Below are positions 1 to 64,000 of a stretch of 64,000 nucleotides of DNA, piece by piece (position 1 is the stretch's first letter; each line of letters opens with the position of its first letter). The stretch covers positions 448,001 to 512,000 of the forward strand of contig CAWKHF010000004.1 of the NCBI GenBank assembly GCA_963849325.1. The letters run 5' to 3'. Both the position numbers and the translations under genes were made by a program. The notes beneath the pieces were generated by a model, which saw only the letters and a list, made by a program, of their open reading frames with translations, did not search any database and was not told the DNA's origin. This stretch comes from an uncultured Planctomycetota bacterium (lineage in GTDB: Bacteria; Planctomycetota; Planctomycetia; Gemmatales; Gemmataceae).

Positions 1-3000
1 ACACCGCTGGTCCCGTTGGCATCCGTGTACGTCCCCGAGCCGCTGTACGACCATGACGTACCGCCACTCTCAGAGCCGCTGCCGGAGCCACTTTCCGCGT
101 CGCTGCCCGAAGAACCTCCCAGGGTGTCGGTGCCGACTCCACCGCCGCCGCTGTGCAGGTGGCCGCTCTCGGTGATCGTGCCGCCACCAGTGACGGCGCC
201 GGTGGCCGTGAACGTACCCGAACCACTGTAGGAGGCATCGTTGGTGGCCGTGGTGGTGATAGAGGCGCTGCCCGAGGTGCTGGGGCTGGCGCTGCCGCTG
301 CTGCTGTCCGTATAGCTGCCGCCGATGACGCCGCTGATGCTGCCCGAGGCCCAGGCCGTCCCTCCCACGGTCCCCGTGATGACGGCCGAGGCCGAGCCAG
401 GAACGAAGAAGGAAATGCCGCTGGTCCCATTGGCATCCGTGTACGTCCCTGAGCCGCTGTAGGACCATGAGGTGGCGCCGCTCTCCGAACCGCTGCCGGA
501 GTCGCTCTCCGAGCCGGTGGCCAGGTCGTCGTCATCGTCCTCGCTGCCGCCGCTGTGCAGGTGGCCGCTCTCGGTGATGGTGCCCCCACCATTGACGGCG
601 CCCGAAGCCGTGAACGTACCGGAGCCGCTGTAGGAGGCGTCGTTGGTGGCGGTGGTGGTAGCGGACACGCTGCCCGAGGTGCTGGGACTGGCGCTGCCGC
701 TGCTGCTGTCCGTATAGCTGCCGCCGATGACGCCGGTGATGCTACCCGAAGCCCAGGCCGTACCCGTCGCCGTACCCGAGATGATCGCCGAGGCCGAGCC
801 AGGAACGAAGAAAGAGACGCTGCTGGTGCCGTTGGCGTCCGTGTACGTCCCCGAACCGCTGTACGACCACGAGGTTGCGCCACTCTCGGAGCCGCTGCCG
901 GAGCCACTTTCCGCGTCGCTGCCCGAAGAACCTCCAAGGGTGTCGGTGCCGACTCCACCGCCGCCGGTGTGCAGGTGGCCGCTCTCGGTGATCGTGCCGC
1001 CGCCATTGACGGCGCCGCTGGCGACGAATGTACCGGAGCCGGAGTACGAAGCGTCGTTGGTGGCGGTGGTGGTGGTGGAGACGCTGCCCGACATGCTGGC
1101 GCTGGAGCTGCCGCTCTCGTTGCCGCCGATGACGCCGGTGACGCTGCCCGAAGCCCAGGCCGAACCCGTCACCGTACCCGTTATGGTTGTCGAGGCCGAG
1201 CCGGGTACGAAGAAGGAGACACCACTGGTGCCGTTGGCGTCCGTGTACGTCCCCGAACCGCTATACGACCATGACGTACCGCCGCTTTCGGAGCCGCTGC
1301 CGGAGTCGCTCTCCGAGCCGGTGGCAAGGTCGCCCTCATCATCCTCGCCGCCGCCGGTGTGTAGATGACCGCTCTCCGTGATCGTGCCCCCGCCGTTGAC
1401 GGCGCCGCTGGCCGTGAACGTACCGGAGCCGGAATACGAAGCATCATTGGTGGCGGTGTTGGTGGTGGAGACACTGCCCGACATACTGGCGCTGGAGCTG
1501 CCGCTCTCGTTGCCGCCGATGACGCCGGTGATGCTGCCCGAGGCCCAAGCCGTGCCCGTCACCGTACCCGAGATGGTCGCCGAGGCGGAGCCGGGTACGA
1601 AGAAAGAGACGCCACTGGTGCCGTTGGCGTCGGTGTACGTCCCCGAACCGCTGTAGGACCATGAGGTGGCGCCGCTCTCCGAACCGCTGCCGGAGTCGCT
1701 CTCCGAGCCGGTGGCCAAGTCGTCCTCATCATCCTCGCCGCCGCCGGTGTGTAGATGACCGCTCTCCGTGATCGTGCCACCGCCGTTGACGGCGCCGGTG
1801 GCCGTGAACGTACCGGAGCCGGAATACGAGGCGTCGTTGGTGGCGGTGGTGGTAGCGGACACGCTGCCCGACGTGCTGGGGCTGGCGCTGCCGCTGCTGC
1901 TGTCCGTATAGCTGCCGCCGATGACGCCCGTGATACTGCCCGAAGCCCAGGCTGTACCCGTCACCGTACCCGAGATGATCGCCGAGGCCGAGCCAGGAAC
2001 AAAGAAAGAGACACCGCTGGTGCCGTTGGCGTCCGTGTATGTCCCTGAGCCGCTGTAAGACCACGACGTACCGCCGCTCTCCGAACCGCTACCCGAGTCA
2101 CTCTCCGCGCCGCTACCCGAGCCACTCGCCGAACCGCTGCCCGAACCGCCGATGGCGGCCGTGCCAACATCGCCGCCGCCGCTGTCCAGGTAGCCGCTCT
2201 CCGTGATCGTACCCCCGCCATTGACGGCGCCACTAGCGACGAACGTACCGGAGCCGCTGTAGGAGGCATCGTTGGTCGCCGTGGTGGTGATGGAGCCGCT
2301 GCCCGAATCGCTCCAACTGGCGCTGCTGTTCTCGCTGTCGCCCCAACTGCCGCCAATGACGCCCGTGACCAGGCCCGAAGCGTAAGCCGTACCCGTCACG
2401 CTCCCCGAAATGATCGTCGAGGCCGAGTCGGGAACGAAGAAAGAGACGCCGCTGGTACCGTTGGCATCCGTGTAGCTGCCGCTGCCCGAGTACGACCACG
2501 ACGTCGAGCCGCTCTCCGCACCGCTGCCCGAGCCGCCCTGCAGGACCCAATCACCCGAATTGGCGTCTATGCCACTGGTGTTGCCGGCGCTGTCGCTGCT
2601 GTGCAGCTGGCCACTCTCGGTGATCGTGCCCCCGCCCGTCACCGCCCCACTGGCCGAGAAGTTGCCACCGCCGCTGTAGGAAGCATCATTGGTCGCGCTG
2701 CCGCTGGCCGAAGCGCCGCCCGCATAGGTCCAGGCCGCGTTGGCGGCCTCCGTCGCCGTCCAGCTGCCCTGGTTGACGCCCGTCGCCTGACCCGAGGCGT
2801 AGGCCGTACCCGTCACGCTACCCGTTATGCCGGCTGAGTTGGAACCCGGCACGAAGAAGGCAACGCCGCTGGTCCCATTGGCATCCGTGTAGCTGCCGCG
2901 GCCACTGTACGACCACAACGACGAGCCGCTCTCCGAGCCGCTGGCCGAGCCGCCCTGCAGGAGCCAATTGCCCCCACCGGCGTCCGCCTCATAGGTGCCG

Positions 3001-3760
3001 ACATCGCTCCCGTCGGCATGCTCCGCGCCGCTCTCCGTGATCGTGCCGCCACCCGTCACCGCCCCCGCCGCCGTGAAGCTACCCCCGCCGCTGTAGGAAG
3101 CGTTGTCCGTCCCACTGCCACTGGTGGAAGCACTGCCCGCATAGCTCCAGCTCGCGCTGCCACTGCCGTTGCCGACCTCCGTCGCCACCCAACTGCCCTG
3201 ACCCTCGCTGCTCTCCTGACCCGAAGCGTAAGCCGTACCCGTCACGCTCCCCGTTATCGCCGCCGAGCCGGAGCCAGGAACGAAGAAGGAGACGCCACTG
3301 GTCCCATTGGCGTCCGTGTAGCTGCCATTGCCTGCGTATGACCACGACGTCGAACCGCTCCCGGCGCCCGTCGCCGTGCCGCTCTGGAGCACCCAACCGC
3401 CCGAACTGGCACCCACCTCATACGTGCTGACGCCGCTGGCACTGGCCTGCTGCTGGCCGCTCTCGGTGATGGTGCCGCCGCCCGTCACCGCCCCCGTCGC
3501 CGTGAAGCTGCCCGCGCCCTTATACGACGAACCGGCGCTGGCGCTGGCGCTCGCCGAACCGCTGCCCGAATAGGTCCAACTGCCGCTGCCGACCTCCGTT
3601 GCCGTCCAGTTGCCGTTGGCATTGCCATCGCCCTGGCCCCAGGCCGTGGTCGTCACCATCACGCTGGCATTGATCGTCGTCGAGGCCGAACCCGGCACCA
3701 AGAAAGCAATGCCGCTGCCGGCGCTGCCGTCCATCGAACTGCCGGCCCCCCCATACGACC
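1..3760 (-). repeat. At least 9 tandem coding repeats of ~390-435 nt (~130-145 aa)
   Basis: F(F/L)VPG motif recurs near 401, 803, 1204, 1594, 1996, 2432, 2851, 3279 and 3695. The unit contains WSYSGSGTYTDANGTSGVSFFVPGSAS and GAVTGGGTITESG. Confidence 0.92.
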
Positions 3761-4967
3761 ACAACGACGAGGCGCTTTGCCCGCCGCTGGCCGAGCCGTT
3801 GGCCAGCGTCCAGTTGTCGTTGCCGTCACTGACCTCCTGCGAGATCGCCTGCGCCGAGGAGACGTTGACGCCGTTTTCACTGACGGCACCGCTGGTCGTG
3901 CTGGCATAATAACTGCCGCTGCCGTTGTACGAGATGCCTTGCGATTCCTTGGTCGTCGTGGTCCAGCTGCCGTTTCCCCAGGACGACGGCGCGGCCGAAC
4001 CGCTGCCGACGCTGTTGCTGCTGCCGCCACCGGCCGAGAACGTCGAGGACATCCAGATGTCGTCGTAGCCGGTTTGCGTGCCGCTCATCGACGCGGCCAT
4101 GCCGGACGGAAGATTCGGACCCGAACCCCAATACGTTCCCTTGCCGCTGGCGCTGTACGATCCCGAAGCGTTGCCGGTATCGCTCCACGAGTCGCCGCCG
4201 GCGGCCGAGCCGCTGCCGAACACCGCGGTATTGGACAGCGTGCGATTGTACGAGTCCTGATTGGCCCACACGTCGGTTCGGGAGCCGTAGTCGCCGGGTG
4301 GGGCGATGGAGATGTCCTGCGAGCCGGTGGCCTTATCGCTCTCATTCAGGCTCAGGGTGAAGGCCGTCCCGGTGGGCGTGGTCGTGGCCGCCAACGAGTA
4401 CCCGGCCGCCCCGGAGGCGGCGCCGGTGTTGTAGGTAAAGGTAAAGGTCTCGTCATAATAATAGGAGCCGCTGCTGCTGCCACTGCCGCTGCCCAGCGGT
4501 CCGCCGCTAATGGTCAGCGTACTGGTGGAATCGTCCGTGGTCGTGGTGGTGGTGTCGGAGTAGGCGGAACTGGCGGCGGGTGCGTAGAAGGGGTTGGCGG
4601 CGTTGACGGACAGTCCCGAGCGCAGCGAGACCGTGGTCCCGGGCGTGAACTCCCAGGGACTCAGACCGCCTTCGGGCATGGTGGGGTTATAGACCGGCAC
4701 GGAAGCCGGTGCCAAACTGGGCATGGACGGTGCGAGGAGGTCCGGCAAGCTGCTGGTGCTCAGCAGGAACCGATCTTCGAGGATCTCGAAGGCCGGTTGA
4801 AAGCTGAGCCTTCGTTGGCGTGTCTTGGCCGTGCGTCGGGGAGTTGGAATCTGTCGCAGGGTCTCGCGGAGTGCGTGCCAGCTTTGGTCGCGCCAGGCGA
4901 AGAGGAAGTCGTAGAAGCGGTCCAGGCGTCGATGCAGCCATGCTTTGGCGCGAGCGATCTTTCCCAT
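1..4967 (-). CDS. Giant Ser/Gly/Thr-rich repetitive extracellular protein with planctomycete LEDR-type leader; 3' end outside window (>1650 aa)
   Basis: Hand translation: GGAGAG RBS, ATG at 4967, MGKIARAKAWLH...RQRRLSFQPAFEILEDRFLLS. The same frame still reads YTDANGTSG near position 1. It is missing from the ORF track because there is no stop in the window. Confidence 0.88.
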   Translation of the reverse strand, partial: MGKIARAKAWLHRRLDRFYDFLFAWRDQSWHALRETLRQIPTPRRTAKTRQRRLSFQPAFEILEDRFLLSTSSLPDLLAPSMPSLAPASVPVYNPTMPEGGLSPWEFTPGTTVSLRSGLSVNAANPFYAPAASSAYSDTTTTTTDDSTSTLTISGGPLGSGSGSSSGSYYYDETFTFTYNTGAASGAAGYSLAATTTPTGTAFTLSLNESDKATGSQDISIAPPGDYGSRTDVWANQDSYNRTLSNTAVFGSGSAAGGDSWSDTGNASGSYSASGKGTYWGSGPNLPSGMAASMSGTQTGYDDIWMSSTFSAGGGSSNSVGSGSAAPSSWGNGSWTTTTKESQGISYNGSGSYYASTTSGAVSENGVNVSSAQAISQEVSDGNDNWTLANGSASGGQSASSLWSYGGAGSSMDGSAGSGIAFLVPGSASTTINASVMVTTTAWGQGDGNANGNWTATEVGSGSWTYSGSGSASASASAGSSYKGAGSFTATGAVTGGGTITESGQQQASASGVSTYEVGASSGGWVLQSGTATGAGSGSTSWSYAGNGSYTDANGTSGVSFFVPGSGSAAITGSVTGTAYASGQESSEGQGSWVATEVGNGSGSASWSYAGSASTSGSGTDNASYSGGGSFTAAGAVTGGGTITESGAEHADGSDVGTYEADAGGGNWLLQGGSASGSESGSSLWSYSGRGSYTDANGTSGVAFFVPGSNSAGITGSVTGTAYASGQATGVNQGSWTATEAANAAWTYAGGASASGSATNDASYSGGGNFSASGAVTGGGTITESGQLHSSDSAGNTSGIDANSGDWVLQGGSGSGAESGSTSWSYSGSGSYTDANGTSGVSFFVPDSASTIISGSVTGTAYASGLVTGVIGGSWGDSENSSASWSDSGSGSITTTATNDASYSGSGTFVASGAVNGGGTITESGYLDSGGGDVGTAAIGGSGSGSASGSGSGAESDSGSGSESGGTSWSYSGSGTYTDANGTSGVSFFVPGSASAIISGTVTGTAWASGSITGVIGGSYTDSSSGSASPSTSGSVSATTTATNDASYSGSGTFTATGAVNGGGTITESGHLHTGGGEDDEDDLATGSESDSGSGSESGATSWSYSGSGTYTDANGTSGVSFFVPGSASATISGTVTGTAWASGSITGVIGGNESGSSSASMSGSVSTTNTATNDASYSGSGTFTASGAVNGGGTITESGHLHTGGGEDDEGDLATGSESDSGSGSESGGTSWSYSGSGTYTDANGTSGVSFFVPGSASTTITGTVTGSAWASGSVTGVIGGNESGSSSASMSGSVSTTTTATNDASYSGSGTFVASGAVNGGGTITESGHLHTGGGGVGTDTLGGSSGSDAESGSGSGSESGATSWSYSGSGTYTDANGTSSVSFFVPGSASAIISGTATGTAWASGSITGVIGGSYTDSSSGSASPSTSGSVSATTTATNDASYSGSGTFTASGAVNGGGTITESGHLHSGGSEDDDDDLATGSESDSGSGSESGATSWSYSGSGTYTDANGTSGISFFVPGSASAVITGTVGGTAWASGSISGVIGGSYTDSSSGSASPSTSGSASITTTATNDASYSGSGTFTATGAVTGGGTITESGHLHSGGGGVGTDTLGGSSGSDAESGSGSGSESGGTSWSYSGSGTYTDANGTSG

Positions 4968-5466
4968 TGCCACGCTCTCCACGTCGATGAAGTCATCTCA
5001 GCTGTTCGGAATGAGCAGGAACCGGCCAACACCCTACTGGCGGGAAGACGCCGCCAGCAGTTCGAGTCCTTAGCGATTTAGCGGTTGCCGTAGAGAAGAA
5101 GAGCATCAACTACTTGCGGAAAGAGCTTGGGCTGTATTCGCTCCACGGTCGAGACTCGAAGGGTTTTCGAGTCGCAGATGCGCTCTACTTCTTCAATGAA
5201 TGCCCCTTCCAACTCGAGTTTTTCATAGGTCCGGTTGGCGGGAACAGGAAGGTCTTCTGGAAGGCTCTGCAAATAGGCAAGGACATTTCTGGTATGAATA
5301 GGATGCTACTGACCACCGGACCAAATAGCAACCTATCTTTCCTGTTTTCTCTCGGACGGCAAGCCGAACGGAATCGAGGTCCACGCTCATGTCCCGAACG
5401 GATGACGATAAACCGTCCAGATGCAGCGGGAGACGGCGTTGCTGCGCTCGTCCTCTGCCTCAGCAG

Positions 5467-6315
5467 TCATCCGCCGCTGGCAAACGGGTTGGGGTAGCCA
5501 AGCCGGTCGGCCATCGGCCCCACGACCTGCTGGAGCCGTTCCACTTCTTCGCGGGTGATCCATCCCGGAGGGGAGACTCCGACCCGGATCTCTCGGACGG
5601 CCGGGTTCGGCTCAAAGCCCAGGTAGGCCGCCAAAGGCTTCAGATCGAAATCACTGCGGATGAGGAATTCGTAACGGATCGGAAAGCCGTCCACTTTCTC
5701 GAAGCGATCACAGCAACTCTCGACAATGCTCGACCAGTGGGCACCGAACTGCTCCGGAGTGGTGATCTCCGGCTCGGGATAAAAGCGGACCCATCGTGCC
5801 TGGCTCCGCCGGTAGGAAGCCCAGCATTCATAGGGGTTGCGGACCAGGAACAGGAACTTGGCCCTGGGAAACAGCCAGCGCAAGTAAATCGCATGTTCCA
5901 TGCCGTAGCGCACTTCCTTCAGACCCCAGCGGACATAGCCGCGTGCCTGGCTGGGCTCGGCAAACAGCTTGCGGAAGAACTCGACCTGCGCATCCAGCAG
6001 CGACTGCACCGGAGGATAGAGATTGGCCGTCCACATCGCGCCCAGCGGCTCCCGCCAGCACGGGGTGCTGATCAGCGCATTCTCTTCCGGCCAACTCTCC
6101 GAGAAAAAGCCGAGCGGCTGGGCCAGATGAGCGATGAGCCCGCCCGAGCCATACGGCTCCCCCCACACGAGGCATTGGCCCATCAGCATCCGTTGCAACA
6201 GCGTCGAACCGCTGCGCCACCCGGCCGCCAACACAAATACCGGTTCCTCCTGGGCCGAGGAGGCGACTGCCGGCCAGCGCCGTTTAATGAAGTCAATGGT
6301 TTCGTCCAGCTTCAT
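5467..6315 (-). CDS. Sulfotransferase family protein
   Basis: 5'-PSB-like loop AAGWRSGSTLLQRML, WGLKE, 3'-PB-like LVRNPYECWAS, IRYE. Confidence 0.85.
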   Translation of the reverse strand: MKLDETIDFIKRRWPAVASSAQEEPVFVLAAGWRSGSTLLQRMLMGQCLVWGEPYGSGGLIAHLAQPLGFFSESWPEENALISTPCWREPLGAMWTANLYPPVQSLLDAQVEFFRKLFAEPSQARGYVRWGLKEVRYGMEHAIYLRWLFPRAKFLFLVRNPYECWASYRRSQARWVRFYPEPEITTPEQFGAHWSSIVESCCDRFEKVDGFPIRYEFLIRSDFDLKPLAAYLGFEPNPAVREIRVGVSPPGWITREEVERLQQVVGPMADRLGYPNPFASGG

Positions 6316-6571
6316 CCCTTTCTCTCCCCGGCCACCCCTTGGCCAAACGATCTTTCCAAAGTCGCGTTCTCCCTCTTGCCAACCATGCCGACCGCCCTGA
6401 TAATTTACCTAGAATTACGGGCGGTGTCCTTCGCTTTAGCTCCGGTTGTTTCGTTCACTCCCTGGCGCGACTGTTCGCTGCTCGTGGCTGCCCGTCGCCC
6501 GTGCAGCGTGCCGGCTGGCTCGAAGGGAACAGCCCTGTTGTGCCTTGCCGCCCCCGGCTCATTTTACTTCT

Positions 6572-7985
6572 ATGTCACGCATTCTTCTTGTGGTCGGTGC
6601 GGGCCGTTGCGGCCTGATCTCTTTTCTGGGCTTGCTCGCCAAGCAGCCCGGCACCAGCGCAAGCCTCGAAGAGCCGCCGCTGCTCCCCTGGAAGCGCGCT
6701 GCTGGCGACCAGGTGATCCGAGAGCGCTTCGCCCGTTTTCGGCGCAAGCGGCAAGCGAAGGTCCTCGTCGATGCCGCCAGCTTTTACCTGCCGTACCTGG
6801 CGGATGCCATCGCCGTCGAGCCGGACATCCGCATTGTCGGGTTGAAACGGCCTCGCGAGGAGGTCGTGGCCAGTTTCGAGCGTTTCCTGGATGAGTACAA
6901 CACCTTTCCCACCAACCATTGGGCCGAGGAGCCGACCGACGGCTTCACGCACGACTTGATCTGGACGCGGACGTTCCCCCAGTATCCCCTCGCGGACCGC
7001 GTCCAGGGCCTCGGCCGCTATTGGGACGACTATTACCAGGCTCTCGGGGAGTTGGCGGAGCGTTATCCACAAAACGTGCGCATCTTCGAGATGCACGGAA
7101 GTCTTGAATAGCGAGTCGGGCCAGTCGCAGGCGTTAACGTTCGCCGGGTATCCCGCCGAACAGCAGGTCATGCAACGTCGGTGTCCGCGCCCATCGCGTC
7201 AAGCCGCCTCCCCAGCGACCGCAAGCCAAACGTACCTTGTCGCGTGGCAAGCCGACCTGGGGGCTGAGCCACCCGCTCGACCCGGCCCGTTGCGTCGTGC
7301 TGGTCCCCTTCCTGGGTTCGATTCTGCCGCAATGCGAGGCGGGCCTGCGCGAGCTGGAAAAGCGGGGCTATCAGGTCCGCCGCGTCGGCGGCTTCTCGGC
7401 CATCGACCAGGGCCGCAACCAACTCGCCACCGACGCCCTTCTCGACGGCTTCGAGGAGACCATGTGGATCGACGCCGATATCGAGTTCCATCCCGACAGC
7501 GTGGACCGACTCCGCGGCCACGGCCTGCCCGTCGTCTGCGGCCTGTACCCGCAGAAGAAGTTCCGCGCCCTGACCAGCAAGCCGTTGCCGGGGACCGATT
7601 AGATCACCTTCGGCCAGAAAGGCGGCCTGGTCGAATTCCAGTACGTGGCCGCCGGCTTCCTGCTCGTTCGCCGCGAAGTCTACCTCAAAATCCAGTACCA
7701 GCTGGCCCTGCCGCTGGCCAACGAATGCTTCGGCTCGCCGGCCGTGCCGTTCTTCCAGTCGCTGGTCGCATCCGTTCGAGGACGGCCACTGGTATCTGGC
7801 CGAGGACTACGCCTTCTGCGAACGCGCCCGGCAATGCGGCTTCCGAGATCATCGCGGACACCACCATCCGCTTATGGCACATCGGCACGTATCCATACGG
7901 CTGGGAGGAATCGGGCAACGATCGGCAGCGGAGCGCGTCGTTTACTCTTCACGTTCGTGGAAAGCCCTCGAACCAGAAGCCGTAA
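6572..7985 (+). pseudogene. Sulfotransferase-like domain fused to GT-A glycosyltransferase domain; frameshifts and one in-frame TAG (7600-7602); possibly intact in vivo
   Basis: N-part VVGAGRCG...LKRPREEVVAS. C-part IDQGRNQL..MWIDADIEF (DxD)..AGFLLVRREV..YLAEDYAFCERAR..IIADTTIRLWHIG, spread over several frames. Confidence 0.75.
7960..7985. other. Left attachment junction (core TCGA 7968-7971) in the last codons of the glycosyltransferase gene
   Basis: AAG CCC TCG A joined to right flank GT TGA gives K-P-S-S-stop. The following ACC completes GGGATTCGAACC when joined to the right end. Confidence 0.65.
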
Positions 7986-8349
7986 TTCGGTCGTAATCGA
8001 GACGGGGTTTCTCCCCTCCCTCTGGCACCAGGACGGGCCATTGGAAAGGATGAACTCCGGGCACAGGAGCTTCCTACGGATAACTCTCGTAGCCCGCGAC
8101 CGCAGCAACCCGCTGCAATTCCTTTCGGAAAAGGATGCTAGGGCTGGCCGCCACGAGATAGCGTTACCGTCCAGGCGGGAACTCGATCCACAAATATTCC
8201 CCCTCCACGCTGACAGGATGGGAGCGATGATTCCTTCGGAAAACCGCAACAGACAAAGAAGGAAGAAGGGAATAGGAGTCTCTGGTTCCGCCCCCGGAAG
8301 GCTTCCGAGAGGCAGGTGAAGTTTCACCCGCGAGTTCCGCGTCCAGGAA

Positions 8350-11300
8350 TCATTCCAGGGCGGGGCCTTCGCTCTGTGCTGCCGCTCCCAAGCGAGGCGT
8401 TCCTGGAAGGTCAACGGCGGTTTGCCAGGTGAATTCGGGGCCGATTCCCGCACTACCCCCGCCTCTGTCACCGATGTGACATCGGCTCGCAGCGCTCCAT
8501 CCGATGACGGCGGTGATTCCATCCGGCGGCGAATGCGAGCGGTGATAGGTTCCTCGGCCGCTGCTTGCTTCCGTTGCCCGCGCTGTGGCGTGGCCTCGAT
8601 GGTGTGGGCGGCCTTCAGCGTCTTGATCCTATCGGCCAGCTCGTCAACCCTCGGCCCTTTGCCGTTGCCCTCCTCGTGGGCCGCTGCGGACAGGCCGGCT
8701 TTGAGCTGGTCACGCAGCTCGGTCAATTCCGAGAAATATCTGTCGTGCGGGAAGGACTTGCCCAGCCGTTCTCGATAGTCCCGCAGCTGGCTCTCGGCGA
8801 TGGACAGGTCTTGCCGGACGCGAGCGCATTCGGAACCGTAGCCGCCGGCCAGCCGTTCCAGGGCGTTGAGGACGGCACGCGGCCCTTGGTGGTCGCGCGA
8901 CAGCTCAGACTGACGGGTCATCGTGCCTTCCAGGTATACGTCCGGCGGGAATTGCGGATGTAGGACCAGGCCGAAGCGCAGACCCCGGTAGGTGCCGACG
9001 GGAACGCGGGTGGTGTCGCGGACGTGACGGGGCAAGTGGTCGAGCTGATCCGCCAGGACGGCGGTTACGTCCTCGCGGGACCAGGAACGCTTGCCGAGAG
9101 TGATCGGATCGCCGGCATGGGCCGTGGCGGTCGCCTCGTCGGCGGTGAGCTTCGACAGCCGTTCGGTAAGGTTCTCGATGGTCGAGGGCAAGTCGCGCAC
9201 GCTGCGGCGGGCGACGTATTGCTCGTCCAGGTGGTTCTTCTTCAGGAGGTTGAGCCGTTGCAGTTCGGCGTCGGCCTCGGCCAGTGTCAGCACGGCCGGG
9301 TTGCCCGAGGCAATCGCCTTGACCTCGGCATAGGAGAGTTCCTGACCGCCGATGTCCTCGGCGCGGCGGACGGCGCTCTCGCCGGTGATGACCTGGCCGA
9401 TAAAGCGGGCCTTGGTCTCCAGGGCTTGCCACATATAGGCGTCAAAGGAGCCTTCGGTGACGTAGCGGTAAATGGCCACTTCCTCGTTCTCGTTGCCTTG
9501 ACGCAGGATGCGGCCGTCGCGCTGCTCGACCTCGGCGGGTTTCCAGGGGCGTCCAGGTGATGCAAGGCCACCAGGCGTTTTTGGACGTTGGTGCCGGTGC
9601 CCATCTTCTGCGTACTGCCCAAGAGCACACGCACCGACCCCTGCCGTACTTTCTCGAAGAGGGCCTGCTTCTTGGCGTCGGATTCGGCATCGCCGATGGT
9701 GGCGATCTGCTCGCGGGGGATGCCGTGGGCGACCAGCTTCGCGATGATTTCGTCATAGGGCGAATAGCCCCACGGAGGTCGGGTTCACGCCCATGTCGGC
9801 GAAGATCATCTGCGTGCCGCGGTTGGCGGTAGTCTCCTTCCAGATGGAAAAGACGTTCTCGACCAGACGGTTGACCTTCGATTCCGGGAAATCCGGAGCC
9901 GTGGGCGACAGCATCCGGGCATCGGTGGCCAGCTTGCGGCCGTCGGTGGTAATGGCCAAGGCGTTATCGACGCGCGGGTCCACCTTCTGGGACCGCAGCC
10001 GCTCGTAGCGTTCCACCAGCTCCTGTTGCAGCTGGTGCTGCTCGTCGGACATGGGGCAGGCTACGATGATGGGCTTGCCGCCTTTCAGGCGCGGACGCGG
10101 CAGGTTCAGCATTTCCGCCGTCTGCACGTCGGAGAAGGAGCGGAACATCTGCTGGAGTTCCGGCAGGTTGGTGAAGCGGGCGAACCGGCTGCGCGGCCGC
10201 AGGCCCGCGCCGTCCGGCGAAATCTCCATCGTGTCCACCACCTCGCCGAAGGTGGCCGCCCAGGCGTCGAAGTGGTCGATGCCGCGGCTTTGCAGCCCAT
10301 GCGGATCGAGGAAGCGCTGCATCGTGTACATCTCGACCATCGTGTTGGTGATCGGCGTGCCGGTGGCAAAGGTGACGCCGTGGCCGGGATGCTGTTCGTC
10401 GAGGTAGCGGGCCTTCATGTATACGTCGAAGGCGCGTTCGCTGCCGCCGGTCTGGATGCCGGCGACGCGCTCCATCTTGGTCGGCGTCTCCAGGTTCTTG
10501 AAGTAGTGCGCCTCGTCGATGAAGACATGATCGATGCCCAACTCGTCGAAGACCAGCCCGTCGTCCTTCTTGTCCTCGGCCAGCAGGTCTTTCAGACGCT
10601 CGACGCGGGCCGCCTTCTGCTTCTCGATGGTCTTGATAAGGTTGCGGTTGGCGCCCTTGGTCGGCGGCGTGCTCGCGGAGCAGCTGGTCGTATTCGGCGA
10701 TTTGCTCGGTCAGGAACTTCTCCTGGTAATCCCGCGACATGCCAATGCGCTCGAAGCTGCTATGGGTCACGATGATGCCGTCCCAATCGCCGCTGGCGAT
10801 CTTGGCGGTCAGCATCTTGCGACGGTCACGGGTCAAATCCTCCTTGCTGGCGACCAGCAGCTTGGCATTGGGATAGAGCTGCATGAACTCGCGGGCGAAC
10901 TGCTCCAGCAGGTGGTTGGGCACCACGTACATGGGCTTCTTGATAAGGCCAGCCTGCTTCATCTTCATGCCGGTCGCGGCCATCGTGAAGGTCTTGCCGG
11001 CGCCGACGACGTGGGCGAGCAGCGTGTTGCCGCTGCTCATACCGCGCCAAACGGCATCGTCCTGGTGCGGCCGCAGGTGGATGGTCTGATTCATGCCGGG
11101 GAAGTCGAGATGTGAGCCGTCAAACAGCCGGGGCCGCAAATTGTTGTAGGTGTCGTTGTAGATGCGGACGAAACGCTCGGTGCGTTCGGGGTCGGTGAAC
11201 ACCCAGGAGCGGAAGCGTTCTTTGATGAGCTTTTGTTTCTCGCGGGCGGCCATCGTCGCTTCCTGGTTGACGACGCGCTCCTCGCGGTCGCCGTGGTCGA

Positions 11301-13415
11301 TGGTGTCGTAGATGGTGGGCGACTTCATGTTGAGGGCCAGTTCCAGCAGCCAGGTGCCGTTAGCCCTGGACGTGCCATACTCCGACGTGGCGGCCACGGA
11401 CGCCTTGGCGGCGTAGCCGGCGTCGAGGCTCCACACGGCGTCTTTTTTCAGGTGGGCGACCGGGACCGAGGACGGATCGACGTGGAACAGGTCGGCCGCG
11501 AATGCCTGGATGTCAGCTGGCCGGTATCCAGGGCGCGCCGAGGTTGGCGTCGATGTCGCCGGGCAGCACGTCCTCCGGCTGCACTTGCCGCAAGGCGTTG
11601 ACGTTGCGGAGGTATTGCGGCCCGGCCCGCTCGGCGGCGGCGAGTTTCGCCCGCACGTTGCCGGAGAGATAGGCGTCGGCCGTGTGCCAGGTTTTCGATT
11701 CCGGGTCGGGGAAGATCAGGTCGCCCAGCTCGGCGATGACCTGCTCCTCGGGCTTGCCGTAGAGGGACGCGATGATACGGCAGGTCCACCATGCCGCGCT
11801 GGTTGAGGGAGACGAGCAAGCCCTTCCTCGGCGGTCTGACGTGCGTGACGGGCGGCTTCTTGCCCACAACGTCCCGTATCATGATGGCGGCTTTGGCCGC
11901 CTTGCCCGTCACTTCGTCGTAGTCCTCCAGGGACATGACCAGCATGGCGTCCGGGTCTTCCCTGAATTTCACGAGGTTCGGCATCCGGCGGATGACCGTG
12001 CCGTCGGCGGTCTCGCCGAAGGTTGTCTTGTTGATCGGGCCGTAGGTGGCCGACGAAGCGGTCATAGGCCCAATTGAGCTCGCCGGCGGGCGTCGTCGCG
12101 GTGCGCTTCGGGCCAGCCCTCGTTCTGGGATTGCAGGACGCGGCGGGCGCGGTCGCGCAGGCCGATCAGGGCAGCCAGCCGCCTGCCGGTCATGGTGCCA
12201 TCGGCTTTCAGGGTGGTGCCGCCGTAGACCACAGGCACTCCCTGCCCGCCTTCCGATTGGTAAATGACGCGGTCGTCGCCGACGAAGAAACTGCCTTCGC
12301 TGATGTGCCGCTCGGGCGGCGGCGGAATGAAGGCCGGGGCCGGTTGCTCCTCGGCCTGCGACGGCTGGATCGGGTGCGAATTCGGGCAGGCGATCGATGG
12401 CTTCCTTGAGCTGGCTCGGCCAGCTCGCCATTGCCGTTGACGCTGTAGCCCTCGCCGTAGAGCGTGTCCTTGCGGCTCCAGGTGCCGAGGACCATTTCCG
12501 GATGGTTCAGGAAGTAGCGGTTGACCGGAACTTCTGCGCCATCGATGTCCAGCGGGGCGATGCCCAGCCATTCGGGATCGACATGGTGGGCGGGTTCGCC
12601 CCGGTGCACGCTTGCGAAGAAACACGATGTCGGTCACGACGGCGGTGCCTTCCCGCTTGAACGCATCGGATGGCAGGCGGATGCGCCGACGAAGTCGGCC
12701 TTGGAGGCGAGGTATTCGCGGATCGCGGCATTCTGCTTATCGAGGGTGAAATGCGATGTGACCAGGGCCAGGACGCCGCCGGGCTTCAGGGCGTCAACGG
12801 ATTTGGCGAAGAAGTAATCGTGCAGGGAGAGCTTCTGGCCGCGGTAGTCGAGCTTCAAGTCGGCGAAGGGCACGTTGCCGATCACGGCGTCGATGCGGCC
12901 CTCGGGCAGCTTGGTGTCGCGGAAGTTCTCGATGCGGATGTCCTGGTCGGGGTGCAGCGCCTTGGCGATGCGGCCGGAGATGGAGTCCAGTTCGACGCCG
13001 ATGAAGCGCGTCCCTTCCCTGCCCGGCTCATGAAGTTGCCGATGCCGCAGCCTGGCTCCAGTATCGTGGCGCCTGCCGGCACGCCGAAGCGGCCGATAGC
13101 CTCATGAATGGCGGAGATGACGGTCGGCGAAGTGTAGAAGGCGTTGAAGGTCGTGCGCTTGGCGCTGTCGTATTCCTCGGGGGTCAGCAGGGTCTTCAGT
13201 TCTTCGCCCAGGGCCTGCCAGCCGGCGTCCTTGTACTTGCCGTTGACAGGATCGGGAAAGATCGACAGGGCCACGGGCCCGAAGCCGGCGAAGCGGGCAA
13301 GGGTCTGCTTCTCCTCGGCCGTGGCCGCTCGCTGCTCCTCCTCGACGGTTTTCAGCGTGCGGATGGCGGCGAGAATGTCGCGGGCCTTGGCCTTTTCGCC
13401 GCTGGCAATGGTCAC
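8350..13415 (-). pseudogene. DarB-like N6-adenine methyltransferase / SNF2 helicase fusion, about ten or more frameshifts; ends approximate
   Basis: ILEPGCGIGNF, IGNVPF, LLAHVVGAGKT, IDEAH, GTGTNVQKRL and YVTEGSFD occur in order across successive frames. Confidence 0.85.
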
Positions 13416-13573
13416 GAGGGGAGAAGGATGCTCCGCTGGGGAGGCGTGCGTGTCCGAACCATTGCGCGCTTCCGCCGGAGGTGGCGTCTCCTGCGATACA
13501 GCTGGCTCCGGCTCGGCGGGGGTGGGGCTGGAAGGAAGGGAGTCAAACAGGGTCGGCTGGCGCCGTGCTGCTC

Positions 13574-13891
13574 TTACCCGCGCGGCGTGCGACGGCAGAG
13601 AAACAGCATCGCCGCGTCGAGAACGAGCGGCTCGCTCTCGTTCGGCGGCGACGCGGAGGGCAAACGATTTTCCAACTGCTTGAGGGCTATCTCCAGCGCT
13701 TCCGAAGCGATCTGGCTCGGGTCGCTGTCCGGCCTCAGTTGGGACAGCAGGTCCTTCCAGGCTTCGTGGTTCCGCTTCAACTCCCTGGCATAGAGTTCCA
13801 TTGCCGGCAGAAGCTGGCGGTCCTTCCGCAGCTGCTCGTGCATCTGCGGCCGTTGTTGCAGAAGTTCGAGAATGATCGTCTTGTACTGCAT
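13574..13891 (-). CDS. Hypothetical protein upstream of the methylase-helicase
   Basis: GGAGG RBS, MQYKTIILELLQQRP..., co-oriented with neighbours. Confidence 0.7.
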   Translation of the reverse strand: MQYKTIILELLQQRPQMHEQLRKDRQLLPAMELYARELKRNHEAWKDLLSQLRPDSDPSQIASEALEIALKQLENRLPSASPPNESEPLVLDAAMLFLCRRTPRG

Positions 13892-14074
13892 GGGCACCTC
13901 CATCGGGTTCTTGGGGTATGGTATCTTGTCGGTCAGCGGGTTGGGCTGGCTCGGCTGGGAATAAGGAAGGTTGCCGGAAGTCCGGCGGTTTGCCGCGCCA
14001 TCGTCAGGAGCCTTCCATAGAACCTGGCTCCCGATCCCCGGCCCGACTGCCCGGCGCTGTCTGTGCCGGCCGCG

Positions 14075-14284
14075 TCATCGTGACCAGCCCTGCCCGCGGC
14101 CGTGGCCGTGCGAGCCGAAGGCGTCTTTCCAAGCCTGGCTCACCGCCACGCCGGCCATGACGATCAGGGAACCGAGGGCCACATACTGAAGAATCAGGGC
14201 CATACGGTCGTTGCCGCAGTTTTTGGACAGGGTCTGGGCCTGCGGGCCAAGCTCGTGCAGGGAATAGGTTGGCGGCACGGTCAT
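14075..14284 (-). CDS. Small membrane protein
   Basis: One hydrophobic segment ALILQYVALGSLIVMAGVAV; basic tail. Confidence 0.55.
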   Translation of the reverse strand: MTVPPTYSLHELGPQAQTLSKNCGNDRMALILQYVALGSLIVMAGVAVSQAWKDAFGSHGHGRGQGWSR

Positions 14285-14299
14285 GGAGCAGCGGCCGCC

Positions 14300-14764
14300 T
14301 TAGAAGGGAACTTCCTGGCTGGTGTCGATGCCCTTCTGCTGACGGACCATCTGACGGACCTCCTGATAGAGTCGCTCCGCCTCGATGCGCGTGGTCATGG
14401 CCGAATCGGGCCGGACGGGATGCGTCCAGATTCGGTCCAGCGGGTTCCAGCGGTAGCCAGCCTCTTTGAGCGTGTCGATGACCTCTTGGTTGGGCTTGTC
14501 CTGCAGGCGGCCTTCGCCGAACTTGAGGGCCATCTGGCGGTCCTGCTTGCTCTCGAAGAGGCGGACGCCCGCCAGGGTATCGATGGCGATCAGGTACGGA
14601 TCGGCTGCGGTAACTCGCTTCCTTTGGCCAACACGCTCGGCGAAGCTGGGCTGGTTGTCATTGGCTGCTGGGGCATTGTCCTTGGCAGCGGCCGGCGGTT
14701 GTTCGACCGCCGTGTTAGCTTCGGCTTGCGGTTCTTGATCGGGTGTGCGTTTACGATGGGACAT
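14300..14764 (-). CDS. Hypothetical protein with SSB-like C-terminal tip (QEVPF)
   Basis: AAGGAGG RBS; 154 aa; GYRWNP..WT aromatic motif. Confidence 0.7.
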   Translation of the reverse strand: MSHRKRTPDQEPQAEANTAVEQPPAAAKDNAPAANDNQPSFAERVGQRKRVTAADPYLIAIDTLAGVRLFESKQDRQMALKFGEGRLQDKPNQEVIDTLKEAGYRWNPLDRIWTHPVRPDSAMTTRIEAERLYQEVRQMVRQQKGIDTSQEVPF

Positions 14765-15469
14765 GGGTTAATCCTCCTTGATGTGAATAAGGGTTAATTC
14801 CTTAACCCTCGTTAACGATTGTAGCACAGTTGCAGACGCTCGCGCAAGAGGCTGGCTGCGGGTCTCCGCATGTGGGCTGGCAAAAAAGCGAGGATTTCTG
14901 CGGTTTCCTGCCCGTTAATGCCTCGGTCAGCCGCCGTTTTGCTTGATTCTTGCTGACCGCCCTTTGTGCGGAAATCGAGGCTTTCCGTCGGCCGCCGCCG
15001 CCCATCGCCCCAACTTTTTCGGCCCGGATCCAGGGCGCGGTCAGGGATGCCGCGTCCTGGGGGGACGGAAAAGTTGAAAGGCGGCCCTTCGTGGCAAGCA
15101 ATGGGGTGCGATGTTCGGGCCTTGGTGTGGCGATCTTGCATACGGAGGCGCAGGGATGCCAGAAACGCCCTGCCCGGTGGGTTGGATAGCCTGAAGCCGC
15201 TTCACGTTTCCTGTCCCCATTTGCCTGCGAATTTGGGCCGGGTGACTGCAAGGGGTACTATCTTCCCCTGAATGCCACGTGCTTGTGCCGGTTCCCGTGT
15301 CTTACCCTCTGGTGGACGACAGGGAAGCCGTGAAGGGCATTGCTGAATGCTTGTTTCTCAAGCGCTTCCGAAGGTTGCCGGCCTCGCGCGCGATGATCTT
15401 CAAGAGCACAGAAGTGCGCCGCCTCCGCCTGCGTGCTGGGATCGCGCTGCGGCGGCGCGTGAGCGTTGC

Positions 15470-15640
15470 TGGGTATTGATATATAAGAAGGGAGAACCCC
15501 TCAACCGTTTGAGATTCCTCGAACCGAAACGACAGGTTCTGTCGGCACACCGTCAGGATCAGTCGGGCGACCGACAAAAACCGCTTGCGCTTTTGTCGGT
15601 ACTCTGCCAAGGTCGTGACAGTCAACCGACAACTTGAGAG
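15470..15640. promoter_or_regulatory. Candidate replication origin or operator upstream of the RepL-like gene
   Basis: AT-rich TATTGATATATAAG; 10-bp inverted repeat ACCGACAAAA/TTTTGTCGGT (15570-15600); further CGACA/TGTCG boxes. Confidence 0.4.
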
Positions 15641-15647
15641 GGCCAAA

Positions 15648-16265
15648 ATGGCGGAAGATCGACAGAACCCGGCGTCTCCGGCGAGTAACCTGATTACCAC
15701 CAAGCGGGGCTTCCCCGTTTACCGCACGAACCCCAGCGTTCCCAGCACGTCGGGGCTGCCCACCCGCACCCGGCGGATTAACGTCCCCGGCGGCAAAGGT
15801 GCGGTCATCGTGGACAACAGCACCGGCGAGCTGAAGGGACTCGGTGGGATGGGATTCTGGTGGGAAGAAGAAGTCGATACCACCCGGTTCGTCAAGCTGT
15901 TCCTCGACGGTATCAAGCAAGCAGCGGGCCTGTCCAAGACCGGCATTCAGGTCTTTGAGCTGGTCTACAAGGAAATGCGGCTCAACCCCGGCTCGGATGA
16001 GATCAAACTCAACCAGTACGTGGCCCGCGACTATGGCATCAGCGACCGCACCTACCAACGCGGCGTGCGGGAGTTGCTCGAAAAGGAGTTTCTCTTTCGC
16101 AGCCCGAGTGACGGCGTTTTCTTCGTCAACATCCGCTTCATGTTCAACGGCGACCGTCTGGCCTTCGTGAAGTCCTACCATCTCAAGGACGGCGCCCCCC
16201 GGCAGCAGGAGCTTCCGCTTCTCGACGCACCGGCTCTTACCGAGAAGTCGGGTACACATTCGTGA
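15648..16265 (+). CDS. RepL-like replication/maintenance protein (wHTH)
   Basis: FVKLF...ISDRTYQRGVRELLEKEFL...FFVNIRFMFNGDR motif. Confidence 0.75.
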   Translation: MAEDRQNPASPASNLITTKRGFPVYRTNPSVPSTSGLPTRTRRINVPGGKGAVIVDNSTGELKGLGGMGFWWEEEVDTTRFVKLFLDGIKQAAGLSKTGIQVFELVYKEMRLNPGSDEIKLNQYVARDYGISDRTYQRGVRELLEKEFLFRSPSDGVFFVNIRFMFNGDRLAFVKSYHLKDGAPRQQELPLLDAPALTEKSGTHS

Positions 16266-16306
16266 GGACGGTGACGGCGTAGCCCCGCCGTCGTATTTGC
16301 GGAAAG

Positions 16307-16579
16307 TTACAGAATCGTGTTTCCGGATCCCTTGCTGACGGGATCGCCAGCGGTAGCCGTGCCCTGCTGATCCTTGGGCGGAAAGCGTTTCTCCAGAAGT
16401 CCTCGTACCACCTCGGCCATGTTCGCCCCTTCCAGAGCACACTGGCTCTTGACCCGCTGATGCAGGGACAGGGGAATGTCGATGGTCAACCGCTTCGTCG
16501 GCTCCCCCGATACCCATTCATCCGGCGAAGTCGCTGTGCGGCTGATGGTCGGCTTGCCGCCGAACGTCACCTTCTTCAT
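16307..16579 (-). CDS. parG: ParG-like ribbon-helix-helix partition protein
   Basis: KRLTIDIPLSLHQRVKSQCA..NMAEVVRGLL; overlaps the parA stop (ATGA). Confidence 0.8.
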   Translation of the reverse strand: MKKVTFGGKPTISRTATSPDEWVSGEPTKRLTIDIPLSLHQRVKSQCALEGANMAEVVRGLLEKRFPPKDQQGTATAGDPVSKGSGNTIL

Positions 16580-17205
16580 ACGGCCAACTCCATGATCTCA
16601 TCGACCAGTCCCATGAGTTCCTTGCCAGCCGGGTGGTCCGGGGCCGTCTCGAAGACGGTCTGCCCCTGGGCCGCAGACTCCGCCAGGGCAATACGCTGGC
16701 AAATGGCACTCTTCAGGACGGGGATCGGGTAATCGGCCAGGGCGTCCACGACATCCCGGCCCATCGCCGTATTCACGATTTTGCGATTGATCGCAAATGC
16801 GGATTTCAGGTTCGGCTTGAAGACCGTGGCTTCGTGAATCAGGTCGATGATCTCCTTGGCAGCCCATACGTCGTAAGGCGACGGCTGCACGGGCACCAGC
16901 ACCAGGTCGCTGGCCATGATGGCGGAGCGGGCCACGTCATAGACGCGCGGTGGGCCATCAATAATGACTGCATCAAAGCCTTGGGCAAGGCTGGGAAGCT
17001 CCTTGTGGATGGATGCTTTGGGCAGGCCGGCGACCGGGAACAGCGGTTCGCCCCGCCGGGCGGCTGCCCAATCCAGGGCTGATCCCTGGGGGTCGGCATC
17101 GACGAGCAGAACGCGGCGCCCGCGGCGCGACAGGGCGTCGGCGACGTGAATGGCGAGCGTGGTCTTGCCGACCCCGCCCTTTTGGTTGAGGAAACTGACG
17201 ATCAT
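16576..17205 (-). CDS. parA: Short (type Ib) ParA/ParF partition ATPase
   Basis: NQKGGVGKTT deviant Walker A, VDADPQGS, IIDGPP. Confidence 0.93.
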   Translation of the reverse strand: MIVSFLNQKGGVGKTTLAIHVADALSRRGRRVLLVDADPQGSALDWAAARRGEPLFPVAGLPKASIHKELPSLAQGFDAVIIDGPPRVYDVARSAIMASDLVLVPVQPSPYDVWAAKEIIDLIHEATVFKPNLKSAFAINRKIVNTAMGRDVVDALADYPIPVLKSAICQRIALAESAAQGQTVFETAPDHPAGKELMGLVDEIMELAV

Positions 17206-17221
17206 GAACACCTTCCAGAAA

Positions 17222-17322
17222 TGCGGTTATGCGGAATTGTGCTTCTCCGTGTAGCACCATTTGCGGGAATGGTCAAACACGGATTTGCGGCGATGTGGGG
17301 AATCGTAACTGCGGAAGTGCGG
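17222..17322. repeat. 8-bp-phased TGCGG array upstream of parA (candidate centromere/operator)
   Basis: TGCGG at 17222, 17230, 17262, 17286, 17310 and 17318; variants at 17238, 17278 and 17294; all in one mod-8 phase. Confidence 0.65.
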
Positions 17323-17816
17323 AAAGGAGATCTTGTGCCGGCGCTGACTCACGCCCCCTGACGGGTGCCGGCGTGCTGACCGGCCAGGCGTCTGACCTGA
17401 CCGCTGGAACGGTTCCATTCTGCCTATGCCGTGCATAGGGAAGACGCCTGATGCGCCGTGAAGAAAGGTGATGACCCTCAGCAGGTGCAATTCCTGCCCG
17501 GCCAACTCGGTCGCTCCAGCCGGTAGCTAACGGAGCGGCGGTGGAGGTAACGATACCGTCGAAGCCTTCGTGACAACGCCTCGTCTTTGCGAGGCGGCGA
17601 GTCCGTGGGTCGTAACACACGTAAACGCCGAGCAAGCCCCGAAAGTCCCTAACGTGGGACCGGCCCTGCCCCGGTCATCCCGTCGAAGCGCCGCTTGGCC
17701 AGAGCGGCACATCCGGCTTCATCCAGTGTGATGCCGAAATACTGGTAGACGAGGACGCCGCGCTGTGGCAAACGGTGAACTACACTCATTGAGCAGGAAG
17801 CAACTAGGCTCGTTTT

Positions 17817-18479
17817 ATGGAGGATAAAGTGCCAGATGAGACCTTGCACACGAAGCTGGTTGAAGCGGCCCGCCGCGGTAGGCTTGGCGATGCCAAGGCC
17901 GCCATCGAGGCGGGGGCCGATGTCAACGCCCGCGACCCGTATTTGCCCTTTTACACTCCCCTGCACGTAGCCGCCGGATTCAGGCCCCATCGACAAATCC
18001 CCTCGCAAGGTTACACGGACATTGCCCGCCTTCTGATCGAGCACGGCGCCGATGTCAACGCTCGGACCGACGGGGAGTCTACCCCGCTACATCTGGCCGT
18101 CGCGAACGGCCACCTCGACATCGCGCGTCTGCTGATCGAGAAGGGAGCCGATGTCAACGACGGCGGGCTGCTGCACTCCGCCGCCGCGAACGGCCACCTC
18201 GACGTTGCGCGTCTCTTGGTCGAGAAGGGGGCGGACGTGAATGCCCGGAACGAGGGTGGAAGGACCGCCCTCCACTCCGCCATCGCCGGTGGCCATCTCG
18301 ACATCGCCCGGTTGTTGATCGAGCATGGGGCGGATGCCGAGGCCCGTGACGGCCAGGGACGCACGCCGGAGCAGTGGGCGATCGCGGCGAAGCAAGATCG
18401 GGTTGTGCAGGCGATGGATCGCGCCGCAAAACCCGGGCGGGCTGGCCGCGCCAGGCCAAGCCCGGATATCGGTCGGTAA
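17817..18479 (+). CDS. Ankyrin repeat protein
   Basis: Repeated TPLHLAVANGHLDIARLLIEKGADVN-type units. Confidence 0.95.
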   Translation: MEDKVPDETLHTKLVEAARRGRLGDAKAAIEAGADVNARDPYLPFYTPLHVAAGFRPHRQIPSQGYTDIARLLIEHGADVNARTDGESTPLHLAVANGHLDIARLLIEKGADVNDGGLLHSAAANGHLDVARLLVEKGADVNARNEGGRTALHSAIAGGHLDIARLLIEHGADAEARDGQGRTPEQWAIAAKQDRVVQAMDRAAKPGRAGRARPSPDIGR

Positions 18480-18788
18480 GCGAAAGTCGGAGGCCCTCCC
18501 GGCTGATGTTGCGCGGCTGGGATAACCGTCCTGGCAATGAGCAGCATACCCGCTCGGCGGTCTCGCGGTCCTCGAACTCGCCGACCAGCAGGAGGCTGGG
18601 CAGCTCATAGGGGTATGCAGCAGGGCGGATGGGGCAGGACCATACGAGGAAACAACGGCGACCGCAAGCCGGTCGGGGTCAACCGGCGGGAGAGCGAAGG
18701 GCAAGACCTGGGAGCAGATTCAGAGGCCCAGACGCGAGCGTGGCGAGCTTTGACGGATGACCTAGCCGCTTTGTACGGGCCCTGGTGA

Positions 18789-19331
18789 TTATTTGTCCTT
18801 CTTGCCCGTTTGATCTTGCGTCTGAGCCGGGCGGGCATGGTGTTCCCCGGAGATAATACTTGCGAGCGTGGCAATCTTATCCCTGCCGCGGTTATAAGCA
18901 TCCGTACCTCTTTCGGGGCGCGTCCGCTGGCCATAAATTTCCATATTGATGCGTTCCTGCGCCTCAGTGTCGAGTCTTGCGTAGCTGGCAAATGCTCGTG
19001 CGGTTACAAAAGCGCGGCGGTATTCTGCCCCGGTGATTTCAGTGACGTTGTCGGTAAAGCGGCGGTTTTCCGAATCGTAGGTGGCAATTCGCACCGTATC
19101 CCTTGCGCCATAGCGCCGGAACTGGCGATATTCATCGCTATCCTTGGTCCAGATGTGCGCGGCCATTAGGTCGATAACATAATCCTTGGTTTCGGATTCG
19201 GTCCGGTCGATTTGGGCCTCGGTGAGACCTTGGTCTGCGGCTACAGCCAAAGGAAGCAAACCGGGCACCAGAAGGGCCGGACCCAGGAGAAGAAGCGGCA
19301 ACGCCAGGACGGTCCGTCGGGGGTTTCCCAT
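18789..19331 (-). CDS. Putative secreted protein (alternative upstream start at 19538)
   Basis: GAGGT RBS; MGNPRRTVLALPLLLLGPALLV...AVAA signal-like N-terminus. Confidence 0.55.
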   Translation of the reverse strand: MGNPRRTVLALPLLLLGPALLVPGLLPLAVAADQGLTEAQIDRTESETKDYVIDLMAAHIWTKDSDEYRQFRRYGARDTVRIATYDSENRRFTDNVTEITGAEYRRAFVTARAFASYARLDTEAQERINMEIYGQRTRPERGTDAYNRGRDKIATLASIISGEHHARPAQTQDQTGKKDK

Positions 19332-19534
19332 CGCAGGCACCTCGAAATTCAGGGGCCGGGTCAACGCAATCTCCGAATGCCAGAACGATTGTACCGCCTC
19401 TGGCTGGCCGGAATCAACCGTTGGCTGGCGGGTGGCAGGGGTCACCGGGCCCGGTTTCCGAGACCGTTCCCTGCCCTTGACGCCTCTGGTAGCTTGCTGG
19501 CGAGTATTCCCGGTGGCTCGGGGTTTGCGGGGAC

Positions 19535-20608
19535 TCATCGCTCCAGGGTGCCCTTGACGATGCCCTCGCGGACGAGGGCGCGGAGCAGGACGTTGCGAGC
19601 ATGCCGCCCAGCATCTCCACCCTCCTGCGGTGATGATGCCTTGGGTACGGGTGCGTTCTGATCGGCGTGCCCAAGCGCGTTGGCCAGTTGCGCCTCTACC
19701 TTGTGGCGAGGGTACTGTAGAAAGGCCGGGCCGGAGGGACCTTCGCCAGTGACATGAGCTGAGATGTCGCGGAGGGTGAAGTTGTCGTCGGCCAAGGTCA
19801 TGATGACCGGGTTTCTCAGCAGGAAATCGATAACACCGGCATGGAGGGGATTGCCGTTTGTCGCTGTGGGCTCGCGTCGGCTGCCCCGCTTGGGCGGGAC
19901 GAAGATGCGTCGATCTGCCAGGTCCATCACAGCGTCGATGTGGCCGATAACTGTTGCCGGGGAGAGAACAAACAGCGTGGGCATGCGCAGCGCGGCATTC
20001 AGGTATTGCGACGGGGTCATACCCTCACCCCGGAAGCGCTCGACGACCGCGCGGATGTTGTGTTCGACTGTCTCGGGCGACGACGTGAACAGCGAGGGGT
20101 GCATCAGGGCAACTCGCAAGTAAGCGCGGTCTGTCAGGCCCTCCTCGGCGAACCGCTGCACCAGGTCCGTGATGTTCCCCGTCAAGGTCCAGGGCGTCTG
20201 GATGAACAGCGAGGGTTTCTTGATGGCCGCCTTGAGATAGGCAGCGGTTGTCAGCCCATCGGCGGCGAAGAGATCAACGACGCCCTGAATGTTCCTGGCA
20301 ATGGCCTCGGGGCTGGTGGCCAGGATATCGGGCCGCCGGACTATCGCGGTCAGGTAAGCTTGGGCCGTCAGGCCATCCTGCTCGAATCGTTGCACAACTC
20401 CTTGAACTCGTTCGGCCAAAGGGAAGGGAGACAGGTTCTGATGCGAGTTCGTGGACGCAAGTTTGCCGCCACAAAAATCAATGAAGTCGGGCTGGTTCAG
20501 GAGGCGCTGAGCGAACGTGTTCTTCTGGGCATCGGTCAGTGCCAGTTCGTTGAGTTCCTGCCGTATCCAGGCCAGGATGGCATTGGAATGTTCGTCTCCT
20601 TCACCCAT
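19535..20608 (-). CDS. Helical 39-aa repeat protein, mTERF-like pattern
   Basis: Four units of GLTxxAYLxAxxxxPxLFxxSPExxxxNIxxVVxRF. Confidence 0.75.
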   Translation of the reverse strand: MGEGDEHSNAILAWIRQELNELALTDAQKNTFAQRLLNQPDFIDFCGGKLASTNSHQNLSPFPLAERVQGVVQRFEQDGLTAQAYLTAIVRRPDILATSPEAIARNIQGVVDLFAADGLTTAAYLKAAIKKPSLFIQTPWTLTGNITDLVQRFAEEGLTDRAYLRVALMHPSLFTSSPETVEHNIRAVVERFRGEGMTPSQYLNAALRMPTLFVLSPATVIGHIDAVMDLADRRIFVPPKRGSRREPTATNGNPLHAGVIDFLLRNPVIMTLADDNFTLRDISAHVTGEGPSGPAFLQYPRHKVEAQLANALGHADQNAPVPKASSPQEGGDAGRHARNVLLRALVREGIVKGTLER

Positions 20609-20679
20609 TCGTGCTGGTCTGTTGCTGGTTTACGTTTGTTAACCGTAGCGCAGTTTCGGCCTCCATGCAAGGTGCTTTG

Positions 20680-21125
20680 CTATGCGATCGGAGCGCCGGT
20701 GGGATTTCTCCGAGCAATACTCGGGGGTTGAGCGTGTAGCGAGTGGCTTTTGCACCAGCGGGCCGGAGGGGGCGATAGCCGTCGCGACAGCGACCGAGCG
20801 GATGCAGAGTCCAGAGGCACGCGGTCGCCAGGACGGCGAGGTGCCCGTTGGAGCGCGTGGTCGAGCGCGTCGAGAATCGTGGCGGTGTCGCCTCGCAGCA
20901 CTGCCCTATCGCCCTGCACAATGCCGAGGTCTTTCAGCATCCGGCTGAAGCGTTCTTCGCGCAGGGCGTTGCCCGCGCAGGCACTTCCAACTCCCGAACG
21001 TGCGTGATCCGCCTGCTGTCCTCTTCGAGCTTGGACGTGGCCACGAAATCGCAGGGCTTCAGGCCGTGACGCTCGGCGAGTGCATTGACACGCGTCAACA
21101 CAGCGACATCCTGGTTGTCGATCAT
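20680..21125 (-). pseudogene. Hypothetical protein, frameshifted near 21000
   Basis: MIDNQDVAVLTRVNALAERHG start overlaps the receiver gene stop; continues in another frame as MLKDLGIVQGDR. Confidence 0.4.
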
Positions 21126-21565
21126 GAGTTTCCTCCGTGATGGTTGGGGAACGGTCTGCCGGCGCCTGCCGGTCCCGGACTGTCCCGGGTAGACAGGAGC
21201 AATAACCGACTCACCCAAGAGGCCATGTCATGGGCCGTGAACGGCTTGGGAAGGAACAGCGTGGCCCCGGCCGCTTGCGCTTCCTTGGCGCTGGAATGCT
21301 CCTCGTGGCCCGAGATGGCAATGATCGGGGTGGTGGCATAAGCAGGTAAACGACGCACCTGCTTGATGAGTTCCGTCCCGGACATTCCGGGCATGACCAG
21401 GTCCACAATGAGAAGGGCCAAGGCGTGTTCCTGCGCCTGCGTGAAGGCCCGGCTGCCGTTGGCAGCGCCCGCTACGTAGACCGGCAGGTCACGAAGGGCG
21501 AAGCGGATCAAGCTGATGATGAGCGCGTTGTCGTCAACCACCAGGACGGAGGCGTTCTCCTTCAT
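21122..21565 (-). CDS. Single-domain response regulator (CheY-like receiver)
   Basis: VLVVDD, LIVDLVMPGMSG, PIIAISG, FLPKPF. Confidence 0.92.
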   Translation of the reverse strand: MKENASVLVVDDNALIISLIRFALRDLPVYVAGAANGSRAFTQAQEHALALLIVDLVMPGMSGTELIKQVRRLPAYATTPIIAISGHEEHSSAKEAQAAGATLFLPKPFTAHDMASWVSRLLLLSTRDSPGPAGAGRPFPNHHGGNS

Positions 21566-21662
21566 GAAGCACGGTTCCCTTTCGCATAAAGCCGATGTCC
21601 CAGACTGCCATAGAATCGTTAAGCAATCGTTTCCTTTTGCAAAGGAATGGCCTCGACGCTCC

Positions 21663-22571
21663 TCACCGCATCTGAATCCGGAGGGAGCACGGCCGGGCGG
21701 TGCCCGGATGGTCTTCGGTCACGTTGTATCTCCACTCGCGGCGTTGCTGGCTGGGGGTGGCTACGACACACGCGGGCTGTGTGCCGCTGTGGGCCTGCGA
21801 GGGTTCCTCGTTGACACCGGCCAACCCCCGGGCCTGGACGATACCGTTGTTGGGAAGTCCGTCATCGATTTTGCTGTCCAGAGCCAAGGCCAGGGCAGGG
21901 GCGAGACCCTGGCTGCCGGATTGATAGGACGGCAGGGGCGTGGCCCGCACCTCCGTCACCGGCAAGAGCTGAAAATAGTTGGCTCCGCGGAAGGCGTAAA
22001 CGATGAGGTACTGGCTGGGAGCGAGGCGGGCGGCGGGAAGCAACGCCTCCACCTCCGTGCAGTTGCCCGCGACTTGGCCCGATGTTTCCACGATCCGGGC
22101 GTGGCCTCGCCGGCCAAACGATCCCGACACCAGGTTGGCGTCGGAGAGATGACGCCAGAAGGACAGCGTTTCCCCAGCCGGCCCGGTGGCATCCGCGGCG
22201 CCGCCCTCGACGAGGCCGTTGCCGTCCTGATGGCCCTGGCTGCCTGCCAGCGTGGTCTCGGAGAAAAAGCCAAACGCCGACGCCCGGCTGGCAGGGATGT
22301 CTCCCGGCAACGCATTGTACTTCATGCGGAAGGTATTGACGGCCGAGGTAAGCGTCTCCAGTTGGGCGACGGTAGCACGCACGTGCGCGGCCTGGAGGAG
22401 ATCGGTCATGCTGAGCACTCCTGCCACAGTCAGACCGACGACGGTGAAGACCACCGCCATCTCGATCAGCCGGGCTTCGGCGAGGCGTCGTGTGAGCGAT
22501 GGCTGGGTGTCATCCTCTGCCCCGTCAACGAGGACCAGCGCGCGGTGAACCGTGGAGTGGGGGTCACTCAT
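21663..22571 (-). CDS. Type IV pilin / pseudopilin-like protein with degenerate cleavage site
   Basis: LIEMAVVFTVVGLTVAGVL helix, FRMKYNALPGD, LDSKIDDG, C-terminal Cys pair. Confidence 0.75.
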   Translation of the reverse strand: MSDPHSTVHRALVLVDGAEDDTQPSLTRRLAEARLIEMAVVFTVVGLTVAGVLSMTDLLQAAHVRATVAQLETLTSAVNTFRMKYNALPGDIPASRASAFGFFSETTLAGSQGHQDGNGLVEGGAADATGPAGETLSFWRHLSDANLVSGSFGRRGHARIVETSGQVAGNCTEVEALLPAARLAPSQYLIVYAFRGANYFQLLPVTEVRATPLPSYQSGSQGLAPALALALDSKIDDGLPNNGIVQARGLAGVNEEPSQAHSGTQPACVVATPSQQRREWRYNVTEDHPGTARPCSLRIQMR

Positions 22572-23017
22572 CCGCGCGAAAGGTCATCGTCGGCGTTGCG
22601 TCGTTGGTAGATGCGACCGACATGGCTGTGCCTGGCGACGTCCAGGAGGAAGAGAGCGAGTCGGGTGTGGCCGGACGAGGAAGCCCAATCGAACGGGGTG
22701 TAGCGCCACTTGTCCTGGGCCGCGGGGTCAGCGCCGCGTTGGAGGAGCAGCCGCGCCAGGTCAACAAGACCGTTTCGGGCCGCTCCATGCAGGGCGGTCT
22801 GTTGCTGATGGTCTTGGGCACGCAGGTCGGTGCCTTGGTCGATCAGCAGGCGGGCCAGGTCGCCCTGCCGCGCCTCGATGGCACAATGTAGCGGCGTCCG
22901 CTGCCATTGGTCCCTGGCATTAATGTCCGCCCCCGCGGCGAGAGCGACCTGCGCGTCCTCGGCGTTGCCGCTGGCCGCGGCCTGGAAGAGTTGGCTGGTC
23001 GCTTCCTCCTGTGTCAT
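22568..23017 (-). CDS. Ankyrin repeat protein
   Basis: GADINARD..RTPLHCA, QTALHGAARNG, YTPFDWASSSGH; AAGGAGG RBS. Confidence 0.92.
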   Translation of the reverse strand: MTQEEATSQLFQAAASGNAEDAQVALAAGADINARDQWQRTPLHCAIEARQGDLARLLIDQGTDLRAQDHQQQTALHGAARNGLVDLARLLLQRGADPAAQDKWRYTPFDWASSSGHTRLALFLLDVARHSHVGRIYQRRNADDDLSRG

Positions 23018-24171
23018 CTGTCCTCCTTGACGTGCCCATCCATGCTAACGGAAAAGAGTTAACAAACCTTTACCGCCAGCGCCTCCGCAGCGCGAGTGTC
23101 GAGGGACGACTCGGCTGGCCGAGCGAATGACAGGGGCGTGGTATAAGCCGCTTCTATAGGAAGAGACGATCCACCGTCCCCAGGCTGCCATCGCGGAAAC
23201 GTCACAAATATCTGATTGCATCCGTGCGCGTTCCGTCTTAAACATGCACGCAAACAAATGTACGAGGCAACCATGTCCCACTCGAATAGCCCTGCTGAAA
23301 AGATCCCCGATGAGGAACTACGCGCCTTCGCTGCTGACAAAGCCGCTGGCCAACGCACGGTCTTTATCACCCTCGACTTGCCCACCAGGCACGTCGATTT
23401 CCGCACCGTAGCCACTGGAGACGGTTCTCGCCAAATACCCACTCGCGTTCGTCCCCCAACCGAGGCCGAACAAGAAGAAATGGCGCACGGATCGCCGAAG
23501 CTCGCGCGTTCCTCGCTGAGGTCTTGAATGAGGACCCTCAATGGATGGCTGCCGCACGGGCCTTCGTCGTGAAAGTGACCAGCGAGCAGCTCTCCACGAT
23601 TGCCGGTTCGCCCTTGATTCAAGAGATTCTCCCGAACCGCCAGCTTCGCGGCCGCGGCCATTGAAACGTGGCTTGGTCGGATCAAAGAGGGGACTCTCCA
23701 CCGGACGACACTTCCCCCAGCCGGAAGTTGGGTGCGACATCGTGGTCGTCGCTCTCGCGGCTCGCCGAGTTGTTGTTGCTGCCTGACGCCACAATGACGA
23801 CGGAGGCTATCGCTCTCAGCACGCCCCAAGGGGCCAAACAGGAGCCCACCCGCGATGGCGGGTCACTACTCGCGTGAGGGGAGCACGCGAGGGGAGCCAA
23901 GCGAGTAGTGAGGGATTGGCGGTGAGAGCAAATCAAGACTTGCAAGGGCCCTCCGGAGCGTGCATGGTGCGGGAATGCAGAAGCGAAAGAAGTCGAAAAT
24001 CCTTTCCTGGATCGAAGTAGCGATCGCCCTGGTAGCTGTGGGATTGTTCGCCGGCATGTTCCGGCTGGGCCTGGCCTTGCGGCAGCTTATCCAGTGACTC
24101 CCGGTCGGAGGCCCGAACGATCCGGTCGGAGAGTCGGCCCCAAGGGCCGCTGGCGGCTTTCGCCACGGACT

Positions 24172-25146
24172 CTATTTTCCCCGCCCAGCTTGCGGTGCCG
24201 CCGCGGGCGGCGCAGACCCTTCGGCAGGCGCCAAGGTCTCGATTTGATGGACGAGCCGGTTGAACCCGGTCAGGGTGGCCTTATCCAGCGTGTTGTCCAG
24301 AACGGCGGTGGTCAAGTGGTCCTGGAGCGCTTGCCTGGCCCGGAGGAGAGCTTTGCTGTCCTTGTGGTCTAGTGCCTCCCGCGCATCCCGCAAGTCCTTT
24401 TGCAGTTCCTCCGGCAGCGTGGCTTGGCTCAACTCGTCCAGGCTCTTGAACACGGCCGCTTGTTGCTCCGCCTTCACTTGGGATCGCTGCTCCTGCCATT
24501 GCCGGAACTGATCGACCGCCTGGACCATTCGTGGGTCTTTGGGGTCGGGCGGGGTGAAGCGGGCAAGGTTCTCTCGATAACTACCGCTCACCTCCGCGGT
24601 GACGTCCTGGATCACCCCCTCGTAGTACGAGGCCGGATGATGGCCTTGAATCGGGAAGGTCAAGTAGGGCAGCCCATTGGTCTTGCTGGTGCCGGTGCTG
24701 GTCGCCTCCCGGAGTTCCTCGGGAAGTTCGGCTTTGGCCGCCGCCACGGCCTCGGGGCTGTTGAAATACAGGGTGACGCTCGGCGTCGGTTCGCCTTTGA
24801 GGTGGTCTACCCGGACGTGGGCGTGCCTGTCCTTCTTGATCAGACCGTTTACTTGTGCGCCGATGCCGAGCTTTCTGGCATAGGCGGAGAACTCTGGCGG
24901 GGTAAGAGTAATGTGGGATGCCAAGTATTTTCGGCCGCGACCATTTTCCTGGAGGCTGCTGTCCAGGCCGGATCGTTGGAAGAGACGGTGAGCGGTTTGG
25001 ACATCCCCCTCTTGGAAGGACGAGTAGCTTATTTTATACTGGCCGGCGCCATCCCGCCGGACCCCCAGGTCGATGGTCTCCGGAAGGCGCAGCGTTTTTT
25101 TCAGGAGATCGGCCAGACTTCTTTCAGTTTTGGATTCGAGCGGCAT
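24172..25146 (-). CDS. Hypothetical protein (324 aa)
   Basis: GAGGAG RBS, AT-rich upstream region, protein-like composition, helical C-terminus. Confidence 0.75.
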   Translation of the reverse strand: MPLESKTERSLADLLKKTLRLPETIDLGVRRDGAGQYKISYSSFQEGDVQTAHRLFQRSGLDSSLQENGRGRKYLASHITLTPPEFSAYARKLGIGAQVNGLIKKDRHAHVRVDHLKGEPTPSVTLYFNSPEAVAAAKAELPEELREATSTGTSKTNGLPYLTFPIQGHHPASYYEGVIQDVTAEVSGSYRENLARFTPPDPKDPRMVQAVDQFRQWQEQRSQVKAEQQAAVFKSLDELSQATLPEELQKDLRDAREALDHKDSKALLRARQALQDHLTTAVLDNTLDKATLTGFNRLVHQIETLAPAEGSAPPAAAPQAGRGK

Positions 25147-25479
25147 GGTACTCCTCTGCGAGAGCGGTGGTTACGACTATCAAGCATACATTAAAACATA
25201 TAAATAATTATTAATATTAGTTTCGGCAGAGGCTCGGCTTCGGTTTCCGTCGGTTAACCCTAGCGCGATTGGAGCCTTCGCGCAAGCCGCTTTGCGGCGG
25301 GGGCGGAGGGTCTGCCCGAACCAGGTGTCTGTCGAGGGGAGCCGAGGGCCGGTCGCCACCCGATTTCCAGGTGAAAGAAAGCGGCGGTGCCGGGGGTGGC
25401 GTTTCGGTGGCGTGACGGTGACATGGAGAAAGCCACAATTCTCGCCAAGCGAGTCTGGCTGCGGTGGAGCACATCATCG

Positions 25480-25495
25480 TTAACATTCCGTTAAC
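25480..25495. promoter_or_regulatory. TTAA-N7-TTAAC palindromic box upstream of the relaxase
   Basis: TTAACATTCCGTTAAC, matching the CtrA consensus. Confidence 0.5.
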
Positions 25496-25521
25496 GAAAG
25501 TGTGATAGCGTAAAATGAGGC

Positions 25522-28218
25522 ATGATCCGCATCACACAACAGGATTCTGCCAAGGACGCCAAACGCTATTACGCGACGGCGGATTATTACAGCGAAGGAC
25601 AGGAACTGGTCGGTCTGTGGGGCGGTCAAGGCGCCGCCCGGCTGGGGCTGGAAGGGACGGTAGACCAATTCTCGTTTGAGCGCTTGTGCGACAATCTTAG
25701 CCCCAGAACCGGGGAGCCGCTGACGGTGCGAACGCGCGCCGATCGGACCGTGGGCTACGATTTCACGTTCTCCGTCCCCAAGTCGGTGTCGCTCCTGTAC
25801 GCGCTGAGCGGCGACGAGGACATCATGGGTGCCTTCCGGTCGGCCGTGGATGAAACCATGCGGGAAATGGAAGCAGAGATGAAAACCCGCGTCCGCAGGG
25901 GACGCAAAGACGAGGACCGGACCACGGGCAACATGGTCTGGGCGGAGTTCATCCACACCACCTCGCGGCCGGTGGACGGCCTGCCCGACCCGCAGCTGCA
26001 CGCCCACGTCTTCGTGTTCAACACCACTTGGGATCAGGAGGAGGAACGCTGGAAAGCGGGCCAGTTCCGCGAGCTGAAGCGGGATGCTCCGTACTTCCAG
26101 GCGGCCTTCCGGGTGCGGTTGGCGAACCGGCTTCAGGCTCTGGGCTTCGGCGTGGAGCGCAAGCGGGATGACTTCGAGATTGCCGGCGTGCCCAAGGACA
26201 TGCTGAAACGCTTCTCGCGGCGCACGGCGTTGATCGAGAAGGTGGCCGGGGAGCGGGGCATCACCGATCCCGACCGCAAGGCGGAACTCGGGGCCGAGAC
26301 TCGCGAAAAGAAGGGGGCGGCCCTTGGCTGGGACAGTCTCCGCAAAAAATGGAACGCCCGCCTGAGCGACAAGGAGCGGGAAGCGATCACGGCCGTTCAC
26401 CGCCGGGAACATCCCGCTGCCCGGCCCGAGCGGGGCGAGGGCGTGGCTGTGGATCATGCCCTGGAGCACAGTTTTGTGCGTGAGGCCGTGGTGCCCGAAC
26501 GCAAGCTGCTGACCGAAGCCCTCAAACGCGGCATCGGCTCCGTCAGGGTCGAGGGCGTGACCCGCGAGATGGCGAAGCGTCCCCTGATCCGCAGCGATGT
26601 CGCCGGACGCATGATGGCGACGACGAAAGAGATGCTGGCCCTGGAATCACGCCTGACCGACTTTGCTCGCCTCGGGCGGGGACGGTGCCGGCCGCTGGGC
26701 GATCCGGAGCGGCCTTGCTCGCGCGACTGGTTCAACGACGGACAGAAGGCGGCCGTCCGCCACGTGCTCGGCTCGCGTGACCGGGTGATGATTATCCGGG
26801 GTGTCGCCGGCACCGGGAAAACGACGTTGGAACAAGAGATTGGCGAGGCGTTGGCCGAGGCCGGCAAGCCGGTCGTTGCCTTGGCTCAATCGGTCAAAGC
26901 CAGCCGGGAAGTGCTGCGGCAGGAAGCGGGGTTTGCGACCGCTGATACGGTGGCCATGTTTCTCAAAGATGAGAGGATGCAGGAAGCGGCGCGGGACGGC
27001 GTTATCCTGGTCGATGAGGCCAGCCAGCTCGGCACGCGCGACATGCTCCAGGTCTTCGAGGCGGCGGAGCGGCTGGGCGCCCGCGTCCTGCTCGTGGGCG
27101 ATAAACGGCAGCACCGCAGCGTGACGGCCGGGGAGCCGCTCCGGCTGCTGGAGGAGAGGGCCGGGCTGCCGGTGGCCCTCGTCACGGACATCCTGCGGCA
27201 GCAGGGCAACTACAAGAAGGCAGCCGGGCTGCTCAGCGAAGGCCGCACGGAGGAAGCGTTCGAGGAGCTGGACAAGCTCGGCTGGATCAAACAGGTGCCC
27301 GACGGCGACCGCGACAAGCAGCTGGCCTCTGCCTACCTGGCCGCTGTTGCGGAAAAGAAGCGGGGCGGGGCCTACAAGTCGGCGCTGGTGGTATCGCCGA
27401 CCCATGTGGAGGCGGAGCGCATCACGGCCGCCATCCGCGACGGTCTCCAGGCGGATGGCAAGCTCCGCGGGGAACGGGTCATCCGCAGGTGGGTTCCCGC
27501 GCACCTGACCGCTGCCCAGAAAGCGGACCCTACCGAATACGAGCCGGGCTATTTGCTTCAATTCCATCAGAATGCCAAGGGCTATCCGAAAGGCTCTCGC
27601 CTGCTGCTGGACGAAGGAGCGGAGCCTCCGACCCGGTTGGCCCAGCGCTTCGAGGTTTACCGGCCGGCGCAGCTCGCTTTGGCGGTCGGCGACCGCGTGC
27701 GCGTCACGGCTGGCGGCAAGACCAAGGACGGCAAGCATCGCTTGAGCAACGGCTCGCTCTTCACGGTCCAGGGGTTCAGCCGGCAAGGGGACATCATCGT
27801 GGATCGTGGCTGGGTCATCGACCGCGATTTCGGGCACCTGACGCACGGCTACGTCGTGACCAGCCACGCCAGCCAGGGCGTCACGGTGGACAAGGTGTTT
27901 GTCGGCGTCTCCAGCGACTCCTTCCCGGCGACGTACCAGCGGACGGCCTACGTAGCAGTGACGCGCGGCAAGGAACAGGCGCAGATCTTCACCGACGACC
28001 GCAAGGAGCTGCTCAAGGCGGTCAGCCGGCTCGACGAGCCGCTATCCGCCACCGAACTCCTGGAGTCTACCCACGACAAGGCGAAGGTGCGGGATGGGCT
28101 GACCAAGCCGCTGACGCTGGCCCGGCGTCTGGCCACGTTGATGCCGCACCATCCAGCATGGCGGACGGAAACTACCAGAAACCTGCCTTCGGAACGGGAC
28201 AGGAGCCATGACCGATAA
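25522..28218 (+). CDS. trwC: MOBF (TrwC/TraI-like) relaxase-helicase
   Basis: YY..DYY tyrosines, YDFTFSVPKSVS, PQLHAHVFVFN (HUH), GVAGTGKTT, VDEAS, HGYVVTSHASQG. Confidence 0.95.
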   Translation: MIRITQQDSAKDAKRYYATADYYSEGQELVGLWGGQGAARLGLEGTVDQFSFERLCDNLSPRTGEPLTVRTRADRTVGYDFTFSVPKSVSLLYALSGDEDIMGAFRSAVDETMREMEAEMKTRVRRGRKDEDRTTGNMVWAEFIHTTSRPVDGLPDPQLHAHVFVFNTTWDQEEERWKAGQFRELKRDAPYFQAAFRVRLANRLQALGFGVERKRDDFEIAGVPKDMLKRFSRRTALIEKVAGERGITDPDRKAELGAETREKKGAALGWDSLRKKWNARLSDKEREAITAVHRREHPAARPERGEGVAVDHALEHSFVREAVVPERKLLTEALKRGIGSVRVEGVTREMAKRPLIRSDVAGRMMATTKEMLALESRLTDFARLGRGRCRPLGDPERPCSRDWFNDGQKAAVRHVLGSRDRVMIIRGVAGTGKTTLEQEIGEALAEAGKPVVALAQSVKASREVLRQEAGFATADTVAMFLKDERMQEAARDGVILVDEASQLGTRDMLQVFEAAERLGARVLLVGDKRQHRSVTAGEPLRLLEERAGLPVALVTDILRQQGNYKKAAGLLSEGRTEEAFEELDKLGWIKQVPDGDRDKQLASAYLAAVAEKKRGGAYKSALVVSPTHVEAERITAAIRDGLQADGKLRGERVIRRWVPAHLTAAQKADPTEYEPGYLLQFHQNAKGYPKGSRLLLDEGAEPPTRLAQRFEVYRPAQLALAVGDRVRVTAGGKTKDGKHRLSNGSLFTVQGFSRQGDIIVDRGWVIDRDFGHLTHGYVVTSHASQGVTVDKVFVGVSSDSFPATYQRTAYVAVTRGKEQAQIFTDDRKELLKAVSRLDEPLSATELLESTHDKAKVRDGLTKPLTLARRLATLMPHHPAWRTETTRNLPSERDRSHDR

Positions 28219-28773
28219 ACCAACCTTTCAGGACCGCTTAAAGGGGATTATTCACTCCCCGATGTCCACCGATCCGGATCGTTGGCAGGAAGTCATGCAC
28301 GCCAAAGAGCGTGCGGCGTCTCCCGCCAAGAAAGAGGCGGAAGGCGAGGAAACGGAGGTTTCCTGCGGGGCGTTCGGCTACCTGCGGGGAATCCGCGATG
28401 TGCCGGGTGCCTTGGAGCTGCGCTTCCGGGACGGCAATAGCACCTGGTTCCCCTACGGCTGGCTCGGTCCCTGGCACTACAACCCGTCCGAGGGGCTGCT
28501 CCTGAAGTTCTCCGGGGACCTCGTGTACCTGGTTTTGATCCGGGGCAGCAATCTCGATAAGCCCTTGAACGAAGGGGCCATCAATTGACCACCGGGGGCC
28601 TGCAACGCCATCGCGTCGTGTGGATTCGGGAGATGAGCGAGGAGGACATTCGGCAGGTGGGGGAGAACGGGCCGACCATCGACCGGATCGAGGTCGCGGA
28701 ATTCGAGTCGCAGGCAGCGCTGAAGGAATGGCTCACCGCCAAGGCTCCGGCGTTCGTGCGGGGAGAGGGATGA
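28208..28773 (+). pseudogene. Hypothetical protein coupled to the relaxase; one frameshift near 28585
   Basis: GAFGYLRG...NEGAIN joins (L)TTGGLQRHRVVWIREM by a 1-nt shift. Confidence 0.65.
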
Positions 28774-28785
28774 ACGGAGGAACCT

Positions 28786-29019
28786 ATGGATGATACGGAC
28801 GCAGCGCTGGCCTGCATCCTGGCGGATTGCCAGGACGCGGACGACATGGCGTGGTACATTGGCAAACTTGCCACCCTCGTGCAGCATCTTACCTGCTGCA
28901 TGGCGAGAGAGGTCGATCAGACGGAAGCCGGCATACGGACGCTGTACGCGACTTGGGCGGACATGACGGTCGAACAGTTGGCCGACCCCAGACGATTCCC
29001 CAGCAGCAAGCCGCACTGA
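28786..29019 (+). CDS. Small hypothetical protein
   Basis: GGAGG RBS, operon position. Confidence 0.5.
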   Translation: MDDTDAALACILADCQDADDMAWYIGKLATLVQHLTCCMAREVDQTEAGIRTLYATWADMTVEQLADPRRFPSSKPH

Positions 29020-29276
29020 CCCACGAAGCCGCTGTCAAGGAAGGGCAGACGCAGAATGCTCCGATGTTCTTGCGGTAAGAAAGATAGGCATTGGCAGACG
29101 GCACGCGGAAGCGTGCCGCACCGGGAGGGGCTTTGGCCTGTGGTCCGCGATCTTCATCGCCCCGCTGCTCCCGATACAGAGCCGGTAGCCACGGGAAAGA
29201 GCCAGGGATCGTTGGTAGCGAATCCTTAACCATTTCCCGTCATAGTTCGGACCAGGACTAATTGCTGGTGACGGTG

Positions 29277-31004
29277 ATGAGAAGGTGCTTACGACGAACG
29301 ATACTCGGTACGGCGGGGCTGGCAGGGAGCCTCGTGTACCTGACCGAGCCGGGCGATGCTTGGGCCGCTGCGACGCCGGTGGTGCCCGGCAGCGCCGATG
29401 CCGGCCGAGTCCTGGAAAACCTCCAGCCGGTGCCGGAGCCAACGCTGGCGGCTCCCCCTGTCACGGTAGCACCCCAGCTCGGCCTGCCGACGCCGCCCGG
29501 TGCCGCCCAGGCACTCTTCTTGCTCAACGATGTCCGCGTCGAAGGAGCAACCGTCTATGACAACAGACAGCTGGCGGCCATCTTCCGGCCCTATCTGCAC
29601 CAGTACCTATCCGTGCGGAAACTCTATGCACTGACCCAGCCCATCACCCAGCGCTACCACGAGGACGGCTACGCCTTATCCAAGGCCGTCGTGCCGCCGC
29701 AAAACTTAACCGAGGGGAGAGTAAGGATTCAGGTAGTCGAGGGCTACATCGATGCTGTGCAGACGCAAGGCCCCTTTCGCCACTCGGATGCGGCCGATAC
29801 CATTATCGACCGGATTAAGAGCTATCGGCTGCTGAAAGTCAAGGATCTCGAACGCGACATGCTCCTTCTCAATGACCTGCCCGGCGTATCGGTCCGGGCG
29901 GTGTTGAAGCTCCCGGACCCAAGCGGCGGCATCCCGCCGCCGGGAGCTTCGGACTTGCTTCTCGTCTTCACCGATGTGGCGGCACCTGCCAGCGTCAGCC
30001 TGGACAATTACGGCTCACGCTATACAGGTCCCTACGAGGCATCGTTTCAGGCTGGGCTGAACCATGACGTGTTCGGACCCTACCAGCAGACGGTCGTCAG
30101 CGGCGCGACGGCGCTACCCCAGTCGCACGAACTGCAAACCATCCAGCTATCGCATCGCCTGCTGCTCGACGGTCAAGGCACCAGCGCCACGTTGCAGGCG
30201 GCCTATGCCCATACCGAGCCGGGCTATCAGCTGACTTCCAGTGAGATCGTCAGCGACGCTTATAACTATGGTGTCTCCGTGTCGCATCCGCTGCTGCGGT
30301 CCCGGTCGCAGAATTACTACGTATCCGGGGACGTGGTCATCAAGGACATCACGGCCGACGCGCTGGACACGCCCTTGTATCACGACAAGCTCACCATCGT
30401 CAGCGTGGCCGGCAGTGGCGAGGTAGCCGATCCGTGGGGCGGGGCCAATCTCGCCCAGGTGAAGCTGAGCCAGGGTCTGAATCTGTTGGGAGCCACTCGG
30501 ACCGGCACGCCGGACTTGTCGCGGGCCAACGGCCACAGCGATTTCATTCGTTTGTCGGCCACACTCAGCCGGCTTCAGGCGGTCACGGATACCGTCCGGC
30601 TCTATGCCGCCGGCAGTGGGCAGTATAGCTGGTCCCCGCTCTTGTCGTCGGAGCAGTTTGGTTACGGAGGCCAGCAGTTCGGCCGGGCCTATGACCCCGC
30701 GGTCCTGACGGGAGACGACGGCGTGGCTGGCCTGGTCGAGCTACGCTACTCTCCACCGCTCTCGATCCCCCATGTCAGCTCCGAGCTGTATACCTTCTAC
30801 GACATCGGACGGGTGTGGACTTACCACGATACGGCAAGCATGCAAGGTGGTGCTTCGGCCGGCATCGGATGGCGCTTTGCCTATGGACCTCATCTGTTCG
30901 CCAATCTGAGCCTGGCCCAACCGCTGACCGGCAGCGTGACCGCGCCGGCGTATGGCAACGGCAAGGCGCCCAGGGCATTATTCTCCCTCAATATCAAGAA
31001 TTAG
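29277..31004 (+). CDS. TpsB (ShlB/FhaC/HecB) two-partner secretion transporter
   Basis: Signal peptide; POTRA motifs (VRVEGATVY, YHEDGY..AVVPPQ, VVEGYI, LNDLPGV); LDNYGS; barrel end FYDIGRVW..AGIGWR. Confidence 0.92.
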   Translation: MRRCLRRTILGTAGLAGSLVYLTEPGDAWAAATPVVPGSADAGRVLENLQPVPEPTLAAPPVTVAPQLGLPTPPGAAQALFLLNDVRVEGATVYDNRQLAAIFRPYLHQYLSVRKLYALTQPITQRYHEDGYALSKAVVPPQNLTEGRVRIQVVEGYIDAVQTQGPFRHSDAADTIIDRIKSYRLLKVKDLERDMLLLNDLPGVSVRAVLKLPDPSGGIPPPGASDLLLVFTDVAAPASVSLDNYGSRYTGPYEASFQAGLNHDVFGPYQQTVVSGATALPQSHELQTIQLSHRLLLDGQGTSATLQAAYAHTEPGYQLTSSEIVSDAYNYGVSVSHPLLRSRSQNYYVSGDVVIKDITADALDTPLYHDKLTIVSVAGSGEVADPWGGANLAQVKLSQGLNLLGATRTGTPDLSRANGHSDFIRLSATLSRLQAVTDTVRLYAAGSGQYSWSPLLSSEQFGYGGQQFGRAYDPAVLTGDDGVAGLVELRYSPPLSIPHVSSELYTFYDIGRVWTYHDTASMQGGASAGIGWRFAYGPHLFANLSLAQPLTGSVTAPAYGNGKAPRALFSLNIKN

Positions 31005-31139
31005 CCGTAGGTTGTTTGGCCTCGGCGGCAGCGTATGTGCTGGAGGTACGGGACTTCTTGTGTTTTATTAACGAATAGTAAACTTGTCTTATATATAGTT
31101 ATTATAGAGAGTATCGAGGTGCGAAGGAGCCCGCCTATA

Positions 31140-34100
31140 ATGGTCAACGCAAGACACGGATTCGCTCCAGCAGCAATGCACAGGAACACGGCCTTGTGTT
31201 CGCGGGCGTTCTTTCTTCTGGGTGTGCTGGGGTTCAGCCTGCCCTCCCCTGCTCAGGCCAATCCGCAAGGCGGACAGGTCGCGGCAGGTCAGGCCAGCAT
31301 CACCTCTAGCGGCAACACGCTGAACGTCACGCAAAGCACGGACAAGGCGGTCATCGATTGGCGCAGCTTCAACATCGCGGCCGATGAACGGACTGCCTTC
31401 CATCAACCGTCCTCCTCCGCGATGGCGCTCAACCGCGTCAACGACCTCAACCCTTCGCAGATTCTGGGGACACTGACGGCCAACGGTCATGTCGTGCTGG
31501 TCAACCCCAATGGGGTGTTCTTCGGACCCAGCGCGAAGATCGACGTGGCGGGTCTGGTCGCCACCACCGCCAACATCGCCAACAACGATTTTCTCGCCGG
31601 CAAGCTGAACTTCAATCAGCCGGGCAACCCCCAGGCGGCCATTATCAACCAGGGCACGATCACGGCCCAGGAGGCAGGGCTGGTGGGATTGGTGGCGCCC
31701 GTGGTGGAAAACGAGGGCGTCATTACGGCCAAGCTGGGCCAAGTGACGTTGGCCTCCGGGGACAGCTTCACGCTGGACATGGCGGGCGACCATCTGATCG
31801 AGGTGGCCGTGACCAGCGAGCTGGCACAGCAGTTGGCCAGCAACAGCGGTAAGATCGCGGCCGATGGCGGAACGGTGATGTTGACGGCGGCGGCCGGGCG
31901 GCAGCTCGTGGATGGGGTCGTCTCCAACAGCGGGGCTATCGAGGCCAACAGCATCGGGGGGACCAACGGGCATATCGTGCTCTATGCGGAAGGCGGCAAC
32001 GCGGTCCCGGGTAATGTCGAAGCGGACAAGAGCCAGGTGCGGGGAAGCAGTACGGCCTGGAGCAGCGGCATGCTGTCGGCGTCCGGCTCCGGCAGCGGCG
32101 CGAAGGGAGGAACCATCGAGGTGCTGGGCGACCAGGTCGGCCTGCGGAGTGGATCGGTGCTGGACGTAAGCGGCGATGCTGGCGGCGGCACGGTGCGCGT
32201 CGGCGGCGATTTCCACGGCCAGGGAACGACGCCCACGGCCCTCGCCACCGTCGTCCAGAATGGCGCTACCATCAACGCCGATGCACGGGGTGCCGGCAAC
32301 GGCGGCCGTGTCGCCGTCTGGAGCGATAGCGACACCAGCTTCGAGGGATTGATCTCCGCACGCGGCGGCCTTGGCGGCGGCAACGGCGGCTACGTCGAAA
32401 CGTCGGGCAAGCAGATCCTCAACATGCAGGGGATGGTCGATGCCTCGGCCACCCAAGGCCAAGCCGGTGCCTGGCTCATGGACCCGGCGGACGCGGTGAT
32501 CGGCAGCTCCGACAGCAACGAAACAGGGAGCGCCGGCAGCACCTCCTTCACCCCGGACGGCACCGCCGCCACCGCCTTCATCAACGCCGCCGACATCGAC
32601 GCCTCGCTCAATCACGGCACGAGCGTCACCGTCGCCACCGGCGGCGATTCGGCCTCCGGTTCGGGCGGCGGCGCAATCACGGTGGCCAGCGACATCGCCA
32701 AGACCGCCGGCTCCGGTGCCACCCTCACCCTGTCCGCCGCCACCGACATCGTGGTCAACAACAACGTCTCCATCTCCTCCACCAGCGGCAAGCTCAACAC
32801 CCTCTTCGATGCCAATACTGCCGGCAACGGCGGCGCCATCGTCCTGAACCCCGGTGCCACCATCGCCAGCAATGGTGGGGACATCTACCTGGGCGGCGGC
32901 ACGCTGGACGGTTCCGGCCATCCCAGCGGGTCGGCCGTCGGCGACGCGGCCAATCCCAGCGGCATCAACCTGAGTTACCCCATCCTCAACTCCGGAAGCG
33001 GCAACATCGTCATGAGCGGCACCGGCTATGCCGGTGCCAGCGGCAATGACTACGGCATCCTCATGAGCGGCTTCGAAGCCAGCCCCGGCGTGTGGACCAG
33101 TGGCATCATGCAGACCACCACCGGCAACATCACCTTAAACGGCACCGGCGGCAACAGCACGAACTCTAATTACGGCGTCTGGCTGGGTGTTGCCCTCGTT
33201 ACGACGCAGAACGGGGCGATCGCCGTCAACGGTGCCGGCGCGGGCAACGGCTATGCGAATTATGGCATTTACAACTTTGTCAGCTCCGTGCAGGCGACGG
33301 GAACGGGTTCGATCACCCTGAGCGGCACCGCCCCGGCGACGGGAACTTTCCACGGCGTCGGCGTAGATATCGAAGGCACGCTCGGCGGATCTCCGGTGAT
33401 TTCCTCCGTCAACGGCAATATCGCCATCACCGGCACCGGCCAAGGTTGGGCTAACGAGGATAACGCCGGCATCACGCTCTACAATAATCCTTCCAGCACC
33501 TATTATCCCAGCATCTATACCACCGGCACGGGCCACATCACCCTCACCGGCATTAGCGGCAACGGCAATCCCGGCATCTATGCGCGGGCGGGCACGGTCC
33601 AGATCGGCGGCGGCTCCGACAGCGGCAATATCACCCTGAATGCCGATACGCTGAGCCTCGACGATACGGCCACTACCGCCATCCAGACCAGCGGCACCGT
33701 CCTCTTCGCGCCTTACACCGCCGGCGCCACCATTGGCTTCAGCGGCGGCGCGGGCACCTTGCAGGTGACGCAGGCGATCCTGGATGCGGTGAATGCGCCA
33801 ACGGTAACGGTGGGCAGTACCAGCGCCGGCGCATTGACCACCGGCGCATTCAATTGGGAGCATACGCTCGATAACCTGAACCTGATCGGGGGTAGCGTTG
33901 AGGTCGGCGGCAATATCACCAAGGGTGTCGATGACGCCAGCGTCGCCAACAGCGCCAGCGGCACGCTGACGGTGCAAAGCAACACGGACATCACGCAGGA
34001 TTCCAACGCCGCCATCGCCTCCTCCGGCAGCTACGGCAAGCTCAACACCCTCTTCGATGCCGACGTGGCCGGAGGAGAGGGCGCCATCCTGATGAACACC

Positions 34101-35669
34101 GGCAGCAGCATCACCACCAATGGCGGGGACATCTACCTGGGCGGCGGCACCCTTGACGGCTCCGATCATCCAACCGGGGCGGCCGTCGGCGATAACGTCG
34201 CATCGGGCATGAGCAGCGGCGTGTGGCTGTACGGGGCGACGCTCACCGCCGGCGCCGGCAATGTCAGCCTGTACGGCTCCGGCACCACCGGCCCGTTCGG
34301 CACTTATGACAACGGCATCCTGGTGTGGAATTCCAGCAGCATTTCCACGACGACCGGCAACATCACGCTGAACGGCTTCGGCTCGACTTCTCCCGGACCC
34401 GGTGTATGGGGCCATGACATCGGCGTTTTTGTCGATTCCTCCTCGCAGATCTCCACCGTCTCGGGGGCCGTCGGCATCACCGGCACCGGCTATGGCAATA
34501 TTGAGCTGGATCATGGGGTGGTGATCTCGGGCGATGTCCTCAGCACTGGCACCGGCAGCGGTGTCGGCAGCATCACCATCAAGGGCACCGGCTCGGCCCA
34601 TGCCATCGCCAGCAATGGCGTGGAGATACTGGCGGGCGCGAACATCACCTCGGTGGACGCCAATATCGCCATTACCGGCACGGCTCCAGGAAACACGGCC
34701 GGATCGGATAACAACGGCATTAATATCGGCATCGCCAATGATGCCGGCATCCAGAGCAACGCGGGCGGGGCCGTCATCGCCTCAACCGGCAAGGGCAACA
34801 TCATGCTGACCGCTACCGGCGGCGGCGATAGCGATATTGGAGATCTGTATTATTTCGGCGGCGCGCCCGGCAATGTCAGCACCATCGGCAATGCCGCGGG
34901 AACGGGCACCATCACCTTCAATGCCGACACGCTGCTCAACCCTCTCGACATCCAGGTGCAAACCGCCGGCCAGGTCGTCTTCCAGCCGCGCACCGCCTCC
35001 ACCACGGTTGGCGTAGCGGGAGGGGCTGGCACGCTGCAACTTACCAGCGGCCTCCTCAACAATATCACCGCCGGCGGCATCAGCATCGGCAACACGGCCG
35101 ATAGCGGCGCGATGAATGTCGGCGCGTATGCCTGGAATGCGCCCGTAAGCCTGCTCTCGGGCCGCGGCAGCATCGACATCGGCGGCGCTCAGGCGATGGG
35201 CGGCAATAGCTTCCTGGCCGATACCGTCGCGGGCAACATTACCCTGGATAGCGTCGCTTCGATCGCCAGCACGGCCACGGGCAACGCCATCACGCTGGCC
35301 GACAGCGGCGGCCATTTCCTCAACGCTGCCGGCAGCGATGCGCTCTGGGCATCCAAGGGCCGCTGGCTGGTCTATTCGACGACTCCGGCCGGGGACGTTC
35401 TGGGCGGATTGAACGGCACGTTCCTCCGCTTCTCCTGTAGCTATGGAGGTTCCTGCCCGCGTGTGCCTTCCACGGGCAATGGGCTGCTTTACCGTGCTAT
35501 GCTTCCCGGCACCGTGAGCAAAGGTTCCGGTGATCCAGTCCTCGGCCTGCCAGGCTTTCCGGTGCGGTTTCCTCCGGTCGGGCCAATGGACTTCGCCGAT
35601 CTCATTACGATGGATCATCGCATTGCCGCCGACCAGGCGTCACCGTTCCTGCTTGACGCTGGCCAATAG
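31140..35669 (+). CDS. TpsA filamentous haemagglutinin-family beta-helix exoprotein (start uncertain)
   Basis: AQA-NPQGGQV cleavage site, AVIDWRSFNI, LNRV, LVNPNG TPS domain, GGYVETSG, Gly/Asn/Thr repeats. Confidence 0.93.
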   Translation: MVNARHGFAPAAMHRNTALCSRAFFLLGVLGFSLPSPAQANPQGGQVAAGQASITSSGNTLNVTQSTDKAVIDWRSFNIAADERTAFHQPSSSAMALNRVNDLNPSQILGTLTANGHVVLVNPNGVFFGPSAKIDVAGLVATTANIANNDFLAGKLNFNQPGNPQAAIINQGTITAQEAGLVGLVAPVVENEGVITAKLGQVTLASGDSFTLDMAGDHLIEVAVTSELAQQLASNSGKIAADGGTVMLTAAAGRQLVDGVVSNSGAIEANSIGGTNGHIVLYAEGGNAVPGNVEADKSQVRGSSTAWSSGMLSASGSGSGAKGGTIEVLGDQVGLRSGSVLDVSGDAGGGTVRVGGDFHGQGTTPTALATVVQNGATINADARGAGNGGRVAVWSDSDTSFEGLISARGGLGGGNGGYVETSGKQILNMQGMVDASATQGQAGAWLMDPADAVIGSSDSNETGSAGSTSFTPDGTAATAFINAADIDASLNHGTSVTVATGGDSASGSGGGAITVASDIAKTAGSGATLTLSAATDIVVNNNVSISSTSGKLNTLFDANTAGNGGAIVLNPGATIASNGGDIYLGGGTLDGSGHPSGSAVGDAANPSGINLSYPILNSGSGNIVMSGTGYAGASGNDYGILMSGFEASPGVWTSGIMQTTTGNITLNGTGGNSTNSNYGVWLGVALVTTQNGAIAVNGAGAGNGYANYGIYNFVSSVQATGTGSITLSGTAPATGTFHGVGVDIEGTLGGSPVISSVNGNIAITGTGQGWANEDNAGITLYNNPSSTYYPSIYTTGTGHITLTGISGNGNPGIYARAGTVQIGGGSDSGNITLNADTLSLDDTATTAIQTSGTVLFAPYTAGATIGFSGGAGTLQVTQAILDAVNAPTVTVGSTSAGALTTGAFNWEHTLDNLNLIGGSVEVGGNITKGVDDASVANSASGTLTVQSNTDITQDSNAAIASSGSYGKLNTLFDADVAGGEGAILMNTGSSITTNGGDIYLGGGTLDGSDHPTGAAVGDNVASGMSSGVWLYGATLTAGAGNVSLYGSGTTGPFGTYDNGILVWNSSSISTTTGNITLNGFGSTSPGPGVWGHDIGVFVDSSSQISTVSGAVGITGTGYGNIELDHGVVISGDVLSTGTGSGVGSITIKGTGSAHAIASNGVEILAGANITSVDANIAITGTAPGNTAGSDNNGINIGIANDAGIQSNAGGAVIASTGKGNIMLTATGGGDSDIGDLYYFGGAPGNVSTIGNAAGTGTITFNADTLLNPLDIQVQTAGQVVFQPRTASTTVGVAGGAGTLQLTSGLLNNITAGGISIGNTADSGAMNVGAYAWNAPVSLLSGRGSIDIGGAQAMGGNSFLADTVAGNITLDSVASIASTATGNAITLADSGGHFLNAAGSDALWASKGRWLVYSTTPAGDVLGGLNGTFLRFSCSYGGSCPRVPSTGNGLLYRAMLPGTVSKGSGDPVLGLPGFPVRFPPVGPMDFADLITMDHRIAADQASPFLLDAGQ

Positions 35670-35794
35670 TCGTACCTCCGGTCAAAAGATGTCTGCGGAC
35701 GACGGAAGGTGTACCTTTTGTCGGAGTTCATCAATCGGCAGTCCTGCTTCACTTTATTGGTGACAAAAGGTAGGTGACAGAATATCCTCGCCGG

Positions 35795-36895
35795 ATGGAT
35801 GGCCAGACCGTCAACGTCGTAGGGTACGCCCGCATTTCTTCCGCCGATCAATCCGAAGACGGTCAGGCCGACGCGCTTCGCCGTGCCGGGGCGTCCCGGG
35901 TCGTCGTGGAGAAAGCATCCGGGGTCGCCGAGCGTCCGCTGCTGGATGAGTTGCTCTCGGGCCTGCGGTTCGGTGACGCTCTGGCGGTCACGGAAGTCAG
36001 CCGGCTCGGCCGCACGGTGCATGCAATCCTGCTGCTCGCCGATGATCTGCGACGGCGTGGCGTGCATCTCCGCATTCTGAACCTCGGCATCGACACTGGG
36101 ACGCCAGCCGGCGAGCTGGTGCTCACGCTGATGGCCGGCCTCGCCAAGTTTGAGCGCGATCTGCTGCGGGAGCGGCAGAGGCGGGGCATCGACGCCGCCC
36201 GCAAAAGAGGGAAACACCTCGGTCGTCCGCCGGCCCTGACGGCCGACCATGCGGAGACAGCGATTAGCCGGCTTCAGACAGAAAGCCTGGCGGTCATCGC
36301 CAGCGAATGGCGGGTTTCAGAGCGGACGCTTTCCCGCCTGGTGAAGAAGCATGCCGGGGACAGACCCTTGCCGCTCGCGCCCGGCGGAAAAGGGAAGGCG
36401 AAGCGGCGGGGACGGATTAACCAGACTGGAGTAATACCGATGGACAACTTGCTTACCATTTCTTTGGAAGCCCAAAACCCCGACCGAAACCATCATCGAC
36501 GCTACGAAATCCGGCTCGGCCGCGATCTCTTCGGCCAGTGGACGGTTGGTCTGCTCTACGGCCGCGTGGGGCGAGCGGGCCAGATGGTGCGTCATTCCGG
36601 TCCCGACCCAAAACGGCTCCGGCAGGTCATCCACGAAAGTCTGCGTCGCCGGCTCTCCGCACCCAAGCGGATCGGCTGCCCGTACCAGTTGATCGGGTGG
36701 AGCGCGGCTGCGGATATCGACATCGGCTTCTGGCTTCCGGCGGACACCCTGGCGGCGTTCGTCCCACCGACCGCCGTCCACAGCAGCGGGGACTCGCATG
36801 ACGAGTGCCGATCAGGGTCTGCGAGTTCGCCGGTTTCGGGGCGGTCACGCCGGACTTTCCCCACAGGCACAGCTCGCCTGGCTCCCCGCGGATAA
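35795..36895 (+). CDS. Resolvase/invertase in frame with a WGR-like domain (internal start at 36440)
   Basis: GYARISS, SRLGR, AKFER..RERQ..GRPP, HTH; then MDNLL..RRYEIRLGRDLFGQWTV..YGRVG. Confidence 0.85.
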   Translation: MDGQTVNVVGYARISSADQSEDGQADALRRAGASRVVVEKASGVAERPLLDELLSGLRFGDALAVTEVSRLGRTVHAILLLADDLRRRGVHLRILNLGIDTGTPAGELVLTLMAGLAKFERDLLRERQRRGIDAARKRGKHLGRPPALTADHAETAISRLQTESLAVIASEWRVSERTLSRLVKKHAGDRPLPLAPGGKGKAKRRGRINQTGVIPMDNLLTISLEAQNPDRNHHRRYEIRLGRDLFGQWTVGLLYGRVGRAGQMVRHSGPDPKRLRQVIHESLRRRLSAPKRIGCPYQLIGWSAAADIDIGFWLPADTLAAFVPPTAVHSSGDSHDECRSGSASSPVSGRSRRTFPTGTARLAPRG

Positions 36896-37465
36896 GCGGT
36901 TCCGGTCCGCACCCGGCCGGAATCTCGGATAGCTGTCTGTTCAAAAAGCACCTTCCCAAGGGGGAGATACAATCACGCCCCTCCGGCTTTCTTGGCACCA
37001 GTCCGAGGCATCGCGAACGCCTTTGGCCATCCCGAAGTGATCCCAGCCTACCGAATCCGGGGCCAAGGCACCCCCCTCTCGGCGTTTCCCATGAGTCTTT
37101 CGCCGCTACGCCCGTTTCTGGGGCGGAAAAAGACCCCGAAGGGGGTCAAAGTGCCAAAAAACGTCCAAGAAGAGGCGATTTTGGCTCTTTTTCGGCGTGC
37201 TGGACGGCCTGGGCTTGGCCGAGCCGCGGGAAAAACGTTATTGGCTACCGCTAAGCTCACTGGTAAGGCCGCTCGGACAATCGCCTCGACACATCCTCGG
37301 TGGCAAGCACCTCACGCGGCCCACGTTCTAAGTCACTGTGCCGCGAGGATTTTCGGGCGGTTTCTCTGCGGCCATTCCTGGACACGCCTTGTTTTTCCGG
37401 CTTCCGGCTCTGGGGAGATTTGGCCCGTCCCGCGTAAAGTGAAGCAGAGACGAAAGGAGAAGACG

Positions 37466-38800
37466 ATGGCTAGAATCAGGCGACCGGTGGATTCAGCGAA
37501 GGAGAATCCCATGCCACCTGTCCGGCCGCCAAAGGAACCCGATCCGAGGGCCATCAAGCAATGGATGAAGGACTTCCAAGGTCCGGACGAGAAAGCCAGC
37601 CAGCGCCTTCGAGATGCTTGTCAAGCTCGGCTCGCCTATAGGCGAGTTACTCGCCTCGTCGGAATGCGACCCCCACGGGCGTGGCTGGTACAGCTACGGT
37701 GATCTGGCGGCAGTGATCCATGAAGCTGGCATGTCCGATGCCAAGGTCTTCGCTGGCCTGGCGCAGGCAGTTGTGGGCAAAGACAGTTCGGTTCGGCTGG
37801 CGGCCATGCAGGTATGCACACAAATCACCCCTCCTCACCAAGTTGTTCTGGATGCACTGGTCGAAGCGCTGGGCGACCGCAATGATTCCGTTCGCCGCGA
37901 GGCCGCTCGCGCCTTGGGTGAGCTGCGGGTCGCCGCGCCCTCGGTCCTCAAAGGGCTGGCTGGTGCCCTACGAGATCCCGTCCCTGCCGTCGTTGGTGAA
38001 GTGATGAGTGCGTTAGGCGACATTGTGCGCCCTCCCCGGAGGTGTTAGCGGGCTTGGTGCATCGCCTGGGTGATGTCAACTCGCCCTTTTGTGGCTGGGC
38101 ACTTCTCGCGCTACAGAAGATTGGTGCCTTTGACCAGGCGGTGCATGATGCCGTTCGCCAGGTGGCCACCAGTACCTTCTCCTTTCCCGGCGAGCCTCCC
38201 AGCGGGTACGGCGACGACTACGGGTACTGGTGGGAGAGCTATCACCATGCTGAGCGGCGCCATAAAGAGAACCGCCAACAGGCCGCGAAGCTACTGATGG
38301 AGATTTCGATGGGTCCAATCGTGCAGGAGGCTATCGAATCAGGGCGGCAACCCATTCTCAGCGAGGAGGACCAGCGAATCCTTATGTGGTTCCAAGACGT
38401 GGACCTGACAGAATACCTGACACCGCTCCAGGTTTATTGGTGCATTGGGCAGGCGGATCGGGATGCCATCGAGTCAGAGGGTCGAGCCATAGGATATGGC
38501 AAGCTTGAGAGGAGATTGAAGCAACTTCAACCGACCTTTGCCCAAGTTCGGCTGTTTATCAGCAACGGCTACATCCGTGACAGCTGTCTCGGCGTGGTTT
38601 ATGCGCTGCTGGACAAGGAGCCGTTCTACTCCAACGCCTGGACGGACGAGGAACGCAGAATGGAGTTTCGGGCTCCGTACCCGAGTGGTGGGCGCGGGGG
38701 GGGCCGGTGGACGCGCAGGGCGCGGAAAGCATTCCATTATGTGGATCGGTTCCTTTCCATCATGAAGTACCTGCCACAGATCACCGTCACCCAGGGGTAA
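37466..38800 (+). pseudogene. HEAT/PBS-lyase repeat protein, two frameshifts
   Basis: AAGGAG RBS; DSSVRLAA, LVEALGDRNDSVRREAARALG, LRDPVPAV; frames join near 37610 and 38035. Confidence 0.7.
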
Positions 38801-38874
38801 CACGGAAACTGCTTGACAATGGCGCCGTAATCCAGGCATGGTGGAACTCGTCGATCATCATTTCTTTTCTGCCG

Positions 38875-39384
38875 ATGGAACTGATACCCGAGGACAAGAG
38901 GCGATACCTGGAGAAGAGCGAAGCAGCACACGAGCGCTTTCGAGCTGAGCATGAGTATATTGACCTGGAGGTTATCGAGTTCCCGAGTGATGCGCTTAGT
39001 GTAAAGCGGTTGCGCGAGACCTTCCCTGCTGAATTCTTCGACAGGGGGTTTATCAGCGATGGTTGGAACTTTTTCGGCTCCTTCTTCCTCCCCCTCGGGG
39101 ACGAGAAACCCCTTCACCTGCTGCAATTGCACAACCTCCTTTCGGCGGAACGGGCGGTGGCTGAGTATGCCTATTTGAGCGTGTTCGACCCCTATCCGAG
39201 CGAAACCTGCGACGACGAAATCCGCGAGTACGACCTCGAAGCCAGGAAGCATCTGGAGGAGCTTTACGTGGATTTCAGGCTGGCCGACAGCCCCGAAACC
39301 GCCCGGTTTCTCATCCGACACATCGAGGAGCAAGGCGCACAGCAGGCAAAGGCTCACAAGAGCCGCGAGAGCCGGGGCAGGTAG
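38875..39384 (+). CDS. Hypothetical acidic protein with basic tail
   Basis: MELIPEDKRRY...HKSRESRGR; protein-like composition. Confidence 0.6.
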   Translation: MELIPEDKRRYLEKSEAAHERFRAEHEYIDLEVIEFPSDALSVKRLRETFPAEFFDRGFISDGWNFFGSFFLPLGDEKPLHLLQLHNLLSAERAVAEYAYLSVFDPYPSETCDDEIREYDLEARKHLEELYVDFRLADSPETARFLIRHIEEQGAQQAKAHKSRESRGR

Positions 39385-39619
39385 CCTGGATCGCGCGCGG
39401 CGCACCATCGACAATCCCAAGAAGGCTGCCATTAATTCATGCGGATGGAGCGACAGCCCCGGTCGCCGGTGCGAGGGGGCAGCTTCTTCGCAGGAAGCGC
39501 CCTGGATGGAAGGGGACGCCACACCGCAACCCCACCTTCCTTTAGCGGCGGAAAAGTCTCTCCGACACTCCTGATGCGGCAGAAAAGCGATCGAAAATCG
39601 CCCCGTGGAGGGTACGTAC

Positions 39620-40411
39620 ATGGCTGGCTGGCAGATGAAGCAGATGAGGCCCAAGGACATCGTGGTCAACCCGCAGGTCCGCAAGGCTTCCGATCCCCAA
39701 GCGCAGGAGGAACTCAACGCCTCGGTGAAGGCATGGGGCATTCTCCAGCCCTTGCTCGTGATGGCGTCCGGCGTTCTCCTGGCGGGGCATCGCCGTCTTC
39801 TCGCGGCCCTGGCCGCAGGACTGGAAACCGTTCCCGTCATTGTCACGGATCGCCTGCTTTCGGACAGCGAAGTTCGCGTGATCCAGCTCACCGAGAACAT
39901 TCATCGGGCCGACCTGACCGGCTACGAGAAGTGGCTCGGCTGTGCGGAGCTGATGTCCATGAACCCGCACTGGCAGCTCAAGGACCTGGCGGCACACCTG
40001 CACTTCGACCCCTCGATGGTGACGCGGCTGCTCAGCCCGTCGAAGTGCATCCCAGCCTGGCAGGAGGCCCTGAAGGCGGGCAAGGTCGGCATCTCCGACT
40101 GCTACGCCGCCTCGAAGCTGGAGGAGAAGGAACAGGCCGAGCTGCTGGCGCTGAAGCTCAGTGGTGCCAGCCGCGACGCCATCGAGCAGGCGGGCCGGAG
40201 GAATCGCACCAAGGCTACCCCCGCAGTCCGGCTGTCGCGCGTGAAGATCGCCATGCCGCAGGGGGCGAGCGTCGTCGTCAGCAGAAACAACCTGAGCATG
40301 GCCGACGTGGTGGAGCTGCTCGCAGAAACGCTCAAAGAGGCCCGCAAGGCCGCCGAGCAGTACGACGTGAAAACCTTTCAAAGCATGATGAAGGACAAGG
40401 CGAAGGGCTGA
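39620..40411 (+). CDS. ParB/RepB/Spo0J family protein
   Basis: GILQPLLV, AGHRRLLA, ENIHRADL, HTH. Confidence 0.9.
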   Translation: MAGWQMKQMRPKDIVVNPQVRKASDPQAQEELNASVKAWGILQPLLVMASGVLLAGHRRLLAALAAGLETVPVIVTDRLLSDSEVRVIQLTENIHRADLTGYEKWLGCAELMSMNPHWQLKDLAAHLHFDPSMVTRLLSPSKCIPAWQEALKAGKVGISDCYAASKLEEKEQAELLALKLSGASRDAIEQAGRRNRTKATPAVRLSRVKIAMPQGASVVVSRNNLSMADVVELLAETLKEARKAAEQYDVKTFQSMMKDKAKG

Positions 40412-40413
40412 AC

Positions 40414-40767
40414 ATGGACAGGAACAAACTCATCTGCGCTCATTTCGACGCCTACAGCGACCTTGCGTGGGTGACGAATGTGGAACCCAAGTACAAGGCA
40501 GCGCTCTGGGATGCGAGGGAGATCGAGCTATTTCGGCAGGCGTGGCAGGCAGACAGAGAGGCCAGGGATTGGGACAGGTGGCAGGAGAGGGTGAAAGGCA
40601 TGACCGACGCTGAGTTGCAGCGTGATATTGCCGAATGTCACACCCAGATCGACGCCTTCCGCAAGGGATTGACAACCGACCGTGAACGCTTCCGGCGGAT
40701 CATGGAAAGCAAAGACGACAGGCCGTCGGCACAGCAAGAGGTCAAAGACCGGGGAAGGGAGATTTGA
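40414..40767 (+). CDS. Hypothetical protein
   Basis: Starts 2 nt after the ParB-family gene; ends KDRGREI. Confidence 0.7.
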   Translation: MDRNKLICAHFDAYSDLAWVTNVEPKYKAALWDAREIELFRQAWQADREARDWDRWQERVKGMTDAELQRDIAECHTQIDAFRKGLTTDRERFRRIMESKDDRPSAQQEVKDRGREI

Positions 40768-40967
40768 TGGCGATCAACCCGCGCCTGCAACACGAGACGG
40801 CTTTTGCCCTGGCCACCGCCTTGCTCGACCTCGTGCGCAACTGCATCCGTGAAGAGGAACGGCGGGATGCGTTCGCGGCGTTTTACGAAGCGTGCCGGGC
40901 CGGGATCGAGGCCCATGACGTTCGGCGACAAAGAATGCAGACACGACTGCACCCCTTTAACAACTGA
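40767..40967 (+). CDS. Small hypothetical protein
   Basis: Translationally coupled; MAINPRLQHETAF... Confidence 0.65.
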   Translation: MAINPRLQHETAFALATALLDLVRNCIREEERRDAFAAFYEACRAGIEAHDVRRQRMQTRLHPFNN

Positions 40968-40980
40968 AACGGAGGAAACC

Positions 40981-42699
40981 ATGTACAAGGCTCTGCGTTG
41001 TCTCCTGATTCTCACCGTGCTGCTCCTGGCGTACCTGGCCGTCCTGGTGCTTTACCAGGTGCCCTACGCCTGGCTTCTGGCCGCCGGCATCGGCGTCGTA
41101 CTGCTGTACCGGAAGACCTACCGCTACACCGCCTATGGCACCGCCCGCTGGGCGGACGCCACCGACATCTCGCACCTGCTCGAAGGCAACGGCCTGATCC
41201 TCGGCCACATCCAGGGCAAGCCGGACAAATCGCGCGGCACCCTGGCGCTGTTCGACCGGAACCTTCCGGCGCGGGCCGCCTGCCAGAAGTTCCTGATGGC
41301 GTTCCAGCGGAAGCCGCCCAAGTTCCTGGTCCGGCTGACCAAGGCCGTTCACACCGCGATCTTCGCGCCGACGGGCGTGGGCAAGGGCGTATCGTGCGTC
41401 ATCCCGTTCCTGAAGACGTGCCCCGACAGTTGCGTGGTCGTGGACTTTAAGGGCGAGAACTACCTGGAAACGGCCGCGGATCGTCGGCGGATAGGGCACA
41501 AAGTCGTCCTTCTCGATCCGTACCGGATCGTCACTCACGAGCCGGACACTTTCAACCCGCTTCAGTTTATCGACCGGGAATCGCCTACCGCCATTGACGA
41601 GTGCCGCGACCTGGCCGAGGCGCTCGTGGTCCGGACGGGTCAGGAGAAGGACCCGCACTGGAACGACTCGGCGGAGGTTTGGATTTCGGCCATGACGGCG
41701 GGTGTTGTGGCCTTCGCCTACGACGCCGACAAGTCGCTGCAATCGGTTCGGAGAGTGCTCACCGATCCGCAGCGGATGGAAGCGGTCATCAAGCTGTTGT
41801 GCGAATCGGACGTATGGGACGGGATGCTCGCCCGCCTCGGCGGCCAGCTGACGAATTTCAAGGACAAGGAGCTGTCCTCGACGCTCACGACCACGAACCG
41901 CTTTATGCGGTTTTTGGACACCATCGCGGTCGCGGAGAGCACCAGGCAGAGCAGCTTTAACCCGGCCGACCTGCTCACCGGCAAGATGACCGTGTACCTG
42001 GTCCTGCCGCCCGAACACATGCGGGCACAGTCGCCGCTCTTGCGGCTGTGGATCGGCTCTCTCCTCCGCGCCGTGGTCCAGGGCGGCTTGCAGGAGAAGA
42101 CCAAGGTGCATTTCGTCCTCGACGAGGCGGCCTCCCTCGGCCACATGGAGGCCCTCGACGACGCGGTGGACAAGTTCCGCGGCTACGGGGTGCGGCTCCA
42201 GCTTTACTACCAGTCCATCGGGCAGCTCCAGAAGTGCTGGCCGGATGGGGGCGCCACGACCCTGCTTTCCAACACCACGCAAGTGTTCTTCGGCGTCAAC
42301 GACCCGCAGACCGCGGGGTACGTTTCGTCCCGGCTCGGCGAGGAGACGATCATCGTGGAGAGCGGAGGGACCAGTTCGAGCACCACCCGGCAAGCCTCCC
42401 AGCAGGGAAGCGGCAACACCAGCCATTCCACCAGCACCAACGAAAACTGGCAGCAGATCGGCCGGAAGCTGCTCAAGCCGGAAGAGGTCGAAGCGCTTGA
42501 TCCGCGGGTGGCGATCACGTTCGCTCCCGGCACGCCGCCCATCTGGACCTGGCTGGTCCGGTACTACGAACACGATTTCGGCCGGCCGCAGGGCTTGGGG
42601 CCGGTGAAGGCCGCCTTTGACGCGGCGTGCCTGTTCCTGGCGGCCGGCCTGCTCTCCGTCTGGTGGACGGCGGCGCTGTTCTACCACACCTTCCAGTGA
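40981..42699 (+). CDS. virD4: VirD4/TraG type IV coupling protein
   Basis: Two N-terminal TM segments, YGTARWA, APTGVGKG, VDFKGEN, FVLDEAASLG, QSIGQL. Confidence 0.93.
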   Translation: MYKALRCLLILTVLLLAYLAVLVLYQVPYAWLLAAGIGVVLLYRKTYRYTAYGTARWADATDISHLLEGNGLILGHIQGKPDKSRGTLALFDRNLPARAACQKFLMAFQRKPPKFLVRLTKAVHTAIFAPTGVGKGVSCVIPFLKTCPDSCVVVDFKGENYLETAADRRRIGHKVVLLDPYRIVTHEPDTFNPLQFIDRESPTAIDECRDLAEALVVRTGQEKDPHWNDSAEVWISAMTAGVVAFAYDADKSLQSVRRVLTDPQRMEAVIKLLCESDVWDGMLARLGGQLTNFKDKELSSTLTTTNRFMRFLDTIAVAESTRQSSFNPADLLTGKMTVYLVLPPEHMRAQSPLLRLWIGSLLRAVVQGGLQEKTKVHFVLDEAASLGHMEALDDAVDKFRGYGVRLQLYYQSIGQLQKCWPDGGATTLLSNTTQVFFGVNDPQTAGYVSSRLGEETIIVESGGTSSSTTRQASQQGSGNTSHSTSTNENWQQIGRKLLKPEEVEALDPRVAITFAPGTPPIWTWLVRYYEHDFGRPQGLGPVKAAFDAACLFLAAGLLSVWWTAALFYHTFQ

Positions 42700-42874
42700 A
42701 AGGGGTGCCCAATGTCAGCACGGCGGAAGTGGCAAAGTGTCAAGGTGGCAAGGATAGAGCGCTATCAAGAGCCGCGCCCGATGGTCAGGCTCGCGCGCGC
42801 GGCGCACAATCGACAACCCTGATCATGAGCTTACGATTGAGTCAGTGAGGGAAAACCAGACTGTGAGGCGAACG

Positions 42875-43162
42875 ATGTCCAAGCAAACGAAAGAGTTTTT
42901 CGAGCAGCTCCGGGCCGGCCAACAGCCGACCCTGCTGGAGTCCATCCGGGAGGCCGCGGGCGCCCTCAAGGAAGCGGGGGGACAGCTCTGGGACGGTATG
43001 AGGCCCATGTTCGACCACGGCCGCACGGAGGCCGCCGCTGCCCTGTTCGCCGGGCACGCCCATGTCATGTACATGAAGGGGCCGGAGGGCAACGAGCAGG
43101 GGCAGGATCTGGTCAGGGACGAGCCGCACAAGCAGCAGGAGATCAGCGGCCGCGAAATGTAG
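42875..43162 (+). CDS. Hypothetical protein
   Basis: GAGG RBS; MSKQTKEFFEQLR...SGREM. Confidence 0.65.
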   Translation: MSKQTKEFFEQLRAGQQPTLLESIREAAGALKEAGGQLWDGMRPMFDHGRTEAAAALFAGHAHVMYMKGPEGNEQGQDLVRDEPHKQQEISGREM

Positions 43163-43222
43163 TCGCGGCAGCAACTTTCAACCACAACGTCACCTTTTTT
43201 CCCTTTTTTCAAGGAGTTCCTC

Positions 43223-43393
43223 ATGAACCTGTTCGCCGAAGCGTCCGAGAGCAACCCCCTGGCGGTCCTCATTGTCCTGTTCCTCATGATGATGGGCATC
43301 CGGCAGTGGGGCATCTGGCTCAAAGGCAACACCGTCGTCCGTAGCGCGGCCAAGAAGGGTGTCCTCAGCATCCTGGGCCGCATGTTCAAGTGA
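43223..43393 (+). CDS. 56-aa membrane peptide (below the ORF-track cutoff)
   Basis: AAGGAG RBS; MNLFAEASESNPLAVLIVLFLMMMGIRQWGIWLKGNTVVRSAAKKGVLSILGRMFK. Confidence 0.7.
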   Translation: MNLFAEASESNPLAVLIVLFLMMMGIRQWGIWLKGNTVVRSAAKKGVLSILGRMFK

Positions 43394-43403
43394 GGAGGCC
43401 GCC

Positions 43404-43571
43404 ATGCTGTTCGCCGCTACCCTTGGCGAGCATTGCTTCAACCTGATGCTCGCCCTGTTCCTGCTCTTGGCCTTCGCGTTCAAGATCCTCACCGCCATCG
43501 ATGATGACGGCGCGATCAAGAAGACGGCCAACGAGGGCATCGCCGCGTGGATCACACGTTGGCTGAAGTAA
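43404..43571 (+). CDS. 55-aa membrane peptide with similar architecture to the preceding one
   Basis: GAGGAGG RBS; MLFAATLGEHCFNLMLALFLLLAFAFKIL...EGIAAWITRWLK. Confidence 0.7.
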   Translation: MLFAATLGEHCFNLMLALFLLLAFAFKILTAIDDDGAIKKTANEGIAAWITRWLK

Positions 43572-43773
43572 CCCACCAGCGCGGGGTGCGCCCAGCCCCG
43601 CCTCTTCGTTCCGGAGCGGTGAGATGGCGTGGCTCCTGTTCCTTGTCCTGTACGGTGCGCCGCGGAGCGGGGTAGTGGATGACGTGGCGGATGCTGCGAA
43701 GTAGTGTGTGATCCGCTTCTTGATCCACTGGCTGAAGTAGCCGAGGCGTGTCTCGTTTTTCAGGGGGTGCGGC

Positions 43774-44034
43774 ATGACCGTTGAGGAAAGGCTGGAGCGC
43801 ATGGAGGCCATGCTCGCCGCCCTGGTCGAGCGGCAGACCGCGCCGGAGTGGTATACCACGGAGCAAATCGCCCAACTCGTCGGCAGGGCCGAGTTCACCG
43901 TCCGGGAATGGTGCCGGCGCAGGCGCATCCAGGCACAGAAGAAGGACAGCGGTCGCGGTGCCCATGCCTCGTGGGTCATCTCCCATACCGAGTTGCTGCG
44001 TTACCAGCGCGAAGGTTTGTTGCGTAGTCGCTGA
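43774..44034 (+). CDS. Excisionase-like HTH protein (candidate recombination directionality factor)
   Basis: WYTTEQIAQLVGRAEFTVREWCRRRRI..WVISHTEL. Confidence 0.8.
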   Translation: MTVEERLERMEAMLAALVERQTAPEWYTTEQIAQLVGRAEFTVREWCRRRRIQAQKKDSGRGAHASWVISHTELLRYQREGLLRSR

Positions 44035-44136
44035 TCCGCAACGCCACGCGCGACCTGATCTTCCCCTCTGGTGGGGAGCCGTGGAGCGTGCGCGCTCATC
44101 GAGGATTTCTTGCCCTGGTAGCGGTGGTTTCCCGTC

Positions 44137-44361
44137 ATGTCTCGAAGCAATCGAAAGAAGGATTGTCAAGTCGCGGAGGATGCTCGACCGGGCATCGTTC
44201 CGGCCGAGACACCGGATTGGATCACACCGGAATTGATCGCAGCGACGATTCGCGTCTGGCAACCGTACTACCCAGCTACTCTCACGCCCGAAGAAGCCGT
44301 TACAATGATCTTGAACGTGGGTCGCTTATTGGACGTGCTATCTTCGGGGGCATCGCCATGA
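44137..44361 (+). CDS. Small hypothetical protein coupled to the recombinase
   Basis: PDWITPELIAATIRVWQPYY; ATGA overlap with the recombinase start. Confidence 0.65.
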   Translation: MSRSNRKKDCQVAEDARPGIVPAETPDWITPELIAATIRVWQPYYPATLTPEEAVTMILNVGRLLDVLSSGASP

Positions 44362-45896
44362 AACAGTTCGTCGCGTTGGCACGGGTGAGCAGTCGGGAAC
44401 AGGAACGCGAGGGCTTCTCGCTCGAAGTACAGGAAGAAGCGCTCCAACGCTACGCCACGCAGGCCGGTGGCGAAATCGTCAAGCTCTTCAAGATTGCCGA
44501 GACGGCCAGCAAGGCCGATGAACGCAAAACCTTCCGCGAGTTGATCGCCTACGCCAAGAAGAATGCACCCTTCCTCGATGGCCTGCTCTTCTACAAGGTA
44601 GACCGGGCCGCTCGCAATCTCTTCGATTACGTCGAGCTGGAACGGCTGGAATCGGAATACGACCTGCCGTTCATCTCCATTTCGCAACCGACCGAGAACA
44701 CGCCCGCCGGCCGCATGATGCGGCGGACGCTGGCTAACATGGCCAGCTTCTACACCGAACAGCAATCGGTCGATGTCCGCGAAGGGCTGGCTCGTCGCGT
44801 GCAAGAAGGCTGGTTCGTCGGCCCCGCTCCCTACGGCTACCGCAACGTCCGCAAGGATGGTCGCGGCATCATCGAGATCAACCCGGAAGCCGCTGCCAAC
44901 GTCCAACGCATCTTCCATCTCTACGCCTACGAGAACGTAACGCTCGATGGCTTGGTGGCGCGGGTCAATACCGAGGGCCGCGTCTTCCGTCCCTCGCAAC
45001 CCCGGTTCCCGCGCAGCATGGTCTACACCATCCTGAAGGACCGAGCCTATATCGGTGAAATCCTCCACAAAGGCCAATGGTATCCGGGCAAGCAGCAACC
45101 GCTGATCGACCGGGCGACCTGGGACCGCGTGCAGGCGTTGCTGGGCGGGCATATCTATCAGTCGCACACGCTGACCTATGCCAGCGGCCTGATTCAATGC
45201 GGTCATTGCGGGCATCCGGTTACCGGCGAGAAGGTCAAGAAGAAGACGAAGACGAGCGAGCGGTTCTACACCTACTACCGTTGCACCGGCTACACCAAGC
45301 CGGGGCATCCGCGTATCCGGGTTACGGAAGCCGATCTCGACCAGCAAGTGCTGGCCGTCTTCGACAAGATGCGTGTGGAAGACGAAGGGGTGCGTGACTG
45401 GTTCCGGCTGGTGCTGGCCTCGCAGACGCGCAATGCGCAAGCCCAATCGCTGGCTCAACGCGGCGAGCTTCAGCGTCAAGAGACGTTGTTGGTGCAGCAG
45501 CAGGATCGCCTGCTCAACCTGCGGTTGTCGGAGGACATCGATCAGGAGACGTTCGCCCGCAAACATACGGAGTTGCGGGATCGATTGGCTGCACTCAAGC
45601 TGCGACTGGAGACCGTGGATCGCTGCCACGACGAAACGGCCGAGTTAGCGGCAAAAGTGTTTGAACTTTCGCAAACCTTGCGTCAGCAATGGCTTACGGC
45701 CGATTATGCCGCCAAGCGTCGCATCCTGGAAATCGTGTTTTTGAACTGCTGTCTCGATGACATAACTCTTGTCCCCACCATGAGAAAGCCCTTCGACGTT
45801 CTCGCCGAAGGGCCGCTTTTGGAAAAAAGCGGAGAGGACGGGATTCGAGTTGAGGGCGAACGCAAGTTCTTACCGGAGGAGGTGGTGCGACAGTAA
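44358..45896 (+). CDS. Large serine recombinase (integrase)
   Basis: ARVSS catalytic motif, KVDRAAR, APYGY, CGHCG/YYRC zinc ribbon, coiled coil. Confidence 0.95.
   Translation: MKQFVALARVSSREQEREGFSLEVQEEALQRYATQAGGEIVKLFKIAETASKADERKTFRELIAYAKKNAPFLDGLLFYKVDRAARNLFDYVELERLESEYDLPFISISQPTENTPAGRMMRRTLANMASFYTEQQSVDVREGLARRVQEGWFVGPAPYGYRNVRKDGRGIIEINPEAAANVQRIFHLYAYENVTLDGLVARVNTEGRVFRPSQPRFPRSMVYTILKDRAYIGEILHKGQWYPGKQQPLIDRATWDRVQALLGGHIYQSHTLTYASGLIQCGHCGHPVTGEKVKKKTKTSERFYTYYRCTGYTKPGHPRIRVTEADLDQQVLAVFDKMRVEDEGVRDWFRLVLASQTRNAQAQSLAQRGELQRQETLLVQQQDRLLNLRLSEDIDQETFARKHTELRDRLAALKLRLETVDRCHDETAELAAKVFELSQTLRQQWLTADYAAKRRILEIVFLNCCLDDITLVPTMRKPFDVLAEGPLLEKSGEDGIRVEGERKFLPEEVVRQ
45830..45848 (-). 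other. tRNA-Ser-like 3' fragment at the right attachment junction
   Basis: Minus strand TCGAATCCCGTCCTCTCCG = T-loop, T-stem 3' strand, CCTCTCC acceptor strand and discriminator G; no 5' tRNA half is adjacent. Confidence 0.7.
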
Positions 45897-46546
45897 GTCG
45901 CCGTCTGGGCAGCGTTTGCGATTGGTCAACAGCGCTCACCGACGTTCGCGGACTCTCAGGAATGGTCAACGGGATTGGCCCACTGGGCCAATCCAGGCCG
46001 ACGACTTGGCACCTCCATCTTGGCCAACTGTTTCCGCCCGTCCCCGCCCCGTGCCCTTGCGGCCCTGCTCAACCATCCGCAGTTGCCCAACGCCCTGCAC
46101 CATGAAACCGCCGCGGCCGCGCCGCCTGCGGCACCGATCCGTACGACCGTGCGTGCTGCCTGCCAACACCTCGGCCATGCCTGCGGGGCTGCCTGGCAGC
46201 GGGTCCGGAGTGCCGGCGCAGCCGGGCTGGGGCGGGCCGTCCAGCACAGCCCTTTCCTGGCGGCAGCCGCCAAGCGACTCTGTCGTTGCCGGCGTGGCCT
46301 GCGGTGGGCGTGCGGCGTGGGTCTGGCCACGGCTGGGATCATCGGCTAGGCAGGACCGTGGCTGGGCTTAACCGTCGGCTTCCTGGCCGGCCTTCTGCTC
46401 ACGCTGGCGGTGCAGGATCGGCACCACCTGCGCCCGTGGTTCTCTACCGGGGGCGCCGGCGATTGAGCCGGCCACGCTGTCCGGTTCCCTGGGCCTTGCC
46501 CCCGGTTCTCCGGCACCTGCCCTTTCGCCCTTTTTTGGAAAGTGGC

Positions 46547-46650
46547 GGCACGTTTGTAACGTGCCGTACAATCCAACACGTTGAAAACGTGTTGCCACAT
46601 TTTGTTAGTGCCTCTTATCCAGTACGAAATCCAGTACAACAGTACAACCC
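46547..46650. promoter_or_regulatory. Twin palindromes CACGTT-N3-AACGTG plus CAGTAC direct repeats
   Basis: GGCACGTTTGTAACGTGCC at 46547-46565; AACACGTTGAAAACGTGTT at 46575-46593. Confidence 0.45.
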
Positions 46651-46750
46651 GCAGCAAGGCAGAGAAAAGCTCTTCTCATCAAGGTCCAACCACCTCCCAA
46701 ACTTAACGCTGACTCTCCCAGATATTACCGTCCATCGGCTCGGGAATCTT

Positions 46751-47759
46751 TCACCACGGTCGAGGGCCACAAAGTCGAACATTGAGGAATCGATTCACCA
46801 TCTGGAATCCGAACGAGGCCGCCAGGGCGACCGCAAGGGCGCTGAGGCCCAGACCGGCGACGTGGAAAACGGTTTGCCGGAAGGTCAGCGAGGAATCGCG
46901 GGATGGGGGCGTCAGGTCGGGTAGGGTCCGGTCGTCGCCCAGCTGGGACAGTAGCTTGCGGGCCGGTTCCTTGGCTGTGGCGGGTGGCGCCAGCTCCGCG
47001 GCCGGGTGGGGAGCGGGATCCTTCGGCGCCGGTTGCGTCGATTTCGTGCCGCTTTCTTTCTGCGGTTCGCTGGGCGCCTTTCGCGGCTCCGAGGTGGTTT
47101 CGGCGGGGCGGTGACCTTCCTTCGGACGATCCGTCAGGGCGACCGGAGTCGTTCGCGCTTGGGCGGCGCACCAGACCGAGCGGGCGATCTCCAGCGTGTC
47201 CACTTCCAGGACCAGGCACAAGAGCGTCGCAATGGCCAGCAGCGTGCCGGCCATCCGCCGTTTGTACCACCCGGAAGCACGGTCCATGATGCTGTCAAAC
47301 CAGACGCCCAGCCGCTGGCGCACGCGGCTCCATGTCGTGTCCGGAGCAGCGGCCAATCGTCTCCAGGGCGACCTTGAAGTCGGAGTCCGACAGCTGCTGC
47401 ACGATGCGTGCATAATCGTTGAAGGTGATCGGCTCGCCGCCCTCCCACTCCGGCGGCTTGATCAGCCGTAACACCGTCTCGGTGAACGCCCAGGCCGGCA
47501 GGTACGATGGGCCGCGCGCGTGGTCGTCGGGCGGCGTCAGGGTGTGGATCAGCGGTGCCTCGAAGAACTGCTCCAGCAGGCTGCGGTTCTGGCTGTCGTA
47601 GGCGCCCGTCAACACCTCGCGCAGGGCCGAAGCCAGCACCCTGGACCGCCAGCAGCGCCACGCCGCCACCCACTCGCCCGCCGCCGAGCAGACCGCCGCC
47701 AGGCCGCCGTACACCGCTAGCAGCGTCAGCACCACCTCCAACAACGGTGAGCCGAACAT
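46751..47759 (-). pseudogene. Membrane protein at the end of the eCIS operon; one frameshift near 47335
   Basis: MFGSPLLEVVLTLLAVY..GPSYLP; WFDSIMDRASGWYKRR plus TM segment; AVALAASFGF. Confidence 0.65.
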
Positions 47760-47774
47760 GGTCCTTCCCTCCAT

Positions 47775-49277
47775 TTACTCCGCCGCCTGGGACGTCGGTT
47801 GGGTTGCAGGTTTGGATTCAGGTTTGGCGATACGTCCATCCGGTGGTTTGGCGTCGCGATCAAAGATCCGGCGCAGGTCAAACCAGCCGTCGTGGTCCAC
47901 CAGCAGAAGCGGCGCATACGCGGGCGGAGGATTGTGCGGATGAAGGGACACTACGACCCGCGCGCCGTCCTTCGACGTGGTTGGCCAGATCACGTCGCGC
48001 GTGGACGTTCGCGCCGGAATCATCCAGTAATCGCCGCGGCGAAAGAGGCGTGGTATCCGGTTGTTCTGGTCCTTGCCGACCGGAGTGTTGTCGAACCGCA
48101 CCTGGACGCCATCGCCCAGATCGATCCATTTATTATCGCCGAGCGTTACCCATTTGGGTTTATGCTGCCATCGCCGCAAGAGCGGGTGCTTGGGCGCCGT
48201 CGGCAAGGTCATGCTGCTACCTTGCGTGTCCAGAACAATTGTCCCCTCGTGCAGGTCCACGTCCTTGACGCGGAGAAACGGCCGGGCCGGGATCGGTTTA
48301 GGCTCGGTCATGCGCAGCGCGTAGGCGTCATCGACAAATTCCACCCAGTCGTTGCGGTGGAGGGTGGGACGTGGACCGCCTGCCGAGCCGAGGAGGTGGA
48401 GCGTAAGGATGCTCTGCGAACCGATGTTCGTGTTGTCGGGTATGACGACGGGAAAGATGGCCGAGGCGTTGTCGGGCGCCCACTTGAAGGCAAATTGATT
48501 CCGGTCAGGCTCGACAGCATGGATCTCGACCCGGAACAACTGATTGTCCGCGCCGCGATAGCCAAACTCCGCATCCGAGGCGCAGAGATCCTGTTGGTCG
48601 GTCTGCTCGTTCCGCTGTCTCACCTGAGCGGCCATCCGTCCGGGGTACTTGCGACGCCGATTGTGATCCAGCAGCACCTTCTCGAACGCTTCGAACTCCT
48701 TGACCGTTAGCGCCTGGGTTGCATCCTTGACGGTGGCAATGAAAGGGTCGATGGGATTATCGAGTTGGAGGAGCTTGACTTGCCAGACCACACGGGTGCG
48801 GGTGGTCGTGTCGAGGTGGCCCAAGGCGGGGTCCTGAACCAGCGGGTCGAAGGCGACGCCGGCTGTCGCGGCGTCGCCGGCTTCGTAGCCCGACAGCTCG
48901 CGGAGCCAGACCTCGGCATACACCAGATACGGCGGCTTGCCCACGGGCGGCACGGGAAAATCGGGCTGGGTACCGTAGTCGGGCTGAGCACTGTAGTTCG
49001 TCAGCCGCTCGTTCTCACAAAGCAGGCCGTCCACGCAATAGTGGCCGGGGGAGATTTGCAGATCGTCCGGCTTGTCCATGGGCTGGATCTGAAATTCCCT
49101 GGCACTGGGTCCCCAGTGGGGGCCACGCAAGTCGCGGGCCAGTTGCCTCAGCCGGTACAGCTGGATCGCCGCCTGCTCGTTGAAGTCGGCGTCGAGCAGC
49201 ACGCGGCCTTGCTGCAGCACCACCTGGAGATAGTGGTTGCGGCGGTGGAAGCTATCGCGTGACAGGTCGGCGGACAT
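47775..49277 (-). CDS. DUF6519-type eCIS-associated protein
   Basis: MSADLSRDSF..VVLQQGRVLLDADFNEQ, GYRGADNQLFRVEIH, GDYWMIPART. Confidence 0.85.
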   Translation of the reverse strand: MSADLSRDSFHRRNHYLQVVLQQGRVLLDADFNEQAAIQLYRLRQLARDLRGPHWGPSAREFQIQPMDKPDDLQISPGHYCVDGLLCENERLTNYSAQPDYGTQPDFPVPPVGKPPYLVYAEVWLRELSGYEAGDAATAGVAFDPLVQDPALGHLDTTTRTRVVWQVKLLQLDNPIDPFIATVKDATQALTVKEFEAFEKVLLDHNRRRKYPGRMAAQVRQRNEQTDQQDLCASDAEFGYRGADNQLFRVEIHAVEPDRNQFAFKWAPDNASAIFPVVIPDNTNIGSQSILTLHLLGSAGGPRPTLHRNDWVEFVDDAYALRMTEPKPIPARPFLRVKDVDLHEGTIVLDTQGSSMTLPTAPKHPLLRRWQHKPKWVTLGDNKWIDLGDGVQVRFDNTPVGKDQNNRIPRLFRRGDYWMIPARTSTRDVIWPTTSKDGARVVVSLHPHNPPPAYAPLLLVDHDGWFDLRRIFDRDAKPPDGRIAKPESKPATQPTSQAAE

Positions 49278-49290
49278 CGCAAGCTCCATG

Positions 49291-51531
49291 TTAGTTAGGG
49301 AGATAAATAATCTGGACCTCGCTGCCGGCCGGGGTGAACTCGTCAACCCAGGCACGCAGGTAGTCGCGGCGCTGCGCGAAGTAAGCGTCGTGGAAGGCGC
49401 CCATCTCGGACTGGTCGCTAGCGCCGCGGCGCAGCTCCGCGGGGCCATCGACGTCCAGCAGCGCATATTCCGGATCGCCGTAGCGGCGGCTGCGGAAGCG
49501 CGGCCGGACGTGCGCCTCGATGACCGCCTTGTCGTCGCCCTTGTCTTCGCACTGCGGCGATGCAAGCGCGAGGTCCGGCTGACAGCGGTAGCGCGGCAGG
49601 GGCGTCTTGCTGGCGGGCGGTACGTAGCAAAAGTGGAAACAGCCCTGGCGACGCCGGGCCACGAAGACGCGGCCGGCGAATAGACAATCTTCGGCCAGCT
49701 CCACGGCGTGGACTTCGACGCGGCCAAAAAACGTCGAGCGCTCGGCCAAAAGCCGCACGAGAGCGGCCGCGCAGTCGGGACTGCCCAGCGCGGGGCAGGG
49801 GCCGCCAGCGTCATCGACGATACTATCGCGCACGGTCAGCGGCGGAGGCTCGCCTGTTCGCGTCGGCCCGCCCTCGCGCCCTTGCACCGAGATGGCGCCG
49901 ACGATGCTCCGCTCGATCGCCACGCTGCCTTCCAGGCCGCGCAGGATCAGCGTCGGCCGGTGCTTGAGCTTCGGCTTGCCGCACGCGCCCAGCCCATTGC
50001 CCGGCACGATCGTGCAATCGCGGATCGTGACGGCCTCCAAAGGTCCTCGCAGCACGAGCGGCCTGTCGCTGATCAGCAATCCGTTGAGCACAAGGCGGCC
50101 GCCCGTTTGGTCCTTCGGTCCCGGCTGAAAATGGCCGCCCTCACCGGGCGATCCCAACAGCACCAGGGGGTGGCGTCCCAGGGTAGCGCGGATTTCGATT
50201 GTTTTCTCCGCCGGGACCGTCAGCGGTTTGTCCAGATGAAACGGCCCGTCGTCGAGGAGCTCGATCACCGCATGCTTATGCTTCTCGGCGGCACACGCCG
50301 CAAGCGCATCAGCAAGGGTTTCAAAGATGGTTTTCCCTGGCCGCGCGTCTTTGGGGGCCTGCGCCGGAAACCCGTGGGTGAGCACGAACGCATGGCAGGC
50401 GGCCGCGGGCGTGTCGGCCGACCGAAAGTAATCGCCGCCGCCGATGTCGAATGGTACGCCGGTGTAGTAGCGGACCCACAGTGGCGGCGCTTGGTGAACA
50501 TTCTGGTCCAGGCCCAGCGCGATGCGCCCGCTCTCCGGATCGACGGCGACCTCGTTGGCTTTCAACCGGACGGGGCGGCGCAGATCGGCCGGCACGATGC
50601 GCTCCAGCGGCACCGGCCCGTGGGCGAGGTCGCCCTGCCAGATGAGCAGGCTCTTGCCGGGGCCGTAGAAATCGCCCTTGTGATCGCGGAAGTCGCGCAG
50701 CCGGATCGGTGCGGGAACTTCCGCTTCGCGCACGGGCCGGTCCAGGTCCGGCGGCCCGAGCAGCCGGCGCACCAGCGGGACGGGATTGCCCAGGGGGCTG
50801 AACGTGTAATCGTGCCGCCGTTCGTCCGGCCGGCAAACGCCGCGGTCGGCGCCGTTGTCGATACAGCAAGCTGGCGTTTTACCCCAGCGAGCGGGGCGCA
50901 TCGTCCAGACGTAGAGACCGACGCTGGTCATCTCGCCTCGCCCGCCGGCCGTCGCCCCGCGCAGATCGACCGTCCGCGTCAGCGTGGCGAATGGCCCCAT
51001 GCCGCGGTCGAGCTCATCGTGCCGGCGGAGATCGACGAGCCGGCCGCGCTCCGGGTGCGGATAGTTGAGCGCGAAAAAGACGGCGGTGCGGTCGCGCAGC
51101 TCGACGGCGTGTCCGGCCCAGCCGCCGACGTCGCGGACCAGCGCCTCCAGCACGGCGAGCGTGCCCTTGCGGCGGCGGTAGGCGAGCGTGTTGGCGATGG
51201 CCCGCCGCTGTAAGAGCAGGGCCAGCCGCCGCCGGCCACGCGCGCTGTCGAGCTTGTCCGGCCTATCCGGCGCCGGCGCCGCGAGCGCCGCCGTCCCCAA
51301 CAATGCCGCGACGTAGGCCACTGCCCAGGGATCGCACGTCTCGATGAACCAGTTCTCGTACAGCCGCGCGATGTCGTCCTCGACGACGTTGACCTGCTCC
51401 GCCACCACGCGGAGCAGGGCGCGGAGCGGCTGGCCCGTGACCTGATCGCGTGCGCGGATGGTGGCCGGCAGCAGATCGTACAGCCGATCCAGTCGTTCCG
51501 CGCCCGGCCGATAGGTGAGCACCGCGCTCAT
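49291..51531 (-). CDS. eCIS tail/baseplate protein (P2 gpI-like N-terminus)
   Basis: LYDLLPA..RARD, LYENWFIETCDPWAVAY, RRRKGT, C-terminal SEMGAFH..EFTPAG. Confidence 0.85.
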   Translation of the reverse strand: MSAVLTYRPGAERLDRLYDLLPATIRARDQVTGQPLRALLRVVAEQVNVVEDDIARLYENWFIETCDPWAVAYVAALLGTAALAAPAPDRPDKLDSARGRRRLALLLQRRAIANTLAYRRRKGTLAVLEALVRDVGGWAGHAVELRDRTAVFFALNYPHPERGRLVDLRRHDELDRGMGPFATLTRTVDLRGATAGGRGEMTSVGLYVWTMRPARWGKTPACCIDNGADRGVCRPDERRHDYTFSPLGNPVPLVRRLLGPPDLDRPVREAEVPAPIRLRDFRDHKGDFYGPGKSLLIWQGDLAHGPVPLERIVPADLRRPVRLKANEVAVDPESGRIALGLDQNVHQAPPLWVRYYTGVPFDIGGGDYFRSADTPAAACHAFVLTHGFPAQAPKDARPGKTIFETLADALAACAAEKHKHAVIELLDDGPFHLDKPLTVPAEKTIEIRATLGRHPLVLLGSPGEGGHFQPGPKDQTGGRLVLNGLLISDRPLVLRGPLEAVTIRDCTIVPGNGLGACGKPKLKHRPTLILRGLEGSVAIERSIVGAISVQGREGGPTRTGEPPPLTVRDSIVDDAGGPCPALGSPDCAAALVRLLAERSTFFGRVEVHAVELAEDCLFAGRVFVARRRQGCFHFCYVPPASKTPLPRYRCQPDLALASPQCEDKGDDKAVIEAHVRPRFRSRRYGDPEYALLDVDGPAELRRGASDQSEMGAFHDAYFAQRRDYLRAWVDEFTPAGSEVQIIYLPN

Positions 51532-54500
51532 GGTTTCCTCCTGCGCAAGACCAGCGTGGCCGGCACTTTGGCCGACAGGTAAGCCAGCTCCGCCGCCACA
51601 AACTTCGCGTTCGCCGCGTCCCAGCGGGCCGCCTTGACCGGGATGGTCGCCGGTACCTCGACCGGCTTGCTCGCCTCTTGCGCGGGCGGCTGCGGCGGAG
51701 CGGCGGGCGGTTTGGCGTCGTCCGCGGCAGGCCGCCGCTCCGCCATACCCTGAATCTTCTCGGTGATCTGGTCGGGAGTCAGCACGTTGTCGTTTTCATC
51801 TCGTTCGGGGATGGCGCCGAACAGGTCGAGGTGAGCTGCGCGGACACCGGCGACACCCTGGACGGCCGCGAGGATGGGGCTGGCGTAAACATCCTGCGCC
51901 GGCTGGCGGTTGTCGAAACCCAACAGCGACAGGAGACTTTTCTGCACGGCCGGCCGGACCTTGTCCCATTCGTAGTCCGAGTCGATGGTGAGGGTGACTT
52001 CCAGTACGATCAACAGCAGCCGCCGTGGAGCCAGCACGACGGGCAACTCGGGGTCGCCGAACTTGTGCAGCGATTGCAGCAGGTTATCGAACAGGGCCGA
52101 GCCGGGCAGCTGGTTATCGTCCTGGGCGGCGACGGTGACGTGGACGCGGAAGGCGCCGGCGGCGGCGAGGCGGACGGCGCGGGCCTTGGCGATGCCGGCG
52201 TAGGCGCGGGCGAAGTCCTCATAGTCGGCGACCGAGACGAGCCGTTCCAGCGCGGTCAAGCCGGTGGGGGTGTTGCGGCGAGCCTGGGCGAGTGGCTCGC
52301 GGTCCGCGCCGCCGGCGGCCGGCAGCGGGTTGACGACATCCTTGACGCCCGGCGGCCGGTCGCCCAGCTGCGTGATCTGCTTGGCCTTGACGTTGCCGGC
52401 CTGGCCCAGACCGGCGCGGTAGACGGCCCGAATATTCTCCACCCCGGTCGCCGGCCGCGCCCCCTGTCGGCCGTCGCCGAACTGAACCGTCGCCCCACCC
52501 TGCTCGTCGGTGTACACGGCATAGACGCGGTCGTCCGGCCCGGACCCGGTTAGCCGCTCGACCTCACGCCAGAGTACGTCGTTGACGCGCACCTCCAGGG
52601 TGTCGGCCGCCCCGCTGGGTCGCACGGCGGGCAGATAGGTGAGCGGCCCTTGCTTGAGGGCGAAGCGCTGGCGCGGCTTGGAGGCGTCGCCGTTGCCCAT
52701 CACTTCGCGCTTGCTCTCGCCATGCGTGGCGTGGGCGACGTTGCCGTAGACGGTGACTGTGTCGCGGCGATATGCGAACTGGAGTTTCTGCTGCAAATGC
52801 ACGATGGTATGCGGGCGGGCGGTTGTCCGCGTCGGCCCCTGCGGCCCTGGGTTGGTGGGGTCTAGACTCGGGCTGGTGGCGTCCAGGCTCTGCTCGACGC
52901 TGGCGATGGCGACCAGCTCCGCATCGCGGACGCCGCGCGTGCCGGGCAGATCCGTCCGCTCTCCCTCGATCAAGAGCAGCCGCTTCGCCTCCAGCCCGTC
53001 GATCAGCCCGTCCAGCTGCAAGAGATCGCCGAAAACGTCGGCGTCGTAAGGCTCCTCGGCCAACTCCTGCGGCTCGCCCTGTACCAGCACCGACGTGCCG
53101 CGCAGCGCCGCCAGCGACGAATCGGTCGGATTGAGCCAGGGCGAATCGAGAAGCAGGCGCGTGACCTTGGCCGAGATGCCGAAGCCGACCTCGGCTACCG
53201 CATCGACTGCTTCGACGCGGTAAATGTCGGGCGCCGTCATCCCGGGTTGCGGCTGCGCATGCTGGATCGCGATGTGACTGCCCGGTGCGATCTTGTCATA
53301 CGTCGCATCCAAGGCGAGCAGGCGGCGGCGCTCGGGTAACAGCGGAAACTCCAGCTCGCCCGAGATGAGATAGACGTCGGGCCCCTCCTTGGGGGATCGG
53401 ACGAGCGTAATCCGGCCCATAGGGAGTTCCAGGGTTCTTCGGGTAGGCCGGTTGAAGGGAACAGCGGGCGTGTTATCGACGGCGAACGTTAGCTGTTCTC
53501 CGGGCATAGTATCTTTGATAACGCGGAGACTATACGTTACGTCCTGACTTTTGAAGGTCACAGTAAGGCCCGGAGTGTCCAACGTCACGGTAACTTCGAT
53601 GCCGTTGGGGAATTGCTCTGGTTTTGGGGCCGAGGGATTAACCTTCTTTGTAATGACGTCCTCCGGAGGACCAATCGAGACTTGCGGCACGATGGGTTGG
53701 GTGGAAGAAGTGTTCACGGCTTCGATCGCGAAGGGAGTCAGCGCCAACGGCCACTCGCGAGTGATCGTAATGGGATTTTGATTCGCCCCGTAACCGAGAA
53801 CGATGGTCCGAGGCGGAGCCGAGCTTCCGAAGGGGGCGGCGCTCGCACGCAGCACCTCCACGTTCGGCAGGGACTCCGGCTGGGACAGGGTCGCGTTCGC
53901 CACGGCGCTGGGAATTTTTCCTTCCACCTGCGGATGCAGCGCCTGGAACACCTGCCCGGCCGCGCCGGACTGGATGCCCTGCTTGGTGAGAAAGAGATCC
54001 TTGAGCGTCGGCTCGGGGACCAGCTGCGCCGGTGGTGGCGTCACAAGGGTCGAGAGCAGTGTGTTGAATTCGTCGGCTGTATTCCGGGTCGGCCCCGCCA
54101 GAGCTTTAACGATTCCATCCAGACGCGAGCCTCGGTCGGGCTGAAGCTGCTGCGTCACGCGGTTGGCGTAGACCTCCGCCTCACCCAGCGACAGGGGGTA
54201 CGTCTCCAGAAACCGCTGCAACGCGGCGACCAGCGTGTCGAACCAGGGCTTGATCCGTGGGAACGCACCATCATCGAAAAAGGCTTCCTCCCGACGCCAG
54301 GCCACTAAAACGGCTGTGCCGTTAATCTGCTGCATCACCAGACGCAACGTATGAGGCACTTGGTAAAGCCGGAGGACGCGTACCTGAACCATCTCGTCGC
54401 CGATCGGCTTGTTCAGCGCATTAAGCAGGGTACTGAGTTCGCCCGAAGACAACGTCTTGACCACCGCATTAAACGACTGGATGGAATGGAGGAAGGCTTT

Positions 54501-56218
54501 CCACGCGTCCTTGATTCGCTTGACAATCGCTGTCGCCTGCTCAATGTCGCTCAGCTTATTCAGCCCTTCGCGAGCATTCTTCAGAGTGTTCTCCAGCAAC
54601 ACGTAGAGGGATTCCACGAGCAAGGTGAGAGGCGAAGTCCTGTCATCCCCGACGACCAGGCGATCCGTCAAGACGGGCAAGGCTTGTTGGATCAACTGGG
54701 AGAGATTCGCAGCGCCTGGCGTCTCTTTTTCTCGAATCGCACTGTAGAGGGGTTGGCGGACCTGGTCCGCGATCCGCTTGAAGGGCTTCGTGTTTTCGAT
54801 TGCTCTCAGCAACTCTTTCCGGAAATTCCGTTGGATCGCGTCGGTCAGCACGCCCTGTTGCTGCCGGTAATTCACAACGATTGTTGCCATGCGGTCGGCG
54901 CGGTTGGTGAGGTTATCGAATTGGGCAACGGTGGCGGTTCGCTGAACGTCCCGCAACAGCCGGAGTGCCTCGGCTGTGGCCGCGTCAAAGGCGTTGGGGG
55001 CGGGCGGCGAGTCCAGCACCGCGCGGAGCCGCTGTAGCCCCTGATCGGCCCGATTCGCGAGAGACAGATACACCGTGAACGCCTGCCCATCCGCTCCGTA
55101 GCCGGGCAAGTTAAAGCGCTTGTACTTCTCGACCGCCTGCTTGATGGCCTGGAGCGGGTCCGGGGTCTGCGGGTCGAGCGCCTTTGCGAGATCCGTAATG
55201 AGCACATCAAACGGGGGACATTCCGCCTGCCCGATCCACTTCTGAGCCGAAAGGAACCCCTCGAAGATGGTCCGAACCTTCTGCTGTTGTGCGCTTGAAC
55301 CCTTCGCCGCATCGCTTAAATGGCTCACTCCGTCTGTGACTTGCTGAGCCACGGTAACGTCGCGCTGGAATCCCAGTTCGGGGCGGCTGTCGTAGTCATT
55401 AAGGGCGGTAAGCAAATCGCCCAGGTTGATGTCGGGTTGCGCGGGTCGGGCGGCCGATGCCAGAGTTCCATCCGAACCGTGGTCAACCCCGCGGTGGCAT
55501 CGGGATTCGCCTCCTTGACGCGCCACAGCTCTCCCGGCCGCTTATCAAACACGAGCAGCAGTGGGTCGTTGGGTTTGAGGTTGGCTGTGAGGCCCTTCAA
55601 ATACAGAGCGCGTTCGGCCAGCTTGCGGCCTTGTCCGGTGTCCTCGAAGGTCGGCAGGCGGCTTTGCAGTGGGTGCATGGCGCTCCACTCGGCCCGCGCT
55701 TTCAGGTCCTCCACGGTCTCGAACGTCTGCGCCGTCTCGCCCGGATTGGGGACGCTCTTGGCCGACTGCCCTTTGCGGATCGTCGTCCGCGCGTCCTTGT
55801 CCAGCGTGAATGCCAGGTAGACATCCGCAGCCACGCCGGGGCGCGGCTGATAGCCCACCAGGCGCGCCAGCTCGCGGATTGAGCGATAGTCGCGCGCCGT
55901 CGGCAAATACCCCTCGTTGGCCAGGCGCTCCTGGTAAAACGTCAGCACGTCCGCCACCATCGCCCAGGCGTCCAAAAGCGCGATGGACCAGTCGTCCTCG
56001 GCGCGGGCCGTGAGATTCTTAAGGGGGTTGGGCGTAACGGGAAACGTCAGCCCCGTCAGCTCGGCCTTCATGGTCGAAAGGAAGTCGGCGTACGCGCCGA
56101 CGCGGTAGGCCAGCTCCGTCTGGCCGGGCAGGTTAGCGACGGAGCGCGGCGTGCGGACCTCGGTCCCGGCACAGCAGTCGCAATCGCGCGGTCGCTCCTC
56201 GGGCCGGGACGGGGTCAT
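51528..56218 (-). CDS. eCIS baseplate assembly protein (baseplate J-like) with a large insertion; frameshift near 55460
   Basis: LLDAWA..ADVLTFYQERLANEGYL, GYQPRPGVAA, VYGNVAHATHGE, FGDGRQGARP, RLVSVADYEDFA. Confidence 0.85.
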
Positions 56219-59035
56219 GGCTTCACCTCGGGGTTGAACTCGAAGGACAGCCGGCCGGCGCCAGGCGAGGCCGGGGAATCGTCCAGCTGCGCCACTTCCA
56301 GCGGCCCTATGCGCAGCACACCGGACTTCGGTACTTGCTTGCTCTTGTCCTTACCCTTGTCGTGCGGCTCCAGCAAGCGCCGCAGGGTCACAACCTCAAC
56401 CCACTCGACGCCGGGTGTCGCTTGCGCCGCGGCCGCCAGGGCGCTGGCGGCGATGGACGTGCCGAAGGTGAGTTTGTCGGGATGCAAGAATCCCAGTTTG
56501 CCGTCGGGCCGAACGCCGCTGCCCAGCGCCGGCGCAGGGCCAGCTCGACCGGAACGCGGCTCGCGCCGCGGGCCAGCTGCACGCGCAGCTTGATATCCAG
56601 CGGCACCATCCGCGGCGCGACCACGCGAACGTCGTGGCCGATGCGCCGGTAGCGCTTCAGGTTGGCCTCGATCTCGCGGTAGACGCGATCGACCTGCGCG
56701 CCGTACAGCGACAGCGTTCTGCGCTTCCAGATCCAGGGCTACATGGATCTCGACGCCGGCGCCGGTCCAGCGCGCTTCCGCCGCCGCCTTCTGCACGCGC
56801 CGGTCGCGGCCGGCCAGCTGGGCGTAGTCGGCGGCGATGACCGCCCGCAGCGGCTCATCGCGGAACGCGCCCGGCGCCAGCAGCTTGACCGCCTCGACGA
56901 CCTCCGGGTCGGTCCCGCCCGCGGCGGGCAGCGGGTTGCGCACCTTCGCGATGCCCTCGAACGGTTGGTGGATGGGGCAGCAGCCGGTAATCTGTTCGGA
57001 GCCGACGTTGCCGGCCGCGCCGTTGCCGACGCGGTAACAGGCCGTGAGCGCTTCGCCGGGCAGGGGGCGCTGCCGGGCGTGTCGTCGTCGAAGCGCAGAT
57101 GCGCCGCCCCCCCGTCGTCGATCTCGGCGACCACGGGCAATTCCTTGCCGGGTTGCAGCAGGTCGCGGCGCGGCGTCCAGCGGCGCGGCGGCCAGTCCGA
57201 CTTCAGCCACAGCGCCGGCACCGCCTCCTGCGGCCGCTGCGCCAGCGCGGTGCTGGCCGGCCCATAGGACAGCGGGTGCAGCGGCGACGTGTCGGCGAGC
57301 CGGTCGGCCCGCGCCTGCGGCGGCGGACCCAGCCAGGGCAGTAGCGGATGCGGATCGATCCCTGGCAAGGACACCAGCCGCAGCGACAGCCGCAGCTCCA
57401 GGGCCACGTCCCACCCCAGGAGCGGAACTCCCATGAGCACCAGATCGAGCAATAGCTTCACCCGCCGCGACAGGGCGGCGTCCGTCGTTGGCGAAAGGCG
57501 CTCGTGCAGCTCCGCCAAATAGCCGGCCTGCACCTGCGCGACGACCTGCGGGTCGGGGAACGCCGCCGCATGCGTCAGCGACCGCTTGCTCAGCGGCTCG
57601 AAGCGCCACGCCCCGCGCCGCCCGTCGGATCGCGTGGCGCGGCCGGTGTCGGGTCCTTCGGCCGTATCGCTCCACCGCACCGGCTTGAGCGACTCCGGCT
57701 TCTGCCACAAACCCTGATCCACCAAAATCACGTTCCCGTGAGCGACGCTGATAACCTTCCCTATTGCGGTGCTGCTCCGCAGGCAGAGCGGGAATGGCAA
57801 GGCGTCGTCCTCGAACCACTCGACCTCCACGAGCTTGCTTTTGGCATCCGCGGCCACGCGCGTCAGCCGCACGGCGTACCGCCGCGACGGATCGGCGTCC
57901 GTTTCCTGGCCCGTGTGTGGTCCCAGAATTTCCTCAAAGATCAGCACGTCGCCCGGCTGTAACGACAGCGGCCCCTGGAGCGTGGCGGCGGTCGCCCCGC
58001 GCGGCAGGCAGATGTCGCCGTGCCCTTCGGCGTGGAAATCAATCGTGTTGTGCCGGCGATACAGCTTGAGGTGCGGCGCGGAGCCGGAGCTGCGCCAGGC
58101 GAACGTGCCGGCGGTCCGCGCCATCACAGGCGAGTAGACGATGCGATCGGCCTCTACCGCCTCCAGGAGCTGCTCGGCACTTTGGATGGGCCGGCGCGGG
58201 GCCGCCAGTGGTCGAGGGGTCGGTGAAGAAGTAAACGTTCTCGGGGTCCAGCTCGATCTCGTCCCGACCGTCATCAACCTTCACGTAGACCCAGGCGCGG
58301 GCGTTGCAGCCCTCGTGCATCGGATAGTCTACCAGCCGCACGTGCCGCCGCACCGACACGCGCCGCCGCGCCGTCTCCAGGTACGCTTCCGTGCCGACGG
58401 CGTCCTGGTAATAGCTGAGGTGGTCGGCGGCGTAGGCCAGCGCCTCGACCAGCGTCACTCCCAGGTCGGGGATCGCCCGGTCGGACCAGTTCGGCACGGT
58501 CTGAGCCAGGCGGTCCAGCAGCAGGCGGCGGAACGAGGCGTAGTCCTTGGCGAGATAGTCGATCGCCGGCGGCGGCACGGGAGGGGCGGGAATGCACTCG
58601 CTGCCGGCGCCGCAGTCGGTCTCTTGCGCAGCCGCTGCGGAAGCGGAAGTCGATGGCGGCGTAAGCGGGATCAAAGCCCGGATACGGCCGGCCGGTCGGT
58701 ACACCGTCGGCACTGACTTCCACCAAGCTCAGCGTATAGAGCAACCCGTCGCCGGGATCTCGGACCGTGACGTGGATCTCCCCGGTGTCCGGCTCCTCGG
58801 GTGCCACCTGCGTCTTCGCGCTGAGGATCGGCAGCGGCGTGGCGCCGCGCCGCTCGATGCGGACGTTGGCCTTGTGCAGCTTCTCGGTTCTGTTCGTATT
58901 CGTCACCGGCTGGAACGTGCGGATCGTCAGCGTCACCAACGGACCGCATTTCTTCGCGGGGCACAGGTCGAGCGTGTCGATCCCGTTGCGGCCGGGATGC
59001 TCCTGGGAACCAGAATCGGTGACGTCAAAAATCAT
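56215..59035 (-). CDS. eCIS baseplate assembly protein (Afp11-like); several frameshifts
   Basis: NGID, IDYLAKDYASFRRLLLDRL, YYQDAVGTEAYL, YRVGNG..GNVG, RAVIAADY. Confidence 0.82.
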
Positions 59036-59039
59036 AGCC

Positions 59040-59399
59040 TCATACCGCTTGCGTCAGGCGTTCGGTTCGGGTCTCCCCTGTCCGGCGAACGGCGTAGCTC
59101 AGCTCGATCACGATCCGCGCCTCCCCGGCGCTGACGTCTAGGTTTTGCACGTCGATCATCGGCCCCAGCCAGCGCTGCAGGTTGGCCTGGATGGAAACCT
59201 TCAGCGCCGCCTCCACCTCCGGCCCAGCGGGGGCGAAAACCAGGGGCAAAATGCCGCCCCCGAAGTCCGGCCGATTGACGCGCTCGCCGGGGTTGGTGAA
59301 CAACAGCAGCTCCAGGAGTTGGCGCACGTAGCCGGCGTCATCCCGCACGCCGGTGTGCCCGCGGCCATCGAACCGGAAGGGGAAATCCAGGTGGCTCAT
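59040..59399 (-). CDS. GPW/gp25 baseplate wedge protein (Afp9-like)
   Basis: LLFTNPGERVNRPDFG. Confidence 0.92.
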   Translation of the reverse strand: MSHLDFPFRFDGRGHTGVRDDAGYVRQLLELLLFTNPGERVNRPDFGGGILPLVFAPAGPEVEAALKVSIQANLQRWLGPMIDVQNLDVSAGEARIVIELSYAVRRTGETRTERLTQAV

Positions 59400-59743
59400 T
59401 GCGCCGTCACCCGCGTTTGAAGGGAACTAACGGTCGGCGGGCCTTGCGGCGCCTGCTCGGCGCTGAAGCACATCGCCGGCCCACTGCCCGGCGCCGGTTG
59501 CAACAGCGCCGGCAGCCCACTGACCTGCACCCGTGTGCTCGTCATCGTCCAGCGCACCGTTAGGCACGGCTGCGGCTTGGGACCGGGCACGGTGAACGGG
59601 CATCCGGTCACGTAAATCTGGTTGCTCGTAACCGCCACCGGCTGGCCGCTCACCAGCACGCGCGTTTGCGCCGGGGTCGTTGTCGCCGGCGCCTGGTGCG
59701 GGCACTGCATGGTCGCCCCGACGTGCAGAAGAAAACCCGGCAT
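59396..59743 (-). CDS. PAAR-like spike tip (DUF4280/Afp10-like)
   Basis: GATMQCPH, GCPF, PC..VRW, Cys pattern. Confidence 0.8.
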   Translation of the reverse strand: MPGFLLHVGATMQCPHQAPATTTPAQTRVLVSGQPVAVTSNQIYVTGCPFTVPGPKPQPCLTVRWTMTSTRVQVSGLPALLQPAPGSGPAMCFSAEQAPQGPPTVSSLQTRVTAQ

Positions 59744-59762
59744 CGTAACACTCCCTGTTCGT

Positions 59763-60284
59763 TCACATCACGGTCAGCGCCGAGCCGTTAATCGAGACGA
59801 CGTTGCCGATCAGCGTGATCGTCGCCCCCTTGCCATTGTTGAGATAAATGCCCGTGTCGTTGACGATGAGCGTTGCCCCAGTCGTGGACTTGAGCAGGAT
59901 GCCGCCGGTCGGACCGGGCAGATCGTTGACCTGGATGCCGTTTTGCAACACCGTCTGCAGGGTGATGGCCGGCACGGCCGGCGGCACGGCGCGCGACAAC
60001 GCCGGCACCTCGGCGGCCGAGCCCCAGTAGTTGCCGACCCAGATGGGCTGGTCGGGGTCGCCCTGCTCGAACTCGATCCACACGCCCGCGCCAATGGGCG
60101 GCACGGCGAAAAAGCCCATTTGCGTGCCGCCGACCGGCACGCAGGGCAGCGCCCAGCTGGTCGGAATCAGGCCCGACACGTCTGGGACCATCGCCTGGAT
60201 GCGACCCTGCTGCATCGGGTCGATGTTGTTGAACACCGTGCCGCGGTACTTGCCCAGAAATTTTCGTGTGCGCGCGTCGTCCAT
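59763..60284 (-). CDS. Spike protein, gp5 OB-fold (baseplate assembly V)
   Basis: GKYRG..DP..GRI..WALP..VWIEFEQGDPDQPIWVG. Confidence 0.9.
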   Translation of the reverse strand: MDDARTRKFLGKYRGTVFNNIDPMQQGRIQAMVPDVSGLIPTSWALPCVPVGGTQMGFFAVPPIGAGVWIEFEQGDPDQPIWVGNYWGSAAEVPALSRAVPPAVPAITLQTVLQNGIQVNDLPGPTGGILLKSTTGATLIVNDTGIYLNNGKGATITLIGNVVSINGSALTVM

Positions 60285-60300
60285 CGGCAGTTCCTTGGCC

Positions 60301-61426
60301 TCACGCGGTTACCCGGGGGACGGTGGACACCAGGCCGTTGCGGCTGAGCGTGAAGCGCTGCTTGAACTCGCCGCGGCGGAGGCTGTACGTGACACTCTCG
60401 ACATAGTACAGGCCGTCGAAGGGCTGCCCCACTCCCCGCACGCCGACCAGCCGACGCGGCCGCAGCACCTGCCCGTAGCGCAGCACGTCCAGCGTCCCAG
60501 TTGCCGACAGGGCGTCCATCGACCGCGCCTGCCGCGACAGACCCAACAGCGCCGCCCGAATCGGGTTGAGCTTGGCCGTGTTCGTCAGCGGCTCAATGCG
60601 CTTGGGGATCGGCGGGATCAACCCCAGTGGGGGGCTGAGCAGCGACACGTTGGGGATCGGGATGGGGATCGGCACCTTGGTGATCGGCTCCTGGATGTAG
60701 ACGACGTACTGCGTGGCGCTGTCGTGGTTGAAGCGAAAGCTCAGCGCTTCGAGGTTACTGTCGGCGTCGAGGTCGGCGCTGAGGGCGGCTTGCGGCTCGC
60801 CGGAACGGATCTCCGGCCCCCAGTACGCGAAGCTGGAACCGGGCGTCAGTCCTGGCTCATGGCAGAACACGAAACCAACCTCGTCGGCCAGCTGGCGCAG
60901 GTAGGCCAGGTCGGTCCCCTGCTGACGGGGAAACTGTTGCAGCGGGTTGGATACGTCGCTGAGGACCGTCGGGACAATCAGCGGCACGACTCCCAGGGCG
61001 GCGTACTTGGCGAGAATGAGCGCGACGCGGGCCATGGCCGGCATTCCCGGGTACGGCAGGCCGTCGAAGCTGACCAGATCCATGACGGCGGTGAGGTCGG
61101 TCCCCGTCACGGTGAGCGTGGCCGGCGCGCGGCGGCGCCGGGGCTGAGCTGGTGGTCGGTGACGACGCCGTCGATGAGGACTTCGGGCCGGCCGCGCAGG
61201 GTGACGTACACGACAACGCGCAGCACCGGCGGCAGCGCGCCACCGGAGAGTAACAGAACATTCAAGAGCGGCGAGCGCGTGGGTATCTGGAAGGTCAGCT
61301 GGAAACCGCTGGGCTGGCGCGTGGCACTGGTGACCTCGACGGCGGTCAGCGCGTCGATGACGGCCGCCGGCGCGGCGCCGGCACGGTGGGACCGATCAGC
61401 AGGTTGAGGTAAAGTCCGTCAATCAC
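60301..61426 (-). CDS. gp27/GpD-like hub protein; frameshifts near 61130 and 61380
   Basis: VIDGLYLNLLIGP start; QQGTDLAYLRQLA, VGVRGVG..FDGLYYVESVT. Confidence 0.8.
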
Positions 61427-61787
61427 GTGCGGCCTCCGGGACGTCGGCAGGGAGCGTGATGCGGAGACGGCGGCCGACTTCTTCCAGCTCCTCAGGCCGA
61501 ATGGCGCCGTTGGCGTCGCACAGCTGCCAGAACTGTTCGGGGTCGCCGACGTAGAGGGCGGCGAGATTATCCAGGCGGTCGCCGCGGACGACAGTATGCT
61601 CCTTGACGGTGTGGAAACGCGCCGGCAGCGGCACGAAGCGGCGGCGGAGATAGACGATGGTGCGTCCACCCGCGTCGGTGAGGGTGGTGGTAGCCAGGCC
61701 GGCGTAGCGGCTCGTTTGGGCGAACGGCCGCGGCGCTTGCGGAGCGCCGCCGAGGATGGCGTTGAGGGGTTCGGGCAGAGGGTTCAC
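61419..61787 (-). CDS. LysM domain protein (Afp7 C-terminal-like)
   Basis: SRY..HTVVRGDRLDNLAALYVGDPEQFWQLCDAN. Confidence 0.88.
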   Translation of the reverse strand: MNPLPEPLNAILGGAPQAPRPFAQTSRYAGLATTTLTDAGGRTIVYLRRRFVPLPARFHTVKEHTVVRGDRLDNLAALYVGDPEQFWQLCDANGAIRPEELEEVGRRLRITLPADVPEAARD

Positions 61788-62437
61788 AGTTGTCCTCCGA
61801 GGCCGAGGACGGCCAGGTTGCGCGACGCGGCGAGAGCGGCGAGGCGCTCTTTTTGTTGCTGGTAAACGAGGAAGACACCTCCGCCCTTGGTGCCGAAGCC
61901 GAGGTCGATGACGCTGAGAACGCGCAGCGACAGGCTGACCTTGGCGCGAATGGGATTGAGGTTGGGGTCGAACGCTTCCTCGGTGATGCTCAGCTCGGTG
62001 ATGCGTACGGGAACAGTGCGGTTGCGGCTCCAGACGAACAGGCTGAGCGGCGCCTCGACAGGAACGATTTCGAGCGAGCCGGAAGAGGCGAGGCTGTTGT
62101 TGCTGACGAGGCGCGCGCTATCGGGATAGACGACGGTTTCGAGGGCGGCGAGGGCGGGGAAGAGTCCATACTGCGCGACGGTGCTATCGCCGCGTTCCAT
62201 GGCGTCAGTGGCATCCAACTCGGCTTCGAGGCGAATCGTCTCGACGGGCGGTCCCTTGAGGCGCAGCGCCTCGGAGCGATCGCCGCCCTCGGTGTTGACG
62301 GCCTGCGTTTGCAGCGTGCGCGTCAGGGTGTCGGGATTGTACTGTAGCGCGATCACACGCTGCACCGCGGACGTTTGCGGATCGAGCAGAACGATGCCGC
62401 CCTTGAGGAGTTTCGGAGAGCCGGGGAAGGAGGACAT
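61784..62437 (-). CDS. CIS tube-initiator-like protein (Afp7 N-terminal-like)
   Basis: LQYNPDTLTR, FVWS..VPVRITELSITEEAFD..LNPIRAKVSL. Confidence 0.85.
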   Translation of the reverse strand: MSSFPGSPKLLKGGIVLLDPQTSAVQRVIALQYNPDTLTRTLQTQAVNTEGGDRSEALRLKGPPVETIRLEAELDATDAMERGDSTVAQYGLFPALAALETVVYPDSARLVSNNSLASSGSLEIVPVEAPLSLFVWSRNRTVPVRITELSITEEAFDPNLNPIRAKVSLSLRVLSVIDLGFGTKGGGVFLVYQQQKERLAALAASRNLAVLGLGGQL

Positions 62438-62454
62438 TTCAAATCCGCCCCACT

Positions 62455-63200
62455 TTAGTTGAAAAGAAAGTGCAAGACCGTTTTGTCTGCCTCCCGAAAG
62501 ACGACCTCCAAGGTATACTCCGCGTAAGTCCACTTCCCGCCCACGAGTTTGCCTTTCGAGAGCTTCGCCACATACCGGAACGCCCCAACAGCTTCTTGAG
62601 GGTCAGGAGTTCGGATGCCGTACCGGATCGCTTGTTTAAGAACCTGGACTGGAACGTACCTGCCGGATTCACCCATCCGTTCAATGGTCGTAGCGGTGAA
62701 GTTTAGATTGCCGCGAAACTTGATACCACGGTAGACACCACGGAGGACGGTCCACGCCCGCTCACTAATCCCCTTAACGGCGGTCCTGATTCCTGCACTG
62801 GCTGCGGCGCGCGTTGTCGCCTTCGCGGCGGATTCGGAAACCTCTTTTTCAGCGATTTCGGCACCCGCCTGTCCCAGAGCACGGAGACCACCTCGGACGA
62901 TCCCTCGGCCAAGCCCGGCGAGGCCGCCGGCGAGAAGGTCGATGGGGTCGATCAGATCCTGTTCGAGTCCGCGCTCTCCCGCTTCCACGAAATTGCCGTC
63001 TAGGTCGTAGATTTGAAAAACACCAGAGGTTTCATGCCGGAATCCAACGACGTCATTGCTCTGGTCATCGAAAATAGGAAGTGACTCGGCCGGAAGGCCC
63101 GGTGGCACCACCCATTGAACTTCATCGGTCGCAGGGGCCACTACCTCGCTTTCTGGCACGGCTTTCTCGATCTGCGCCACTGCTATCCGCCACTTTTCGG
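62455..63200 (-). CDS. Putative toxin domain, probably the frameshifted C-terminus of the DUF4157 protein
   Basis: DPIDLLAGGLAGLGRG linker, then GRYVPVQVLKQAIRYG..PDPQ..YTLEVVFRE..TVLHFLFN. Confidence 0.6.
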
Positions 63201-64000
63201 CCCTGGGTCTGCATCGACCCATTTTTTGGCGTGCTTTCCGAGAAAACCTGGCGTTGCACAGTGGGTGAGGTCGTCGTCTCCTCGGCCGTCTTGGTGTGGC
63301 AACGCTTGTCTTTCTTGAACGCGGCGTCTTGCTCGTCCGGGTAGATCACACCCTGGAAATCGGGGCCGACGCCGAGAGCGGCCGGAATCCCCCGACTCAC
63401 TTCCCACGCCTGCCGCTCGGACTTGTCGCGAACCTGTGCGTGCGTGAACGTGCCATTAGCACAGACCACGAGATCCTGACTGCACTTTTTCATCGAGGTG
63501 AAGCGACCCTTGGGGATCGCCATCCAGGTGTCGTTGTCGCTGCAGGTGACCCCGGCTTCGCACTCCTTGTCGCAGGTGAACAGTGGCCGGTATTTCTTTG
63601 TCTTTGAGGCGTTCCGTGTCCCCTCGGGACACTTGACACCGTTCGCGTTGTCCTCGCATGCCCACTTGCTTTTGCAGGCCAAGTCCGCACACGTCCCCTC
63701 GTCCAGAATCCGCCCCTGATGGATCGCGGCCCGCTGGAGGACGGCGGGGGACGCGACGCCGCTGCCCAGCCCGGAGGATGACGAGACGTCATGCAAGTGC
63801 GCCGCTGTGGCCGCCGCCTCGCGCTCGAAGGTATCGTCTGCCGGCCCGATCATCAGGTTTGCCGTGGGATCAACAGCGTTATTCTGCTGCACCACATGCG
63901 TCAACTCGTGAGCCAGCAGTGTCCTGCTGGTAGATGTCGAGGGCAGGTAAGTTCCCGCGCCGAAAACGATGTCGCGACCGACGGTGTAGGCCAGCGCACT
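63122..64000 (-). CDS. DUF4157 (eCIS core) protein, 5' end outside window, with a Cys-rich domain
   Basis: Read from 64000: SALAYTVGRDIVFGAG..LLAHELTHVVQQ (HExxH). Confidence 0.92.
   Translation of the reverse strand, partial: SALAYTVGRDIVFGAGTYLPSTSTSRTLLAHELTHVVQQNNAVDPTANLMIGPADDTFEREAAATAAHLHDVSSSSGLGSGVASPAVLQRAAIHQGRILDEGTCADLACKSKWACEDNANGVKCPEGTRNASKTKKYRPLFTCDKECEAGVTCSDNDTWMAIPKGRFTSMKKCSQDLVVCANGTFTHAQVRDKSERQAWEVSRGIPAALGVGPDFQGVIYPDEQDAAFKKDKRCHTKTAEETTTSPTVQRQVFSESTPKNGSMQTQGRKVADSSGADRESRARKRGSGPCDR

Follow-up and report, generated by a model that had tools for sequence, protein, structure and literature searches.

A mobilizable island run by a tRNA-targeting serine integrase in a Gemmataceae genome, with a probable imitation of a tRNA 3′ end at its far terminus

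The DNA analysed here, hereafter the window, is a stretch of 64,000 nt from the forward strand of contig CAWKHF010000004.1 (positions 448,001–512,000) in a Gemmataceae assembly (GCA_963849325.1). The genome is labelled G000 and its contigs C1, C4, C6 and so on, the window lying on C4. A mobilizable DNA island, driven by a serine integrase that targets tRNA genes, is present in the window, and its genes and features are the following (strand in brackets).

1–45828 (no strand): portion inside the window of a probable integrative mobilizable element (IME) of about 58.0 kb, with 12,154 nt more beyond the left edge, up to the terminus at C4:435,846
3–4982 (−): 3′ part of a giant internally repetitive ORF, extending left of the window (internal repeats at C4:441.7–451.8k); cargo (cargo stretch 3–6315)
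5467–6315 (−): sulfotransferase; cargo of the same stretch
7104–7985 (+): pseudogene from a GT-like/methyltransferase-fusion family, carried by the element as cargo and not its integration target
7968–7971 (no strand): TCGA, earlier proposed as the left end; no terminus detectable
8341–9479 (−): last conserved backbone gene, without a family match
9753–11436 (−): SNF2/ResIII-type helicase, in two overlapping ORFs of different frames (Pfam ResIII, E 2e-7; SNF2-rel_dom, E 8.9e-5)
16307–17211 (−): partition pair of a ParG-like protein (16307–16579; Pfam ParG, E 7.5e-5) and a ParA-type ATPase (16576–17211; Pfam AAA_31/CbiA/ParA)
25522–28218 (+): MOBF (TrwC/TraI-type) relaxase-helicase (Pfam TrwC, E 1.4e-72, and AAA_30; NCBIfam MobF, E 1.6e-60, above the cut-off)
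29262–35669 (+): two-partner secretion pair (Pfam POTRA_2, ShlB, TPS) of a ShlB/FhaC-type transporter (29262–31004) and a TPS-domain exoprotein of 1544 aa (31035–35669)
35774–36895 (+): small serine recombinase, resolvase domain plus WGR (Pfam Resolvase, E 1.6e-36; WGR, E 5e-6)
39605–40411 (+): ParB N-terminal domain protein (Pfam ParB_N, E 1e-13)
40804–42699 (+): type IV coupling protein, TraG/VirD4-like (Pfam T4SS-DNA_transf, E 7.9e-68; NCBIfam TraG/VirD4 models)
44088–45896 (+): large serine recombinase (LSR), an intact ORF of 602 aa at the element's right end
45829–45848 (−): 20-nt 3′ fragment of tRNA-Ser(GCT), from T-loop to 3′ end, interpreted as the half-site of the target (attB, B arm) beside the LSR end of the element

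The enzyme at the right end shows the domain order of a large serine recombinase, namely resolvase, then recombinase, then zinc ribbon, between window positions 44088 and 45893 (Pfam Resolvase PF00239, E 2e-22; Recombinase PF07508, E 6.6e-12; Zn_ribbon_recom PF13408, E 3.2e-10), and its NCBIfam matches to CcrB/XisF-type models are weak and below the cut-off. With the LSR, the MOBF relaxase and the TraG/VirD4-like protein, the element has the composition that defines an IME, an integrase and a relaxase of its own without genes for a mating pore. No VirB4-type or other T4SS family was found among the 71 ORFs of the window and the 16 ORFs of the 12 kb to its left, many of which have no family, so that an unrecognised pore is possible. 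The element would be mobilized by a helper conjugative system, and the small serine recombinase may also have a role. The backbone would extend from the LSR through to the conserved gene at 8341–9479, and includes the SNF2/ResIII-type helicase that is kept in the C6, C1, C5 and C10 copies as well as in the related genomes G073 and G099. In a six-copy alignment, homology among the paralogous copies starts at the stop codon of the 8341–9479 gene; the ORF of the window copy is without that stop and runs on to 7872. Beyond the backbone would come a variable cargo slot of about 20.5 kb (the GT-like pseudogene, the sulfotransferase, the giant repeat protein and IS fragments) and then a conserved terminal sequence.

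The initial annotation had proposed a mobile element driven by an LSR of a tRNA-targeting family, and the homologs bear this out. LSR homologs occur in 42 of the 201 genomes of the order, and at 18 of 30 homolog loci the 3′ end of the LSR gene overlaps the 3′ end of a gene for tRNA-Pro, -Ser or -Ala, which suggests that the natural attB of the family would be the 3′ end of one of these tRNA genes. The window copy is not at a complete tRNA gene. Comparison with the tRNA-Ser genes of the host, which had been recommended, gave a full match: the reverse strand of 45829–45848 is identical at 20/20 positions to C9:487419–487438, with which the genome's own tRNA-Ser(GCT) (C9:487349–487438) ends at its 3′ side. 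The last LSR codons cross the junction, antisense to this fragment, and reach 48 nt into the flank, the tRNA's T-loop and 3′ end lying antisense to the codons for ...SGEDGIR. Judged by copy comparison, the 20-mer is most likely target DNA rather than element DNA, because the LSR gene of the near-identical C6 copy differs from that of the window copy at 4 of these 20 positions and at only 7 of the other 1741, and the C6 version of the tail matches the C6 copy's own tRNA-Ser(TGA). We infer that the window copy would have integrated beside a bare 20-nt 3′ fragment of tRNA-Ser(GCT) instead of a whole tRNA. A search of the rest of C4 for the 5′ part of a tRNA-Ser found none. Contig C9 stops exactly at the tRNA-Ser(GCT) 3′ end, and contig C1 begins exactly with the LSR-proximal arm of the family, belonging to a neighbouring copy.

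The other end of the element was located with a 19-nt pattern built from two far ends, that of the C1 copy and that of the relative G073. Within G000 this pattern matches only at C1:61,414, C4:435,859 and C6:306,271 (reversed control, 0), all three in the sense of the adjacent tRNA or fragment. An nhmmer profile of eight termini likewise matches the genome only at these three places (E about 1e-26); on C4 the match is at 435,846–435,964 (E 2.8e-26), with nothing else on that contig. At C4:435,846–435,877 the family terminus reads on the minus strand, as does the tRNA-like 20-mer; it lies outside the window, 12,154 nt to the left of its edge. The terminal sequence of the C4 copy has about 310 nt in common with C6 and about 65 nt with C1. 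Direct-repeat searches with each element's own LSR-side tail had failed to find the far ends, because the target is not repeated in the far-side copy, and the termini came from relaxed scans. In all seven family elements with long enough contigs (C4, C6 and C1 of G000, and G073, G099, G116 and G050; the survey left out G027, of another family of the order), the terminus lies 52–74 kb from the LSR end in the right orientation. The non-shared cargo between the last backbone gene and the terminus measures 18–33 kb where backbone homologs were mapped (C4, C6, C1 and G073) and about 12 kb, below that range, in G099. Both ends are placed by comparison with paralogs and relatives, and we consider it probable that an IME of about 58 kb occupies C4:435,846–493,828 (window −12,154 to 45,828), with a tRNA 3′ end as the attB of its LSR family and an element-borne imitation of a tRNA end as its far terminus.

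This placement departs from the initial annotation, in which a 37.9-kb element at 7968–45848 carried an attP with a copy of tRNA-Ser from the T-loop to the 3′ end, recombined at TCGA, and had gone into the final codons of a glycosyltransferase gene as its secondary site, sparing the gene by supplying a replacement stop. TCGA is indeed present at 7968–7971 and 45845–45848, and when the two ends are joined the tRNA-Ser(GCT) match grows to 23/23; the reading of this junction as attP is not supported, as the 20-mer varies with the target and not with the element. On the left, support comes down to one 7-mer, GGTTCGA, which by its genome-wide frequency is expected only about 0.03 times (0.027–0.036) in the 380–500 nt where it was possible. 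Backbone homology with the other copies ends about 370 nt from 7968, the GT-like protein has some homologs that end 3–19 residues past the same motif, and the closest known system is described with a T-loop crossover and a 3′ copy embedded in the integrase gene (McMurdie et al., 2011, PMC3146451). However, the profile of eight termini has no match near 7968 even at E ≤ 10, the intact terminus lies 20 kb further, and the terminus motif pattern gave 0 matches in the window at up to 3 mismatches. The P arm proposed in the initial annotation gave only chance-level matches in G000, G073 and G099, and attP-arm symmetry for any TC/TT junction in 7850–8450 did not rise above shuffles.

The supposed target gene fares no better. 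ORF 7104–7985 has no Pfam match at E ≤ 0.001, and aligning it with an intact paralog (C13:34.6–35.2k), whose only glycosyltransferase signal is sub-threshold and in a different domain (E 0.0065), requires an in-frame stop near 7603 and two frame changes; hence it is a pseudogene, lying in the cargo region of the element, and there was no living gene for a replacement stop to spare. The dyad GCCCTC/GAGGGC of the joined flanks had been noted as a feature of the empty site, but it does not exceed what chance would give: by folding energy the joined 60-mer stands 159th of 646 when other left junctions are tried, and 15% of right partners drawn at random fold equally well. On inspection, the proposed pseudo-attB has no tRNA resemblance beyond TCGA. 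Moreover, the far-side tails of the family start after the T-loop and seem to be element-borne, so that the crossover would not be at TCGA; the copies place it at the 3′ boundary of the tRNA sequence. The initial annotation had itself held that homologous elements ending elsewhere would speak against its boundaries, and the relatives do end elsewhere, at the distances given above. Taken together, we regard the 37.9-kb element as very improbable.

For the 58-kb element, the question is which of its two tails belongs to the target. The far-side tail appears to be element-borne: the C4 and C6 copies, despite their different targets, have it in identical form, and one version of it gives 120 matches in 67 of the 252 genomes of the host's family, against about 16 with the reversed control. 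The far terminus, the P arm of attP, would then be an element-carried imitation of a tRNA 3′ end. Sequence comparison puts a shared C/A-T dinucleotide 21 nt after the start of GTTCRA in the tRNA, and 26 nt after that start in the eight termini. For serine integrases, attB is described as having the motif for the zinc-ribbon domain 5 bp nearer the centre than attP has it (Rutherford et al., 2013, PMC3783163), and the 5-bp shift of GTTCRA, as read from these alignments, is this known attP/attB signature. The same dinucleotide stands at both junctions in 7/7 elements (CT; AT in G099), and the reconstructed attP has no clear arm-to-arm dyad symmetry beyond A/T runs. The crossover would fall at the boundary of the tRNA sequence or among its final few bases, and it follows that the tRNA would stay native, with no target duplication longer than the crossover.

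The same 58-kb element could also be explained by a mechanism of the Dehalococcoides type, published for ssrA islands (McMurdie et al., 2011, PMC3146451), with a crossover at the 5′ edge of the tail, in the T-loop or T-stem. The LSR-side tail would then be element-borne and replace the tRNA's 3′ end, the far-side tail being the displaced native end and a true direct repeat. Tandem arrays would form more easily in this way, and the two tails are identical at 14 of 15 nt in C1 and in G073. However, the far-side tails of C4 and C6, identical to each other, match neither target; in G099, G116 and G050 the far-side tail differs from the LSR-side tail at 4–5 of 15 nt and would not pair with the 5′ halves of the tRNAs. 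In C1 the native tail of tRNA-Ser(GCT), as it occurs throughout the genus, is matched exactly by the LSR-side tail, the far-side copy differing from it by 1 nt. Given these observations, such a mechanism is quite improbable, and a boundary crossover with an element-borne far tail is preferred.

A composite island has also to be considered, in which the backbone (8340–45828), with a far end of its own once near 7970, was inserted beside an older, LSR-less island owning the terminus at C4:435,846. The older island would hold the GT pseudogene, the sulfotransferase and the giant repeat protein, and its inner end would have decayed, so that only the outer pair of ends could still recombine. Consistent with this, window 1–8340 and C4:435,9xx–448,000 share only the last ~310 nt with other copies, the fragment at 8126–8219 resembles a gene about 160 nt inside the terminus of the G118 element, and 7959–7973 can be fitted to the register GTTCNA-N7-TCC of real termini. 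Tandem arrays of the element family do exist (G050, G008), and at the G050 tandem junction the terminus is directly followed by the LSR-proximal arm; if there is a single 58-kb element with a boundary crossover, such junctions need recombination at non-canonical site pairs. Near 7968, however, the terminus profile finds nothing at E ≤ 10, and the sequence there allows two different weak alignments; to the left of 7968 there is no remnant of an LSR, with which a tandem partner should begin; and the order of backbone, long cargo and terminus recurs in four other family elements. A composite origin is therefore unlikely, and we retain a single element of about 58 kb. The eCIS region was also tried as an earlier island and rejected: the right end of C4 has no integrase or tRNA-Ser, only metabolic genes and IS transposases.

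The initial annotation had suggested searching for the empty site and the circle junction, and neither was obtained from relatives or metagenome contigs. Both flanks, which are specific to G000, were searched in 40 relatives and at the protein level in the genus, and neither search gave a syntenic locus. Left of the terminus, the tRNA array is kept in 4 of 10 genus relatives, the 640 nt adjoining the terminus not. In metagenome contigs the left-flank 26-mer had 0 matches and the LSR-end 27-mer had two, both ordinary tRNA-Ser genes followed by a T run, while the 20-mer is uninformative in genome contigs (over 118 ordinary tRNA-Ser genes across phyla). One genome contig carries two copies of the 20-mer 6 kb apart and has no LSR homolog. 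The loci around tRNA-Ser(GCT) and tRNA-Ser(TGA) are rearranged in genus relatives; in G007 the tRNA-Ser(TGA) site is empty, but its downstream gene is on another contig in G000. The flank of the G118 tail-only locus is not conserved within its genus.

The closest known system is that of the ssrA-specific genomic islands of Dehalococcoides, whose integrase DsiB is described as a CcrB-like large serine recombinase (McMurdie et al., 2011, PMC3146451). By that account, both are integrative mobilizable islands with variable cargo and tandem arrays, in both the LSR gene is located at the end, adjoins and reads towards a tRNA-like gene and has the ~20-nt 3′ end of the RNA gene embedded in its own 3′ end, and in each there are a ParB-domain gene and a second serine recombinase, of the small type. 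The target described is tmRNA in Dehalococcoides, whereas it is tRNA-Pro, -Ser or -Ala in the family studied here, and the window element adds a MOBF relaxase and a coupling protein to the gene set of that account. The Dehalococcoides islands are further described with a true 20-bp direct repeat of the target at the far end and a T-loop crossover. Neither is found in the window element, where the far-end copy would be a conserved imitation, carried by the element and shifted by 5 bp in register, and where the crossover is placed at the 3′ boundary.

As described by Rutherford et al. (2013, PMC3783163), phage-type large serine integrases such as A118/LI, Bxb1 and phiC31 share with the window enzyme the resolvase, recombinase and zinc-ribbon domains, the sufficiency of a very short crossover identity and a motif 5 bp closer to the centre in attB. 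Their targets are protein-coding or intergenic and their attP arms roughly palindromic in that description, whereas here one attB arm would be the universal tRNA sequence from T-loop to 3′ end, the attP arm would copy it, and arm-to-arm symmetry is weak; in contrast to the phage systems, no recombination directionality factor was identified in the window element. Tyrosine-integrase islands, as generally portrayed, also use tRNA genes as landing sites and leave partial tRNA copies at island borders, but they duplicate the 3′ part of the tRNA as a direct repeat, which the family described here does not. We lean slightly towards the wider view that there is a broad family of mobilizable islands in which the attB arm is the universal T-loop-to-3′-end of tRNA and the attP arm a counterfeit of it with the T-loop motif 5 bp further out, in which no tRNA sequence is duplicated or replaced, and in which one enzyme lineage serves the tRNAs for Pro, Ser and Ala, a 20-nt tRNA relic on its own being enough for it to land.

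A well-delimited family of serine-integrase islands is described here, whose members land at tRNA 3′ ends without the direct repeats used by island-finding software. Methods that depend on repeats would overlook such islands or misplace their ends, as the initial annotation of this locus illustrates. The att sites of the family are short, defined and suited to in vitro work, and the tRNA-end mimic with its 5-bp register shift would be a natural test case for the structural model of attP/attB discrimination by serine integrases. It would also show how site specificity can shift between tRNA species.

The 8.16-Mb source genome (14 contigs), in which the window is C4:448001-512000, carries 92 tRNAs according to ARAGORN, and tRNA gene prediction across the 64-kb window returned none. 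Positions 45829-45848 (minus strand) are identical at 20 of 20 nt to the 3′ end of tRNA-Ser(GCT) on contig C9 of the same genome (C9:487349-487438), and this tRNA-like piece is real, far beyond chance. The initial annotation had taken it as one end of an element running from 7968 to 45848, with TCGA at both ends, whose joining would give a tRNA-Ser-like 3′ end. The tetranucleotide is indeed present at 7968-7971 and at 45845-45848, and upon joining, the match to tRNA-Ser(GCT) grows to 23 of 23. For GGTTCGA the expectation is 0.027-0.036 occurrences within the 380-500 nt available for a left end, and the three bases that this end adds are suggestive but weak evidence. The dyad symmetry of the joined flanks turned out not to be special, the folding energy of the joined 60-mer coming 159th of 646 in a comparison of alternative left junctions, and a random right partner folds equally well in 15% of cases.

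The gene families of the window were assigned from Pfam and NCBIfam scans of its 71 ORFs.

Gene families assigned in the window
44088-45896, large serine recombinase (LSR) with resolvase, recombinase and zinc-ribbon domains
40804-42699, TraG/VirD4-type coupling protein
39605-40411, ParB_N protein
35774-36895, small serine recombinase with a WGR domain
29262-35669, two-partner secretion pair
25522-28218, MOBF relaxase
16307-17211, ParA and ParG-like genes
9753-11436, SNF2/ResIII helicase
no coordinates given, ankyrin-repeat proteins and response regulator

Scanning these 71 ORFs revealed no recognisable gene for a type IV secretion pore, and given this gene content the best name for the element is integrative mobilizable element rather than phage. 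The helicase consists of two overlapping ORFs in different frames, and its homologs in the relatives G073 and G099 likewise align in two pieces, which suggests a frameshift or a programmed feature. From 47775 on, the right flank holds a contractile-injection-system cluster (47775-64000, minus strand), phage-tail-like with DUF6519, Baseplate_J, gp25, Phage_base_V and CIS_tube; homologs of the DUF6519 protein were sought in 10 genus relatives at E<=1e-20 and none was found. An 80-nt repeat at 46538-46617 occurs in at least 12 copies on seven contigs of the source genome at 93-99% identity, with weaker copies in genus relatives, and its frequent matches on both strands at one place indicate a palindromic, REP- or MITE-like sequence.

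Of 201 genomes sampled within the order, 42 carry homologs of the LSR (E<=1e-40). At least 30 homolog loci were obtained, and those listed were sorted by tRNA context. In 18 of the 30 listed loci the LSR 3′ end is convergent with and overlaps a tRNA 3′ end (Pro 13, Ser 4, Ala 1), five, the window among them, retain only the last 17-24 nt of a tRNA, and four have the tRNA 3′ half from the anticodon arm onward; two more are cut at contig ends and one is not assessable. This LSR family clearly targets tRNA 3′ ends, so that the proposal of a tRNA-targeting serine integrase holds. In G008, a genus relative with no LSR homolog, about 130 nt of LSR 3′ end alone come after tRNA-Ser(TGA) (C123; L107 about 3050-3230), and tRNA-Ser(GCT) has two terminus motifs on its downstream side, at 2.9 and 5 kb (G008:C42:8,998-11,072); these pieces appear to be decayed remnants of the LSR-element family.

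BLAST of the window against its own genome recovered related elements on C6, C1, C5, C10, C9 and C7, and LSR homologs are confined to C6, C1 and the window's own contig, C4. The C6 copy matches 42765-45848 at 98.3% identity, the match stopping exactly at 45848, and this endpoint falls inside tRNA-Ser(TGA) (C6:380342-380429, complement). Its LSR gene differs from that of the window by 11 substitutions in 1761 nt and a frame-breaking 1-nt insertion. The C1 LSR gene is broken by a 1.5-kb insertion (C1:908-2420), presumably an active IS, of which the genome holds four near-identical copies; the three beyond C1 lie on C5, C2 and C6 at 99.9% identity, and one more, at 78%, lies on C12. The final base of tRNA-Ser(GCT) is also the final base of contig C9, and C1 begins exactly with the LSR-proximal sequence of the family, which makes it very probable that the decayed C1 copy occupies the cognate tRNA-Ser(GCT) site. 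Further contigs break at tRNA genes, C3 at the 3′ end of tRNA-Pro, C12 inside a tRNA, and C11 and C14 jointly splitting tRNA-Ser(CGA) in the anticodon loop, which together with C9 and C1 suggests assembly forks at island attachment sites. At C5:1106117-1106278, tRNA-Ser(CGA) is followed 4 nt on by a 71-nt tRNA-like sequence with a similar 3′ end, which may be an integration relic.

At the end opposite the LSR, homology among all copies starts near 8340, where a conserved gene (8341-9479), the last of the shared backbone, has its stop codon, and the 370 nt from about 8340 to 7968 are found in the C4 copy alone among the paralogous copies. In the window this last backbone gene (7872-9479, minus strand) does not have the stop that terminates the C6, C7 and C1 versions, its ORF reading about 155 codons further through unique DNA and across 7968. 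A direct repeat of each element's own tRNA tail was sought as the far end in the source genome, G027, G116, G099, G073 and five other genomes, and was not found. Relaxed scans recovered two tail copies at 14/15 identity, one at C1:61,429 adjoining the chromosomal gnd gene and one in G073, 52.6 kb from the G073 LSR, both preceded by a common motif starting AAAAAGTTC. A 19-nt pattern derived from these two far-side copies was scanned on the source genome and gave three matches only (C1:61,414, C4:435,859 and C6:306,271), all oriented like the tRNA or tRNA fragment adjoining the LSR, with 0 in the reversed control. The C4 and C6 termini have about 310 nt in common at high identity and diverge 3 nt past the tail-like 15-mer, and the last ~65 nt of the C1 terminus are in common with both. 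Just upstream of gnd, 50 nt past the C1 terminus, lies a second tRNA-like remnant (C1:61,477-61,510) with a T-arm like that of tRNA-Ser(GGA). An extended terminus pattern gave 120 matches in 67 of 252 genomes of the host's family (reversed control ~16); among them are termini whose distance and strand are as expected, in G099 (73.7 kb), G116 (68.7 kb), G050 (53.9 kb) and G073 (52.6 kb).

Eight termini were combined into a profile, which matched the source genome only at C6:306,258-306,376, C4:435,846-435,964 and C1:61,328-61,445 (E about 1e-26). Near 7968 it gave no match even at E<=10 with all filters off, and scanning the terminus motif pattern over the window with <=3 mismatches gave 0 matches. 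Judged from these matches at C4:435,846, with none near 7968, the element would span C4:435,846 to window position 45828, about 58.0 kb, and the finding as first stated is largely corrected rather than confirmed. All window DNA left of 8340 is cargo slot, the variable DNA between the last backbone gene and the far terminus, and contains the pseudogene ORF 7104-7985, a sulfotransferase and a giant repeat ORF continuing to about C4:441.7k. This giant ORF (window 3-4982; C4:441.7k-452.98k; minus strand) is made of diverged tandem repeats with a period of ~400 nt and units 65-78% identical, and a family search with it gave no meaningful match. C6, C1 and G073 are laid out alike, and in them 18-33 kb of unshared DNA separate the last backbone gene from the terminus; in G099 this distance is about 12 kb. 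A composite origin, in which the backbone, its inner end near 7970 decayed, would lie beside an older island owning the intact terminus, seems improbable: a fragment at 8126-8219 does resemble the gene just inside the terminus of the G118 element and 7959-7973 can be forced into terminus register, but two different weak alignments are possible there and the terminus profile does not match it. At G050:C27:65,731-65,800 (L257), the LSR-proximal arm of another element comes immediately after a terminus, an apparent tandem array with a junction of the form that an attP should have.

With the single 58.0-kb element as the preferred reading, the position of the crossover can be considered. For the Dehalococcoides ssrA islands the published reading, as far as the available passages of that work go, is a T-loop/T-stem exchange, in which the LSR-side tail (the tRNA 3′-end sequence adjoining the LSR) would be element DNA and the far-side tail the displaced native end, but the observations made here favour the opposite. 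The far-side tail is the same in C4 and C6 and matches neither target (tRNA-Ser(GCT) fragment and tRNA-Ser(TGA), respectively), one version of it recurs across many genera, and in G099, G116 and G050 it is unlike the LSR-side tail at 4-5 of its 15 positions. The LSR-side tail instead tracks the host, C4 and C6 differing by 4 of 20 nt there and by 7 of 1741 elsewhere in the gene, and that of C1 is the sequence common to the LSR-free tRNA-Ser(GCT) genes of the genus. The exchange is probably narrowed to the last 6-8 bases of the tRNA sequence and the following T, because those bases are common to both junctions; the boundary dinucleotide is the same on both sides in seven of seven elements (CT, or AT in G099). 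GTTCRA starts 21 nt before the boundary in the tRNA and 26 nt before it in every terminus. In the consulted portions of a study on serine integrases, the motif for the zinc-ribbon domain lies 5 bp nearer the crossover in attB than in attP, and the length of minimal attB sites is ~10 bp below that of attP (Rutherford et al., 2013, PMC3783163). Given that the two GTTCRA spacings fit this canonical 5-bp register shift, the far terminus reads as an attP arm that would imitate the tRNA arm of attB. The two arms of the reconstructed attP show weak symmetry.

The supposed glycosyltransferase target gene does not stand. ORF 7104-7985 has no match in the Pfam scan and is a pseudogene, because it has an in-frame stop near 7603 and frame changes near 7770 and 7850 relative to an intact paralog on C13. 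That paralog is a 649-aa fusion protein with a clear C-terminal methyltransferase domain; its N-terminal domain, homologous to the ORF, has no family match, and its only glycosyltransferase signal is sub-threshold and in the middle domain (E 0.0065). A natural stop near the end of the ORF is plausible, since some homologs terminate 3-19 residues past the motif where it stops, and the argument that the insertion had spared this gene is moot.

The 20-mer at 45829-45848 would be target DNA, a bare 3′ fragment of tRNA-Ser(GCT) that before insertion would have lain between sequence downstream of the injection-system operon and what is now C4:435,845, DNA that is 670 nt from a conserved tRNA array. 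The 5′ part of a tRNA-Ser was sought on C4 and none was found, and the right end of C4, checked for an integrase, holds only metabolic genes and IS transposases. No empty site or circle junction was obtained, both flanks being specific to the source genome among the relatives searched, and exact-word scans of metagenome contigs gave nothing or ordinary tRNA-Ser genes only. As a speculation, the enzyme may need no more on that side than a fragment about as long as one half-site.

Judged from titles, a literature search on Planctomycetes serine-recombinase integrative elements with a relaxase turned up no paper on such a family. In a Prochlorococcus island preprint a minority carry large serine recombinases, and the passages on these hold no att detail. 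The closest system, on the available portions of the source, is that of the Dehalococcoides ssrA islands (PMC3146451), in which the LSR likewise adjoins an RNA gene, a copy of the RNA 3′ end is embedded in the 3′ end of the LSR, the companion genes include a small serine recombinase and ParB, the cargo is variable, and tandem arrays occur. Unlike those islands, as described there, the family here targets tRNA-Pro, -Ser and -Ala, carries a relaxase and a coupling protein and has no true target repeat, and its terminus would be an element-borne mimic of a tRNA end.

Follow-up and report, generated by a model that had tools for sequence, protein, structure and literature searches.

A large serine recombinase gene in a Planctomycetota mobilizable element whose reading frame crosses its attachment site, apparently at a tRNA 3′ tip

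The recombinase gene and the element that carries it

The window, that is, the whole stretch of 64,000 nucleotides analysed here (positions 448,001 to 512,000 of contig CAWKHF010000004.1, assembly GCA_963849325.1, from an uncultured Planctomycetota bacterium of the Gemmataceae), contains a mobilizable element of about 38 kb, at the right end of which lies a gene for a large serine recombinase (LSR). The genes and repeats found at the two ends of this element are the following.

44358..45896, + strand: LSR open reading frame in its chromosomal form, 512 aa, three Pfam domains
43774..44034, + strand: small gene of the HTH_17 type (excisionase/MerR-like), immediately preceding the LSR gene (PF12728, E = 2.1e-8)
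45788..45814, no strand: inverted repeat GCCCTTCG..CGAAGGGC, within the last conserved codons of the LSR gene (RKPFDVLAEG)
7872..9479, − strand: 3′ part of a SNF2-like large helicase gene of the element
7237..7985, + strand: broken host-side glycosyltransferase gene, with an in-frame stop at 7600-7602 and a change of frame near 7770

The domains of the LSR follow one another in the order PF00239 Resolvase (residues 5–151, E = 1.5e-22), PF07508 Recombinase (residues 176–262, E = 4.2e-12) and PF13408 Zn_ribbon_recom (residues 276–334, E = 1.7e-10), all above the curated Pfam cut-offs. The usual catalytic motif of serine recombinases is R-x-S-S/T-x-x-Q, which the N-terminus of the protein, MKQFVALARVSSREQ, resembles on inspection by eye. 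In addition to the integrase, the element encodes a TrwC relaxase (E = 1.4e-72) and a T4SS coupling protein (E = 7.9e-68), both recognized by profile matches. Since no complete mating-pair apparatus was found among the 33 ORFs scanned, the element is more likely to be mobilizable than self-transmissible. The product of the HTH_17 gene may, judging from its position, be a directionality factor.

Many reading frames of the assembly are interrupted, both within and around the element, and the lengths of ORFs are therefore unreliable; a single indel in 7200-8400 would alter the length predicted for the circle tail. In the copies of the helicase gene on contigs C6 and C7 a stop codon occurs near 8351; the gene of the window lacks it, and its frame reads on through the left end of the element. 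On the host side, intact paralogues of the glycosyltransferase are 234–241 aa long, and the present stop codon of the broken gene, TAA at 7983-7985, would come from the element.

The reading frame runs past the end of the element

The region 43500-45848 of the window is 99% identical by BLAST to a sister copy elsewhere in this genome, G000:C6, and the final 3 kb at the LSR end are 98–99% identical to this second copy. Compared base by base, the two sequences show no difference through 45834; of the following 14 bases ten still agree, and beyond these all relationship is lost. Close homologues of the LSR align only as far as residues 491–498 of the 512, and the stop codon of the gene lies 47–62 nt past the end of element identity. 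The terminal codons of the LSR gene are located outside the element, and its reading frame crosses the attachment site. This agrees with the original prediction, made from the sequence of the window, that the crossover lies inside the recombinase ORF, although the junction proposed there (..GIR|V, at 45848|45849) is probably some 19 nt too far to the right.

The sister gene on C6 lies beside an intact tRNA-Ser(TGA), and its product ends in ..SGGGGI*. The position at which identity between C6 and the window is lost, 45834, is also that of the first difference between the two tRNA-Ser sequences. The inverted repeat at 45788..45814 lies at a constant 16 nt ahead of the tRNA tip in every family member inspected; it may possibly act as a bidirectional terminator or form the outer part of the P arm.

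A recurrent arrangement in Planctomycetota

The LSR belongs to a family with 734 members in Planctomycetota (E ≤ 1e-10). All seven near-full-length close homologues located in genomes (L018–L022, L036 and L044) terminate within an antisense tRNA gene (Pro, Ser or Ala), and a tRNA starts at the tip in 41 of 62 usable metagenome loci. Among 120 listed proteins, 92 stop no more than 5 aa past the conserved Ser and 20 read through the tRNA; seven have other tails, and one is without the motif. The usual form of the protein has 496 aa, its stop codon being typically provided by the T-loop of the tRNA. The integrase gene is found at the edge of the island, antisense to the target RNA gene and overlapping its 3′ end, and as a matter of gene geometry its C-terminus depends on the integration state throughout the family.

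A full tRNA is missing from the other 21 metagenome loci. The tRNA-like stretch ends at 21–24 nt, in the T-loop, in ten of them and at 35–48 nt, in the anticodon arm, in seven; in the other four it ends at 69 nt (two loci), 12 nt and 4 nt. The DNA downstream of the breaks is mutually unrelated, and neither helicase-end nor second-recombinase genes were found behind the orphan fragments of these metagenome loci. Other islands that target tRNA genes usually enter at the T-loop or the anticodon arm, and the T-loop is named as a point of island insertion in work on the Dehalococcoides islands (PMC3146451).

An orphan tRNA end and a probable second island

Two further features occupy the DNA between the end of the element and the LSR stop codon and beyond.

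45829..45848, − strand: orphan 3′ end of tRNA-Ser(GCT), 20 nt comprising the acceptor strand, the T-stem and half of the T-loop (20/20-nt copy)
45849..46040, + strand: putative left-end remnant of a second island inserted in the T-loop, encoding the last 15 codons of the LSR frame (VEGERKFLPEEVVRQ) and its stop

ARAGORN detected no tRNA in the window, and the body of the target tRNA is absent from the locus. When read antisense, the orphan end yields (S)GEDGIR. Positions 45827-46017 match G003:C71:5095-5285 (69% over 192 nt, E = 4.8e-14), where the tRNA fragment and the next ~170 nt are contiguous, without this LSR upstream, and where a frame-shifted gene with a PF07508 Recombinase domain comes after the flank. 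Since G003 has the fragment and the flank without this LSR, 45848|45849 is most likely the junction of another island. This second island, which in the window is cut down to about 190 nt, most likely split tRNA-Ser(GCT) in the T-loop, either before or after the insertion of the LSR element. A tail of 15 aa added by the host flank had been predicted; a foreign tail is indeed present, but it comprises about 21 aa, of which the first six codons are read off the tRNA fragment and only the following 15 off the neighbouring DNA.

The crossover point and the left junction

Two intervals are of interest for the recombination reaction itself.

45827..45830, + strand: AAGC, the end of the Lys490 codon and the AGC codon of Ser491, at the tRNA 3′ tip; candidate LSR crossover
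7956..7988, no strand: interval holding the left junction (attL), with AAG|C at 7977-7980 as the best candidate and TCGA|A at 7968-7972 as that of the original prediction

The crossover of the LSR itself is most likely located at the tRNA tip, and from the sequence comparisons we infer AAGC at 45827-45830 as the exact point. The same four nucleotides are found in the same codon phase at 7977-7980. In three of four tRNA-Ser(GCT) sites free of this LSR (G002, G007 and G008) the sequence reads AAG|CGGAG, and both empty tRNA-Ser(TGA) sites of relatives read AG|CGGAG. The stretch common to the proposed attL and attR is limited to the 4 nt AAGC. On the left side, homology of the glycosyltransferase gene with its intact paralogues runs to about 7955, and the best local match between the left ends of C4 and C6, which is not significant (top score 22; the null distribution has its median at 20 and its 95th percentile at 24), starts at 7990. 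The 4-nt match and this bracket tentatively point to a left junction at 7977-7980.

Neither local alignment nor MAFFT revealed a left-end block common to the three LSR elements of G000. For the C6 element, a search for a second, displaced tRNA 3′ end, allowing ≤5 mismatches in 24 nt over the 80 kb upstream and ≤3 mismatches in 20 nt genome-wide, found none; nor was one found for two elements of the complete genome G027, in the 100 kb upstream and the whole genome. Similarly, there is no far-end tRNA repeat in positions 7000-9000 of the window, and the ends of the element show no direct or inverted repeats of note. When both flanks were compared with 40 relatives in search of an empty site, only glycosyltransferase paralogues and REP-like repeats were recovered. 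The DNA that follows tRNA-Ser(TGA) and tRNA-Ser(GCT) in relatives was traced by synteny to C1 and C12 of G000, where neither a tRNA nor an element end is found; for the G027 elements, relatives have no tRNA at the syntenic place, and no empty site was obtained. Three candidate signals picked by eye in the comparison of left ends were rejected, each being either no better than shuffles or absent from C6: CTCCGGGCACAGG; 'DGPLERMNSG', taken for the end of an old integrase; and CGAGAGG at 8303, taken for a mimic of the tRNA tip with a mirrored CGCGAG.

The reading frame in the predicted circle

Excision would join the LSR frame to the left end of the element, where one more feature comes into play.

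7981..8319, + strand: frame following Ser491 in the predicted circle, 112 codons, then TGA at 8317-8319

With the crossover at the tRNA tip, the circle junction would read ..AAAAAG|CCGTAATT.., as against ..GATTCGA|ACCAGAAG.. in the original prediction, in which the frame was continued into 7972-8319. As 7972 and 7981 are in the same phase, and no stop occurs before the TGA at 8317-8319, the predicted frame itself is retained; the choice of 7972 as its left partner goes back to a 4-nt TCGA match only, within the bracket 7956-7988. A frame open for at least 116 codons from the junction was obtained in 1.5% of shuffles of 7972-8380 (p = 0.015), and the tail frame is accordingly open more often than composition predicts, yet 20% of arbitrary + strand positions of the window have a frame this long. 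An origin by chance was already allowed for in the original prediction. The helicase gene, in antisense, shares its wobble positions with the proposed circle-tail frame.

Conservation of the left-end frame in relatives, which had been put forward as a test, was not observed. The tail has no homologue in 60 related genomes (best non-self E-value 0.005) or among the longer proteins of a set of 5.8 billion, and no Pfam family matches it; the C6 sister, whose LSR is 97% identical, would have an unrelated tail of 32 aa at its tentative left junction. The GC content by codon position (0.56/0.53/0.65, as compared with 0.64/0.40/0.75 for the LSR) is a weak coding signature. One candidate homologue, G055:C113 (E = 0.014 per genome), has in-frame stops and a poor DNA alignment and was judged to be noise. 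In all likelihood the long tail of the circle form is not a regulated isoform but an unselected by-product.

Discussion

We think it probable, if by no means assured, that the family is characterized by an att site located at the tRNA 3′ tip and within the integrase frame, with the circle tail arising as a by-product. The element would supply codons 1–490 and the start of the codon for Ser491, with no stop codon of its own. After insertion the frame would run antisense into the tRNA gene and usually end five codons on, at a TGA originating from the T-loop (TTCAAAT read backwards). In the window, the target would have been tRNA-Ser(GCT), split in the T-loop by the second island at an earlier or later time, and the integrase would now read six codons off the 20-nt orphan tRNA end and 15 off the left end of its neighbour. 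Upon excision the frame would pass into the left end of the element, most likely through a join at AAGC (45827-45830 with 7977-7980), in the phase originally predicted, and would stay open for 112 codons, giving a predicted protein of 603 aa.

Alternatively, with the crossover placed as in the original prediction, the enzyme may cut at a TCGA resembling that of the T-loop, in which case the element would carry its own 20-nt tRNA end, the target would be a palindromic site outside any tRNA gene, and the 115-codon isoform would control direction or stability. TCGA is common to 7968-7971 and 45845-45848, and the flanks joined at this point form a near-perfect 17-nt palindrome, GCCCTCGA-G-TTGAGGGC, a form that attB sites of serine integrases can take. 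Breaks in the T-loop account for ten of the 21 fragment loci, so open a frame is seen in only 1.5% of shuffles, and the tmRNA T-loop is, according to their description, the place where the DsiB islands insert, their 20-bp repeat being embedded in the integrase gene (PMC3146451). A T-loop cut is nevertheless distinctly unlikely in our view, since G003 has the fragment and its flank without this LSR, C6 diverges at 45834, where the tRNA-Ser sequences first differ, and none of the three elements tested has the displaced 20-nt repeat. Moreover, the anticodon arm, on which a second group of breaks falls, cannot be where this enzyme cuts, and the tail is without homologues.

It is also conceivable that the crossover takes place at the tip and that a short conserved helix encoded by the left end, carried only by the free form, tunes the balance of integration against excision, or protein stability, in the manner of Mx8 IntP/IntX. 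This would be consistent with the collinear non-tRNA tails of two independent family members, L181 (..SRGDKTAIELFLAGLLGWEAGLLRRL..) and P0003 (..SREFRSPVELFLASVAEWDGDVVRL...), which align by BLASTP without gaps across the tail (31/56 identities; tail-only shuffle p < 0.0005) and which the first ~25 residues of the window tail marginally resemble (shuffle p = 0.03 and 0.04, two values that are not independent). However, these are two clear cases, or three with P0055, in 120 proteins and 62 loci, and the P0055 tail matches only itself in a large protein database. The tail common to L181 and P0003 may instead reflect a shared host site, that of the C6 sister would be unrelated, and the frame in the window continues for ~80 codons past the point at which family tails end, so that we hold a functional tail to be unlikely. 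One might go further and imagine a sensor of the integration state, in which the tRNA tip would be the site of landing and would also donate the stop codon: a helix present only in the circle (ELFLA..W, in L181, P0003 and, faintly, 7981-8060) would bias the free enzyme towards integration, and the clipped 496-aa inserted form would be biased away from re-excision. Such a sensor is a doubtful proposition, and any difference in activity between isoforms, or control of directionality by them, is a matter of speculation. More unlikely still, the end of the gene may be a product of decay at a site that no longer supports excision, neither tail being of any consequence. The loss of the tRNA body from the locus, the reduction of the neighbouring island to ~190 nt and the many broken frames within and around the element would fit this view, but the LSR frame is intact over 497 conserved residues, and the 98–99% identity of the last 3 kb to the second copy suggests recent activity or gene conversion. 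A serine integrase needs a half-site of about 20 nt on one side, for which the 20-nt remnant would be about enough.

Crossover within an integrase frame has a precedent in Mx8, where attP lies within the gene for the tyrosine recombinase IntP/IntX and integration creates a new 3′ end, giving a protein that is active with a changed site preference (reported in part of PMC6070905). In both cases the integrase frame crosses the crossover point; the present enzyme, however, belongs to another superfamily, and its tail would change because the element inserts at a tRNA tip and the frame reads the tRNA in antisense. Closer in enzyme type are the ssrA islands of Dehalococcoides (DsiB, CcrB-like), which in the relevant part of PMC3146451 are described as mobilizable islands with an LSR at the edge, by the 3′ end of a tRNA-like gene, that form tandem arrays by accretion; insertion occurs in the middle of the tmRNA T-loop and leaves a direct repeat of 20 bp at the opposite end of the island, and an att repeat lies in the integrase gene. 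The likeness, drawn from the description, concerns an integrative mobilizable island, an LSR at its edge and an att site within the integrase gene, whereas here no far-end repeat was found and the junction is apparently at the tip of ordinary tRNA genes. The integrases of phiC31, Bxb1, A118 and SPbeta have the same three-domain architecture, and their genes also lie at the edge of the element beside attP. In classical phiC31-type cases attP is outside the gene, and protein-coding genes are the targets. According to a 2014 database paper, no tRNA gene was known to be a target of serine-family integrases (PMC4383910), an older statement that the LSR family at tRNA tips contradicts. In mycobacteriophage BPs and its relatives, as stated in part of PMC4557955, attP is located inside a gene and integration alters the C-terminus of the product. 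This much is shared with the LSR, but the gene there encodes the repressor, and integration is carried out by a tyrosine recombinase. The BPs switch has reportedly been tied by experiment to protein stability.

Serine integrases are prized as tools for their tight directionality, a property attributed to the coiled-coil together with a separate directionality factor. A C-terminus rewritten by the enzyme's own reaction would, if true, constitute a further layer of control, and one accessible to bench experiments. For the window itself, the long tail is probably no real isoform. With respect to annotation, an att site at the tRNA tip would explain why hundreds of such genes end in tRNA genes, why a length of 496 aa is so common among their products and why some of the genes are followed by orphan tRNA ends.

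The recombinase gene and its element

The open reading frame at the right end of the conjugation-related element encodes a large serine recombinase (LSR), with Resolvase, Recombinase and Zn_ribbon_recom domains that each score above Pfam cut-offs. A small HTH_17 gene lies immediately 5′ of it, and ParA-like and ParB-like genes are also part of the element's content.

Recombinase and mobility genes of the element
44358–45896, + strand: LSR, 512 aa
25522–28218: TrwC relaxase (domain match)
40804–42699: type IV coupling protein (domain match)

The source genome, in which the window belongs to contig C4, contains two more elements with the same recombinase family, one on contig C6 and one at the start of contig C1; the C6 element is syntenic with 8380–45848. 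As cargo, the window's element carries on the + strand a two-partner secretion pair (29262–35669), in which a ShlB/POTRA_2 transporter is paired with a TPS-domain protein of 1544 aa that contains internal repeats. The element also holds a second serine recombinase, a small one (35774–36895, +), in which the Resolvase domain (E=1.6e-36) is fused with a WGR domain (E=5e-6). The 3′ end of a helicase gene is common to six elements of the genome (on C4, C5, C6, C7, C1 and C10; 75–81% identity), only three of which have an LSR of this family. The helicase copy on C10 has a tRNA-Asp gene 1.4 kb away, which suggests the same backbone with another integrase. The end of contig C9 (487349–487438) coincides exactly with the tRNA-Ser(GCT) tip, while C1 (1–45) opens within the last codons of the third LSR copy and is there 91% identical to a copy in the related genome G004 that adjoins the same tRNA, tRNA-Ser(GCT); C9 and C1 are probably neighbouring contigs broken at this repeat.

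The reading frame runs across the element boundary into a tRNA gene

Over 43500–45848 the C6 copy is 99% identical to the window. In a comparison of single bases, the two sequences coincide at every position to 45834, agree at 10 of the next 14 and are unrelated past 45848, and close homologues in other genomes align only as far as LSR residues 491–498 of 512. Since identity with C6 and the homologue matches end before the gene does, the last 15–21 codons and the stop at 45894–45896 are not element DNA, which bears out the original prediction that a junction lies inside the recombinase gene. In C6 the frame enters an intact tRNA-Ser(TGA) antisense, its TGA stop being the T-loop read backwards, and an antisense tRNA (Pro, Ser or Ala) holds the gene end in all seven near-full-length close homologues from genomes (loci L018–L022, L036 and L044). 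The family comprises 734 proteins at E≤1e-10, whose source names point to Planctomycetota. Among the 120 of these that were listed, 92 stop no more than five residues past a conserved Ser (modal length 496 aa), 20 read through the tRNA (..IRT..), seven have other tails and one lacks the motif. A metagenome set of 80 loci, 62 of them usable, had a tRNA beginning exactly at the conserved point in 41. The crossing of the boundary by the integrase frame is thus a real and family-wide gene geometry. A tRNA search found none in the window; its LSR tail therefore consists of (S)GEDGIR from an orphan tRNA end, followed by VEGERKFLPEEVVRQ from the DNA beyond.

The arrangement recalls myxophage Mx8, for which a review describes attP within the integrase gene and a new 3′ end with altered activity upon integration (PMC6070905); attP in the gene and a changed 3′ end are as here, but the Mx8 enzyme is a tyrosine integrase. 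In Dehalococcoides, islands with serine recombinases are described in tandem arrays, antisense at the 3′ end of the tmRNA gene, with a repeat embedded in the integrase gene; their insertion in the T-loop is accompanied by a 20-bp far-end repeat (PMC3146451), whereas no such repeat was found here. A 2014 database paper gives tRNA genes as not known to be serine integrase targets (PMC4383910), and a literature search by titles and abstract openings found no serine integrase with a frame reading into a tRNA or a tail changed by integration.

Position of the crossover

The crossover of the LSR is likely to be at the 3′ tip of the tRNA (AAGC, 45827–45830). In relatives, tRNA-Ser(GCT) sites free of this LSR read ..AAG|CGGAG in three of four cases (G002, G007 and G008) and AAAAA|CGGAG in the fourth (G009), and both free tRNA-Ser(TGA) sites read ..AG|CGGAG; where the LSR is inserted, the sequence is ..AAAAAG|CGGAG. 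In all members looked at, a constant 16 nt separates the tip from a conserved inverted repeat located within the last codons (45788–45814). At metagenome locus L191 (5470–5560), an LSR 3′ end is followed directly by a further recombinase 3′ end in inverted orientation.

The original prediction had placed the LSR's own crossover at 45848|45849, and three observations speak against this assignment. In the related genome G003, the same tRNA-Ser fragment is contiguous with the next ∼170 nt (69% over 192 nt, E=4.8e-14), with no recombinase of the present family upstream, so that fragment and flank form one unit; 3′ of them lies a frame-shifted gene with a serine-integrase Recombinase domain. The divergence point of C4 and C6 is exactly the first difference between their two tRNA-Ser sequences, as it should be if both tRNA parts belong to the host. 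Finally, if the LSR crossed over in the T-loop, the last 20 nt of the tRNA should recur, displaced, at each element's far end. Searches for such a repeat were negative for the C6 element, both over 80 kb upstream (≤5 mismatches in 24 nt) and genome-wide (≤3 mismatches in 20 nt), for two elements of G027, a complete genome (genome-wide and across 100 kb upstream), and at the window's left end. Most likely, 45848|45849 is the junction of another island: the unit would represent the left junction of a second island type entering tRNA-Ser in the T-loop.

Other islands that target tRNA genes usually enter at the T-loop or the anticodon arm. For the T-loop this is also stated in the Dehalococcoides study (PMC3146451). 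The 21 metagenome loci lacking a full tRNA fit this reading of 45848|45849: the tRNA-like stretch ends at 21–24 nt, in the T-loop, in 10 and at 35–48 nt, in the anticodon arm, in seven, the remaining four ending at 69 nt (two loci), 12 nt and 4 nt. The two clusters of breaks cannot both be this LSR's site. Sequences past the breaks are mutually unrelated and contain neither a helicase end nor a second recombinase; the breaks probably mark later insertions, by which the tRNA body was moved off from the integrase.

Homology across the six helicase-bearing elements ends near 8380, and the element must reach further left. Homology between the host glycosyltransferase and its intact paralogues reaches only to about 7955. 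The left ends of C4 and C6 align best from 7990 on, in a local match that is not significant; attL, the left junction, is accordingly bracketed to 7956–7988. AAGC at 7977–7980, within this bracket, matches AAGC at 45827–45830, AGC being an in-phase Ser codon at both. A crossover at TCGA (7968–7971 with 45845–45848), the junction originally proposed, is a less probable alternative; its left copy likewise falls inside the bracket, and the flanks joined there form a 17-nt near-palindrome. The left partner first proposed, 7972, is probably accurate to some 10 nt and has the correct phase. In this region the glycosyltransferase (7237–7985, +) and a large SNF2-like helicase gene (7872–∼15000, −) are each split over several frames, through either assembly indels or gene decay.

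The predicted tail of the circular form

In the circle the LSR frame would continue into RNSVVIETGFLPSLWHQDGPLERM..., 112 codons to a TGA at 8317–8319, in the same phase for the AAGC and TCGA junctions. The phase and openness of the predicted frame, from which a second isoform had been proposed, were confirmed; the conservation sought for it was not found. The evidence is mostly against a real long tail. No Pfam family matched. Among 60 related genomes there was no homologue (best non-self E-value 0.005; one match at E 0.014 did not hold up), and a large protein database gave none among its longer proteins, the last being weak evidence. GC by codon position is 0.56/0.53/0.65, against 0.64/0.40/0.75 for the LSR. 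The opposite strand is also open, and the helicase frame there shares the wobble position; the window's helicase gene lacks, by a 1-nt difference, the stop that the C6 and C7 copies have near 8351. Comparable openness occurred in 1.5% of shuffles, which is unusual for the local composition, and at 20% of arbitrary positions, which is ordinary for this genome. For the sister element on C6, whose LSR is 97% identical, the tail predicted from the tentative left junction has 32 aa and is unrelated. Lengths of reading frames and tails are soft, because frames in this assembly are often broken.

In favour of something real, L181 and P0003, two members of the family whose tails are not read from a tRNA, have a collinear tail in common (..I/VELFLA....W....R..), with an ungapped BLASTP alignment through it and p<0.0005 in a tail-only shuffle. 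The first ∼25 residues of the window tail bear a marginal likeness to both (p=0.03 and 0.04, not independent). Alternatively, the tail shared by L181 and P0003 could reflect a common host site. At L181, AddAB-like genes come next and are convergent with the recombinase. No sign of selection is seen in the long circle tail itself, and the isoform switch is best regarded as putative.

Other features of the window and genome

A palindromic REP-like repeat of ∼80 nt (46538–46618) has at least seven further copies across the source genome at 93–99% identity and copies at 75–84% in relatives of the genus; a similar hairpin sits past gene ends on C1 and C12. At 47775–58277 (−), successive large genes carry DUF6519 and Baseplate_J domains and together look like a contractile-injection or phage-tail-like system. 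Dense tRNA gene arrays are often borne by mobile elements; arrays of 7–14 genes, including some tRNAs with unusual T-loops, are located at C4:433741–435175 (13 kb left of the window), C1:515629–516193 and C12:838476–839555.
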